Under the pieces are notes generated by a model. The model had not been told where the DNA came from and made no database searches. It worked only from the letters and a program-made list of their open reading frames with translations. 32,000 nucleotides of DNA, from NCBI RefSeq assembly GCF_051097895.1, contig NZ_CP142525.1, positions 330,001 to 362,000 of the forward strand, in the 5' to 3' direction. The stretch is from Psychrobacter sp. HD31. GTDB taxonomy: Bacteria; Pseudomonadota; Gammaproteobacteria; Pseudomonadales; Moraxellaceae. The translations under genes were made by a program, and so were the position numbers. Positions within the stretch are counted from its first letter, which is position 1; every line of letters starts with the position of its first letter. Shown here piece after piece: positions 1 to 32,000 of the stretch.

Positions 1-2
1 GG

Positions 3-1907
3 GTTAATGAAGGTGCCTTGGTTGCAGATAGTGCAAACAATATGCCAGTGGATGATAACGCCATGATTACCGATATGAGTCATCGAGGCTTTATTCCATC
101 TTGGTCTTGCAGTGCTTTTGCGGTTGCTAATCAAGATTTATCAGACCAACGCTGGTTGATTGTGAGTAGCAATCAATCACAAAAAATTGATGAGTTGTGC
201 CAATATGTGGTTAACCAATTACAGCAAGCAGGGGCAAAAGTGCGGGTGGTTGACCCAGCTCAGCTGCAACTGGATTCAGCCGTGGCTTATGCTAACTACT
301 TGAACCAGTTGTCGGATAGTGGTGAGTTCCCTAATCGTGTGTTGTATTTAAACAGTTTAACGGCAGGTGACACCTTAGAGCTTACACAAGATGATAGCAA
401 TGATAAACAAACACAGCTAGATGCAACTTATTACCCTACACTTTATTTTGCGCAAGGCTTGGCAACACAAGCTTGCCTTGATCCAATTGATGTGTGGATG
501 CTGACGGATAGCACATTCCAAGTTAGTGATGAAGCTATTGACCCAATAAAATCAACCATGTTGGGCGCTGCCATTGTGTTGCCACAAGAGTACCCTCAGA
601 TTGCGTGTCGTACCATTGATATCCGACCACAAATGATGGATAGCACCGCAGTTAAAAAACGTATTTTGGCAGAAATAAGTACAGCCAAGCCTGATAGCGA
701 GCCATTTGTTGCTTTGCGTGGTTCAAAGCGTTGGGTTAAACGTTATGAAAATGCAACGATTCCTGCTGTCTCTTCAAATTGTGAAGAGGATAATAATGGG
801 CAAGGTGCTATCAAAAAACAGGGCACGTATCTAATTACTGGTGGGCTTGGGCGTATTGCTCGTGAACTTTGTAAACACTTGGCTACACATAATACCAACC
901 TTGTACTCACCACAACCAGAGAGTTCCCTGAAAAATCATCATGGCATACCCTTGCTGGTTTAAACGAGCAAGATGCTAATTTTAACCCACAAATGACACA
1001 AACAATTAAGCATTTGCTTCAGCTAGAGCAGGCTGGGGCAACTGTAAAAGTGGTTACCACAAGGTTGCACGAGCTAGACGCAGTGCAAGCCTTAGTTGAT
1101 GAAACGGTTAACGAGTTTGGTGGGTTAGATGGGGTTTTCCATTTGGCTGGATTGGCAGATTTACGCTATTTACCAGAAATTGATGTCGCTATTTCACAAA
1201 AAGAGTTTGAGCCAAAAATTGCTGGGCTACTCAATATCTCACAAACACTAGCAAGAGGTATTGAAACGCATCAAATCCAACCTGATTTTGTGATGTTGTT
1301 TTCATCTTTGGCATCCATATTAGGGGGCTATAGTATGACGGCCTATACCGCTGCCAACCGTTTTATGGACTCTTATGCGGCAGCTAACCCTTGGCGACAT
1401 GGCATCCGCTGGTTTTGTGTGAACTGGGATGATTGGGACTTTGACTATAGCAAAGAGCAAACAACCGCTTATGAGCAAACAGTTGCAAAATTTGCCATGC
1501 CAATAGCAGAGGGTATCGAGACCATAGAACGACTATTGGCGATGCCTGAACCACAACAGTGGCTGATATCTACCCGTCCATTATCACCAAGGGTAACCAA
1601 GTGGCTTCAGCAAAATAATCAAAATGAACCAGCCGATAATATGAAGCAGCTCGATGATGAACATCGAGAGATAGATGAGCGTGATTTATTGCTCCGTGTT
1701 TTGGCGGTTTATTGTGATGTGCTGAGCATGCCAAGTTACCAAGCAACAGATAACTTTTTTGCTGCTGGTGGTGACAGCTTATTGGCAAGTCAAATACTGT
1801 TGCAATTGCAACGAAACCTTGGCGAGTACAGAGAAAGTTTGACGCTGGCGAGTATATTCGATAATCCTACTCCGCAAGACTTAGTGGACTTTTTAGAGAG
1901 TAAATAA
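3..1907 (+). CDS. Polyketide synthase / hybrid PKS-NRPS, C-terminal fragment (ketoreductase domain + carrier-protein domain); 5' end lies outside the window
   Basis: The frame is open from nt 3 with no stop before the track's TTG at 18. It has the Rossmann motif 'YLITGGLGRIA', then 'VFHLAG' and 'FSSLASILGGYSMTAYTAANRF' (KR-type SDR active-site Tyr context). A carrier-protein motif 'FFAAGGDSLLASQI' with the phosphopantetheinyl Ser follows. Stop at 1905-1907. Confidence 0.85.
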   Translation, partial: VNEGALVADSANNMPVDDNAMITDMSHRGFIPSWSCSAFAVANQDLSDQRWLIVSSNQSQKIDELCQYVVNQLQQAGAKVRVVDPAQLQLDSAVAYANYLNQLSDSGEFPNRVLYLNSLTAGDTLELTQDDSNDKQTQLDATYYPTLYFAQGLATQACLDPIDVWMLTDSTFQVSDEAIDPIKSTMLGAAIVLPQEYPQIACRTIDIRPQMMDSTAVKKRILAEISTAKPDSEPFVALRGSKRWVKRYENATIPAVSSNCEEDNNGQGAIKKQGTYLITGGLGRIARELCKHLATHNTNLVLTTTREFPEKSSWHTLAGLNEQDANFNPQMTQTIKHLLQLEQAGATVKVVTTRLHELDAVQALVDETVNEFGGLDGVFHLAGLADLRYLPEIDVAISQKEFEPKIAGLLNISQTLARGIETHQIQPDFVMLFSSLASILGGYSMTAYTAANRFMDSYAAANPWRHGIRWFCVNWDDWDFDYSKEQTTAYEQTVAKFAMPIAEGIETIERLLAMPEPQQWLISTRPLSPRVTKWLQQNNQNEPADNMKQLDDEHREIDERDLLLRVLAVYCDVLSMPSYQATDNFFAAGGDSLLASQILLQLQRNLGEYRESLTLASIFDNPTPQDLVDFLESK

Positions 1908-2056
1908 TTTGAGCTAAATGTTTTTTTATTAATGACTATATAATTTTTACATCAAAAAGGTGTTAAGGTTATTTATCATGCAGTTGATAAGAAAAATACT
2001 AAATAAACGATTGGGTTATATTTTAACAAAAATAAATTAGGCTTTAGTTAATAGCG

Positions 2057-3739
2057 ATGCAACTCCTTTGGTTTAAACGAGACTTACGATTAGTTGACCA
2101 CCCAGCACTGGTACGGGCGGTTAAGGCTCGTGCGAGTAATCCATCAAAACATGGTGAGGTTTTGCCCGTTTATATTTTTGAACCAGAACTTTGGCGACAG
2201 CCTGATATGAGCCATCGGCATTATGTATTTTTGTATGAATGTTTGACCGACTTGTATCGGTCGCTTAAAGCGATTGGTTGCCCTCTAGTGGTCAAGGTTG
2301 GCGATGCGATTGAGGTGTTGGAGGCATTGCATCAAAAATATGACGTGACAGCACTTTGGTCACACCAAGAAACATGGAACGGTTGGACATTTGAGCGGGA
2401 TAAACGTATCGCAAGCTGGGCAAAGGCTCGACAGATTGTCTGGTATGAGCCCTTACAATATGGTGTGTTTCGGCGGATTGACCGAATGCAAGGTCGAGAC
2501 CATTGGTCAAAGCTATGGTATGAAAAAATGAATGCCAATGTATTGCCTGCACCCCTTAGTTTAACCATGATTGATGAGCCCTCAGATGTTTTGCCAACAC
2601 CAGAAATGCTGGGTTTGGTTGCTAGTTCAGTTGACGGCATGTCAGATAAAAACCATACTGATGACAAAAACAGTGATGAGTTTGTCCCTAATGAGTTTAG
2701 GATTAATGATGACTGTCGCCAGCTTGGTGGTCGAGAGCATGGGTTAGCAACACTACAGAGCTTTTTGACATACCGAGGAGAGCGTTATACTAAGCAAATG
2801 TCATCACCTGTAACAGCGTTTGACAGTTGTTCTCGTTTGTCGCCATATTTGGCTTTTGGGGTGCTGTCGATGCGTGAGGTGTTTGTGGCGTATAAGGCAA
2901 AAAATGAGGAAATAAAAAATCGCCCTAAACAGGATAGAAGAGCTTGGGGTGGTGCCATGAGGTCGTTTTCAGCCCGCTTACGCTGGCATTGCCATTTTAT
3001 ACAAAAGCTTGAATCTGAACCAGAGATGGAGTTTTATAACTTACACCCTGTGTATGATGGATTGCGAGAGCATGAGTTTAATGAAGCGTACTTTAAGGCA
3101 TGGCAAACGGGGCATACAGGTTACCCAATGATAGACGCCTGTATGCGTGCTTTGATAGCGACAGGATGGATTAATTTTCGTATGCGGGCGATGCTGATGA
3201 GTTTTGCCAGTTATCATTTGTGGTTACACTGGCGACGACCTGCATTACACTTGGCTCGGTTATTTGTGGATTATGAACCAGGCATTCACTATAGCCAAGC
3301 TCAAATGCAATCTGGTACAACGGGAATTAACAGTATTCGAGTATATAATCCAATTAAGCAAGGAGTGGACCAAGACCCTGAAGGTGTATTTATCAAGCGT
3401 TGGATTCCTGAGCTTGCTAATATGCCAACTGAGTTTATTCATACGCCTTGGTTATGTGCCGATGATTTAATATTAGGTATTGAAGCGATGAACGGATATC
3501 CCATGCCCATCGTCGATGAAAAAACAGCGAGAAGACAAGCAACCGATAAGCTATCTGCCATCCGTAAGCATCACGTCCATGGTCATATTGCAAAACAGAT
3601 TGTACAGAAGCATGCGAGTCGCAAGGTTAGTTCAAACCACAAGGGTAGCTCAAAAAAGAAGAATAAGGTCAAAAAACCCAGAGGTGTAAGTGAAAATGCA
3701 ACAAGCACTACAGATGATGTTCAGTTGGGTTTATTTTAA
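2057..3739 (+). CDS. Cryptochrome/photolyase family protein, atypical clade (not class I PhrB-like, not DASH), with a Lys-rich C-terminal tail
   Basis: The N-terminus 'LLWFKRDLRLVDHPAL' matches the photolyase alpha/beta domain. The FAD-binding helical domain shows 'SRLSPYLAFGVLSMREV', 'GYPMIDACMRALIATGWINFRMRAMLMSF' and 'DYEPGIHYSQAQMQSG'. The tail is 'KGSSKKKNKVKKPRG'. Confidence 0.9.
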   Translation: MQLLWFKRDLRLVDHPALVRAVKARASNPSKHGEVLPVYIFEPELWRQPDMSHRHYVFLYECLTDLYRSLKAIGCPLVVKVGDAIEVLEALHQKYDVTALWSHQETWNGWTFERDKRIASWAKARQIVWYEPLQYGVFRRIDRMQGRDHWSKLWYEKMNANVLPAPLSLTMIDEPSDVLPTPEMLGLVASSVDGMSDKNHTDDKNSDEFVPNEFRINDDCRQLGGREHGLATLQSFLTYRGERYTKQMSSPVTAFDSCSRLSPYLAFGVLSMREVFVAYKAKNEEIKNRPKQDRRAWGGAMRSFSARLRWHCHFIQKLESEPEMEFYNLHPVYDGLREHEFNEAYFKAWQTGHTGYPMIDACMRALIATGWINFRMRAMLMSFASYHLWLHWRRPALHLARLFVDYEPGIHYSQAQMQSGTTGINSIRVYNPIKQGVDQDPEGVFIKRWIPELANMPTEFIHTPWLCADDLILGIEAMNGYPMPIVDEKTARRQATDKLSAIRKHHVHGHIAKQIVQKHASRKVSSNHKGSSKKKNKVKKPRGVSENATSTTDDVQLGLF

Positions 3740-3896
3740 GTTTTTACTTATCGTAAGATAATAGGGCAATGTAAAGTTAAAGTAAACGAACTATAGAAAT
3801 GGAACTTAGTTTTTTATACTACTTACTTATTAGTAACCGTGTTTTATTCCTACTATTATTATAGGTTCAGACTAGTTACTGTCTTAATTGATAAGT

Positions 3897-4187
3897 CTAA
3901 GCGTCGAGAATTGCATCCAAATTCTTCTCAATCTGTTCTTTAATCTTTGGCAAAAAGCTTTTAAACAAAAAACCTAACTTGGCGTTCATCTCAAATTTAT
4001 CTGCGGTACTGATGAACACGCCTTCTACGCCTGAGCGTTTAAATTGTACAACATCTTGGTCATCGTTACGTTCCAGTGAACAAGTCATCCGATAGTCTTT
4101 TTTGGCAGATACTATCCAGTCATCAGTAATCTTTCGGGCTTTTTCTAAGCCAAGCGTGTGTTGACGCAAAATGTGTAAGTCACTCAT
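3897..4187 (-). CDS. Polyhydroxyalkanoic-acid-system family small protein (PHA_gran_rgn-like)
   Basis: The 96-aa ORF has the pattern 'H.L....A......W.......Y...C.W......F.RSGV.G......D.F...AKLGFL...' that I recall for this family. Its ATG overlaps the TetR stop by 4 nt (ATGA at 4184-4187). Confidence 0.7.
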   Translation of the reverse strand: MSDLHILRQHTLGLEKARKITDDWIVSAKKDYRMTCSLERNDDQDVVQFKRSGVEGVFISTADKFEMNAKLGFLFKSFLPKIKEQIEKNLDAILDA

Positions 4188-4798
4188 GATTTACTCCCAA
4201 TTCCCTCAAAGCAGGTTGTGGTTACCATCTCAATTATCTTTTCGTCATCATACATGCCACTGGATTTCAAAAACCCTAATACAGGATCACAGGATCTGGC
4301 ATATAGAGTATAGAGAATACAAAGTGGCTCAACATTGGTGGTGATATTACCTATGGCTTGGGCTTGTTCTATCCATTCTCCAAGTGAGTCTGACATGGTC
4401 ACTAACATATCCATGTAATTTTCATGTGCCATTAGATGCTCACGCAGAGAGGAGTTTTCGCTAGGCAGATTGGGCATTTGCTGGTTTAGCTTGAGTCGCA
4501 TTGCCCATTGAGTAACGATTTTAAGCTTTTCAAAGGCACTTTTATCACCATGATTAAGGACAGTTATTTGCTTCAATCCTGTTTTCATAATGTCAACCAA
4601 TGCCCCAACTGCCAATGCTTCTTTACTAGGAAAGTGTCTGTATAAAGATGCTTTAGCAATACCAACGCTATCAGCAATCTCATCAACCGTCATGGCATCA
4701 TAGCCTTTGGTGGCAAGTAGGTTATTAACGGTTTCGATAATGAGTTTTTCGCGCTCTATCATCATTTTTTGTTTGAAAGTGAGTTTTTTTTCAGTCAT
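4184..4798 (-). CDS. TetR/AcrR family transcriptional regulator
   Basis: The HTH signature is 'MTVDEIADSVGIAKASLYRHFPSKEAL'. I prefer the ATG at 4798 ('MTEKKLTF...') over the track's GTG at 4873, whose extra 25 residues look non-native. The exact start is uncertain. Confidence 0.85.
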   Translation of the reverse strand: MTEKKLTFKQKMMIEREKLIIETVNNLLATKGYDAMTVDEIADSVGIAKASLYRHFPSKEALAVGALVDIMKTGLKQITVLNHGDKSAFEKLKIVTQWAMRLKLNQQMPNLPSENSSLREHLMAHENYMDMLVTMSDSLGEWIEQAQAIGNITTNVEPLCILYTLYARSCDPVLGFLKSSGMYDDEKIIEMVTTTCFEGIGSKS

Positions 4799-4894
4799 CA
4801 GGAGTGATTCCAAGTTTTCATAACACATTACCATTGATTGGTTGTTGTATGAGTAGATTATACCCAAAAGCACGAAATATTACCAATTTGTATA

Positions 4895-4916
4895 TTTTAT
4901 ACTAATTAGTATAAAA
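4895..4916. promoter_or_regulatory. Perfect 22-bp palindrome TTTTATACTAATTAGTATAAAA, candidate TetR operator
   Basis: The sequence is identical to its reverse complement. It lies in the divergent intergenic region about 97 nt upstream of the TetR ATG (4798) and just left of a sigma70-like promoter facing the fasciclin gene. Confidence 0.55.
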
Positions 4917-4921
4917 GCGTA

Positions 4922-4950
4922 TTGACTATTCTTTTTCTGGTATGTATAGT
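4922..4950 (+). promoter_or_regulatory. Sigma70-like promoter candidate TTGACT-N17-TATAGT
   Basis: Hexamers sit at 4922-4927 and 4945-4950 with a 17-nt spacer, oriented toward the fasciclin gene (start 5150). This would imply a 5' UTR of about 190 nt. Confidence 0.4.
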
Positions 4951-5149
4951 ATATTTATTCTTAGTTATAACGAACTATATTTAATACCTATTGCACTTTA
5001 ATTAGTTTTAAATATTTTTGTTTTAATCATTGTTTTTATAAAACAATAAATTGTTAGCAGGTATCTAAGGATGTTTAAGTTAAATTTAGTTTCGGTATTT
5101 TAAGGAGCTATTTTTATTCATATAAAACTGAATCAAAAAAGGACTGATT

Positions 5150-5734
5150 ATGACAGTTACAAGAAGTGTTACCAAACTAACAACAATGGCTACCGCTGTA
5201 TTAGCAACTATGGCGTTAAGTGCCTGTATGACTAGCCCAAGCCACTCAAATCACACAGAAAAATCACATGCACAGCACCATAGTAGTCATGCTGATGCTA
5301 GTAATCACAATAAAATGATGGCAAAAAATTTAGTACAAGTTGCTCAATCTGATGAAAACTTCAGTATTTTGGTTGAAGCAGTTGTAGCCGCAGGGTTAGT
5401 TGATACATTGGCAAATACGCCAAACTTAACTGTATTTGCACCAACAGACCAAGCATTTGCTAACCTGCTGGGTGAACTTGGTATGACTAAAGCAGAACTA
5501 TTGGCTAACAAACCACTATTGACCCAAGTGCTGACTTATCATGTTATTCCTGCAAAAGTATATTCACATCAAGTAAAACCAGGGAATTTAACAACGGTTC
5601 AAGGCAAACAGTTTAGCTTTGGTGCCGAAGGGAAGATTACCGATGCTCGTGGCAGAATGGCAAACTTAGTTGCCACTGATATTAAAGCCAGCAATGGTGT
5701 AATTCATGTAATTGATAAGGTTATATTGCCTTAA
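5150..5734 (+). CDS. Fasciclin (FAS1) domain lipoprotein with a His-rich linker
   Basis: The signal peptide ends in the lipobox 'LSAC'. A His-rich stretch 'SHSNHTEKSHAQHHSSHADASNHN' follows. FAS1 motifs are 'LTVFAPTDQAF', 'LTYHVIP' and 'NGVIHVIDKVILP'. SD-like AAGGA lies upstream. Confidence 0.88.
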   Translation: MTVTRSVTKLTTMATAVLATMALSACMTSPSHSNHTEKSHAQHHSSHADASNHNKMMAKNLVQVAQSDENFSILVEAVVAAGLVDTLANTPNLTVFAPTDQAFANLLGELGMTKAELLANKPLLTQVLTYHVIPAKVYSHQVKPGNLTTVQGKQFSFGAEGKITDARGRMANLVATDIKASNGVIHVIDKVILP

Positions 5735-5776
5735 GATTGATGTTTTTTTAGCATTAATTAAGTATACACAATGATT

Positions 5777-5814
5777 GCAAATTGTTGAGCCAAGCTTAGC
5801 AATTTGTGTTTTTT
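5777..5814 (+). terminator. Rho-independent terminator candidate after the fasciclin gene
   Basis: The GCAAATTG ... CAATTTGT stem (one G-U pair) flanks a loop of about 14 nt and is followed by TGTTTTTT. Confidence 0.55.
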
Positions 5815-5847
5815 AAGACGTAGTAGATAAAAATATTAGGTAAAAAA

Positions 5848-6453
5848 ATGACATCAATACCAAAAAAATTGCTTAAAATTTTAGTCTTCGTTGCTACTTC
5901 GAGTTTGTTTATTTCTTGCTCAACTTTAGTAAGCAATAAAAAAACTAGTAATAGTTTACAAACGACAGTTACAAACGTTGATTTAGACGACTATCAAGGT
6001 ACATGGTATGAGATAGCACGCTTGCCAATGTATTTTCAGCGAAATTGTCGTAGGGATGTCACTGCCACTTATCGCAAACGTGCCGATGGCACAATTAAGG
6101 TCACCAATAAATGTATTGATAAGCGTGGTAATCAGATGGTTGCCAACGGTGTAGCAAGCGCTGATGCAAACTATCCTGATGCCAAGAATAGCCGTTTGTT
6201 AGTCAGTTTTTTGCCTAAGTCATTACAGTGGTTACCTGTGGGTAAAGGTGGCTATTGGATATTAGCATTAGATACTGATGCAAAGACAGGCAACTATAAT
6301 CATGTGCTGATAGGCTCACCCAGCCGTAAGTATCTATGGATATTGTCACGCACGCCTAATATGTCTGAAGTAGATTATCAACGATATGTGGCTATCGCCA
6401 AAGCACAAGGCTACGAGTTAGATAAATTGATTCGGACAACACACAGTGACTAG
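5848..6453 (+). CDS. blc: Outer-membrane lipoprotein Blc (bacterial lipocalin)
   Basis: The lipobox is 'FISC'. The lipocalin signatures 'YQGTWYEIARLP' and 'YLWILSRTP' closely match my memory of E. coli Blc. Confidence 0.92.
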   Translation: MTSIPKKLLKILVFVATSSLFISCSTLVSNKKTSNSLQTTVTNVDLDDYQGTWYEIARLPMYFQRNCRRDVTATYRKRADGTIKVTNKCIDKRGNQMVANGVASADANYPDAKNSRLLVSFLPKSLQWLPVGKGGYWILALDTDAKTGNYNHVLIGSPSRKYLWILSRTPNMSEVDYQRYVAIAKAQGYELDKLIRTTHSD

Positions 6454-6615
6454 TAATTAATAACCAGTCAATAAAAGTAATCAAGAATAAGCAACAAGTG
6501 ATAAGTAAAGCAAAACCTAACCAGTAATTGAACCAGTCAAACGTTACGATATTTAATAAACGATATGACTTACAATTACTTAACAAACCAATACTTAGTA
6601 ACAAGTGAGCGACAA

Positions 6616-7431
6616 ATGACCAAACGTATTCTTATTACGGGTGCAACTTCAGGCATTGGTTACCAATTGGTGATTGATTACCTAAATGCGGGTCATTATG
6701 TTTATGCAGTGGGTAGAAACCAAACTGTTTTGCAGCAACTAAAACAGCTCGGGGCTATGATTATCATTGCTGATTTAACCGACCGAAATCAGGCAATTGA
6801 CTCAATACAAAATATGTTGCAACAAACACCATTGGATGTGGTGATATGTTGTGCAGGCATTTGTCAGTATGTTGATATCACTCATATCAATTCTACTCAT
6901 ACTACTAATAGTAGTAACAGTGCCAGTCAAACTATCAATACAATGTCCTCAGCTTCATCAGAGTTATTAGGGTTTGATAGTGCTAAGATAATGGACGTGA
7001 TGAATACCAATTTTGGTACGTTGGTACATACCATTGAAGCAGTATTGCCTTATTTACAGCAATCAAAAGGACGATTGGTTGCACTGGGTTCAGCATCGGC
7101 ATTTGTACCCTTTGTTCGTGCTGAAGCATATGCCAGCTCTAAATCAGCGGTGCATTATCTGATTAAAACCTTACAACTGAGCCTAAAGCCATATGATATA
7201 GACGTGAGTTTGGTGATACCAGGATTTGTTGATACGCCAATGACGGCTCAAAATGATTTTGACATGCCATTTTTGCAGACAGTAGAACAAGCAAGCCAAG
7301 CGATTAGAAAAGGTATCGAAAATGGTGAGGATGTGATTGAGTTTCCAAAAAGGTTGACTGTTCCCTTAAAAACACTTGGCATGTTACCCAATGTAGTTTG
7401 GGAGCGTGTATCGGATAGGTTGAATAAATAA
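6616..7431 (+). CDS. SDR family oxidoreductase (first gene of the lipid-modification operon)
   Basis: The motifs are 'ILITGATSGIGYQL' (TGxxxGxG) and 'YASSKSAVHYL' (YxxxK). I prefer the ATG at 6616 to the track start at 6565. An S/T/N-rich insertion 'HINSTHTTNSSNSASQTINTMSSASS' is present. Confidence 0.85.
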   Translation: MTKRILITGATSGIGYQLVIDYLNAGHYVYAVGRNQTVLQQLKQLGAMIIIADLTDRNQAIDSIQNMLQQTPLDVVICCAGICQYVDITHINSTHTTNSSNSASQTINTMSSASSELLGFDSAKIMDVMNTNFGTLVHTIEAVLPYLQQSKGRLVALGSASAFVPFVRAEAYASSKSAVHYLIKTLQLSLKPYDIDVSLVIPGFVDTPMTAQNDFDMPFLQTVEQASQAIRKGIENGEDVIEFPKRLTVPLKTLGMLPNVVWERVSDRLNK

Positions 7432-7443
7432 TTGAGAATATGC

Positions 7444-9180
7444 ATGAGCAATATAGCAAAAACGACAAACTCATCTAAAAAACGTATCGCCATCATTGGT
7501 TCGGGCATATCAGGGTTAACTTGTGCGCATTATTTGGTAAAAGACCATGATGTCACCATCTTTGAAGCCAATGAGTATTTGGGTGGACATGTGAATACCA
7601 TAGATGTGGAGATTGCTGATACCGTTGGACGGTTTAAAAAGAGCACACACATAGAAACCTCTGCGATTGATACAGGGTTTATTGTGTTTAACGAACGCAC
7701 TTATCCCAATTTTTTTCGCTTGCTTGATGAACTGAATGTCGCATTTCAAAAAACGGACATGAGCTTTTCGGTTAAGAATCCTACTATTAACTTTGAGTAC
7801 AATGGTCATACATTAAACAGTCTGGTATCACAGCGTAAAAATATCTTGAGTCCGTCTTTTTGGCGATTTGCAACAGATATTCTGAGTTTCAATAAGCATA
7901 TCAAACAGCTTAGGCAATCTTATCAACAGCTTGAGCAAACTATACAAGAATTAACCACACAAGTTGCCAACACTAACAGCAAGCGTAAAGTTAAAAATTT
8001 AACCAAGCAACTGACTGCTAAACAAGCAAAGCTAGATGGTTTGTCATCTCAAACACTTGGCGATTATCTAGCCACACAAAAATATGGCAAGTTGTTTGAA
8101 GATAATTATTTGTTGCCAATGGTATCAGCGATTTGGTCGATGGGTCTTGAGGATAGCAAATCTTTTCCACTGATATTTTTTGCTCAGTTTTTTGATAATC
8201 ATGGATTGCTAGATGTGGTTAATCGTCCGCAATGGTTTACGATTCAAGGTGGCTCTAAACAGTATGTCAATAAATTGGTAAAACGCTATGCCAAGATGGG
8301 AGGCAAGGCATTGGTCAATTCACCTGTGCAGTCGGTACAGCGTATGACAGACGGAGTTAGCATTGCTTATCAAGTGAATCAAAACATGGATATTGGCAAG
8401 AACATCAACACGGACTCGGTAGGAAAAGCAACCAAAACTGCTAAGTTTGATGAAGTGATATTTGCCTGTCATGCTGATGTGGCAAAGCGTCTATTAACTG
8501 ATATTAGTGAGCAGGAACAACAGGTATTAGAGGCGTTTAACTTTACGGATAACCAAGCCATTTTGCATACAGATACCAGTGTACTACCAAATAAACCACT
8601 GGCATGGGCGAGCTGGAACTATTTGTTAAACGACTCTTCGAGCAAAGCTAAGATAACTGACGATACAAAAGTAATTGAAGAAACGCATTGTGGTAACTTT
8701 AAACCAGTGCTGACTTATCACATGAATATTTTACAACGACTGGTTAAAAAGCATAACTATTTGGTGACATTAAACGAGCCTGTCAATGAATTACAAGTGA
8801 TTAAACATATTGATTATCGTCATCCTGTATATGATGTCAATATGACCATGGCTCAAAAACGTTGGGAGTATATCTCAGGCGATGCTTCTGTTAATCAGAG
8901 TACGCACTTTGCGGGTGCTTATTGGTTTAACGGTTTTCATGAAGATGGTGTTCGTAGTGCATTACGTGTGTGTGCAAGTCTAGGTGTGAATGTTGATATT
9001 TTGGATAAGGTAGACCCAAGCCATCTAAACAATACGATTGAACCACATCCAATATTCACTTATAAAAATATACCTAGTAAAGCGCATAAAAATAAGGGTG
9101 GCAAAAACCGTGCTAAACTAAATAAACGTCAAGTGCAATCAGCAACGACGAATACCCAGCTAAACCAACTGTTTAGTTAA
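7444..9180 (+). CDS. NAD(P)/FAD-dependent oxidoreductase, amine-oxidase-like (COG2907-type; the family I recall for the UfaD desaturase)
   Basis: The dinucleotide fold is 'RIAIIGSGISGLTCAHYL ... FEANEYLGGH'. Gene order SDR-flavoprotein-DUF1365-CFA-like is typical. The ATG at 7444 is preferred; a TTG at 7432 abuts the SDR stop. It carries a coiled-coil-like insertion and a basic C-terminal tail. Confidence 0.85.
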   Translation: MSNIAKTTNSSKKRIAIIGSGISGLTCAHYLVKDHDVTIFEANEYLGGHVNTIDVEIADTVGRFKKSTHIETSAIDTGFIVFNERTYPNFFRLLDELNVAFQKTDMSFSVKNPTINFEYNGHTLNSLVSQRKNILSPSFWRFATDILSFNKHIKQLRQSYQQLEQTIQELTTQVANTNSKRKVKNLTKQLTAKQAKLDGLSSQTLGDYLATQKYGKLFEDNYLLPMVSAIWSMGLEDSKSFPLIFFAQFFDNHGLLDVVNRPQWFTIQGGSKQYVNKLVKRYAKMGGKALVNSPVQSVQRMTDGVSIAYQVNQNMDIGKNINTDSVGKATKTAKFDEVIFACHADVAKRLLTDISEQEQQVLEAFNFTDNQAILHTDTSVLPNKPLAWASWNYLLNDSSSKAKITDDTKVIEETHCGNFKPVLTYHMNILQRLVKKHNYLVTLNEPVNELQVIKHIDYRHPVYDVNMTMAQKRWEYISGDASVNQSTHFAGAYWFNGFHEDGVRSALRVCASLGVNVDILDKVDPSHLNNTIEPHPIFTYKNIPSKAHKNKGGKNRAKLNKRQVQSATTNTQLNQLFS

Positions 9181-9288
9181 GAACAGTAGCTAAAGAATAA
9201 CAGTATTTAAAGCACTGCTGGCTCACGCATAACGAGAAAAACTAACGGTTTAGTATTTTTGTCAATTTACAATTTTTAAGGATATAAC

Positions 9289-9771
9289 ATGACAGATACC
9301 ATTTATCAATTTAATGCAGACACCTTAACAGGTCAAAACAAAGATTTTAGCGAGTATGCAGGCAAGGTGTTGCTTATTGTTAATACTGCCAGCAAATGTG
9401 GCTTAACGCCTCAATACGAGGGTTTAGAGCAATTACATAAAGACTATCACGACAAAGGACTGGAAGTCATTGGCTTTCCGTGCAATCAATTTGGTCACCA
9501 AGAACCAGGTGATGCAGGTGAAATCACAGAATTTTGCCAACTTAACTATGGTGTCAGCTTTCAGATGATGGATAAAATTGATGTTAATGGTGACAATGCC
9601 CACCCAATTTACAAATGGTTAAAATCCCAAAAAGGTGGATTAATAACCGACGCCATTAAGTGGAACTTTGGTAAATTTTTGGTTGGAAAAGATGGCAAAG
9701 TAGTCAAACGCTATGCACCTACTACCAAGCCAGAAGCCATTGCCAGTGACATTAAAAAGCTGCTTGGCTAA
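9289..9771 (+). CDS. gpx: Glutathione peroxidase (Cys-type)
   Basis: Motifs are 'LIVNTASKCGLTPQY' (peroxidatic Cys), 'GFPCNQFGHQEPG' and 'WNFGKFLV'. SD AAGGA lies 7 nt upstream. Confidence 0.93.
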   Translation: MTDTIYQFNADTLTGQNKDFSEYAGKVLLIVNTASKCGLTPQYEGLEQLHKDYHDKGLEVIGFPCNQFGHQEPGDAGEITEFCQLNYGVSFQMMDKIDVNGDNAHPIYKWLKSQKGGLITDAIKWNFGKFLVGKDGKVVKRYAPTTKPEAIASDIKKLLG

Positions 9772-9798
9772 GTTTTTATCTTAAAAGTATTGAAAACA

Positions 9799-10749
9799 AT
9801 GAAGCCTTTTATCCCCCACCAAATCTTAACAGGTACAACATGGCACGCTCGTCATATGCCTGCTAAGCATAGCTTTAGCTATCCGTATCGCTATTGGGGG
9901 CTAAGTTTAAAACGGTTGGCAAATGGCGATTTTCCACCAGATAGTCATGGTGACAAACTTAAAATAGTTGGTAAGTTGTTTTCTACTCATAAGCGAGCTT
10001 TACATAACTTTGATTTTGCCGATTACTTTGATATCAATAAGCTTGATGAGAGTAATGTAGATAATGCTAAGTATCTAAAGCAGTCCTTAGAATTTTCAGA
10101 CACTCTGCACAAGTGGGATAACAAACAAGGAATAAATCAAGAAGCTAACCAAGAAAAAGCGAAACACTGGTTAGATACGGTGAATCAAGAGTTTATTCGA
10201 CTAACAGGTAGCCAGCCAACAGGGGATATCTTGGCATTGGTGGTCAGTCGAAATTTGGGAGTTTATTTTAGCCCTGTCAATTTTTATATTGGGTTTGATA
10301 AAGCGGGTAATGCCAGTCACCTATTGGCAGAGGTATCAAATACGCCGTGGAATAAACGTCATTTTTATGGTTTTTTGTTAACAGGTAATGATAGTGAATT
10401 TAGTCATAACAAAGACTTTCATGTATCACCATTTAACCCGTTAGACCAAACTTACACATGGAAAGTAAAAGTTTCTGCCCCTAAAGAGAGCTATTTAAAA
10501 AATATCAAACTTAGCATTCATGTTTCGGATGAGCGAGGCAAGGTATTTGAAGCGGGCATTAATATGAAGTCCATGCCGATGACCTCACAAAACTTACGAC
10601 ATACCATTAAACAAAACCCAGTGATGAACTATAGCTCAATGGTTCGGATATATTGGCATGCGTTTCGACTGTATGTAATGAAAAAAGTGCCCTATGTTGG
10701 ATATAACCAAAAGCTAAAAGAGAGCGGGCAAGCAACTTTTAAAAAATAG
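9799..10749 (+). CDS. DUF1365 family protein (the family I recall for UfaO)
   Basis: The N-terminus 'GTTWHARHMPAKHSFSYPYRYWGLSL' fits the DUF1365 pattern H.R..P..H.F.Y. Its position between the flavoprotein and the CFA-synthase-like gene also fits. Start is ATG 9799 or TTG 9790. Confidence 0.82.
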   Translation: MKPFIPHQILTGTTWHARHMPAKHSFSYPYRYWGLSLKRLANGDFPPDSHGDKLKIVGKLFSTHKRALHNFDFADYFDINKLDESNVDNAKYLKQSLEFSDTLHKWDNKQGINQEANQEKAKHWLDTVNQEFIRLTGSQPTGDILALVVSRNLGVYFSPVNFYIGFDKAGNASHLLAEVSNTPWNKRHFYGFLLTGNDSEFSHNKDFHVSPFNPLDQTYTWKVKVSAPKESYLKNIKLSIHVSDERGKVFEAGINMKSMPMTSQNLRHTIKQNPVMNYSSMVRIYWHAFRLYVMKKVPYVGYNQKLKESGQATFKK

Positions 10750-10813
10750 ACAGTAATGAATAGCCAATAGTGCATAGCAAACCGTACATTTAAGAGAAAT
10801 AAGGAGAGGTACA

Positions 10814-12184
10814 ATGTTCAGAAAAAATACCGAACTCGATATTAGCGCATCGACTGCCAGCCAATTACCGACTGACCGCCATACCTCTACTGCTCAATCG
10901 CTGATTGGTGGCAAGCTTTCTAGTGTTCTAAGCCCTGTCAAAAAAGGGGTTGACCTTACCAGCAAACGCCTTGTGTTTAAGGGATTGTCATATTTGCAAT
11001 TTGGCAGTATCACGCTGATAGAAAATTATGGTAAGAAACCTAAAACTCATCTTTTTGGGGAGGGTAATTTAAATGATAGCCAAAGTAAAAAAAATGGAGA
11101 AATTGCTGGTTCACACCCTTTGCATGTGACCTTAACCGTGCATAATCCAAATTTTTATCGACAGTTGATAACAGGTGGGGATATTGCTTTAGCCGATAGT
11201 TATATTGATGGTGAGTGGGAAGCCGATGACCTAACAGCATTAATCCGACTGGCTGCTCGCAATATCAACGTCATGAAGCAACTGCAAAGTAAGTTATCTT
11301 TGCTAACTAAATCCGTTGAATTTAAAAAACATAAAGCCCGTTCAAACACGGTAAGCAAAGCGAAGTCGAATATTCTTGCTCATTATGACCTTGGCAATGA
11401 CATGTATCAAACATTTTTGGATAAGACCATGATGTATTCATCAGCGATTTATCCAACACCAAATACACCATTGCCCGAAGCGCAACAGACTAAGCTAAAA
11501 ACCTTATGTGATATGTTAGAACTCACGCCTGACGACCATTTACTAGAAATTGGGACAGGTTGGGGTGGTTTGGCGATTTTTGCAGTGCAAAACTATGGTT
11601 GTCAAGTGACCACAACCACCATATCTGATGCTCAGTATGATGAGGCAAAACAGCGAGTAGAGCAGGCGGGACTCACGGATAAAATCACCTTGTTAAAAGA
11701 AGACTACCGTAAGCTAACAGGTCAATATGACAAGCTTATTAGTATTGAGATGGTTGAAGCAGTTGGACATGAATATTTACCAACGTTTTTTGCCAAATGC
11801 AATGCGCTGCTAAAACCAAAAGGAATCATGGCGATGCAGGCAATTACCTTTAACGACCAAGGGTATGAAGACTACCTAAACTCGGTGGACTTTATCCAAT
11901 CGCATATTTTCCCTGGTGGTTGTCTGCTATCTAATCAAGAAATCATCAATCAGTTTACTGAGCAAACCGACATGGTGGTAAAGTCGTTGATTGATTATGG
12001 CTATGACTATGCATACACCTTACGGGACTGGCGGCATGCTTTTATGAATCGTTTGGATGATATCCGAGCGATGGGCTATGACGATAAGTTTATCCGCTTA
12101 TGGCAATTTTATTTTGCGTATTCTGAAGGTGGGTTTTTGGAACGAACCATTGGGGTTGTGCAGGTAAAGGCGATTAAAGAATAG
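10814..12184 (+). CDS. Cyclopropane-fatty-acyl-phospholipid synthase family SAM-dependent methyltransferase
   Basis: The SAM motif is 'LLEIGTGWGGLA'. Also present are 'ISIEMVEAVGHEY', 'IFPGG' and 'FYFAYSEGGF'. A strong SD AAGGAGAGG lies upstream. Confidence 0.9.
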   Translation: MFRKNTELDISASTASQLPTDRHTSTAQSLIGGKLSSVLSPVKKGVDLTSKRLVFKGLSYLQFGSITLIENYGKKPKTHLFGEGNLNDSQSKKNGEIAGSHPLHVTLTVHNPNFYRQLITGGDIALADSYIDGEWEADDLTALIRLAARNINVMKQLQSKLSLLTKSVEFKKHKARSNTVSKAKSNILAHYDLGNDMYQTFLDKTMMYSSAIYPTPNTPLPEAQQTKLKTLCDMLELTPDDHLLEIGTGWGGLAIFAVQNYGCQVTTTTISDAQYDEAKQRVEQAGLTDKITLLKEDYRKLTGQYDKLISIEMVEAVGHEYLPTFFAKCNALLKPKGIMAMQAITFNDQGYEDYLNSVDFIQSHIFPGGCLLSNQEIINQFTEQTDMVVKSLIDYGYDYAYTLRDWRHAFMNRLDDIRAMGYDDKFIRLWQFYFAYSEGGFLERTIGVVQVKAIKE

Positions 12185-12228
12185 ATAGTTTGTGTTAGTA
12201 AATATAATTATATGAAAGCGAGAATAAT

Positions 12229-12645
12229 ATGAATCTAGCATATATATGGGTGTACCTGACTGCGGCGACAGTTTTTGTTGTAGTTGATGGTATTTGGCTA
12301 AAAACCATGACCCAGGCGTTTTATCATCCACGCATTGGGCATCTACTCACAGATACGCCAAATATGCTGGCAGCAGCCATGTTTTATCTGTTTTATATCT
12401 TTGCTTTGTGCGTACTGATTATCTATCCACAAGTTAAAGCTCAAGCCCCGCTATGGCAACTGTTTGCTTTAGGGGGATTGATTGGGCTAATGGCATATGG
12501 CACTTATGACTTTACCGCATTGGCACTGTTAAAAGACTATAGCACCTCAGCAGCTTTGGTTGACTTTGTTTGGGGTGGGTTTGTTACAGGGACGGTAGCC
12601 GTAGCTGCCGGCTGGTTAAGTTACCAGTTTGGATGGTTGCAGTAG
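12229..12645 (+). CDS. DUF2177 family membrane protein
   Basis: It is a 138-aa protein with 4 hydrophobic segments. The N-terminus 'VVVDGIWLKTM' resembles DUF2177. It sits in the usual last position of this operon type. Confidence 0.78.
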   Translation: MNLAYIWVYLTAATVFVVVDGIWLKTMTQAFYHPRIGHLLTDTPNMLAAAMFYLFYIFALCVLIIYPQVKAQAPLWQLFALGGLIGLMAYGTYDFTALALLKDYSTSAALVDFVWGGFVTGTVAVAAGWLSYQFGWLQ

Positions 12646-12684
12646 ATAAGACTCACGATAATATAAAGAAAGTTAACTAAAATA

Positions 12685-12720
12685 ATAAGAAACGATATGA
12701 TCGTTTCTTATTTATTATTT
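12685..12720 (+). terminator. Rho-independent terminator candidate after the lipid-modification operon
   Basis: A perfect stem AATAAGAAACGAT / ATCGTTTCTTATT surrounds a 3-nt loop (ATG). A U-rich but A-interrupted tail TTATTATTTATT follows. Confidence 0.6.
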
Positions 12721-12803
12721 ATTGGCTAAAGTACAAAAATAATCAACTTAAATAGGATTGGATCCTAAAGAACTTTAAAGTCTAAGTTATATAAATTTTG
12801 CAC

Positions 12804-12832
12804 TTGAATATAGTTAGCATACGAACTATACT
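12804..12832 (+). promoter_or_regulatory. Sigma70-like promoter TTGAAT-N17-TATACT with an embedded inverted repeat TATAGTT-N8-AACTATA (12809-12830)
   Basis: The hexamers are at 12804-12809 and 12827-12832. The inverted repeat spans the spacer and overlaps the -10, which is the geometry of a repressor operator. It lies about 48 nt upstream of the hotdog gene ATG. Confidence 0.5.
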
Positions 12833-12879
12833 TGTTTTGTAATCTTTTACGATATTGTTAATTATTAAGGAGCGAGTTA

Positions 12880-13323
12880 ATGAATCAAAATTTAAAGTTA
12901 TTTCAATCAATGGGCGCAGATGCTTTTTCACAAGCTGTTGTTAATATTGCACCTTATTTTTCTAGTATAGATCCGCAAGTAGTGGATTTAAGAAAAGGAT
13001 ACTGTGAAGTTTTTTTAAAAAAACAACAAAAAGTTTTAAACCATTTGGGTACTGTACATGCGATTGCAATGTGTAATGCTGCTGAGCTGGTTGGTGGAAT
13101 GGCAACAGATGTTTCTATTCCTGAAGGTGCACGCTGGATTCCTCAAGGGATGACAGTTAAATATCTAGCAAAAGCAAAAACAGACTTAACTGTGGTGTGT
13201 GATGCAAATGATATTGACTTTTCACAAGAAGGCGAGATTGTTGTGCATATTGATGCAACTGATGAAGAAGGTACAGTTTGCTTTACTGCTGATATTAATA
13301 TGAATGTTAAACATGAATCATAA
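12880..13323 (+). CDS. Hotdog-fold thioesterase-like protein (DUF4442 / PaaI-YiiD_C-like)
   Basis: The 147-aa ORF has 'NHLGTVHAIAMCNAAELVGG' and 'GMTVKYLAKAKTDL', typical of DUF4442 hotdog proteins. SD AAGGAG lies upstream. Confidence 0.78.
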   Translation: MNQNLKLFQSMGADAFSQAVVNIAPYFSSIDPQVVDLRKGYCEVFLKKQQKVLNHLGTVHAIAMCNAAELVGGMATDVSIPEGARWIPQGMTVKYLAKAKTDLTVVCDANDIDFSQEGEIVVHIDATDEEGTVCFTADINMNVKHES

Positions 13324-13347
13324 TAATCATTGAAATTTTTAGACTTT

Positions 13348-13384
13348 AAAAAACAAAGATTTAACATGGGTCTTTGTTTTTTTT
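13348..13384 (+). terminator. Rho-independent terminator after the hotdog gene
   Basis: A stem of 10 bp or more, AAAACAAAGA / TCTTTGTTTT, has an 11-nt loop and a T-run extending to 13384. Confidence 0.8.
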
Positions 13385-13482
13385 ACAAGTTGAGCTTATC
13401 GATATGCATGGGTAATATAAATTATTGACAAAACCAAATAATAAAAATTAAACTAAATGCTTTACACAAATTAAGTTTAGTC

Positions 13483-13953
13483 ATGCAAACAGAAGAACTC
13501 AATCCCCTTAACCTTACTAGCAAAAAAAGTAGACATCAAGATAAACGTCTTTTCTTTTTATTCAATATGGCACGCCATCATTTATTTGGCTATGTAGATG
13601 CCGAATGTGATGCACAATTGGGTATTTCGGTTACACAGGCTGGTGCTTTACTCTATATTGCAAAAAAAGAAGGGTGTTATCAAAAAGATTTGGGTGATGC
13701 TTTGGGCTTAAAAAAATCAACAGTCACCGGGTTAGTGTCTCGAATGGAAAAAAATGGCTTGGTTAAACGTAAAGCGTGTAAACAAGATGGTAGGGCATCA
13801 ACATTATTTTTAAGTCAACTTGGTAATGAAATAATCCCACGAATCATACTTTTTATTAAATCTATTAATGATGAGTTTTTATCAGATTTTAGCGATGAAG
13901 AAATGGATGTGATTTTTAAATTTTTAAATAGAATAATAAAAAAATACTCATAA
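13483..13953 (+). CDS. MarR family transcriptional regulator
   Basis: The winged-HTH is 'QKDLGDALGLKKSTVTGLVSRMEKNGLVKRK...DGRAS'. Confidence 0.88.
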   Translation: MQTEELNPLNLTSKKSRHQDKRLFFLFNMARHHLFGYVDAECDAQLGISVTQAGALLYIAKKEGCYQKDLGDALGLKKSTVTGLVSRMEKNGLVKRKACKQDGRASTLFLSQLGNEIIPRIILFIKSINDEFLSDFSDEEMDVIFKFLNRIIKKYS

Positions 13954-14244
13954 TCCGCTATGTGAAAACAAGCTTTTGATTGTGCTAAAAACAAAAAGAG
14001 TTAAATGTAATTTTTGTTATATTTTTAGATAAGTGAGAGTGTCTTGTCTTATCCTGTTTTTAATACATTTTATAAATAAAGCCAGCTTTAAAGTTTGGAG
14101 AAAACGAGTGACGGGTAGACTTGCTAAACATCGACAGCTAGACACTTCAAGAAACCACAGTATCAATCATACCAATAAAGTTCGAAAGATGAAGAACAAA
14201 CCAATACGAAGTACAGCACACAAACGCTTGAGTTACAGCTAAAG

Positions 14245-14484
14245 CTAGTGAAAGCTTAAAATCACTTCCACATCTCTGACGGTTAGTTTTCTAAACAATG
14301 CCTGTTCTTCAACAGGCATTCTGTTTTTATGCTCCTTAATCATCAAATGAACCTCTCGTGCAACCTCAGCAGTTGATGAATAATACAAGTCGGGATTCAG
14401 TTCCATAACCTTGTATAGATAGTCATGGATGATTCGGCGTTTTTTGTCTGCTTCTAGCTCATGATTGTCTTGTTTTGGACTCAT
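14245..14484 (-). CDS. Hypothetical small protein (79 aa)
   Basis: The internal ATG at 14484 is preceded by AGGAA 6 nt upstream, whereas the track start at 14541 lacks an SD. I recognise no family. It is divergent from the COG3046 photolyase-like gene. Confidence 0.5.
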   Translation of the reverse strand: MSPKQDNHELEADKKRRIIHDYLYKVMELNPDLYYSSTAEVAREVHLMIKEHKNRMPVEEQALFRKLTVRDVEVILSFH

Positions 14485-14671
14485 TATTGTTCCTAAATGT
14501 TGATGGTTATATAGTTCTTTGATTAAGGCTACCCAAACCAATTATAAAATGTTACTATCTAGTATAATAATTAACTAATAAGTATTCAATTGCTTGTTGT
14601 ATTAAAACTTAAAGAATATAAAGTGAATAATAACAAGGTTATCATTAGATAAGTCGAATAAGGACCCCCAT

Positions 14672-16297
14672 ATGTCGGAAGCTACGTCCTCGGATACACA
14701 TTCCTTATTTTATAAACGCAAAATCAGCCTTATCTTTCCACATCAGCTGTTTGCTGATGTTAGTCTATGGCAAGATGAATGCTACTTAATAGAAGAAAAT
14801 CTATTTTTTACCCTTTATCCCTTTCATAAACAAAAGCTTGTCTTGCATCGTGCCAGCATGAAAGTCTATGAAAAAAAGCTGATAGAAGCAGGTAAAACCG
14901 TCATTTATATTGATTCAAGCCACAAACACAGCGATTGTCGAAAATTAATCAATAGCTTTGAAATAAAACATGTCGATGACCCTGAACACATCCATTTGAT
15001 TCATTATATTGATGTAGTAGATGATTGGCTGCGTATGCGATTGCAACAAGCATTACTTACAAAAAATATTCGTTTTCGTCCTGCACCAAGTCCCATGTTT
15101 TTAAATCCAATATCGGTATATTGGCAGTTTTTTGCCCCAGATATGAGCCATATAAACCATGTAGACACAGCGAGTAAACCTGTTCAAAAACAACTATTTC
15201 ATCATAATTTTTATATCCAAGCTCGCAAGCGTGAAAGAATTTTATTAACAGAAGACAATAAGCCCATTGGCGGGCAATGGTCGTTTGATGCCGAAAACCG
15301 TAAAAAATACCCACGCAAGCAAACACCGCCCAAAGTCAATTTTCCACCAGTGACAGAGCATTACCAAAATGCAGTGGCGTATATTCAAACCAACTTTGCC
15401 AATCATTATGGCAACATCAATACTGACTTTCGTTATCCTATTAATCATGAGCAAGCAGAACAGTGGTTTGAAGACTTTTTACGTACTCGATTTGCTGACT
15501 TTGGCGTGTATGAAGATGCCATTGTCGATAGTGAAAGCATACTCAACCACAGTGTACTAACACCCATGCTAAACATTGGCTTACTGACACCTGAGCAAGT
15601 TATCAATCGCACATTAGAGGTTGCAGAAGAATATCAGATACCACTAAATTCGCTTGAAGGATTTGTTCGTCAGATTATTGGTTGGCGTGAATTTATGTAT
15701 GGTTTATATGAGTCGGTGGGTAGGCAACAACGCACCACCAATTTTTGGGGCTTTACTCGCAAAATCCCGAAAAGTTTTTATACAGGACAGACGGGTATTG
15801 AACCGATTGATAGCACCATCAAAAAAATTCTTGAAACGGGTTATTGCCACCATATCGAACGCTTGATGGTATTGGGCAATTTTATGTTGTTATGCGAGTT
15901 TGACCCAGATGAGGTGTACCGTTGGTTTATGGAGCTGTTTGTTGATGCCTATGATTGGGTAATGGTACCTAATGTGTATGGTATGAGCCAGTTTGCCGAC
16001 GGTGGTCTAATGGCGACTAAGCCGTATATCAGTGGCAGTAACTACCTTGCGAAGATGAGTAATTATCAAGTTAAATCAAAAGGCGAGTCTGTGGCATGGG
16101 CAAAAACATGGGATGGACTGTTTTGGCGATTTATGCAGGAGCAAAGAGAGTTTTTTGGACAAAACCCTCGCATTGGGATGTTACTAACCCTGTGGGATAA
16201 GATGGATGATAGAAAGCAACAAGCACATTTACAGCAGGCTGAACAGTTTCTAGCAAAATTAGATGCAGAGTTAAGTACTGAACTAAATACAAAATAG
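14672..16297 (+). CDS. Cryptochrome/photolyase family protein of the COG3046 (FeS-BCP / bacterial (6-4) photolyase PhrB-CryB) type, lacking Fe-S ligand cysteines
   Basis: Motifs are 'LIFPHQLF', 'GWREFMYG', 'GYCHHIERLMVLGNF', 'DAYDWVMVPNVYGMSQFADGG' and 'KPYISGSNYLAKMSNY'. SD AAGGA lies upstream. Confidence 0.9.
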   Translation: MSEATSSDTHSLFYKRKISLIFPHQLFADVSLWQDECYLIEENLFFTLYPFHKQKLVLHRASMKVYEKKLIEAGKTVIYIDSSHKHSDCRKLINSFEIKHVDDPEHIHLIHYIDVVDDWLRMRLQQALLTKNIRFRPAPSPMFLNPISVYWQFFAPDMSHINHVDTASKPVQKQLFHHNFYIQARKRERILLTEDNKPIGGQWSFDAENRKKYPRKQTPPKVNFPPVTEHYQNAVAYIQTNFANHYGNINTDFRYPINHEQAEQWFEDFLRTRFADFGVYEDAIVDSESILNHSVLTPMLNIGLLTPEQVINRTLEVAEEYQIPLNSLEGFVRQIIGWREFMYGLYESVGRQQRTTNFWGFTRKIPKSFYTGQTGIEPIDSTIKKILETGYCHHIERLMVLGNFMLLCEFDPDEVYRWFMELFVDAYDWVMVPNVYGMSQFADGGLMATKPYISGSNYLAKMSNYQVKSKGESVAWAKTWDGLFWRFMQEQREFFGQNPRIGMLLTLWDKMDDRKQQAHLQQAEQFLAKLDAELSTELNTK

Positions 16298-16324
16298 CTA
16301 CAGAGCTAAATGAAGAGTTAGCAC

Positions 16325-16699
16325 ATGGATAACAAACCCCAATCATCATCAAAAGACATCCTTTACTACGACAGCGACTGTCCTATTTGTTCTGCTGAAA
16401 TGGATAAGCTGTGTCGGCTAAAACAGGATTCGCTAGAATTGATACCAATCAATCAAATTACCAAAGAAACAGCAGGTGATATTGACGAATCAGAGATTAA
16501 CAACCTGTATGATGAGCTGCATATCCGCACAAGCGATGGCAAGTGGCTAAAAGGCTATGAGGCAAATATCTACGCATGGCAACAAACTAAATATGCACCC
16601 TTTGCTAAATGGCTTGGCAAACCGCCATTGTCTTGGTTTGGGAAGTTGAGCTATCGAATTTGGCTTAAGTGGTATCGGTGGCAACGTAATAAAAGATAA
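16325..16699 (+). CDS. Thiol-disulfide oxidoreductase DCC family protein (DUF393)
   Basis: The N-terminal motif is 'YYDSDCPICSAEMDKL' (DxxCxxC). Confidence 0.85.
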   Translation: MDNKPQSSSKDILYYDSDCPICSAEMDKLCRLKQDSLELIPINQITKETAGDIDESEINNLYDELHIRTSDGKWLKGYEANIYAWQQTKYAPFAKWLGKPPLSWFGKLSYRIWLKWYRWQRNKR

Positions 16700-16734
16700 G
16701 ACACAAATTAAAAATAAAGTAAGGCAATTGTATT

Positions 16735-17589
16735 ATGACAATAACTGAACAACAAATTTTCACCCCCGCTATCATATTTTTTGACATTGACGACACCTTA
16801 AGTCGTGATGGTATTTTAGCCGAGCATAACAAATCCACCTTAGAGCAACTTGCCAAAACCGAAATTAAAGTGGTGATTGCCACGGGGCGGGCTAAGCCTA
16901 TGTTGCCAGAGGACATCATCGACTTGCATGACAGCGGTGTGATAGATGCCATTATCTGTATGAATGGGCAATATTCATTTACCAAAAATGCCCAACAAGA
17001 CCAAAAGATTAAGCATTATCCACTTAGCAAAGCACAAGCCAAGCTGATTGTAGACATTTGCCAACAACAAGACATTATTTATAAGTTTGAATCCACAACA
17101 CACATTGGTTGGTCAGGTAACTCACCAAGGCATGAGCTGTTGCGTAAACTCATCGATGAAAACCATCACTTTATGATTGATCCAGATTTTTATAAAGCCA
17201 ATGATGTGTATCAATGTTCTGTTTTTTTTGAAGGCGATAATGAGCAACTTGCACCAGTTAATTTTGCCGATTATGGATTAAAGCTTGTGCATTGGCATGC
17301 GATGGGAGCAGATATCTTGCCTATAGAAGCATCAAAAGCCAGAGCCGTTAAAGATATTTGTGACTATTACGAGGTATCGCCTGCTGACTGTATGGCATTT
17401 GGCGATGGCAATAATGACATTGAAATGTTTGAGCTAGTCGGTTGTCCTGTGGCGATGGCAGATGGCGCAGAAATATTAAAACAAACGGCTTTAGCTCACA
17501 ATGGTAAAGTAACAGGCTCTATAGAAGAAAACGGCATACAAACGGCATTAACAGAATATGGTGTATTTAATGATGACAGCGGTAATTAA
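16735..17589 (+). CDS. Cof-type HAD-IIB family phosphatase
   Basis: HAD motif I is 'FFDIDDTLS'. Also present are 'VIATGR' and motif IV 'FGDGNNDIEMF'. Confidence 0.9.
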   Translation: MTITEQQIFTPAIIFFDIDDTLSRDGILAEHNKSTLEQLAKTEIKVVIATGRAKPMLPEDIIDLHDSGVIDAIICMNGQYSFTKNAQQDQKIKHYPLSKAQAKLIVDICQQQDIIYKFESTTHIGWSGNSPRHELLRKLIDENHHFMIDPDFYKANDVYQCSVFFEGDNEQLAPVNFADYGLKLVHWHAMGADILPIEASKARAVKDICDYYEVSPADCMAFGDGNNDIEMFELVGCPVAMADGAEILKQTALAHNGKVTGSIEENGIQTALTEYGVFNDDSGN

Positions 17590-17615
17590 CGAACAACTGA
17601 CTAAAAGACCATGAG

Positions 17616-17789
17616 ATGATGAAAAAATCAGGCAGTAATAAGACCATCAAAAAATCTAATTTACCCAGTAAAGTTTGTCCTGTTTGTAAACGCCCCTTCA
17701 CATGGCGTAAAAAATGGCAAAACAATTGGGACGAGGTCGTTTATTGCTCCAAACGCTGTTCGGGTAATAAGCAAGCCATTCATCCATAA
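17616..17789 (+). CDS. DUF2256 zinc-ribbon-like small protein (57 aa; not in the supplied ORF track)
   Basis: I translated it by hand as [57 protein letters not shown]. The 'CPVC..PF.WRKKW...WD.V.YCS.RC' pattern matches DUF2256, a family I recall as frequently adjacent to photolyase genes. Confidence 0.8.
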
Positions 17790-17874
17790 GCGTTAACACT
17801 AAGATAAAAGCGAAGCTCAAACTGAAACTGAAACCTAGATTAAAACCAAACCTAACTCCAAATAAGGCACAGCC

Positions 17875-19332
17875 ATGACCATCTCAAAGTCTAATAAAAC
17901 CATCGGCATGGTCATACTCCATAATGACTTACGCATACATGACAATGCCACTTTGCTAAAAGCATCAACGGTATGCGACAGTTTGCTGATTGTGTATCCA
18001 AAACAAAAGCTGTTTTTGCCCACTCAAAACCGAGGGCAAGAATTTCATGCCAGCCAACATGAAAAAATGGGCAAAGCAAGGGCATGGTTTTTATTGCAAA
18101 GCTTGTCAAACCTTGACAAATCGCTACAACAGCTTGGCAATGGGTTGCTATATCTTGATGCAGAGAAAGCAGGCGTGACAACCTTTAATCAGATTAAAAC
18201 ATTGATTAACGAGTTTAATGTTGGGCATGTTTTTGTCAGTAGTACGGCAGATTATGACCAAAATCAGGGCTACCGTTTACTTGCACAGAACACCAATACT
18301 CAGTGGTATTACGCCACTACTCACAGTATTTATGAGACACGACCAACAGAAACGTTGCCAAAAGTGTTTACTGAGTTTCGTAAATTGGTAGAAAAATCGC
18401 ATCCCTGTTTGACAGCGAAAAATGATTTACTAATTTCGCCCACCCCAAGCGTGTTACCCAGTATGCCAGTGATGGCGGCTAACTATCTAAAAAGTGTGCA
18501 ATTGCCCAAGATTTTGGATGTCGCTAATTCGGATTTCGATAATGCAGATATTGCTGAGCTTGCTGATAATCAATCGATAACATCGCCTTTTATTGGAGGC
18601 GAACATCAAGCATTGGCACATTTACAAAGCTATTTTCAGTCGGATGCTCCGAAAACTTATAAAGAAACCCGCAATACCTTATTTTTAAACGATGATACGA
18701 CAACGCAAGCGTCATGGTCACAGACAACACGCTTTGCACCTTGGCTTGCCAATGGGTCGCTATCCGTACGAGTGTTACTCAACCGATTAAGGCAGTATGA
18801 GCGTGAAAAAGTGGCGAACGATTCGACTTATTGGATTTGGTTTGAACTACTTTGGCGAGAGTATTTTTATTGGTATGCCAATACGCACGGTAAAAAGCTG
18901 TTTCGTATGCGTGGCATAAGTGGCAAACCCTCTCGCAAGTGCTTTTATGGCGAACGCTACGAACGTTGGAAAAATGGCAGTACCCCTTATCCAATTGTGA
19001 ATGCTTGTATGAAGCAATTAAAAGCCACTGGCTATATGTCTAACCGTGGGCGACAGCTCGTTGCCAGCTGTTTTATTCATGAGCTTGGTTTGGATTGGCG
19101 GTATGGCGCAAGTTATTTTGAACAACAGCTGATTGATTATGATGTGGCGAGTAATTGGGGCAATTGGCAATATTTAGCAGGCGTGGGAGCAGACCCACGA
19201 GGCTCTCGTAAATTTAATCTTGATAAGCAAACGCAACAGTATGACCCAGAGGGTAAGTTCATTAAAAAATGGGGCGGTAATGACGATGCCACTGTGCTTG
19301 ATAGTGTGGACATGGTGGACTGGTATGTTTAA
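17875..19332 (+). CDS. Cryptochrome DASH
   Basis: Motifs are 'TRFAPWLANGSLSVR', 'WFELLWREYFYW', 'YPIVNACMKQLKATGYMSNRGRQLVASCF' and 'DYDVASNWGNWQYLAGVG'. Confidence 0.92.
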   Translation: MTISKSNKTIGMVILHNDLRIHDNATLLKASTVCDSLLIVYPKQKLFLPTQNRGQEFHASQHEKMGKARAWFLLQSLSNLDKSLQQLGNGLLYLDAEKAGVTTFNQIKTLINEFNVGHVFVSSTADYDQNQGYRLLAQNTNTQWYYATTHSIYETRPTETLPKVFTEFRKLVEKSHPCLTAKNDLLISPTPSVLPSMPVMAANYLKSVQLPKILDVANSDFDNADIAELADNQSITSPFIGGEHQALAHLQSYFQSDAPKTYKETRNTLFLNDDTTTQASWSQTTRFAPWLANGSLSVRVLLNRLRQYEREKVANDSTYWIWFELLWREYFYWYANTHGKKLFRMRGISGKPSRKCFYGERYERWKNGSTPYPIVNACMKQLKATGYMSNRGRQLVASCFIHELGLDWRYGASYFEQQLIDYDVASNWGNWQYLAGVGADPRGSRKFNLDKQTQQYDPEGKFIKKWGGNDDATVLDSVDMVDWYV

Positions 19333-19384
19333 TTATGTTGAATTAAAGTGCTAAATTTGCATATTGAATGAGGATATAAAAATA

Positions 19385-19852
19385 ATGAAAAAGACGGCAA
19401 CAACGCAAAAAATATTATTCCCTTATTTAACCTTGGCAGGGGCAACTCCGTTTATTGTCTGTATGTTTTTACTGCTCTTTGGCTTAAACCATCTGCCATA
19501 TTTGGGAGAAACGACTCAAGTATTAAGGGGGTACGGCATACTTATCGCTTCATTTATGTTGGGTAGCCAATGGGGGAGTCACTTAAGCCTATCAGAAAAT
19601 AATCCATGGTTACTTCGATTGCCTATTTTTACCAATATCATGGCAGTTTTACTATGGTTGGCATATTTGGTTTTATCTGTTGATGTCTTTTTATTGCTTT
19701 TATCTGTATGTTTTTTAGCAATTTTATTTATTGATTACCACCTAAAGCAAGCCAAAATAATTGGGCGAAATTATTATCGCATTCGAGTAATAGTAACAAT
19801 GATTGTGGTTGCATCATTACTTGTGAGTGCTTTAACACTTTTTTTATTTTAA
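19385..19852 (+). CDS. DUF3429 family membrane protein
   Basis: It has four hydrophobic segments and 'YGILIASFMLGSQWG', matching the DUF3429 signature (YG..I.SF.GG..WG). The ATG at 19385 has GAGGA upstream; the track uses a TTG at 19364. Confidence 0.8.
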   Translation: MKKTATTQKILFPYLTLAGATPFIVCMFLLLFGLNHLPYLGETTQVLRGYGILIASFMLGSQWGSHLSLSENNPWLLRLPIFTNIMAVLLWLAYLVLSVDVFLLLLSVCFLAILFIDYHLKQAKIIGRNYYRIRVIVTMIVVASLLVSALTLFLF

Positions 19853-19898
19853 TCGTTTGTACTTAATTTTAGAAATTTGAATTCTCTAGGAAACTATT

Positions 19899-21062
19899 AT
19901 GACATCACAAAAAATTGCCATCATCGGTGCAGGTATTGCAGGATTAACCGTTGCTCATCGCTTACAGACTCTGCCCAATGTGCAAATTACCCTGTTTGAA
20001 AAAGCCAGAGGCGTCAGTGGTCGAACCTCCACACGCCGAGCAGAACCTCATCACTTTGACCATGGTGCTCCATTCTTTATTGCAAAATCTGATGAATTTC
20101 AAACCTTTATTAACCCTATGCTAGAGGCAGGCGTATTAAGCGATTGGCAAGCCAAAGTAGCTGAAGTATCTGGCACACAAGTGACTGACCAATATCAATG
20201 GCAAGCCAATCGATACTTTGTCGCTCAACCAAAAATGAACGAAATGGCGAAGTTTATCGCCAAACAACTGACAAATAATGTAGAAATAAAGCTGGGTACA
20301 AGAGTCGGCAAGATAGAAAAAGTCGATTTAGACGTTGAAAACTTAGAGCATTCACAGGACACAAACGCTGAGACTCAACATAGTACACAAGATAGTAGTC
20401 AACAGTGGCAGTTGACCAGCGATACAGGCGCTAAAGTCAATAAAGCAATCGGCACACCATTAGCATTAGGTGAACAAGGCGACTTGGGTAATTTTGATTG
20501 GGTAATTTGTACCGCTCCTCCCGAACAGGCAGTTGAACTCATTCCAAGCAGTTTGCCTTTTTATCCTCGTATTGAACAAAGTAAAACCGATGGTTGCTAT
20601 GCCTTAATGTTAGGGTTTGACACGCCACTAGATATTAATTTTGATGTGGCATTAATCAAAGATTCTGCTTTAAGTCGCATCGTTGTAAATAGCCAAAAAC
20701 CCATGCGACCTGATGCCTATTCCTTGACCATTTTATCCAGTAATCAATGGGCAGAACAGCACATAGATGCAGACCAAGAATGGGTTAAATCTGAATTACT
20801 CAAAGCCACTAGTGATGTCTTAAAAATTGAGCCAGAAAAGCTACAACAAGCAACGCATATGGGCATGCACCGCTGGCGTTATGCCAATACTAGCCCTGAG
20901 CTTGAGCAATATAATCAAAATCAATCCGCCTACTTATTAGATACCGAGGCACAACTTGGCGTTGCTGGCGACTGGCTTATTAAAGGCAGTGTGGAAAATG
21001 CGTTTAGGAGTGGGGATGCGTTGGCAAATAGCCTGATTAAAGCACTGGCTGATTCACAATAA
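19899..21062 (+). CDS. NAD(P)/FAD-dependent oxidoreductase (COG3380-like)
   Basis: The dinucleotide fold is 'KIAIIGAGIAGLTVAHRL ... FEKARGVSGR'. The C-terminus has 'GVAGDW'. An acidic/Q-rich insertion 'DVENLEHSQDTNAETQHSTQDSSQQ' is present. Confidence 0.85.
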   Translation: MTSQKIAIIGAGIAGLTVAHRLQTLPNVQITLFEKARGVSGRTSTRRAEPHHFDHGAPFFIAKSDEFQTFINPMLEAGVLSDWQAKVAEVSGTQVTDQYQWQANRYFVAQPKMNEMAKFIAKQLTNNVEIKLGTRVGKIEKVDLDVENLEHSQDTNAETQHSTQDSSQQWQLTSDTGAKVNKAIGTPLALGEQGDLGNFDWVICTAPPEQAVELIPSSLPFYPRIEQSKTDGCYALMLGFDTPLDINFDVALIKDSALSRIVVNSQKPMRPDAYSLTILSSNQWAEQHIDADQEWVKSELLKATSDVLKIEPEKLQQATHMGMHRWRYANTSPELEQYNQNQSAYLLDTEAQLGVAGDWLIKGSVENAFRSGDALANSLIKALADSQ

Positions 21063-21087
21063 CTGATAATAGAGGAATCTGTTCGTT

Positions 21088-21810
21088 ATGAAAAACATCG
21101 CTATTTTTGGCAGTACAGGAGCAATTGGACAAGCCATCACTGATGAGCTAGCAAACCGTTATCCCAATGCTCACATTCATGCCATTTCTCGCTCAGCTCC
21201 AACTGGTAATTTAACCAAAGATAATATCAGTCATCATCAAATTGACTTGCAAGATGAAGAATCTCTAAAACAGCTGGCAAGACAAATTACCAATGAGCAC
21301 AAATTAGACTATGTGTTTGTTGCCACAGGAACTTTGCATAATGACGGGGTACAACCAGAAAAATCGTTACGCCAGTTGTCAATGCGTAACTTTGAACAGC
21401 TGTTTGCGGTGAATACCATTTTACCTGCCATTATCGCTAAGCATTTTATACCCAAGTTAAGTAAAGAAAGTAAGTCAGTTTTTGCGGTGTTGTCGGCTCG
21501 GGTCGGCAGTATCTCGGATAATCGTTTGGGTGGCTGGTATGCCTATCGTGCATCAAAATCAGCACTAAATATGATAGTCAAAACGGCAAGTATCGAAACC
21601 AAACGAAGTAATCCAAACGCCATTCTCGTTGGTCTGCATCCAGGTACGGTGGACAGTGAGTTGTCCAAACCCTTTCAAAAAAATGTACCCGAAGGTAAAC
21701 TTTTCACTGCCGAGTTCTCAGCTAAATCGTTAATTGCGGTGACTGATAAATTAGCCAGTGAAGACTCGGGCAAGTGTTTTGATTGGGCTGAGGTTGAGGT
21801 AGGGGCTTGA
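21088..21810 (+). CDS. SDR family oxidoreductase (CsgA/C-factor-like subgroup)
   Basis: Motifs are 'IAIFGSTGAIGQAI' and 'YRASKSALNM' (YxxxK). SD GAGGAA lies upstream. Confidence 0.88.
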   Translation: MKNIAIFGSTGAIGQAITDELANRYPNAHIHAISRSAPTGNLTKDNISHHQIDLQDEESLKQLARQITNEHKLDYVFVATGTLHNDGVQPEKSLRQLSMRNFEQLFAVNTILPAIIAKHFIPKLSKESKSVFAVLSARVGSISDNRLGGWYAYRASKSALNMIVKTASIETKRSNPNAILVGLHPGTVDSELSKPFQKNVPEGKLFTAEFSAKSLIAVTDKLASEDSGKCFDWAEVEVGA

Positions 21811-21864
21811 TTGCAAAAAATTAAGATGCTGAAAGTTTATAAACATTTTAGTAATCATCAAAAT

Positions 21865-21899
21865 AAAAATAAGGTTGTAACTGCACAACCTTATTTTTT
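21865..21899. terminator. Bidirectional rho-independent terminator between convergent genes
   Basis: The stem AAAATAAGGTTGT / ACAACCTTATTTT has a 6-nt loop AACTGC. An A-run on one side and a T-run on the other let it serve both the SDR (+) and the permease (-). Confidence 0.85.
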
Positions 21900-21989
21900 A
21901 AACTAAAACAATACATATTTAAAGAATCAAACACCTACAGCAGGCTAAAATTGTTTAATTAACATGAGCCAATATCTGTATCTATTTAA

Positions 21990-23006
21990 TCAATGAGCAA
22001 TGATAGCCGGTTCGCTTTCTCCAGTAAGGTTATTCTTAGAAGACGCCTCTGCACTGACACTATCATTTTTATCTAAAGCATCAGTCGCATTAAACCTCAA
22101 AACTTGTAAAGTTAAAAATGGAAACTCAATCAACATACCAATAATCAGTGCCGCATAAATTAATGGTTCATTTGGCAAAGCAATCATTGTAAGTCCTAAC
22201 ATTAGCGGGGCATTACGTGCAGTGGTGGTCATGGTATAGAGGATGTGGTTATCACGTTGTAACTTCATAGTTCTAGCAAGCGTTTCTGTAATGACTAAAC
22301 TAATCGCAAAGAAAGCAACCACGGTCATTAATACAATCGCAAAAATTGATAAGTTATCCATGATTTTATGGACATTCACTGCAAAAATAGCGAAAACTAA
22401 GGCATAAATTATCCAATTTGTCATCATGCTTAATGTTGAGGTCAGCACAGGTATTTTGATAGAAATAACTTTTATCATGGCAGCACATAACACAGGAATA
22501 ATAAACCAATCCGTAACGGTGCTGAAAATATCACTAGCACTGATACTAGCAATGGTGTTTTGACTAAACCATGCAACAAAAAATGGATAAAGCATCAGTT
22601 GAGTTAACATATTAATAGGCAATAAGATACTACCTAAAGCAGTATTACCTTTAGCCATTCGAGTAAACCCTAAAAACCAATCCGTGCAGGGCGACATAAA
22701 ATACACAGCCAACCCAATGGCTACTAAAGGTTGATTAGGTAAAAAGAGCTGAGTCAGCCCATATCCTAAAAATGGTAAAATCAAAAAGTTGGTAAGCCAA
22801 GCAACCAACAGAGCTTTTGGCTGTTTGATTACTGATTTTAGTTTGTTAATTGGCACATCTACAAATACTAAAAATATTAATGCTAAAATCAGATAATCGA
22901 CGTAATTACTGATAACATCAATCCCTTCAACCGTTAGCCCTGCTAACGAGCCAAGAATGATTGAGGCTAAAAGCAAAAAGCTGGTTATAAATGCTTCTTT
23001 AATCAT
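21990..23006 (-). CDS. ACR3/BASS-superfamily permease (the type often auto-annotated 'arsenic resistance protein')
   Basis: It has about 10 hydrophobic segments and 'YFMSPCTDWFLGFTRMAKGN'. The ATG at 23006 is preceded by AGGA and lies 16 nt after the upstream gene's TAG. The track's longer form (to 23123) would overlap that gene by 100 nt. Confidence 0.78.
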   Translation of the reverse strand: MIKEAFITSFLLLASIILGSLAGLTVEGIDVISNYVDYLILALIFLVFVDVPINKLKSVIKQPKALLVAWLTNFLILPFLGYGLTQLFLPNQPLVAIGLAVYFMSPCTDWFLGFTRMAKGNTALGSILLPINMLTQLMLYPFFVAWFSQNTIASISASDIFSTVTDWFIIPVLCAAMIKVISIKIPVLTSTLSMMTNWIIYALVFAIFAVNVHKIMDNLSIFAIVLMTVVAFFAISLVITETLARTMKLQRDNHILYTMTTTARNAPLMLGLTMIALPNEPLIYAALIIGMLIEFPFLTLQVLRFNATDALDKNDSVSAEASSKNNLTGESEPAIIAH

Positions 23007-23022
23007 AGTAGTTCCTAAAACA

Positions 23023-24153
23023 CTAACAATGACACTCATCATCACAACAAGAGAGGTCATCAAGATAAAATTGGTTTTGTTTATATAGTTCGATAATAGA
23101 TTCTCGTAGCTTTTTATCGCCATCCAACCTTTCGCTTAATACTTCGCCAATAATGCCAAAGCGCTGGCGGAACTTGTAAATAAAACAAAATAAAGCTTTA
23201 TCATGTTGGACTTGAGGACCTGCCAAAAATAGATTTGGATATAGAGTGGATTCATCCAGTGCGTTAAGTTTTAGATGGTCATCTTCAACTTCAAATAAAT
23301 GCTCAATTAACTTTGTACTACTATCAAAGCCCATACAGTTTATTGGTGCTGTATTGGTGCTATATTTTTCACCTTCTGAAGTCGTTAAGGTGTAACCACC
23401 ATCATCAAATTTTTCGATACTCATTACTTTTGCATTCACGACTTTGATGTGACTTTTTACACTATTAAAACGGTCACGAGTGAAAGGGGACAAACTGTAG
23501 CTTGAGTCGCTGCTGTGAAAGTTAAGTTGGTTACTGCCATCAAACAAGGTTACTTTTTTGCCAAGTCTAGAAAGTTGATAGGCTGCATCTACGCCAGATT
23601 CATAACCTCCGATAACACACAAGTTATCATCCTCGATAAAGTCTGACCACGCCCACACATCTGCATAGTGTGTGCAGTGCTCTGCACCTTTAAAGTTACC
23701 GTAATGAGGATATTGAAATTCGCCAGCAGCCCAAATGACATGTGAAGCGAAATGCATGCCTTGATTGGTATCAAGTACGAATGGCAAATCGTCGTGTTCA
23801 TCGTAATCAAAGTTCTCAACTTCAACATCCGTCACCACAGGTAAATCATAATGTTCTACCAATGATTTTAGATACTTGGCATATTGCCGACCTGTTGGGT
23901 GCTCAGTCGATAAAGTGAATGCTGGTGAAGTTTCAGGCGTTACTGCATTAAGGTCAACCGCCCCAAAAAAATTACCCGTAAAAGAAGGAGAAATAAATTT
24001 AGTTTCTTGTGGCCATTGCAGAAATGATGCCCCGACTTCTCCTTTATCGATAATCACAAAGGGGAGTCCAAGGCGTTTTAGTAGAATACCCATTCCAATA
24101 CCAGCAGCACCAGCGCCAACAATGATAATGGGAGATTTTATTGCATTATTCAT
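23023..24153 (-). CDS. Two-dinucleotide-binding-domain flavoprotein (FAD/NAD(P) oxidoreductase, flavin-monooxygenase/CzcO-like) with a Cys-rich C-terminal tail
   Basis: The first fold is 'IIIVGAGAAGIGMGILL' and the second is 'VIGGYESGVDAAYQL'. The C-terminus is 'LSCCDDECHC'. Confidence 0.85.
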   Translation of the reverse strand: MNNAIKSPIIIVGAGAAGIGMGILLKRLGLPFVIIDKGEVGASFLQWPQETKFISPSFTGNFFGAVDLNAVTPETSPAFTLSTEHPTGRQYAKYLKSLVEHYDLPVVTDVEVENFDYDEHDDLPFVLDTNQGMHFASHVIWAAGEFQYPHYGNFKGAEHCTHYADVWAWSDFIEDDNLCVIGGYESGVDAAYQLSRLGKKVTLFDGSNQLNFHSSDSSYSLSPFTRDRFNSVKSHIKVVNAKVMSIEKFDDGGYTLTTSEGEKYSTNTAPINCMGFDSSTKLIEHLFEVEDDHLKLNALDESTLYPNLFLAGPQVQHDKALFCFIYKFRQRFGIIGEVLSERLDGDKKLRESIIELYKQNQFYLDDLSCCDDECHC

Positions 24154-24433
24154 GGAAGAAAAAAATTATTGATTAATTATTAATGTCTATAGCTAATGAA
24201 ATTAAAAGTTAAAGTAAGACACTCTTTATGTTCTACAGCTTTATTAACGATATTTAAGGCATAAAAAATTACTACAATGAAAGCTTGTTTGAGGTTATAA
24301 AATATAGAGCTAAATTTACTGATAAAAATTTTTGTATCAGGTTTGTATTTTGTCTCTATATATAAAACTTCATTAACTTTCCTTGTAGTAACATGTTTTA
24401 CAAAATATGATAATGAAAACCATTCTTAATATG

Positions 24434-24454
24434 TAATGTTATAATATAACATTA
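24434..24454. repeat. Perfect inverted repeat TAATGTTATA-A-TATAACATTA
   Basis: The 10-bp arms are exact reverse complements around one central base. It lies about 280 nt upstream of the flavoprotein start, in a 600-bp AT-rich spacer. It may be an operator. Confidence 0.6.
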
Positions 24455-24717
24455 TTATTCAAAGTATCAATATTTTTTACTATAAAATTAAAATTTATTG
24501 TTAGCCAACGGGTGAGATTTGCAAAATAGAAACAGACGATAAAAGCAGTATTTAAAATAACTATCGTGTAAAACTTGTAAAGGAGTACTAAGACTTACTA
24601 GAACATAGAACACATTGTAAAATTGTAGGTTGGATTCCCAATCCATCTAATATGAGATATTATCATTTTTAAAAATTTGTATTAGCTTTACACAAAATTG
24701 AGCTATAAAAAAGGCAC

Positions 24718-24746
24718 AAAAAACCCCCCAGTCTTAAGAATGGGGA
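24718..24746 (-). terminator. Weak terminator candidate downstream of tRNA-Val
   Basis: The minus strand reads CCCCA-N10-TGGGG followed by GG and T6. The stem is short (5 bp) and the loop long. Confidence 0.4.
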
Positions 24747-24755
24747 TTTTAAATA

Positions 24756-24832
24756 TGGTAGGCATAACTAGATTCGAACTAGCGACCCCCACCATGTCAA
24801 GGTGGTGCTCTAACCAACTGAGCTATATGCCT
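24756..24832 (-). tRNA. tRNA-Val (anticodon GAC), CCA encoded
   Basis: I folded it by hand. Acceptor stem is AGGCATA/TATGCCT and D stem GCTC/GAGC. The anticodon stem CCACC/GGTGG closes the loop TTGACAT. T stem is GCTAG/CTAGT with loop TTCGAAT, then discriminator A and CCA. Confidence 0.93.
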
Positions 24833-24845
24833 AAAAGAGGGTGGT

Positions 24846-24873
24846 ATTTTATCAAATTTTGCTATGTTTGCAA
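24846..24873 (-). promoter_or_regulatory. Sigma70-like promoter TTGCAA-N16-TAAAAT for tRNA-Val
   Basis: The -35 is at 24868-24873 and the -10 at 24846-24851 (minus strand). The tRNA 5' end lies 13 nt downstream of the -10. Confidence 0.55.
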
Positions 24874-24886
24874 GCAGTTTTTAAAA

Positions 24887-25741
24887 TCAGGTTATCATTT
24901 TTAGGGTTTCACTCACCATTATCATACCCACAACCGAAGTGACTGCCACAGCAGAACCATAACCACCACAATGTAAACCACCTTGTGTTGCTTCGTTTTC
25001 AGCACTAGTGCTACATGCTTTTTGCACAATGGGAGGCTGGGTAGAATATATACAGCGTATACCAAATTTTTCTTTCATTTGTGTATTAATGCCTTTCTCA
25101 TGGCGTAATTTACTGCGTAATCTTGCTAATAAAGGATCCTGAAAAGTGTCTTTTAAATCACTTACTGTTATCTGGGTTGGGTCTGTTTTGCCACCGGCAC
25201 CACCAGCACAAATGAGTTTTAATTTATTAAAGCGGCAATGTAACGCAATGGCTATTTTCGCTGCCATATCATCGGTGCAATCTAAAATAACAATATTTTG
25301 CCCATTGGCATTTGCTTGCTTATTTTGTTCACGGGTTGGCAGTAAATCTTTAACGTTGTTTTCTGTCAAAAAGTCGTCTACTAGGTTTAATCTTAACCTT
25401 GGGTTAGTTTGACGCATGCGCTTTGCCATAGCATCAATTTTTGCAACGCCAAAGTTGTCATCGAGTGCTGGCAATTGTCGATTAGCGTTTGATGCCACCA
25501 GCACATCCATATCAATTAATGTTATTTCACCCACGCCAGTGCGTGCTAGCCCTTCGGCAGCCCATGTGCCAACGCCACCAACTCCAATCACATAAACGTG
25601 GGCGTTTTCAAACTGAGTAAAACTTTTGGTACCATAAAGCCGTCCCGTCCCTGCAAATCGACGTTGATACTGATCATCCTCACTTTTAGTCGTAGGGTCT
25701 TGATCGGCTGGCGGGTAGGGTGGTTTGTTGTCAGTTGTCAT
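24887..25741 (-). CDS. tcdA: tRNA threonylcarbamoyladenosine dehydratase (ThiF/E1-like, TcdA/CsdL)
   Basis: The motif is 'HVYVIGVGGVGTWAAEGLARTGVGEITLIDMDVLVASNANRQ'. Its ATG overlaps the TatD-family stop (ATGA at 25738-25741). Confidence 0.88.
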   Translation of the reverse strand: MTTDNKPPYPPADQDPTTKSEDDQYQRRFAGTGRLYGTKSFTQFENAHVYVIGVGGVGTWAAEGLARTGVGEITLIDMDVLVASNANRQLPALDDNFGVAKIDAMAKRMRQTNPRLRLNLVDDFLTENNVKDLLPTREQNKQANANGQNIVILDCTDDMAAKIAIALHCRFNKLKLICAGGAGGKTDPTQITVSDLKDTFQDPLLARLRSKLRHEKGINTQMKEKFGIRCIYSTQPPIVQKACSTSAENEATQGGLHCGGYGSAVAVTSVVGMIMVSETLKMIT

Positions 25742-26667
25742 GAAGGGTATTTCCAGTTTACTTGTAATGCTTGTGTACTATTTTGCCATAATTGCTTGGC
25801 TAATGTCTCACAATCGCAATTTATTAATTGGCTTAGCACAGTTAAAATATGGAGTAAATTAGCAGGGGTATTTCTATTTATTTGCTGGCTTAGTTGGTTT
25901 GCTTCGCTTATTGAGCTAGTGGTCAATTGTTTGTCATCTCTTACTTGTTCACTGATTGGCATTATTTGCTTGTTTAAAGGCATCATATCTGGGCTGTCTG
26001 TCTCAATAACAAGGCAGCTTGTACCAAATTGTTGTACACACGCACAAACAACACGCCTTAATTTTTTGGCATTTGGGTTAGTAATTTGCCCCGTTATGCC
26101 AAGTTTAAACCCCAAATTAATAAATGCTTTTGCTTCTTGTTCGCCGCCACTAAAGCTATGGGCAATGCCGCCGAGCTTATGTGCGTTATATTCATGCTTT
26201 TTTAAAATCTGTAAGCTTTGGGCATGTGCTTTGCGGATATGCAGTAGTACAGGCAGCTTGTATTTTACTGCCAAATCTAGCTGTGCTATAAAAAAGTCTT
26301 GCTGTTTGTTAAACACATCAGGTTGCTTCATCTCTTTTGTAAAGGTGTCTAACCCAATTTCACCAAGGGCAATTAACTTGTGTTTTTTAATGTAGTTTTC
26401 AAGTGTACTTAGGTCAGTAGCACAATGGTTTTTAATAAAAAAAGGGTGTAAACCCAATGCAATGTGTGTTTGCGTAGGGATTGGTGCGTTATTGAGTTGG
26501 TTTTGTGTATCAATGATTTTGTTAAACCCTGATGACTCAATGCCCGAAATTACAATATGCTTTAATCCAACATTTTGGGCAAGTTTAAGCTGTGCTAGCC
26601 TGTCATGGTCAAACCTGCTGTCATCAAAATGGGTATGTGTATCTATCAGCTGTAAAGGCATGTTCAT
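25738..26667 (-). CDS. TatD family metal-dependent hydrolase
   Basis: Motifs are 'LIDTHTHFD', 'EIGLD', 'LPVLLHIR', 'GIAHSFSG' and 'VIETDSP'. A Q/S-rich insertion lies near the C-terminus. Confidence 0.88.
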   Translation of the reverse strand: MNMPLQLIDTHTHFDDSRFDHDRLAQLKLAQNVGLKHIVISGIESSGFNKIIDTQNQLNNAPIPTQTHIALGLHPFFIKNHCATDLSTLENYIKKHKLIALGEIGLDTFTKEMKQPDVFNKQQDFFIAQLDLAVKYKLPVLLHIRKAHAQSLQILKKHEYNAHKLGGIAHSFSGGEQEAKAFINLGFKLGITGQITNPNAKKLRRVVCACVQQFGTSCLVIETDSPDMMPLNKQIMPISEQVRDDKQLTTSSISEANQLSQQINRNTPANLLHILTVLSQLINCDCETLAKQLWQNSTQALQVNWKYPS

Positions 26668-26675
26668 AAAAGGTG

Positions 26676-26861
26676 CTAAGTGTCAGTTGAGTGGCTATGA
26701 TTATTGCTTTGATTGGCATCTGTGGTATTGTTGGCGTTATTTTTATTTTTTTCTGCAAAAACAGGTTTACGGCTACTACGGCGTGGTACCAGTAACAAAA
26801 CCGCAGCAACAACCGCCAGCTTAATAAACTTTGATTTTTTGTTTGTTTGTTTTTTTGGCAT
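26676..26861 (-). CDS. Possible small membrane-anchored protein (61 aa), uncertain
   Basis: It has a basic N-terminus, a hydrophobic stretch 'FIKLAVVAAVLLLV' and an N/S/T-rich tail. It ends 8 nt before the TatD-family start. The SD is weak and I recognise no family. Confidence 0.3.
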   Translation of the reverse strand: MPKKQTNKKSKFIKLAVVAAVLLLVPRRSSRKPVFAEKNKNNANNTTDANQSNNHSHSTDT

Positions 26862-26972
26862 ATTGTGTACTCAGTCTTTAATGGGGCTACTCATTATTAT
26901 AGTGAAAGCCAGCAATATGTGTTAGATTGATTTCATGTTTTTTTGATTTTGCAAGGATGTAAAATTGCTAAT

Positions 26973-29669
26973 ATGAAGTGGTGGATAATCAGCCTAGTTT
27001 CGGTTGTGTTAATGCTGGCGATGTTGGCAATTGCACCAAATGTTAATTTACCGCCAGTGACAAACTCAATAAATGGTTTTTTGAGTGTGTTTATTTTAGT
27101 GGCTTCATTGATTTTGTGGTTACTGGCAATTTTTATTGATAAAAAATCATCTCGCCAGCATTTTTTACCAAATTTTTTGTTTTTACAACTCCCCAATGTT
27201 TTAAAGTTGTTTGCTGTTTTGTTGATACTATTAACCAGTATTGTACAAGCAATGGTTGCCACACAGCAGGCACAAAGTAATGAGTTAAAGCAACCACAAC
27301 GTGTGGTAGCAATGGTAAAAATAGAAGGCATTAGTGACAGTGTTTATCAGTACAATGATAACGACAATAGTGCAGATATGGGCTACCGCCAAATTGCAAC
27401 CATTGTTGATGCCAAACCTTTACTAGTTAATCTTCAAAAAAAACCAAATAACACCAACCATTTTAATGACATTACCCCTGATACAACAAGCATCCAGCCT
27501 TTAATAAAAAAACGGCTGCTAATGTCAGCCTATCCCACACTAAAAAATAAAAAACATCATCCAGAGTTTACAAAATTAAATAAACTTGCGCCTAATCAGC
27601 TTGCAACCTTAACGTTAGAACTAACCAAAATACCTGCTAATAAGCAGTCAAAAAATACTGCTGCAAACACGCAAAAATTTAATGAGCATCGCTGGTTACG
27701 TACACGTCATATTGATGCTCAGGCAAAGATTTTAGCAATTAATCAATTAAACTTAAAAACCGTAAACCAAACAGATAAGCGTTTTTTTAGTGGGCTGAGA
27801 TATCAGCTAAACCAGATGCGCTTTAATGTCAGGCAACATTTTTTACTCGGTTGGTCGCAACTTAGTGAAGCAGAACAACAAGCCAAAGCGGTGACATTGA
27901 GCTTGTTAACTGGGGATAGAGCACTCATCAATAAAGCAACAAAAAACTTATATCAGTTAGCAGGTATATCACATTTATTGGCAATTTCTGGCACGCATGT
28001 TTTATTTTTAGCACTGCTTGTTAGTATGCTGGTAACGGCGATTATCAATCGGTTTGTTGTAAGCTGTTACTTTGTGGTACCAAGGTGGCTTGTGCGTTGG
28101 ATAATCATGATACTTGTCGCAGCGGTTTATGCCTTGTTTACTGGTTTTGATGTACCAGCGGCACGTACTTTTTGGATGCTAGTTGCGGTGGGGGGTATGC
28201 GTTTATTTTTTATGCGTATCTCTAGTTATCAAGTACTTTTGTTGGTTGCTATGATAATGGCATGGATAGACCCATTTGTACTTTGGCAAGCGGGCTTTTG
28301 GTTATCTTTTGTGGCTGTTGGCTTATTAATAAGTTTTGAAGTGAGTAGTGGCGGTAATCACAAAACTAACCAATCCAACATGGGTTTATTAGATGTTAAT
28401 CAGCAGTTTAGGGTATTTACCGACTTTTTAAGGTTAATTAAAGTACAGGTATGGATGTTTGTTACTTTATTGCCGTTGTCGTTATTATTATTTGGCAAGG
28501 TATCTTGGTGGGGGTTGTTAGTTAACATTTTTGCCATTGGGTTATATGGTTGGGTGATAGTGCCTCTTAATTTATTGGCTGGGCTTATATTTTTGTTATC
28601 GCCAGACATTGCTCAACATTTATGGCATTTGGTAAATCATATACTATTAGCATTACACAGCTTTTTAAATGACATACTGATTGGTGATATTAATAGGGCT
28701 GATGCTTGGATATATACGCAAATTAATGCAGGCATCATATTAGTGGCAATTTTTGCAATACTGCCTTGGTTAATGCCCAAAGGCATGATTAACCGGTTAT
28801 TTAGTTTACCGCCCATCTTGTTGTTGGGGTTTGTGCTATATAACCAAACCAATATTAGTGCACAACAACCAAAGTTAGGCATTTTGCAAACAAAGGATGC
28901 TTATATTACCGCGCAGGTTTTACAAACCCATACCGACAATTGGTTAATTGTTGCCGATCATTTATCTGCAAATAGCCGTTATAAACGTAGACTAACGGAC
29001 ATGAATGTCATGCAAAATTTGCAAGCGCAATTGGGTTCTTTGGGTGTTAACCATTTAACAGGCATTATTGTGCAGTCTCCCAGTAAAGTTTTAGCGAGTG
29101 CGACGCAAGCTTTGGTAGCGCAAATGCCAGTTGCCCAAGTTTGGCAAGCAGGGGTAACTGAGTTAAACACCACAAAAACACAGGACACATTTATTGAGCC
29201 ATTGCCTTGCACTGCAGGTGCTAAGTGGATGAGTGAGGATGGTAGTGTTACCATAAAAGCCATAACTGGCTGGAAACAGATTAGCCATACTGCCATGCAC
29301 AACTGTGCATTACTGGTTAGCAGCAATAAATTGATAGAGGTTGTGAGCCAATTTGATAGTGCTTGGGCAAACTTAACAACCAACAATACAGCCCTGCCAT
29401 TTAACAATAAAACAAACAGCTTAATGATAGATATATCAACGGATAAAAAATTGTGGCAAGTTTGGGAGCAGCTATGCCAAAATGATATTAGTCATAATCA
29501 ACAAAAAGCGACTAAACGGATGTGGCTATTACACAGTAGTAGCCAAGTGGATAAGGCGATTGTTAACATCTGGCAAGCCGATAATGCCATAATAAGCGAT
29601 GAAATCAACCAATATAATCAATTGAAGAGTAAACAAAAACTGCTCGAGTTAACACACTTGCAAGATTAA
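26973..29669 (+). CDS. comEC: DNA internalization-related competence protein ComEC/Rec2
   Basis: The competence-domain motif is 'LAGISHLLAISGTHVLF'. There are multiple TM segments and an OB-fold-type region near the N-terminus. The ATG at 26973 is preferred to the track's TTG at 26943. Confidence 0.88.
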   Translation: MKWWIISLVSVVLMLAMLAIAPNVNLPPVTNSINGFLSVFILVASLILWLLAIFIDKKSSRQHFLPNFLFLQLPNVLKLFAVLLILLTSIVQAMVATQQAQSNELKQPQRVVAMVKIEGISDSVYQYNDNDNSADMGYRQIATIVDAKPLLVNLQKKPNNTNHFNDITPDTTSIQPLIKKRLLMSAYPTLKNKKHHPEFTKLNKLAPNQLATLTLELTKIPANKQSKNTAANTQKFNEHRWLRTRHIDAQAKILAINQLNLKTVNQTDKRFFSGLRYQLNQMRFNVRQHFLLGWSQLSEAEQQAKAVTLSLLTGDRALINKATKNLYQLAGISHLLAISGTHVLFLALLVSMLVTAIINRFVVSCYFVVPRWLVRWIIMILVAAVYALFTGFDVPAARTFWMLVAVGGMRLFFMRISSYQVLLLVAMIMAWIDPFVLWQAGFWLSFVAVGLLISFEVSSGGNHKTNQSNMGLLDVNQQFRVFTDFLRLIKVQVWMFVTLLPLSLLLFGKVSWWGLLVNIFAIGLYGWVIVPLNLLAGLIFLLSPDIAQHLWHLVNHILLALHSFLNDILIGDINRADAWIYTQINAGIILVAIFAILPWLMPKGMINRLFSLPPILLLGFVLYNQTNISAQQPKLGILQTKDAYITAQVLQTHTDNWLIVADHLSANSRYKRRLTDMNVMQNLQAQLGSLGVNHLTGIIVQSPSKVLASATQALVAQMPVAQVWQAGVTELNTTKTQDTFIEPLPCTAGAKWMSEDGSVTIKAITGWKQISHTAMHNCALLVSSNKLIEVVSQFDSAWANLTTNNTALPFNNKTNSLMIDISTDKKLWQVWEQLCQNDISHNQQKATKRMWLLHSSSQVDKAIVNIWQADNAIISDEINQYNQLKSKQKLLELTHLQD

Positions 29670-29820
29670 GCGAGTAAAAATTTAAAAATAGCACTTGATG
29701 GGCTTATCACTATTTTACAATCGTGATACCTGGCATAAAAGGTAAAGACAATAAAAAGTGTTACAATGCAACGACAGCAAATAATTAAGATATAAATAAC
29801 AGTTTTTAGAAGGTAATAAC

Positions 29821-30897
29821 ATGAATTGGCCACCTAACCCAAATAACACTAACAATTCACATGGTGATCGTGATACGCAACAAACACAGCCATTAGCGCA
29901 ACCTAACACACACCCAACTGCGCGCGAGTGGGACTTGATAGAAAAAACCATGCTTGCCAATGTAGAAGAACAGCGCAGAAGTCGCCGTTGGCGTATTATC
30001 TCAAAGCTATTAAGTTTAGGCATGCTACTGCTGCTGGTATTTTTGCTAATGGGCAGAAGTTGCTCCACAGCGGAGACAGCCGCTGGCAGTAGCCTAGACA
30101 CCATTGGTATGAGCACATCACACCTTGCTGTTGTGGATATTAATGGCAAAATCGCAGCAGATTCTGCCGCAAATGCTGTTGATGTTGTAGCGGCAATGAC
30201 AAAAGCTTTTGAAAATAATAATGCCAAAGCGGTTGCGTTAAATATTAACTCACCTGGTGGTTCACCTGTTCAGTCAGATGAAATATGGCTGGCTGCCAAA
30301 GATTTGCGTGAAGAATACCCAGATAAAAAATTGTATGCGGTGATTGGCGATATAGGGGCTTCTGGTGCGTATTACATTGCGTCCGCAGCCGATGAAATTT
30401 ATGTTAATCCATCTAGCTTGGTGGGGTCAATTGGAGTAATCATGTCTAACTTTGATGCCCAAGAGTTGTTGAAAAAAGTGGGCTTGAAAGAGCGTACAAT
30501 GCATGCGGGCGAATATAAAGATATTTTAAGTATGGGTCGCCCAATGACAACGTTTGAAAAACAACATATTGATAGTGTTTTGGCAAATACTCATAAGCAC
30601 TTTATTGATGCTGTTAAACAAGGGCGTGGTAGTAAGCTTAAAAACCCAGAAGAAAACAAATTGTTTACAGGATTGTTTTGGACAGGTGAACAAGCCATTG
30701 GATTGGGTTTGGCAGATAAAACGGGCGGTATAAGACAGCTAGGGAAAGATTTGGACTTATCTAATGCACACAACTACACCATGGTAGACCCGATGCAAAA
30801 CCTTTTTGACCGTTTTGCGTTAAAAATGGGTGCAGGTTTTGCAACCGCTGTTAGCGATACCTTACAAACAGAAGAAGGAAGTGCCAAGCTACGCTAA
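29821..30897 (+). CDS. sppA: Signal peptide peptidase SppA, 36K type (S49 family)
   Basis: There is a TM anchor 'LLSLGMLLLLVFLLM'. Motifs are 'INSPGGS', 'GASGAYYIASAAD' (nucleophile Ser) and 'GEYKD'. Confidence 0.88.
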   Translation: MNWPPNPNNTNNSHGDRDTQQTQPLAQPNTHPTAREWDLIEKTMLANVEEQRRSRRWRIISKLLSLGMLLLLVFLLMGRSCSTAETAAGSSLDTIGMSTSHLAVVDINGKIAADSAANAVDVVAAMTKAFENNNAKAVALNINSPGGSPVQSDEIWLAAKDLREEYPDKKLYAVIGDIGASGAYYIASAADEIYVNPSSLVGSIGVIMSNFDAQELLKKVGLKERTMHAGEYKDILSMGRPMTTFEKQHIDSVLANTHKHFIDAVKQGRGSKLKNPEENKLFTGLFWTGEQAIGLGLADKTGGIRQLGKDLDLSNAHNYTMVDPMQNLFDRFALKMGAGFATAVSDTLQTEEGSAKLR

Positions 30898-30902
30898 ATC
30901 TT

Positions 30903-31787
30903 ATGAATATTAATTATGATTTTTCGCACTTGCCTAAATCGGCATTAACAGGCAAGCCAGTGTTACATTTTGCCCATGCTAATGGCATGCCATCGCTAGT
31001 TTATCAACCATTGTTTAATAAACTAGAGGCGTATTTTACAGTGGAGTATATTGCGCTTTTTGGTGCAACCAGTGGGTACGAAGTTGATGAACATTGGAAT
31101 AACTTACGTCAACAATTAATCGACAATGTTACTGCAGCGTGCAAAAAGCATGAGGTGCCTCATGTGGTTGGTTTTGGGCATTCTTTGGGTGCATTATCAA
31201 CTTTACGGGCAATATATAAACAGCCAGATTTATTTAGCCAAGCGGTTTTATGTGACCCTCCCATGATTCAAGGTATCACCAGTTTTATTTGGCATATGGC
31301 TAAGCAACTTGATAAATTGCCACTATTTGATAATACCTTTATGGATAAATTATCGCCTGCTGGTATTTCAAAAAAACGCCGTGATGTTTGGGAAAGCAGG
31401 GAAGAAGCAAAACAAAGCTTTAGTAAAAACAGATTTTTTGCCAAGTTTGATCCACGTTGTTTAGATGGCTATGTTCAGCATGGATTGATAGAGCGTGCAG
31501 ATGGTAAATTTACCCTTGCTATCCCTAAAAAAAATGAGGTGGCGATTTTTCGCACCAATCCTTCTTGGTATTGGTTAACACCCAACCGCGCGCCTAAAGC
31601 ACCGGTGACGTTAATAATAGGCGAAGATAGCCTGTTTCTAAAACGTAAGTTTCCGCAAATTATAGAAAAACGGCTAAAAATACCATTTAAAGTCCATACC
31701 GGTGGGCATATGTTTCCACTAGAATATCCTGATTCAGTGGTAGAAATGGCATTAGATATTTTTAATACACAGCAGTCATCAAACTAA
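30903..31787 (+). CDS. Alpha/beta hydrolase
   Basis: The nucleophile elbow is 'GFGHSLGA' and a C-terminal 'GGHMFPLE' holds the catalytic His region. It starts 5 nt after the sppA stop. Confidence 0.85.
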   Translation: MNINYDFSHLPKSALTGKPVLHFAHANGMPSLVYQPLFNKLEAYFTVEYIALFGATSGYEVDEHWNNLRQQLIDNVTAACKKHEVPHVVGFGHSLGALSTLRAIYKQPDLFSQAVLCDPPMIQGITSFIWHMAKQLDKLPLFDNTFMDKLSPAGISKKRRDVWESREEAKQSFSKNRFFAKFDPRCLDGYVQHGLIERADGKFTLAIPKKNEVAIFRTNPSWYWLTPNRAPKAPVTLIIGEDSLFLKRKFPQIIEKRLKIPFKVHTGGHMFPLEYPDSVVEMALDIFNTQQSSN

Positions 31788-31822
31788 TTTAAAACAGTAA
31801 ATAAACTTTACGGCTTATTTTT

Positions 31823-32000
31823 ATGTCTAAATACAATCAATTTAGCCAATCTTTGTTTGGTACAAGCCCCTTGTTTGGCAAAGTGGGTACTTTTTTTCTT
31901 ATTGTTTTTGTATTGCTTTTTTTTGTGGTTACGCAAGTCGCAACATTGGTTATGGCAGCCTTTTTACTGATGCCAGCACAAATGGCAACCGATATAGATG
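31823..32000 (+). CDS. Hypothetical membrane protein, N-terminal fragment (runs off the window)
   Basis: The ATG at 31823 opens a frame that stays open to the window end. It has a hydrophobic segment 'FFLIVFVLLFFVV'. Function is unknown. Confidence 0.45.
   Translation, partial: MSKYNQFSQSLFGTSPLFGKVGTFFLIVFVLLFFVVTQVATLVMAAFLLMPAQMATDID

Follow-up and report, generated by a model that had tools for sequence, protein, structure and literature searches.

A candidate photoprotection island of Psychrobacter sp. HD31 with a tetR gene in the divergent regulator slot

INTRODUCTION

The sigmaE-ChrR core regulon comprises a photolyase, a CFA-synthase homolog and the RSP1091-1087 families (PMC3546557, PMC6852236), and in Rhodobacter sphaeroides rpoE-chrR lies divergently beside RSP1091-1087 (PMC3546557). 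UfaD (RSP1091) and the DUF1365 protein UfaO (RSP1090) act in furan fatty acid synthesis, and UfaM-type methylases have been characterised as well (PMC7380195). In Shewanella, phrB is found together with SDR/FAD/DUF1365/CMAS genes (SO_3374-3386 and SO_4169-4170), and SO_4169 (DPRP)-SO_4170 (SDR) is an RpoE2 target (PMC4336711); the Pseudomonas pmlR1/pplR1 region likewise holds phrB with SDR/FAD/DUF1365/CMAS genes (PMC9758184). Co-induction of these families by light or ROS is described for Pseudomonas (PMC9758184), Vibrio (PMC5241685), Shewanella (PMC4336711) and Rhodobacter (PMC3546557).

Here we analysed a 32-kb stretch of DNA from Psychrobacter sp. HD31 (the window, 32,000 nucleotides). Its photolyase, CFA-synthase-like and RSP1091-1087-type families match those of the sigmaE-ChrR core regulon, as the sequence-only reading had stated, and it holds a light and singlet-oxygen defence cluster of a known kind, apparently wired in a variant way with tetR in the regulator slot. 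Jointly with the TetR control considered below, we lean towards reading about 20 kb as a photoprotection island in the chromosome of a divergent Psychrobacter, in which three genes of the photolyase type stand together with antioxidant genes and a lipid operon of the furan-fatty-acid type.

RESULTS

Gene content and transcription units

Pfam and NCBIfam scans of the window ORFs confirmed every family that had been named from the letters, each at the coordinates given for it (Table 1). The genes fall into four modules, namely CPF1, a membrane-lipid module, DUF4442 with MarR, and an eight-gene DNA-photorepair operon. The earlier count of at least eight members with no assigned function was overstated, since UfaD and UfaO are assigned, UfaM-type enzymes are characterised (PMC7380195), and the DPRP and DASH families are known.

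Table 1. Features of the island (positions in the window;., no strand)
Feature	Position	Strand	Evidence or remark
CPF1, cryptochrome/photolyase-family (CPF) flavoprotein, 560 aa	2057..3739	+	FAD_binding_7 6e-66, DNA_photolyase 1.5e-23 (Pfam)
PHA_gran_rgn small protein, 96 aa	3897..4187	-	PF09650 3e-22; TIGR02610 42.8 bits vs cut-off 40.25
TetR-family regulator	4184..4873	-	TetR_N 1.3e-15
22-bp perfect palindrome TTTTATACTAA/TTAGTATAAAA, candidate TetR operator	4895..4916	.	repeat search, 100% complementary
Fasciclin-domain lipoprotein	5150..5734	+	PF02469 5e-31; lipobox LSAC
Blc-type outer-membrane lipocalin lipoprotein	5848..6453	+	Lipocalin_2 1.8e-45; lipobox ISC
SDR1	6565..7431	+	adh_short 2e-35
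FADox1, UfaD-like FAD-dependent amine-oxidase-type flavoprotein, candidate fatty-acyl desaturase	7432..9180	+	Amino_oxidase 2.5e-21, NAD_binding_8 5.5e-14
Glutathione peroxidase, BtuE/Gpx type, cytoplasmic	9289..9771	+	GSHPx 5e-45; no signal peptide
DUF1365 protein, UfaO-like, candidate furan-ring-forming oxygenase	9790..10749	+	PF07103 2e-51
CMAS-family SAM-dependent methyltransferase (CFA-synthase-like)	10814..12184	+	CMAS 1.4e-77
DUF2177 membrane protein, final lipid-operon gene	12229..12645	+	PF09945 2.3e-33
DUF4442 hotdog-fold protein, monocistronic	12880..13323	+	PF14539 7.8e-47
MarR-family regulator	13483..13953	+	MarR_2 1.3e-15
orf79, lineage-specific all-helical 79-aa protein	14245..14484	-	divergent from photolyase operon
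46-48-nt block, orf79/DPRP divergent control region	14543..14590	.	100% identical window vs L046
DPRP-family CPF (prokaryotic (6-4)-photolyase/CryPro family, COG3046-type), operon gene 1 of 8	14672..16297	+	PF04244 4e-42
DCC1-like thiol-disulfide oxidoreductase	16325..16699	+	PF04134 6.7e-13; kept in L046
Cof-type HAD-IIB phosphatase	16735..17589	+	Hydrolase_3 2.3e-42; TIGR00099 142 bits vs cut-off 137
DUF2256 small Cys-rich zinc-ribbon-like protein	17616..17789	+	PF10013 2.1e-21
Cry-DASH (ssDNA CPD photolyase/cryptochrome)	17875..19332	+	TIGR02765 457 bits vs cut-off 317; Pfam matches
DUF3429 membrane protein	19364..19852	+	PF11911 2.5e-18
FADox2, second amine-oxidase/NAD_binding_8 flavoprotein	19899..21062	+	Pfam
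SDR2, PRK09009/CsgA-like SDR	21088..21810	+	adh_short; NF006532 249 bits, under cut-off

The window holds at least eight separate transcription units, each with its own terminator. Terminator-like hairpins lie 3' of the fasciclin gene (5776-5808, 15-bp stem) and of SDR2 at the end of the photorepair operon (21865-21898), a bidirectional terminator with a 13-bp perfect stem follows the DUF2177 gene (12684-12712), and a hairpin flanks the DUF4442 gene (13348-13382). Promoter-like sites, whose frequency did not exceed that in shuffled sequence, precede tetR [4886-4857(-)], the fasciclin gene [4922-4950(+)], the DUF4442 gene (12804-12832), marR (13425-13454) and orf79 [14589-14561(-)].

Photolyase-type genes and their partners

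All three CPF genes of different clades that had been proposed are present. CPF1 reached no NCBIfam cut-off and fits no curated class, so calling it atypical was right to that extent; however, it is part of a very large uncurated bacterial clade, with more than 8000 homologs that measure about 500 aa. In the PDB it matches plant CRY2/CRY1 and E. coli Phr best, at about 1e-38 and with only the FAD domain aligned, W382 and N378 of E. coli Phr are apparently not kept in the HMMER alignment, and its extra length consists of lineage-specific linker and tail insertions. CPF1 is probably a transcription unit of its own, encoding a stand-alone photolyase-like flavoprotein.

Solved (6-4) photolyases are among the members of the DPRP family, and the DPRP protein matches the PDB entries 8ijy (1.6e-84), 7ykn, 3zxs and 4dja. 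It keeps none of the four [4Fe-4S] cysteine ligands, which are replaced by P/Q/S/K, and the same loss is seen in its 120 best homologs; judged from these alignments, it is a member of a Cys-less DPRP subclade without [4Fe-4S] ligands. The label FeS-BCP that it had been given thus named the right family, but not the right type. The third gene encodes a DASH protein, and DASH proteins are ssDNA photolyases.

Several partners of these genes recur elsewhere (compared loci are numbered with L). The HAD phosphatase, which has a sub-threshold match to a YcsE-related riboflavin-metabolism phosphatase, is kept with DPRP across Psychrobacter (L046, L047 and L049). SDR2 adjoins CPF genes in L045, L036 and L048 and is a recurring partner of DPRP-type and CPF1-type genes: CPF1 follows SDR2 in L045, and in L048 it follows FADox2-SDR2 in a contiguous arrangement at 64-75% identity.

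The lipid module

The gene order SDR-FADox-DUF1365-CMAS(-DUF2177) is conserved in 40+ loci, and the DUF2177 gene is kept downstream of CMAS in Psychrobacter. SDR1 is syntenic with FADox1, DUF1365 and CMAS in 30+ loci and occupies the position of the R. sphaeroides RSP1087-type SDR. The glutathione peroxidase gene is an insertion that separates the UfaD-like gene from the UfaO-like gene; it is not at this position in the Psychrobacter loci and adjoins the operon in L031, L035, L036 and L043. The CMAS protein is 62-66% identical to Psychrobacter orthologs and fell short of the Cfa equivalog cut-offs (255 bits vs 400). It may be either a UfaM-type or an RSP1089-type methyltransferase, and because of this alternative, production of furan fatty acids is not assured.

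In L044, a relative that is 90-96% identical, blc opens the lipid operon (Blc 79% identical; 110 bits for the Blc subfamily model NF007786 in the window protein, under the cut-off), and no fasciclin gene was found between tetR and blc. By this comparison the fasciclin gene is a strain-specific cassette inserted relative to L044. On the analogy of Rhodobacter, the module would reduce lipid peroxides and supply acyl chains, methylated or of the furan type, as scavengers of singlet oxygen, and the outer-membrane lipoproteins fasciclin and Blc are further predicted products.

Regulators and control regions

Domain scans of about 30 main ORFs and a few small ones detected no Sigma70_r2/r4, ChrR, MerR (LitR), BLUF, LOV or B12 domain in the window, and TetR and MarR are its only recognisable regulators, which agrees with the earlier statement that no ECF sigma/anti-sigma pair is in view. 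In other proteobacteria, by contrast, the same ensemble stands under ECF11 sigmaE/RpoE2-ChrR, or under LitR/MerR with LOV/BLUF photoreceptors. We then scanned for the ECF11 promoter consensus TGATCC-N16-CGTA (PMC4336711) as TGATCC-N15-17-CGTA. No site of at least 9/10 occurs in the window, a looser threshold gave nothing convincing upstream of any operon, and the lipid operon was not preceded by one in any of 21 Psychrobacter loci, whereas in Thalassotalea, Paraglaciecola and Cellvibrionaceae the same scan returned perfect matches immediately before the orthologous operon. The distance from such a match to SDR1 is 210-680 bp in L024, L026 and L030, and in L029 the match precedes the operon by about 900 bp. 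The differently wired system that the sequence-only reading had suggested thus looks real locally, relative to ECF11-controlled clusters.

The divergent slot that holds rpoE-chrR in R. sphaeroides is occupied in the window by tetR and the PHA_gran_rgn gene, which overlap by 4 nt, are co-transcribed, and diverge from the fasciclin/Blc-SDR-UfaD operon. The pair is kept in L044 at 91-95% amino acid identity, with TetR 95% identical at the same position. TetR matches no specific NCBIfam equivalog, and translation probably begins near 4834, giving 216 aa as annotated in L044. The palindrome between the two divergent promoter-like sites is unique in the window (a single match when the 16-mer was allowed up to 3 mismatches) and is kept in L044 with one change. 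It lies between the predicted -35 boxes, not over them, a placement that would also fit an activator role of TetR or errors in the promoter calls.

A related element occurs in the second divergent control region. In an alignment judged by eye, the block upstream of orf79 and DPRP is invariant relative to L046, with flanks only about 40-55% identical. Within it, the inverted repeat TACTA-TC-TAGTA (14553-14564) overlaps both a perfect TATAAT on the plus strand and the -10 of the orf79 site. The core TACTA-N2-TAGTA is common to the palindrome and the block; the exact core TACTANNTAGTA is found at two places in the 32 kb, this block and 4900, both in divergent control regions, against 0.02 expected per intergenic set, an optimistic figure given that the motif was defined after both sites had been seen. 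Over the full 16-mer the two sites differ at 4 positions. The orf79 product itself has no Pfam match, its AF2 model (pLDDT 89.5) has no PDB fold match, and a search of 5.8e9 proteins gave only 2 homologs, the Psychrobacter sp. HD31 protein at 100% identity and a protein at the same position in L046 at 68%.

The MarR protein resembles OhrR, SlyA and other NCBIfam families only weakly, and an inverted repeat (13449-13458/13470-13479) overlaps the -10 of its gene. Where the window has DUF4442, Psychrobacter sp. DM8 carries an unrelated 4HBT thioesterase.

Conservation of the island

Typical Psychrobacter genomes have the SDR-UfaD-UfaO-CMAS-DUF2177 core at one locus and DPRP-BLUF-HAD at another, the BLUF gene lying on the opposite strand where the window has DCC, and no CPF, TetR or MarR gene nearby. 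L046 differs in its upstream neighbour and has extra genes (290 aa and 88 aa). From these comparisons, the island as a whole is not a conserved unit, and fasciclin and MarR vary between relatives. Conservation of the neighbourhood was among the checks that the sequence-only reading had named: within Psychrobacter the block is not kept, and the families co-localise in unrelated genomes. A comparable consolidation is seen in unrelated gammaproteobacteria (L036, L045, L048 and L030), where CPF genes recur with SDR2/FADox2 and the lipid operon. The merging of these families into one island, put forward earlier, is not new and was already published for Shewanella (PMC4336711) and Pseudomonas (PMC9758184).

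Control of the island

On balance, we favor a photoprotection island under local TetR-type repression of sigma-70-type promoters, in place of ECF11 or light-sensing regulators. TetR would bind the 22-bp palindrome and probably also the related site in the orf79/DPRP block, as the shared core suggests, and it may sense a lipid-derived ligand and not light directly. It is possible, though we hold it rather doubtful, that a conventional light or singlet-oxygen regulator elsewhere in the genome controls the island, such as ECF11 sigmaE-ChrR with a diverged promoter, LitR/MerR, or BLUF photoreception through a partner protein. TetR and MarR would then be incidental, TetR serving a lipid or PHA-type function and MarR acting on DUF4442 and itself. 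The window covers only 32 kb, a BLUF gene lies between or beside DPRP and HAD in L047, L049 and L050, and other islands carry BLUF, LitR/CarH or MerR (L036, L030 and L045), all of which is consistent with remote control, as is the finding that marR is not upstream of orf79/DPRP in L046. Additionally, the window has three exact copies of the 10-mer ACGAACTATA, all of them intergenic, to which an unseen factor could bind; however, L044 lacks the segments that contain two of these copies (3786 and 4970). The ECF11 scan, the lack of MerR, BLUF, LOV and B12 domains in the window, and the conserved tetR-operon pairing and palindrome also speak against such a regulator and for TetR control.

That the genes share no regulation at all, having come together by rearrangement or reduction and piecemeal insertion into independent or constitutive units, seems to us quite improbable. 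The separate terminators, the inserted fasciclin gene, the differing surroundings in L046 and the two distinct loci of typical Psychrobacter would fit this explanation. Against it, the families co-localise repeatedly and in differing orders in unrelated lineages (L036, L045, L048, L030 and L034-L035), which argues for selection on linkage, and their co-induction by light or ROS is known from the four genera cited above. Moreover, the three CPF genes lie inside 17.3 kb, for which random placement gives a probability of about 2e-4 [estimated as 3*(w/L)^2 for a genome of about 2-3 Mb].

Gene content of the island

The ORF map of the window was scanned against Pfam and NCBIfam, and all the families that a sequence-only reading had listed for a merged photo-oxidative-stress island were recovered in their places. 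The island combines DNA photorepair, synthesis of singlet-oxygen-scavenging lipids and peroxide detoxification, a kind of island that is already known. GC content is even across the window at about 38-40%, and neither large repeats nor a mobile-element signature was found around the island.

Features of the island in window coordinates (CPF, cryptochrome/photolyase-family gene; strand where recorded)
Feature	Position	Basis or remark
CPF1	2057-3739	Pfam/NCBIfam scan
One-mismatch copy of palindrome core	3824	where the 3' ends of CPF1 and PHA_gran_rgn face each other
PHA_gran_rgn and TetR	3897-4873 (-)	Pfam/NCBIfam scan
22-bp perfect palindrome	4895-4916	TTTTATACTAA/TTAGTATAAAA
Fasciclin lipoprotein, then Blc lipocalin	between TetR and the SDR run	Pfam/NCBIfam scan
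Predicted terminator, fasciclin unit	5776-5808
SDR, amine-oxidase-type flavoprotein, glutathione peroxidase, DUF1365, CMAS-type methyltransferase, DUF2177	6565-12645	scan
Flavoprotein of this run (UfaD-like)	7432-9180	Amino_oxidase and NAD_binding_8
DUF1365 gene of this run (UfaO-like)	9790-10749	PF07103, 2e-51
Predicted terminator, Blc to DUF2177	12684-12712
DUF4442 hotdog protein, then MarR		Pfam/NCBIfam scan
orf79 (79-aa ORF)	14245-14484 (-)	divergent from DPRP
Palindrome core TACTA-TC-TAGTA	14553-14564	orf79/DPRP intergenic region
DPRP-type CPF	14672-16297	PF04244, 4e-42
DCC, Cof-type HAD (16735-17589), DUF2256 (17616-17789)	3' of DPRP	scan
Cry-DASH	17875-19332	above curated threshold: TIGR02765, 456.6 bits vs cut-off 317.05
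DUF3429, second flavoprotein (19899-21062), second SDR (SDR2; 21088-21810)	end at 21810	scan
Predicted terminator, DPRP to SDR2	21865-21898

The predicted transcription units are CPF1, PHA_gran_rgn-TetR, fasciclin, Blc to DUF2177 (the lipid operon), DUF4442, MarR, orf79 and DPRP to SDR2 (the photolyase operon). Promoter-like sites served only as guides in this division, because they are no commoner than in shuffled sequence. Riboswitch or sRNA control was rejected, as an Rfam scan of the window at the gathering threshold gave tRNA-Val as the sole match.

Conservation of the neighbourhood

With the CMAS protein as anchor and one genome per species, the window proteins were mapped onto 43 loci. 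The nearest relatives of the DPRP and lipid-operon proteins come from Psychrobacter but reach only 55-71% identity, so that the source strain appears to be a divergent member of the Psychrobacter group. The core SDR-UfaD-UfaO-CMAS(-DUF2177) is kept in 21 Psychrobacter loci and recurs in many further lineages, and no CPF, TetR, MarR, fasciclin or Blc gene was found within 10 kb of the core operon in the Psychrobacter loci. In Psychrobacter DM8, the lipid operon lies between tRNA genes and ferritin/uvrB, with a 4HBT thioesterase at the DUF4442 position; DUF4442 was rejected as the counterpart of this thioesterase, since the two share no sequence similarity. Typical Psychrobacter genomes carry DPRP at another locus, either as parC-DPRP-BLUF(-)-HAD or as BLUF, a 168-aa gene, DPRP and HAD.

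Three close relatives, all assembled read sets, share pieces of the island. The first (L044, 90-96% amino acid identity) has PKS-CPF1-PHA_gran_rgn-TetR-Blc-SDR-UfaD without fasciclin; the second (L046, 68-89%) has orf79-DPRP-(290 aa)-DCC-(88 aa)-HAD with another upstream neighbour in place of MarR; and the third (L048, about 70%) has DPRP(-) beside the second flavoprotein, SDR2 and CPF1. Comparable islands also occur in unrelated gammaproteobacteria: SDR2-CPF1-CPF-DPRP adjoining BLUF and a bacteriophytochrome (L045); SDR2, DPRP, BLUF, CPF, RudS/DUF1722, GPx (glutathione peroxidase), CMAS, DUF1295, UfaD, a second CMAS and a B12-type LitR/CarH (L036); and RudS-MerR-SnoaL-photolyase followed by the lipid operon (L030). 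The linkage of these families is thus recurrent and not due to chance, and the exact 20-kb arrangement is lineage-specific and still changing. The neighbourhood is conserved in part: the three close relatives share pieces of it, whereas typical Psychrobacter genomes keep the lipid operon and DPRP apart.

A BLUF gene adjoins DPRP in L047 (8439-8918), L049 (4262-4735), L050 (1934-2407), L036 (2515-2952) and L045 (15081-15515), that is, in typical Psychrobacter and in unrelated islands; a DCC1-like gene stands there in the window and in L046.

The island lacks ECF11 wiring

Among the scanned ORFs of the 32-kb window, no Sigma70_r2/r4, zf-HC2 or cupin anti-sigma (ChrR-type) domain was detected, which confirmed the earlier statement that no ECF sigma is in view, and MerR, B12-binding, LOV/PAS and BLUF domains were likewise absent from these ORFs. 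LitR/CarH- or MerR-type regulator genes do occur in the comparison loci L030 and L036. Meanwhile, all the core target families of ECF11 are in the window: photolyase, CMAS homolog, FAD protein, DUF1365 and SDR.

We scanned for ECF11 promoters with the RpoE2 consensus TGATCC-N16-CGTAAT (PMC4336711), in the form TGATCC-N15-17-CGTA(A/T)T, at two stringencies. No site of at least 9/10 was found anywhere in the window, and none of the looser matches upstream of the operons was convincing; these looser matches were rarer in the window than in shuffles (48 vs 91). Run on other genera, the same scan located perfect sites immediately 5' of the orthologous operon in four loci (L024, L026, L029, L030), from Thalassotalea, Paraglaciecola and, twice, Cellvibrionaceae; in the 21 Psychrobacter loci it located none at that position. 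Because perfect sites were found in other genera, the lack of ECF11 wiring is a genuine feature of the lineage and not a failure of the scan.

Related palindromes in the two main control regions

A 22-bp perfect palindrome lies between the divergent promoter-like sites of tetR and fasciclin. In L044, it is kept with one change and stands directly before Blc, and the TetR ortholog is 95% identical. A protein with a TetR_N HTH domain thus sits beside a palindrome in a divergent intergenic region that is kept in a relative, which makes it a candidate local repressor.

In the orf79/DPRP intergenic region, alignment of the window with L046 revealed a block of 46-48 nt that is 100% identical, flanked by DNA of roughly 40-55% identity as judged by eye. 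Inside this block lies TACTA-TC-TAGTA, which shares its 5-2-5 core with the tetR palindrome. A perfect plus-strand TATAAT and the -10 of the promoter-like site assigned to orf79 both overlap it. The exact core occurs at 2 places in the 32 kb, against about 0.02 expected in 3.8 kb of intergenic DNA, a figure to be read with the core having been defined after both sites were seen. The 16-mers of the two sites differ at four positions; the full 16-mer of the TetR palindrome has no second copy in the window at up to 3 mismatches, and only the 5-2-5 core recurs. That one TetR-type protein might address both the lipid and the photolyase operons is suggested by these sites, though not conclusively.

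Other candidates for a shared control were also weighed. An inverted repeat covers the -10 of the MarR gene itself; because MarR is not conserved beside DPRP in L046, we took it to act locally, on its own gene and perhaps on DUF4442. The exact 10-mer ACGAACTATA has three copies (3786-3795, 4970-4979 and 12821-12830), all on the plus strand and all intergenic, and the copy at 12821 is the right arm of TATAGTT-N8-AACTATA, overlapping the -10 of the DUF4442 promoter-like site. As a shared operator it was rejected: its half-site spacings are unequal (6, 8 and 10 nt), the similarity between copies does not extend beyond the 10-mer, and it is absent from L044, where the DNA holding the copies at 3786 and 4970 is missing.

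A hidden regulator could also have been encoded by orf79, which has 2 homologs in 5.8 billion proteins, one 100% identical (a hypothetical protein of Psychrobacter sp. HD31) and the other in L046 (1291-1530); both known copies are divergent from a DPRP gene. The AF2 model of orf79 is all-helical and confident (pLDDT 89.5), and neither a Pfam/NCBIfam match, a PDB fold match for this model nor an evident HTH was found; it also shows no relationship to the 168-aa gene that takes its place in Psychrobacter sp. M13. This role was rejected for want of support, since a well-predicted helical structure that matches no fold offers no evidence for a third regulator.

Lipid operon and furan fatty acid genes

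In R. sphaeroides, RSP1091 is the desaturase UfaD, RSP1090 (DUF1365) is the furan-forming UfaO and RSP2144 is the methylase UfaM, a SAM-dependent enzyme that converts vaccenate to 11Me-12t-18:1; UfaO contains DUF1365 (PMC7380195). The flavoprotein of the lipid operon adjoins the ufaO-like gene in conserved synteny and is placed with UfaD by domain family and gene order, and its DUF1365 neighbour belongs with UfaO. Since RSP1091 is UfaD and RSP1090 is UfaO, the flavoprotein and DUF1365 families have assigned functions, and the earlier count of members without function was overstated.

The CMAS gene directly follows the ufaO-like gene, as ufaM does in the R. palustris order ufaD-ufaO-ufaM, and its product falls below the Cfa equivalog cut-offs of NCBIfam. 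R. sphaeroides can do without RSP1089, the CMAS of its operon, and has ufaM at another locus (PMC7380195). The CMAS of the window may be either of the UfaM type or of the dispensable RSP1089 type.

Compared with L044 (12633-12789), a relative of 90-96% identity, the fasciclin gene and a terminator-like hairpin (4951-5847) are inserted between the conserved tetR-proximal promoter region and blc, and Blc is only 79% identical to its L044 counterpart. A replacement or insertion of recent date is suggested by this, and it may have cut off blc and the rest of the lipid operon from the tetR-proximal promoter.

Photolyases

DPRP has DPRP-type N-terminal and FAD-binding domains, is homologous to PhrB/CryB, and matches solved structures at 1.6e-84 (8ijy), 1.4e-73 (3zxs) and 3.3e-73 (4dja). 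The [4Fe-4S] cluster has been described as a hallmark of the prokaryotic (6-4) photolyase group (PMC12082625; also PMC8476157). By alignment, DPRP keeps 0 of the 4 cysteine ligands, with P, Q, S and K at the positions of PhrB C350, C438, C441 and C454. Thus, it shares its domains with the FeS-BCP/CryPro proteins (A. tumefaciens PhrB, R. sphaeroides CryB, C. crescentus (6-4)PL) but not the Fe-S ligands, and of the earlier label "FeS-BCP" the family stood (1e-73 to 1e-84 against solved (6-4) photolyases) while the Fe-S part did not. All 120 of the 120 best homologs (P0121-P0240) also lack all four cysteines; their sources include Psychrobacter, Marinicella, Flavobacteriia, Saprospiraceae, Cytophagia and others, many of them Bacteroidota. 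These observations point to DPRP as a putative member of a large iron-sulfur-free subclade within the (6-4)-photolyase family. A limited literature search found no description of such a subclade. It is relevant to the question of what the [4Fe-4S] cluster does in prokaryotic (6-4) photolyases.

CPF1 had been called atypical, and it indeed fits no curated class of NCBIfam, with the positions of E. coli W382/N378 appearing unconserved in the HMMER alignment; however, it belongs to a very large bacterial family of about 500 aa annotated as photolyases, and its extra length consists of linker and tail insertions. The Cof-type HAD, kept beside DPRP across Psychrobacter, has a sub-threshold match to a YcsE-related riboflavin-metabolism phosphatase (73 bits vs cut-off 220), and it is conceivable that it supplies a lumazine or flavin antenna chromophore.

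Comparison with known systems

The R. sphaeroides sigmaE-ChrR core regulon contains rpoE-chrR, a photolyase with a CFA-synthase homolog (RSP2143-2144) and RSP1091-1087 (PMC3546557, PMC6852236), the last operon being divergent from rpoE-chrR (PMC3546557); such a pair usually lies beside an RSP1091-type operon or diverges from it. In R. sphaeroides RSP2143 is phrA and RSP2144 is ufaM. The families of photolyase, CMAS-type methylase, FAD protein (UfaD), DUF1365 (UfaO) and SDR are common to this regulon and the window (PMC3546557, PMC7380195), and in both a regulator gene is divergent from the lipid operon, the slot being filled by TetR in the window. Unlike R. sphaeroides, where the regulon genes lie at several loci, the window has them together, with three CPFs rather than one and with GPx inside the operon, and it has neither an ECF pair nor a TGATCC-N16-CGTA promoter.

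In the RpoE2-ChrR regulon of S. oneidensis, photolyase and lipid operon are already consolidated: a 13-gene RpoE2-dependent operon (SO_3386-SO_3374) includes ybgA, phrB and cfa, and the regulon further contains the DPRP-SDR pair SO_4169-4170 and the glutathione peroxidase pgpD (PMC4336711). All the Shewanella units, unlike those of the window, have mapped or predicted TGATCC/CGTAAT promoters; the Shewanella GPx is periplasmic, whereas that of the window is cytoplasmic and inside the operon, and the YbgA/RudS (DUF1722) gene of the Shewanella operon has no counterpart in the window. In Pseudomonas, the light regulon under a class II LitR (PplR/PmlR) and a short LOV protein comprises cryB, folE and a light-induced LitR(pmlR1)-phrB-SDR-FAD oxidoreductase-ufaM cluster, which joins photolyase, SDR, FAD oxidoreductase and the CMAS 'ufaM'; its promoters are of the sigma70 type, and a DNA-binding protein encoded locally represses them (PMC9758184). 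That regulator is a MerR-family LitR freed by a LOV photoreceptor, whereas the window has TetR and MarR there and CPFs as the sole photoreceptors in view. V. cholerae, a non-phototroph with three CPF genes, responds to blue light via a MerR-like protein and ChrR, and the induced genes include those of phr, thiol peroxidases and a homolog of CFA synthase (PMC5241685); its genes are scattered on two chromosomes and depend on ChrR/sigmaE and MerR, neither of which is in the window. The novelty once attached to the merging was overstated, as consolidation is documented in Shewanella and Pseudomonas (PMC4336711, PMC9758184).

Proposed rewiring of the island

Known control of light and singlet-oxygen defence in non-phototrophs runs through ECF11 sigma factors or LitR/LOV-type photosensory repressors. 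That the island is wired differently, as the sequence-only reading proposed, holds for the locus itself, which has no ECF11 promoter and neither an ECF11 nor a photosensory regulator, and which has a conserved TetR gene and related palindromes in the two main control regions; as to regulation, the proposal is plausible, with concrete candidate cis-elements now identified. We put forward, as a rather unlikely reading, that a lipid-sensing TetR coupling both operons replaced sigmaE-ChrR/LitR/BLUF control, with an Fe-S-free (6-4)-family protein in the photolyase operon. Ancestral sigmaE-ChrR, LitR or BLUF control would have given way to the TetR-family repressor, possibly with a small PHA_gran_rgn partner; its ligand would arise when singlet oxygen damages lipids, an oxidised furan or methylated acyl chain being one example; and the related palindromes TACTA-N2-TAGTA would link the membrane-lipid operon with the eight-gene photolyase operon, so that DNA photorepair would be switched on by membrane photodamage and not by light itself.

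If the island is instead controlled from elsewhere, it simply adds another case to a regulon already well known. Should a TetR that senses a ligand govern these effectors, the effector module would be portable between regulatory systems, and the island would offer a simple system (one repressor, two operators, a small genome) for finding the chemical signal of photo-oxidative membrane damage. The question extends to sigmaE-ChrR, for which furan fatty acids have been proposed as second messengers.

Flanking and minor features

Window 18-1907, open at the 5' end, encodes the KR-ACP end of a megasynthase. In L044, a full megasynthase of 2459 aa (1687-9856; thioesterase, AMP-binding, ACP, KS, ..., KR, ACP) lies directly upstream of CPF1; ahead of this megasynthase come genes for a 4'-phosphopantetheinyl transferase and a protein of the carnitine-acyltransferase family. 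Between MarR and orf79, a short ORF (14033-14242, plus strand) resembles DUF2805 in the C-terminal half only (E 6e-6), with stop codons upstream in frame; it is probably a gene remnant. Downstream of the island (21990-24153, minus strand), the ORFs of an SBF-family transporter and a Pyr_redox_3 flavoprotein overlap by 101 nt as listed, and because of this overlap the downstream SBF start is probably mis-assigned. The 733-nt gap after this pair holds tRNA-Val(GAC) at 24756-24832.

Follow-up and report, generated by a model that had tools for sequence, protein, structure and literature searches.

A ufa-type gene cluster of Psychrobacter sp. HD31 with a glutathione peroxidase gene inside it and a lipocalin gene in front: a predicted furan fatty acid locus

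Methylated furan fatty acid (FuFA) synthesis has been described in Rhodobacter (Cereibacter) sphaeroides and Rhodopseudomonas palustris (Lemke 2014, 2020). The methylase UfaM comes from the CFA-synthase family, the desaturase UfaD (RSP1091) binds FAD/NAD and resembles phytoene desaturases, and UfaO (RSP1090) belongs to the DUF1365 family (Lemke 2020, PMC7380195). The counterparts in the two species are RSP1091/RPA2571, RSP1090/RPA2570 and RSP2144/RPA2569. In R. palustris the genes are contiguous in the order ufaD-ufaO-ufaM (RPA2571-2570-2569), and this set, which contains no glutathione peroxidase (Gpx) gene, is experimentally sufficient (Lemke 2020, PMC7380195). The three ufa genes are also consecutive in Halomonas sp. 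YLGW01, whose methyltransferase produced 11-methyl-octadec-12-enoate in E. coli (PMC12089945). Deletion of the SDR gene RSP1087 did not affect the fatty acids of R. sphaeroides, and the gene is dispensable for FuFA synthesis in that species (PMC7380195). Related photolyase-linked clusters of gammaproteobacteria, such as V. cholerae VC1118-VC1122 and S. oneidensis SO_3386-SO_3374, contain MerR or sigmaE-ChrR, DUF1722, phrB, NTF2, SDR, FAD oxidoreductase, DUF1365, cfa-like, DUF2878, chalcone-isomerase-like and DUF3833 genes. Their homologues are light- or singlet-oxygen-induced, and the V. cholerae cluster is induced by blue light.

We analysed a window of 32,000 nucleotides of the Psychrobacter sp. 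HD31 genome, in which genes were called from open reading frames and Pfam profile matches (Table 1). A preliminary description of this DNA had reported seven + strand genes with Blc directly at the 5' side and a hairpin 3' of the DUF2177 gene, and both the positions and the hairpin were borne out. The intergenic distances from Blc to DUF2177 are, in order, 111, 12, 108, 27, 64 and 44 nt, and no + strand terminator-like site was found in any of these gaps. Only 40 nt separate the hairpin upstream of Blc from the Blc start codon.

Table 1. Genes and sequence elements of the cluster and its flanks (positions in the window)
Feature	Position	Strand	Evidence and remarks
PHA_gran_rgn gene, 3' of TetR	3897-4187	-	PF09650, E 3e-22
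TetR-family regulator, candidate local regulator	4184-4873	-	PF00440, E 1.3e-15; divergent from fasciclin gene
Perfect palindrome	4895..4916		TTTTATACTAATTAGTATAAAA; TetR-fasciclin intergenic region
Fasciclin-domain lipoprotein	5150-5734	+	PF02469, E 5.1e-31
Terminator-like hairpin	5776-5808		between fasciclin gene and Blc
Blc lipocalin	5848-6453	+	PF08212 Lipocalin_2, E 1.8e-45
SDR	6565-7431	+	PF00106, E 2e-35; alternative inner ATG 6616
UfaD-like flavoprotein	7444-9180	+	PF01593 Amino_oxidase, E 2.5e-21; also PF13450; possible TTG at 7432
Gpx	9289-9771	+	PF00255 GSHPx, E 5e-45
DUF1365 protein (UfaO-like)	9799-10749	+	PF07103, E 2e-51
CMAS (UfaM-type)	10814-12184	+	PF02353, E 1.4e-77
DUF2177 small membrane protein, final gene of run	12229-12645	+	PF09945, E 2.3e-33
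Terminator-like, bidirectional hairpin ending the operon	12684-12712	both	13-bp stem, T-rich tail
DUF4442 hotdog-fold protein	12880-13323	+	PF14539, E 7.8e-47
MarR-family regulator	13483-13953	+	PF12802, E 1.3e-15

The three core proteins of the window, judged by family and gene order, match those of the Ufa system, and the order ufaD-ufaO-ufaM is that of R. palustris RPA2571-2569 and Halomonas sp. YLGW01. The pathway as given in the preliminary description, with a CFA-family methylase, an FAD desaturase and UfaO, agrees with Lemke 2020. Its assignment of the flavoprotein and the DUF1365 protein to the UfaD and UfaO families holds when the published descriptions are set against the Pfam matches, and the profile search that it had proposed placed these two proteins and the CMAS protein in the Ufa Pfam families (PF01593, PF07103, PF02353). 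We therefore predict the flavoprotein to be a UfaD-like acyl-chain desaturase of the FAD amine-oxidase/phytoene-desaturase family, and the DUF1365 protein to be UfaO-like and to catalyse the O2-dependent, furan-forming step. The methyltransferase is predicted to be a UfaM-type SAM enzyme of the CFA-synthase family, and the SDR is the predicted counterpart, by family and position, of RSP1087 in the R. sphaeroides ufa unit. The nearest solved structure to the flavoprotein is LkcE. The AF2 model of the DUF1365 protein (pLDDT 79, pTM 0.82) had no significant match among PDB neighbours. Both proteins are long: 578 aa with lineage-specific insertions for the flavoprotein, compared with ~420 aa elsewhere, and 316 aa for the DUF1365 protein, counted from the start used in database cluster P0001, compared with about 240-260 aa elsewhere. 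The Moraxellaceae UfaD and UfaO proteins are only 23-38% identical to their alphaproteobacterial homologues.

Using tblastn, we surveyed 90 related loci; two more (L093 and L094, one lineage) were added separately through their Gpx homologues. The flavoprotein, DUF1365 and methyltransferase genes are adjacent in all 90 surveyed loci, and hence this gene order is not due to chance. The flavoprotein gene lies directly 5' of DUF1365 in each, with 32-67% identity between the window flavoprotein and the others. An SDR gene is found in 69 of the 90 loci, a photolyase gene in about 31, and DUF2177 in 11, including Psychrobacter, Ensifer and an Eisenbacteria MAG. With this adjacency, the Pfam families and the invariant DUF1365 residues, the earlier reading of a furan-fatty-acid-like operon proved largely right. 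The core is thus a very common and already described photo-oxidative-stress and furan-fatty-acid cluster.

The surroundings of the core are more varied. Compared with R. sphaeroides, the window has Blc and DUF2177 in place of the GPH-family symporter and the hypothetical RSP1089/1088, and unlike the R. sphaeroides and R. palustris systems it has Gpx between ufaD and ufaO and large protein insertions. The gammaproteobacterial clusters share the SDR-flavoprotein-DUF1365-CMAS core and the physical link to photolyase-family genes, but in the window the photolyase genes form separate transcription units, the NTF2, DUF2878, chalcone-isomerase-like, DUF3833, DUF1722, MerR and ChrR genes are missing, and DUF2177, Blc and Gpx are present. 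Several other Psychrobacter clusters (L001, L004, L011-L015) have SDR-flavoprotein-DUF1365-CMAS-DUF2177 in an order identical to the window and the same long, insertion-bearing proteins (47-62% identity), whereas Gpx, Blc, fasciclin and TetR are absent from their loci. In Psychrobacter a 4HBT hotdog gene lies just 3' of DUF2177. Three photolyase/cryptochrome genes surround the window cluster as a light-stress island. The DUF4442 and MarR genes are the first genes of an extra light-stress block, and are possibly accessory to the cluster.

Among the surveyed loci, the regulators include sigmaE-ChrR (32/90) and MerR (21/90). No sigmaE-ChrR or MerR/LitR regulator was found at the window cluster, which also differs from R. 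sphaeroides in having no sigmaE-ChrR promoter. The divergent TetR/PHA_gran_rgn pair recurs on the 5' side of the L003 and L093/L094 clusters, and fasciclin genes precede the cluster in the same loci and in L055. The equivalent intergenic regions of L003, L093 and L094 contain one or two copies of palindromes (TATACTAnnTAGTATA) related to the perfect palindrome of the window, which is probably the TetR operator.

The lipocalin carries a signal peptide together with a FISC motif that resembles a lipobox. Against the NCBIfam Blc model it scored 109.7 bits, below the cutoff of 267 bits, and its best solved relatives are the plant temperature-induced lipocalin 8wb2 and E. coli Blc. The Gpx has no signal peptide and is of the Cys type. 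Among solved structures it is closest to yeast Hyr1/Gpx3 (3cmi, E 7e-57), to which it aligns over the full length, with GPX4 entries next (about 1e-41). It has Cys, not Sec, and shares with Hyr1/GPX4 the catalytic-site Gln/Trp/Asn and both the peroxidatic and the resolving Cys (Cys37 and Cys83). We consider it a relocated, ordinary housekeeping-type 2-Cys thiol peroxidase. Compared with Hyr1, mammalian GPX4 and E. coli BtuE, what is new is that its gene lies within a lipid-modification operon.

Going by automatic annotation of the methyltransferase, one would expect a conventional cyclopropane fatty acid synthase operon, and in both NCBIfam and the PDB the top matches of the protein are enzymes of that kind. 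We give this reading almost no credence: the score lies far under the cutoff for each of the Cfa equivalog models of NCBIfam (e.g. 255 bits vs 400), two bicarbonate ligands are replaced in the alignment to E. coli Cfa 6bqc (C139S and H266Q), and methyltransferases from this gene position in R. palustris and Halomonas make methyl-branched trans-monoenes (PMC7380195, PMC12089945). The Gln at the H266 position is present in 90 of the 91 CMAS genes 3' of DUF1365 (the 90 surveyed loci and the window), the exception, L084, having an apparent frameshift. A less distant, though still unlikely, reading is that active enzymes make something other than the known 9M5 furan fatty acid. It could be the positional isomer 7-(3-methyl-5-heptylfuran-2-yl)heptanoate ('7M7'), or 7M5 from 16:1, or the pathway could halt at the methyl-branched monoene or the conjugated diene. 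The major fatty acid of Psychrobacter is C18:1 w9c. The same is true of the genus Moraxella (PMC13618153), whereas the characterised UfaM was tested with cis-vaccenate (PMC7380195, PMC12089945). Since oleate (delta-9) is abundant in the membranes of Moraxellaceae and is the likely substrate in the window, a positional isomer could form, and the large lineage-specific insertions also favour a different product. E. coli Cfa accepts delta-9 and delta-11 chains alike, however, and therefore a shift of substrate would yield another isomer by the same chemistry. The methyltransferase keeps the active-site signature of the UfaM type, and the 21 alignment columns that do not vary among 10 gamma/alpha homologues are all retained by the DUF1365 protein.

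The Gpx gene may also be a passenger, a housekeeping gene that landed here by rearrangement and is co-expressed with no specific link to furan lipids. Its closest relatives elsewhere, in at least three unrelated contexts of related genomes, are beside pdxA (85% identity), rpoN (75%) and msrB (70%), the last of these in P. aestuarii, away from the ufa cluster; the placement could be incidental. Near relatives have the cluster in rearranged form, with L100 lacking ufaD or Gpx 5' of ufaO and L098 having DUF1365 alone beside a patatin gene, and Gpx is near only two of the 90 surveyed loci (L003 and L087) besides the L093/L094 lineage. We nevertheless find this doubtful. The slot between ufaD and ufaO is retained in three lineages, the window and the metagenomic L003 and L093/94, whose UfaO proteins are just 63-66% identical, while Gpx, at 79-81%, is better conserved than any other protein of the cluster. 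The Gpx ATG of L003 overlaps the ufaD stop, and a ufaD-ufaO gap of more than 300 nt was seen, among the loci surveyed, only in the window and L003. Gpx is independently tied to the stress system in L087, where it is divergent from MerR, in R. capsulatus, where it adjoins rpoE-chrR, and in Shewanella, where it belongs to the RpoE2 regulon. A biosynthetic role, in which Gpx would act on a peroxide or endoperoxide formed during the UfaO reaction and reduce it, or would supply the "missing reductant", is very unlikely. The reductant of UfaO is unknown according to Lemke et al. (PMC7380195), and the gene lies immediately 5' of ufaO. However, the stoichiometry, diene (C19H34O2) + O2 giving furan (C19H32O3) + H2O, is redox-balanced, and therefore no reductant is needed; UfaO is active in vitro without an added one (PMC7380195), Gpx is missing from 88 of the 90 surveyed clusters, that of R. 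palustris among them, and endoperoxide reduction would lead to a diol instead of a furan.

We favour, at a probability of roughly 65%, the reading that the region is the Moraxellaceae version of the conserved ufa cluster, a photo-oxidative stress response with recruited Gpx and Blc and differing regulation. On acyl chains already in membrane phospholipids, the UfaM-type enzyme would methylate a cis-monounsaturated chain and shift its double bond, the UfaD-type flavoprotein would add a second, conjugated double bond with O2 as electron acceptor, and the UfaO-type protein would insert one atom of O2 and so close the methylated furan ring. The furan would then scavenge singlet oxygen and radicals and be sacrificed in doing so. 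Two damage-control genes appear to have been recruited into the putative transcription unit in this lineage. The cytoplasmic, probably thioredoxin-dependent Gpx may remove H2O2 from UfaD flavin reoxidation, as well as lipid hydroperoxides arising on the diene and furan chains, which are prone to oxidation. At the 5' end, the outer-membrane type Blc may bind damaged or lyso-lipids. The divergent TetR, with its conserved palindromic operator, would replace the usual sigmaE-ChrR or MerR/LitR. Other loci of the stress system have independently acquired Gpx or lipocalin genes, and lipocalin genes occur in seven of the 90 clusters, in unrelated taxa. Along with the Hyr1/GPX4 likeness of the Gpx and the slot that it shares with two other lineages, this gives indirect support to the coupling proposed in the preliminary description. 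What is new here is confined to the accessory genes, Gpx inside and a lipocalin in front, in a small group of Moraxellaceae, where they might plausibly couple furan-lipid synthesis to the control of lipid peroxides.

All of the genes named in the preliminary description were present on the plus strand, as judged from the open reading frame (ORF) list and a Pfam scan. The six gaps from the lipocalin gene to the DUF2177 gene were 111, 12, 108, 27, 64 and 44 nt in order, and no terminator-like sites were found on the plus strand in any of them. The terminator described after the DUF2177 gene was confirmed as a hairpin with a 13-bp stem at 12684-12712, which closes the gene run. Another hairpin was located at 5776-5808 between the upstream fasciclin gene and the lipocalin gene, and the ufa genes lie beyond it. 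The G+C content of the region was even, about 0.38-0.40. The closest named relatives were Psychrobacter proteins, with identities of 44-48% for the DUF1365 protein and about 70% for the glutathione-peroxidase-family protein (Gpx), which places the source within Moraxellaceae but apart from the Psychrobacter species sampled.

Coordinates of the ufa gene run and of the photolyase-family and adjoining genes in the window
Feature	Position	Strand	Evidence or remark
Photolyase	2057-3739		Pfam
Blc-like lipocalin	5848-6453	+	PF08212, E 1.8e-45
SDR	6565-7431 (inner ATG at 6616)	+	PF00106, E 2e-35
Amine-oxidase-type flavoprotein (UfaD-like)	7444-9180	+	PF01593, E 2.5e-21; PF13450, E 5.5e-14
Glutathione-peroxidase-family protein (Gpx)	9289-9771	+	PF00255, E 5e-45
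DUF1365 protein (UfaO-like)	9799-10749	+	PF07103, E 2e-51, profile positions 1-232 of 235
CMAS-family methyltransferase (UfaM-type)	10814-12184	+	PF02353, E 1.4e-77
DUF2177 membrane protein	12229-12645	+	PF09945, E 2.3e-33
DPRP-type photolyase-related gene	14672-16297		Pfam
57-aa Cys-rich ORF	17616-17789		Position of the cryptochrome-adjoining DUF2256 gene on an Acinetobacter plasmid
DASH cryptochrome	17875-19332		NCBIfam score above cutoff

In the published pathway of furan fatty acid (FuFA) synthesis, UfaM, a methylase of the CFA-synthase family (CMAS), converts cis-vaccenate to 11Me-12t-18:1, UfaD (RSP1091), an FAD/NAD-binding protein resembling phytoene desaturase, yields the conjugated 11Me-10t,12t-18:2, and UfaO (RSP1090), which contains DUF1365, forms the furan ring using O2 (Lemke et al. 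2020, PMC7380195). The contiguous R. palustris genes RPA2571-2570-2569 are necessary and sufficient, and R. sphaeroides does not need the SDR RSP1087 to make FuFA (PMC7380195). The three ufa genes are also consecutive in Halomonas sp. YLGW01, whose methyltransferase produced 11-methyl-octadec-12-enoate in E. coli (PMC12089945). RSP1089 was considered as a second CMAS and dropped, because a review of R. sphaeroides and R. capsulatus describes it as a GPH-family symporter.

The gene families in the window and their order match the published ufaD-ufaO-ufaM, which supports the earlier identification of this locus as a putative Ufa-type furan-fatty-acid cluster. In an alignment of 10 gamma- and alphaproteobacterial sequences, the window DUF1365 protein retained 21 of the 21 invariant columns, including the K-x-F-H-V-S-P-F motif. 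The nearest alphaproteobacterial proxies were ChrR-linked loci of Ensifer and Azospirillum, at 23-39% identity. By homology, the UfaM-type enzyme would methylate the acyl chain as in the published pathway, the UfaD-type flavoprotein would then create the conjugated methyl-diene, and the UfaO-type DUF1365 protein would close the furan ring using O2. The DUF1365 protein was modelled confidently with AF2 (pLDDT 79, pTM 0.82) as a beta-rich domain with a helical insertion, and the model offered no clue to a cofactor. In a PDB fold search with this model, no neighbour reached E <= 0.001 and the similarity to avidin/lipocalin/FABP-like barrels was weak; a sequence search likewise found no solved structure of the DUF1365 family. 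The Ufa proteins of Moraxellaceae are lengthened by large insertions specific to the lineage: UfaD has 578 aa versus about 420; UfaO has 316 aa versus about 240-260, its insert (residues 87-136) being modelled as two helices; and the SDR has 288 aa versus about 245, with a low-complexity stretch rich in Ser, Asn and Thr.

To place the window among related clusters, 90 loci with DUF1365 homologues were collected from contigs encoding protein-search matches, from annotated plasmids and chromids, and from GTDB species genomes scanned with an alignment of DUF1365 proteins, and were scored by tblastn using the window proteins and proteins typical of other clusters. The GTDB scan yielded gammaproteobacterial and metagenome-assembled (MAG) loci only, and no Rhodobacter or Rhodopseudomonas locus was recovered there or in the plasmid tblastn. 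The flavoprotein, DUF1365 and CMAS genes were adjacent in every one of the 90 loci, with the flavoprotein homologue always upstream of DUF1365. The other genes were more varied: SDR was present in 69 loci, an NTF2-like gene in 63, a chalcone-isomerase-like gene in 49, DUF3833 in 48, DUF1722 in 35, rpoE-chrR in 32, photolyase in about 31, MerR in 21, DUF2177 in 11, lipocalin in seven and Gpx in two. This arrangement is the known photo-oxidative-stress cluster; the phrB...cfa operon belongs to the RpoE2 regulon of S. oneidensis, and the V. cholerae VC1118-VC1122 cluster, one of the surveyed loci (L025), is induced by blue light. The core pathway is already described and common, and the locus contributes little there. 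What is new at the window is the Gpx insertion, the Blc gene and a TetR gene in place of the ChrR or MerR setting. Two close relatives of the window DUF1365 protein were observed in other contexts: one (54% identical; L098/L099, 1318-2376) stands alone beside a patatin-like phospholipase gene with neither flavoprotein nor CMAS, and the other (63% identical; L100, 820-1857) has a CMAS gene downstream and an unrelated minus-strand gene upstream.

The window CMAS scored under the curated cutoff of every NCBIfam Cfa equivalog, reaching 255 bits against the 400-bit cutoff of PRK11705. At the positions of the E. coli Cfa bicarbonate ligands C139, E239, H266, I268 and Y317, the alignment to the Cfa structure 6bqc placed S, E, Q, I and Y, respectively. 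The sub-cutoff scores together with Ser and Gln in place of the ligands C139 and H266 argue against a cyclopropane synthase. Because the methyltransferases at this gene position in R. palustris and Halomonas are UfaM, the window enzyme is best read as UfaM-type. Gln was found at the H266 position in 90 of the 91 CMAS genes directly after DUF1365 (the 90 loci and the window), the sole exception (L084) being apparently frameshifted, and these genes have EMxEAVG in place of xMFEHVG. Most of the second CMAS copies present in some loci retain His. The replacement of Cfa His266 by Gln offers a simple marker by which ufaO-linked methylases can be told from true cyclopropane synthases, and it could correct annotation.

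Glutathione peroxidases of the monomeric 2-Cys class use thioredoxin and reduce phospholipid hydroperoxides. The window Gpx has no signal peptide. Among solved structures it matched yeast Hyr1/Gpx3 best (3cmi, E 7e-57), with plant Gpx5 and numerous GPX4 entries next. The alignment to 3cmi showed that it has the peroxidatic Cys37 (NTASKCG), the resolving Cys83 (FCQLNYG), and the catalytic Gln and Trp-Asn. Relatives 70-85% identical adjoin pdxA, rpoN or msrB in related genomes, and the window Gpx is no special paralogue. A Gpx 79-81% identical occupies the exact same slot on the metagenomic contigs L003 and L093/L094, the latter found through Gpx homologues outside the survey, while the UfaO proteins of these contigs are just 63-66% identical to that of the window. 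Their layout is divergent TetR/PHA_gran_rgn, fasciclin, SDR, flavoprotein, Gpx and DUF1365, and the ATG of the L003 Gpx gene overlaps the stop codon of the flavoprotein gene. Among the surveyed loci, ufaD and ufaO are over 300 nt apart only in the window and L003. Since the slot is kept in L003 and L093/L094 while L098 and L100 differ (ufaO of L100 has neither ufaD nor Gpx upstream), the insertion has been conserved within a small clade whose gene arrangement is otherwise changing. Gpx has also been joined independently to the same stress system: it is divergent from MerR in the surveyed locus L087, its gene adjoins rpoE-chrR in R. capsulatus, and it is in the RpoE2 regulon of Shewanella. In the literature searched, nothing was found on a Gpx within a ufa operon or on furan fatty acids in Moraxellaceae.

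Flavoproteins of the UfaD family commonly release H2O2. UfaD itself is thought to take O2 as electron acceptor (PMC7380195), and the Gpx would remove the H2O2 released by this O2-reducing enzyme. It would also remove lipid hydroperoxides, the conjugated diene and the furan being highly oxidisable lipids, so that a peroxidase co-produced with UfaD would curb both kinds of damage. Alternatively, the Gpx could take part in the biosynthesis itself. This role was rejected because the conversion of diene and O2 to furan and H2O is redox-balanced by our own stoichiometry, UfaO required no added reductant in vitro (PMC7380195), and nearly all of the surveyed clusters are without Gpx. A coupling of the ufa operon to peroxide detoxification through the Gpx is a reasonable proposal.

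The nearest relatives of the window lipocalin were plant temperature-induced lipocalin and E. coli Blc. The protein begins with a signal-like segment that ends in FISC. It scored 109.7 bits against the NCBIfam Blc equivalog, which has a 267-bit cutoff, and is best called a Blc-like lipocalin. Lipocalin genes were found in or beside the ufa cluster in Acinetobacter, Ensifer, Klebsiella and four MAG loci, and the association is therefore recurrent and not specific to the window. Profile-profile comparisons did not establish DUF3833 as a counterpart of the Blc lipocalin, the one match covering 23 N-terminal columns at 60% probability, and DUF2878 gave no match as an analogue of DUF2177. DUF2177 and DUF1295 are reported to be characteristic gene neighbours of heliorhodopsin (bioRxiv 10.1101/2021.02.16.431466), and this neighbourhood is a second, independent link of DUF2177 to light and membrane lipid remodelling. 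The two were also observed together in some ufa clusters (L007 and L037).

The ufa genes lie within a light-stress island, and the cluster is flanked by three photolyase-family genes. The island, which takes in the stretch at 19364-21810, also contains DUF3429, another FAD amine-oxidase-like oxidoreductase and another SDR. A DCC1-like thiol oxidoreductase is encoded nearby as well. The block at ~12.7-24.8 kb of the window is missing from L003, the closest relative, which has no Blc and in which DUF2177 is followed by chalcone-isomerase-like and DUF3833 genes and then directly by the ThiF and TatD genes (window 24887-26667). On the minus strand at the outer end of this extra block (21990-24153), an SBF-family transporter ORF overlaps a Pyr_redox_3 flavoprotein ORF, whose best NCBIfam match, well under cutoff, was the YpdA family (putative bacillithiol disulfide reductase). 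A 629-aa ORF (18-1907) immediately upstream of the photolyase gene has ketoreductase and phosphopantetheine-binding domains and matches type I polyketide synthases in their C-terminal part.

No ChrR, sigmaE or MerR gene was found in the 32-kb window, which has TetR and MarR genes instead. The sigmaE promoter TGATCC-N-CGTA had one match in the window (25671), which is at chance level and not upstream of the ufa cluster. A perfect palindrome, TATACTAnnTAGTATA, was observed at 4895-4916 between the divergent TetR and fasciclin genes, and related palindromes were located at the equivalent site in L003 (2669-2723), L093 (4003-4062) and L094 (3938-3997), i.e., together with the window in all three Gpx-containing lineages. 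The conserved palindrome suggests that TetR acts through this predicted operator on the fasciclin and TetR promoters at least. A weak second copy, GTTACTATCTAGTATA, lies upstream of the DPRP gene at 14551-14566, and the copy count was not above chance. A search for a regulatory motif common to the window promoters gave nothing convincing.

The main unsaturated acid of Psychrobacter is C18:1 w9c. The same acid predominates among the unsaturated acids of Moraxella (PMC13618153), and the furan ring may therefore differ in position from that of 9M5-FuFA, lying two carbons nearer the carboxyl group (7M7/7M5). We regard as rather unlikely the fuller proposal that the Ufa enzymes of this clade act on oleoyl or palmitoleoyl (delta-9) chains to give a 7M7/7M5-type furan, unreported in bacteria, with a GPX4-like peroxidase and a lipocalin protecting the pathway from its own products. 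In such a scheme the peroxidase would be translationally linked to UfaD, and the lipocalin would deal with oxidised lipid.

Furan fatty acids are rare membrane antioxidants whose synthesis in bacteria was worked out as late as 2014-2020. The window provides a case of a ufa cluster outside ChrR or MerR control, and the peroxidase and lipocalin recruited into its operon make it a natural experiment on whether FuFA synthesis itself causes peroxide stress.

Follow-up and report, generated by a model that had tools for sequence, protein, structure and literature searches.

An ORF found in a 32,000-nucleotide window of the Psychrobacter sp. HD31 genome (the window being the whole stretch of DNA analysed here) probably encodes a functional prokaryotic (6-4) photolyase that is naturally cluster-less, i.e., a subgroup M enzyme of the PromaPL type, as we judged from its sequence and a structural model. 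Its most likely function is FAD-dependent photorepair of (6-4) photoproducts. FAD would be held in the C-terminal domain and reduced to FADH-, and blue or near-UV light would then drive electron transfer to a flipped-out pyrimidine(6-4)pyrimidone lesion. As in PhrB, His394 would take part in proton transfer and Mg2+ would stabilise lesion binding, while the Fe-S cluster would be dispensable for the repair chemistry. The gene and the sites discussed below are as follows.

14672..16297, + strand: putative cluster-less prokaryotic (6-4) photolyase gene (subgroup-M type), 541 aa (ORF and translation, Pfam, PDB matches, AF2 model)
14729..15424, + strand: N-terminal alpha/beta (DPRP, antenna) domain, residues 20-251 (Pfam DPRP; profile alignment to PhrB)
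15287..15289, + strand: codon D206, equivalent to PhrB D179, Mg2+-site Asp (WSFDAENR aligned to PhrB WNFDAENR)
15515..15517, + strand: codon D282, equivalent to PhrB D254, second Mg2+-site Asp (EDAI aligned to PhrB QDAM)
15803..15805, + strand: codon P378, in the column of Cys1, PhrB C350 (MAFFT alignment)
15848..15853, + strand: codons H393-H394, equivalent to PhrB H365/H366, catalytic His of the HHIxRLM helix (alignment)
16067..16126, + strand: former cluster segment, residues 466-485; CxxC loop replaced or shortened (Q466, gap), Cys4 changed to K478

A preliminary description, made from the sequence, had placed the product in COG3046, the prokaryotic (6-4) photolyase family, and this placement was borne out by Pfam, PDB E-values, profile alignment and Foldseek. 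The motifs quoted there were all present (GWREFMYG at residue 337, HHIERLMVLGNF at 393, NVYGMSQFADGG at 434, YISGSNYLAKMSNY at 452 and QVKSKGESVAWAKTWDGLFWRF at 466). Pfam detected DPRP (PF04244, 4e-42, residues 20-251) and FAD_binding_7 (PF03441, 5e-08), and the two-domain architecture, a DPRP N-terminal domain joined to an FAD-binding helical domain, was seen in both the Pfam result and the model. Sequence matches in the PDB comprised the enzymes of Synechococcus (8ijy), V. cholerae (7ykn) and Caulobacter (9hnk) as well as CryB (3zxs) and PhrB (4dja), with E-values of 1e-73 to 1e-84, whereas the next photolyase class matched far more weakly (class III, 4u63, E = 3.5e-05). A profile search against characterised prokaryotic (6-4) photolyases gave 1e-95 to 1e-110. 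The AF2 model (pLDDT 86, pTM 0.88) was superposed by Foldseek on PhrB 4dja over the whole length with TM-scores of 0.84/0.89, and its top 11 PDB matches were all prokaryotic (6-4) photolyases (TM 0.78-0.89), at a sequence identity to the aligned structures of 27-33%.

The 541 residues include four Cys in total, as stated earlier, namely C37 (DECYL), C89 (SDCRK), C392 (GYCHH) and C408 (LLCEF), and none occurs in the last 133 residues. The preliminary description had recommended an alignment of the four ligand columns with PhrB, CryB and the V. cholerae enzyme, which returned zero Cys in these columns and upheld its claim that the canonical [4Fe-4S] ligands are missing. In the MAFFT alignment with PhrB (4dja residues 248-507), CryB and the V. 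cholerae, Caulobacter and Synechococcus enzymes, PhrB C350 is replaced by P378, C438 by Q466, C441 by a gap and C454 by K478; pairwise HMMER alignments with 3zxs (CryB), 7ykn (V. cholerae), 9hnk (Caulobacter) and 8ijy (Synechococcus) were inspected at the same columns. As all four ligand positions are non-Cys, the protein is predicted to be unable to hold the canonical cluster and, on its sequence, is outside the strict FeS-BCP definition, which calls for four ligand Cys. The preliminary description had termed the protein a paralog; the window itself contains no Fe-S-type copy.

In the alignments, Pro378, a shorter loop and a conserved Trp-rich motif take the place of the cluster site. The former cluster segment carries a clade-specific motif, W476-x3-W480-D-G-L-F-W485, and residues 466-485 have pLDDT values of 77-95 in the cofactor-free model. 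P378, W476, W480, D481 and W485 are invariant in an alignment of 51 sequences 56-90% identical to the query (hereafter A1), and across the Cys-less representatives P378 is found in 128/148, W476 in 132/148 and D481 in 122/148. Because the same substitutions are fixed clade-wide, the Cys loss is no effect of chance or sequencing.

Residues expected for catalysis are retained. H393 and H394 are conserved in every aligned sequence, and His occupies these positions in 140/148 and 145/148 representatives, respectively. L398 (PhrB L370, the Leu replacing the second eukaryotic His), Tyr452 (Y424) and Tyr458 (Y430) are also kept, as are the equivalents of PhrB D179 and D254, the Mg2+ role of which has been described (10.1101/366252). 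The medial Trp of the electron-transfer path is present (W418, PhrB W390), but in the MAFFT alignment the other two of the three residues that PhrB uses for electron transfer differ (W342 to Y370 and Y391 to F419), and M431 replaces the Glu beside flavin N5 (PhrB E403). The combination typical of subgroups A, B and G, a W342-W390-Y391 chain plus the N5 Glu, is thus absent, its positions reading Y370, W418, F419 and M431. The antenna pocket is unlike the DMRL type as well: in the profile alignment to PhrB and its I51W mutant, PhrB I51 corresponds to an invariant H59 and the D-loop YVGH (YVxH) to LYPF. E41, L44, F51, H52, K55, H59, R60 and M63 are the invariant N-terminal-domain residues in A1. 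M431, Phe419 and the H59 pocket mirror the non-ABG subgroups, which suggests a different flavin photoreduction route and a non-DMRL antenna. Loop 442-451, close to the lesion site, was modelled with low confidence.

The family resemblance and its limits can be stated against structurally known enzymes. PhrB (A. fabrum 4DJA), CryB (R. sphaeroides 3ZXS), Vc(6-4)PL (7YKN/8A1H) and Cc(6-4)PL (9HNK) have their fold in common with the Psychrobacter-type protein, together with the HHIxRLM helix and the equivalents of L370, Y424, Y430, D179, D254 and W390. Nevertheless, these four carry an Fe-S cluster, whereas the Psychrobacter-type protein lacks the ligands, has the changes E403 to M431, Y391 to F419 and W342 to Y370, and possesses an altered DMRL pocket. 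In the single-sequence search of the PDB, the best match (1.6e-84) was SePhrB of subgroup HC (Synechococcus elongatus 8IJY). It likewise has Met near N5, with Phe in the Y391 column, but its four Cys and its cluster are intact, it binds 8-HDF, and W338 is retained (PMC9178010 and our alignment).

The preliminary description mentioned a cluster-less Prochlorococcus member, and this enzyme, PromaPL, is indeed on record (10.1101/366252; PMC9178010). The accompanying view that cluster-less members are rare did not hold, as all 120 best homologs and 148 of the 150 nearest 50%-identity cluster representatives lack the ligand Cys. The literature contradicts it too: Ma et al. (2018/2019) counted about 30% of the family without the four Cys (10.1101/366252), and Chen et al. 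(2022) assigned the Cys-less members to subgroup M, which comprised 20 of 110 sequences (PMC9178010). Subgroup M is defined by the four missing Cys, and in the non-ABG subgroups Met lies near N5 and the Trp/Tyr chain is not intact (PMC9178010); the 541-aa protein, a Pro6-4 member without all four ligand Cys, answers to the subgroup M definition. Relatives were found in at least 593 species-representative genomes. The best 80 of these relatives, the ones inspected, are 53-70% identical to the query and belong mostly to Bacteroidota, together with Psychrobacter and others, and at least five phyla occur among the 80 best related loci. The closest named relatives are from Psychrobacter spp. (~70% identical), and one Logan contig reaches 89% identity. 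When the C-terminal domain was used to build an NJ tree, the seven Fe-S-type sequences formed a clade excluding all 139 Cys-less ones. Strong purifying selection speaks in favour of a working protein. Since such versions have already been described and are very common, the lack of the cluster, correctly noticed at the outset, is ordinary, and the 541-aa protein is an expected member of a published, poorly characterised subgroup.

Placing the protein in one clade with PromaPL (WP_011132061) relies on shared traits, not on a tree. Like PromaPL and other members of subgroup M, it belongs to the PhrB/CryB family, misses the four Cys, has Met for Glu at N5 and no intact PhrB-type Trp/Tyr chain, and conserves both Mg2+-site Asp; subgroup M is, moreover, drawn from multiple bacterial lineages. 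It differs in coming from a gammaproteobacterium, in a 7-8 residue insertion in the former cluster loop (QVKSKGESVA) as compared with the Bacteroidota majority, and in N-terminal-domain insertions that bring its length to 541 aa versus about 495-507 aa. PromaPL repaired the (6-4) lesion in ssDNA, the only substrate form assayed, in a Mg2+-dependent manner (10.1101/366252). The preparation was poorly expressed and ~10% pure, and its activity was roughly 30,000-fold below that of PhrB (RAE 0.012 vs 405 per min; 10.1101/366252). Given this low purity and low activity, robust (6-4) repair by the Cys-less class is not established.

The photolyase gene heads a group of genes in a 20-kb photoprotection island that also contains cry-DASH and a putative CPD photolyase.

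2057..3739, + strand: classical-type photolyase, 560 aa, third photolyase/cryptochrome-family gene of the island (Pfam DNA_photolyase and FAD_binding_7)
14245..14484, - strand: divergent 79-aa ORF with no assigned family (68% identical to its positional counterpart in the nearest relative, locus L082)
16325..16699, + strand: DCC1-like thiol-disulfide oxidoreductase (DUF393), 27 nt downstream of the photolyase gene (Pfam PF04134, 7e-13)
16735..17589, + strand: Cof-type HAD-IIB phosphatase (Pfam Hydrolase_3, 2e-42; TIGR00099 above cut-off)
17616..17789, + strand: DUF2256, 57-aa zinc-ribbon-like mini-protein with four Cys, CxxC...CxxxC (Pfam PF10013, 2e-21)
17875..19332, + strand: cry-DASH (TIGR02765, 456.6 bits vs cut-off 317; Pfam DNA_photolyase and FAD_binding_7)
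19364..19852, + strand: DUF3429 membrane protein (Pfam; preceding gap 31 nt)
19899..21062, + strand: FAD/NAD-binding amine-oxidase-like oxidoreductase (Pfam; preceding gap 46 nt)
21088..21810, + strand: SDR (Pfam; preceding gap 25 nt)
21865..21898, no strand assigned: hairpin with a 15-bp stem and A/T runs on both sides, at the end of the co-directional unit (terminator scan)

As described previously, eight co-directional ORFs including cry-DASH run from 14672 to 21810 with gaps of 25-85 nt and are followed by a terminator-like hairpin; they are probably co-transcribed, a conclusion drawn solely from gene spacing. The photolyase would then probably be expressed jointly with the DCC1-type oxidoreductase, the Cof-type phosphatase, DUF2256, cry-DASH and three further genes. 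The product of 2057..3739 had its best NCBIfam match to PRK10674, the E. coli-type CPD photolyase model, at 177.4 bits, below the cut-off of 506. The three island enzymes together could cover CPD lesions, in double- and single-stranded DNA, and (6-4) lesions. Parts of this arrangement recur in relatives. The DCC1-like gene also lies downstream of the photolyase gene in L082, and the Cof-type phosphatase gene follows the photolyase gene in all six Psychrobacter-type loci (L001-L006) and is found further downstream in L082. Another photolyase gene is located immediately upstream on the same strand in 23/81 related loci, and the flavobacterial locus L049 carries DUF2256, cry-DASH, the Cys-less photolyase and CPD photolyase consecutively. 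A BLUF gene was noticed near the locus in Psychrobacter sp. M13.

In 48 of 79 related loci, the gene immediately preceding the Cys-less photolyase gene encodes a DUF2256 homolog. Such homologs also adjoin Fe-S-type photolyase genes, in 18 of 80 metagenomic loci, and the linkage is therefore to the family, not to cluster loss. For this reason we rejected DUF2256 as a stand-in in trans for the lost Cys specific to Cys-less enzymes. Weak, sub-threshold matches of DUF2256 were to the YacG and Rad50 zinc-hook models.

Could the protein be a light sensor or regulator, cryptochrome-like as proposed for Rhodobacter CryB, instead of a repair enzyme? If so, the loss of the cluster and electron-transfer residues would constitute a signalling switch. 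We regard this as unlikely. The effects of CryB on gene expression, as cited in PMC9178010, the replacement of PhrB W342 and Y391, the very low activity of PromaPL (10.1101/366252), an operon holding oxidoreductases instead of repair genes and the BLUF gene nearby in Psychrobacter sp. M13 are all compatible with sensing. CryB is, nevertheless, also a (6-4) photolyase, and the His-His pair, Tyr452/Tyr458 and the Mg2+-site Asp hardly vary over hundreds of diverse sequences; an output domain or C-terminal extension is absent, and a tandem arrangement with other photolyase genes is frequent. It is doubtful, too, that the enzyme repairs something other than duplex (6-4) lesions, such as ssDNA- or RNA-only lesions, Dewar isomers or CPDs, with recognition altered by the rebuilt C-terminal region and DUF2256. 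The lesion-pocket residues common to PhrB are conserved, and DUF2256, being linked to Fe-S-type (6-4) repair enzymes as well, marks no function specific to the Cys-less ones. This stands against the ssDNA-only assay of PromaPL (10.1101/366252), an operon in common with cry-DASH (an ssDNA CPD photolyase type), the tight coupling with DUF2256, which is possibly a nucleic-acid-binding Zn ribbon, and the poorly modelled loop 442-451 by the lesion site.

Binding of a metal or cluster through non-canonical ligands, either the protein's own C392 and C408 or in trans with DUF2256, is very improbable. Members of the close clade (A1) conserve C392 and C408, a four-Cys mini-protein is encoded in the operon and beside most relatives, and a lone Cys adjoining the Cys4 column is kept in 50/125 diverse Cys-less representatives. 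In the wider Cys-less group, however, position 392 is mostly Ala (51 A vs 31 C) and position 408 is Cys in 81/148, and we rejected the C392/C408 pair as an alternative site on account of this poor conservation. Both residues are, in addition, away from the former cluster site, the ligand columns here read P, Q, gap and K, and DUF2256 has a Zn-ribbon pattern and is also linked to Fe-S-type photolyases. Strongly disfavoured, and close to negligible in our estimate, is the view that the gene is a decaying or non-functional copy left after the loss of its cofactor site. All four ligands are gone and PromaPL was barely active and poorly expressed (10.1101/366252), but the frame is intact, the model is confident, the replacement motif is conserved clade-wide with 110 invariant positions in the 51 sequences of A1, and at least five phyla are represented among the 80 best related loci, whereas a pseudogene-like protein would not be so conserved.

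A functional cluster-less (6-4) photolyase, the reading we prefer, would bear on what the [4Fe-4S] cluster does in prokaryotic (6-4) photolyases, a role still termed elusive (PMC12082625). Natural cluster-less members, which are numerous, provide the obvious comparison. PromaPL is the only Cys-less member assayed, and a solved cluster-less structure was not found, all 11 top PDB matches being cluster-bearing. A well-behaved member of a gammaproteobacterial lineage that is culturable and cold-adapted, taken with the replacement motif, could reveal how the fold is stabilised free of the cluster and whether repair becomes less efficient. At the speculative end, and with a low probability, the Cys-less clade may represent a photolyase type with a mechanism of its own, characterised by a conserved Trp-rich plug at the cluster site, the Met-N5 contact, no PhrB-type photoreduction chain and a non-DMRL antenna, and possibly working with DUF2256 as, for example, a lesion-recognition or recruitment subunit; the Psychrobacter-type enzyme would then be the tractable representative that PromaPL was not.

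Upstream of the photolyase gene, a 46-nt intergenic block (~14544..14589) is shared with the nearest relative (L082) at 100% identity. Hexamers resembling promoter elements overlap it on both strands, and the 79-aa divergent ORF belongs with this block. No inverted repeat was found in 14480-14675. The ChrR/RpoE2 singlet-oxygen promoter reads TGATCC-N16-CGTAAT (PMC4336711). Control of the island by this sigma factor was considered and rejected, as the promoter was unmatched upstream of every operon in the window; the one exact match in the window lies inside a coding region, and 3-mismatch matches were scattered. A search for an operator or promoter motif shared across the island intergenic regions gave nothing convincing before the photolyase gene, and a weak common pair, ACGAACTATA / TTGCACTTnAAT, was present upstream of the fasciclin and DUF4442 genes.

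The protein of 541 aa encoded by 14672..16297 (+) is a cluster-less prokaryotic (6-4) photolyase of a known kind, subgroup M, and most likely photorepairs (6-4) lesions with the help of FAD and Mg2+. Pfam detected the DPRP domain (PF04244, residues 20-251, 4e-42) as well as the photolyase FAD-binding domain. When the PDB was searched by sequence, prokaryotic (6-4) photolyases alone matched at E-values of 1e-73 to 1e-84 (SePhrB 8ijy, Vibrio cholerae 7ykn, Caulobacter 9hnk, CryB 3zxs and PhrB 4dja), the nearest other photolyase class reaching just 3.5e-05. An AlphaFold2 model built from a 51-sequence alignment (mean pLDDT 86, pTM 0.88) found PhrB as its top Foldseek match in the PDB (TM 0.84/0.89); the remaining prokaryotic (6-4) photolyases all ranked next, and other classes scored only ~0.5. 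The family membership given in the preliminary description is thus upheld by Pfam, the PDB sequence search and the fold. All motifs quoted there were found, at residues 337, 393, 434, 452 and 466, and the Cys content is as it stated, exactly four residues (C37, C89, C392 and C408) with none in the last 133 positions.

The ligand columns of the Fe-S cluster were inspected in HMMER alignments to CryB and the V. cholerae, Caulobacter and SePhrB enzymes, and in a MAFFT alignment including PhrB residues 248-507; the two were concordant at these columns. None of the four holds Cys, whether compared with PhrB, CryB or the V. cholerae enzyme: PhrB C350, C438, C441 and C454 correspond to P378, Q466, a gap and K478, respectively, and the cluster loss reported earlier therefore stands. 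The loop bearing the CxxC is shorter than in the Fe-S enzymes, and the alignments revealed no substitute set of Cys, His or Asp ligands at the site. From the four non-Cys columns, the shortened loop and the lack of replacement ligands, it is safe to infer that the protein cannot bind the canonical [4Fe-4S] cluster. The former cluster region was modelled confidently (pLDDT 96 for residues 371-380, 77 for 461-470, 88 for 471-480 and 95 for 481-490). All 11 of the top 11 Foldseek entries contain the cluster, and that search of the PDB turned up no solved structure for any cluster-less enzyme.

The residues replacing the cluster site are under selection. Among 148 Cys-less representatives of 50%-identity clusters, Pro occupies the P378 position in 128, Asp the D380 position in 134, Trp the W476 position in 132 and Asp the D481 position in 122. 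A lone Cys directly after the W476 equivalent, adjoining the fourth ligand column, was seen in 50 of 125 diverse Cys-less representatives (P0122-P0259), possibly as a remnant of that ligand. The same position is Gln in 75 and Ala in 36 of 120 close relatives; it is Ala in the protein itself.

The preliminary description regarded such proteins as rare, and this was not borne out. The 120 best homologs in a collection of 5.8 billion proteins all lack the ligand Cys and share the motifs 'TGIxPxD' and 'W...WDGLFW'; named sources include Psychrobacter, Marinicella, Saprospiraceae, Eudoraea, Maribacter, Flexithrix, Cyclobacteriaceae and Chitinophagales. Cys is likewise absent in 148 of the 150 nearest 50%-identity cluster representatives, CxxC...C occurring only in P0250 and P0255. 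At least 593 species-representative genomes encode a relative (593 of the 600 pattern matches listed), and the best 80 of these, 53-70% identical, belong mainly to Bacteroidota, with Psychrobacter, Glaciecola, Rhodothermales, Ignavibacterium, Pyrinomonadaceae, Kiritimatiellales and Leptospiraceae also represented. In a neighbour-joining tree of the C-terminal domain, seven Fe-S-type sequences formed a clade without any of 139 Cys-less ones, a topology compatible with an early divergence rather than recent cluster loss. The class is also a large published one: ~30% of FeS-BCP group proteins lack the four Cys (Ma et al., 10.1101/366252), and Chen et al. 2022 (PMC9178010) divided 110 prokaryotic (6-4) photolyases, of which they proposed FeS-BCPs as a subtype, into seven subgroups, the Cys-less 'M' having 20 members from multiple lineages. 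The cluster-less Prochlorococcus case mentioned earlier is real, being PromaPL, which was expressed as a Cys-less representative; its repair of a (6-4) lesion in ssDNA required Mg2+ and was very slow (0.012 versus 405 per min for PhrB), the preparation being ~10% pure (10.1101/366252). Cluster-less photolyases are thus common and published, yet scarcely characterised in biochemistry and structure; the function of the Fe-S cluster itself is still termed elusive (PMC12082625).

The catalytic His pair is kept (H393/H394, PhrB H365/H366), as are L398 (L370), Y452 (Y424), Y458 (Y430), the medial Trp W418 (W390) and the Asp pair D206 and D282, equivalent to D179 and D254, which Ma et al. (10.1101/366252) assigned to the Mg2+ site. 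Changes were noticed at PhrB W342 (Y370), Y391 (F419) and the flavin-N5-proximal E403 (M431), a pattern exactly matching the non-ABG subgroups of Chen et al. 2022 (PMC9178010). In the N-terminal domain, a profile alignment placed an invariant His, H59 (followed by R60), in the column of PhrB I51, and the DMRL-type D-loop YVGH is replaced by LYPF (QYxF across the clade). Substitution I51W reportedly abolishes the DMRL antenna of PhrB; the mutant is PDB entry 5kcm, whose aligned sequence departs from 4dja at exactly this position. Judging from H59 and the altered D-loop, the antenna is probably not DMRL. The antenna pocket (window 14789..14860, residues about 40-63) resembles neither the DMRL nor the 8-HDF type.

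The gene lies in a ~20-kb photoprotection island (2057..21810) with three photolyase/cryptochrome-family genes: one with a CPD-type best match, the cluster-less (6-4) gene and cry-DASH.

Features of the island (window positions; gap, distance to the next ORF)
2057..3739, photolyase, CPD type by best (sub-threshold) match
4184..4873 (-), TetR
5150..5734, fasciclin
5848..6453, lipocalin
6565..7431, SDR
7432..9180, amine oxidase
9289..9771, glutathione peroxidase
9790..10749, DUF1365
10814..12184, cyclopropane-fatty-acid synthase
12229..12645, DUF2177
12880..13323, DUF4442
13483..13953, MarR
14672..16297 (+), cluster-less (6-4) photolyase, gap 27 nt
16325..16699 (+), DCC1-like oxidoreductase, gap 35 nt
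16735..17589 (+), Cof-type HAD phosphatase, gap 26 nt
17616..17789 (+), DUF2256, gap 85 nt
17875..19332 (+), cry-DASH, gap 31 nt
19364..19852 (+), DUF3429, gap 46 nt
19899..21062 (+), FAD oxidoreductase, gap 25 nt
21088..21810 (+), SDR, last of eight co-directional ORFs
21865..21898, hairpin with a 15-bp stem

By their spacing, the eight co-directional ORFs plausibly form one transcription unit. In relatives, the photolyase-HAD pair is kept in all six Psychrobacter-type loci (L001-L006), and the order in the nearest relative (L082, 89% identical) is photolyase, 290-aa gene, DCC1, 88-aa gene and HAD. Another photolyase gene lies directly upstream on the same strand in 23 of 81 loci, and a flavobacterial locus (L049) carries four consecutive genes, for DUF2256, cry-DASH, the Cys-less photolyase and a CPD photolyase. 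This gene context supports a repair role. In many Bacteroidota loci (L007, L015, L018, L020, L021, L032, L046 and others), the photolyase gene is preceded, at a distance of about 1.3-1.8 kb, by ~170-aa matches to cry-DASH/CPD photolyase in its C-terminal half, which may be short photolyase-like (SPL/NewPHL) genes. The HAD-IIB Cof-type phosphatase scored 73 bits against a YcsE-related riboflavin-metabolism phosphatase model (cut-off 220), and a role in supplying flavin or lumazine (antenna) precursors is conceivable.

DUF2256 (PF10013; 45-57 aa, four Cys, pattern CxxC...WRKKW...CxxxC) lies directly upstream of cry-DASH in the window. It was also surveyed in related loci (L007-L080 and L084-L154). 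In 48 of 79 Cys-less loci it immediately precedes the photolyase gene, with 0-30 nt from its stop to the photolyase start, and the two often overlap. We rejected a pairing specific to cluster loss, as 18 of 80 metagenomic loci collected with an Fe-S-type profile (CxxC...C in 76 of 80) also carry an adjacent DUF2256 gene, frequently abutting the photolyase stop. With Fe-S-type genes so accompanied as well, DUF2256 seems to partner prokaryotic (6-4) photolyases across the whole family, apparently as a zinc-ribbon protein; a full-text literature search turned up no work on its function.

Upstream of the photolyase gene, a divergent 79-aa ORF (14245..14484, -) matches no family but is 68% identical to its counterpart at the same position in L082. 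Of the intergenic DNA, 46 nt (about 14544..14589) are 100% identical to L082 between diverged flanks; promoter-like hexamers on both strands overlap this block, which probably acts as a promoter or operator common to the two divergent genes. No ChrR/RpoE2-type promoter was found in the window before the island's operons. The island combines genes that are known in other settings from singlet-oxygen/ChrR regulons (SDR, amine oxidase, DUF1365, CFA synthase, DUF2177, glutathione peroxidase and lipocalin), here together with TetR and MarR genes. Directly upstream of the CPD-type photolyase gene, at the left window edge, an ORF (18..1907, +) with ketoreductase (KR) and phosphopantetheine-binding domains appears as a polyketide/PUFA-synthase-like fragment. 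The TetR-fasciclin (4960..5000) and DUF2177-DUF4442 (12795..12835) intergenic regions have ACGAACTATA and TTGCACTTnAAT in common, the latter region additionally containing TATAGTT-N8-AACTATA; the TetR or MarR regulator of the island may use these elements as operators.
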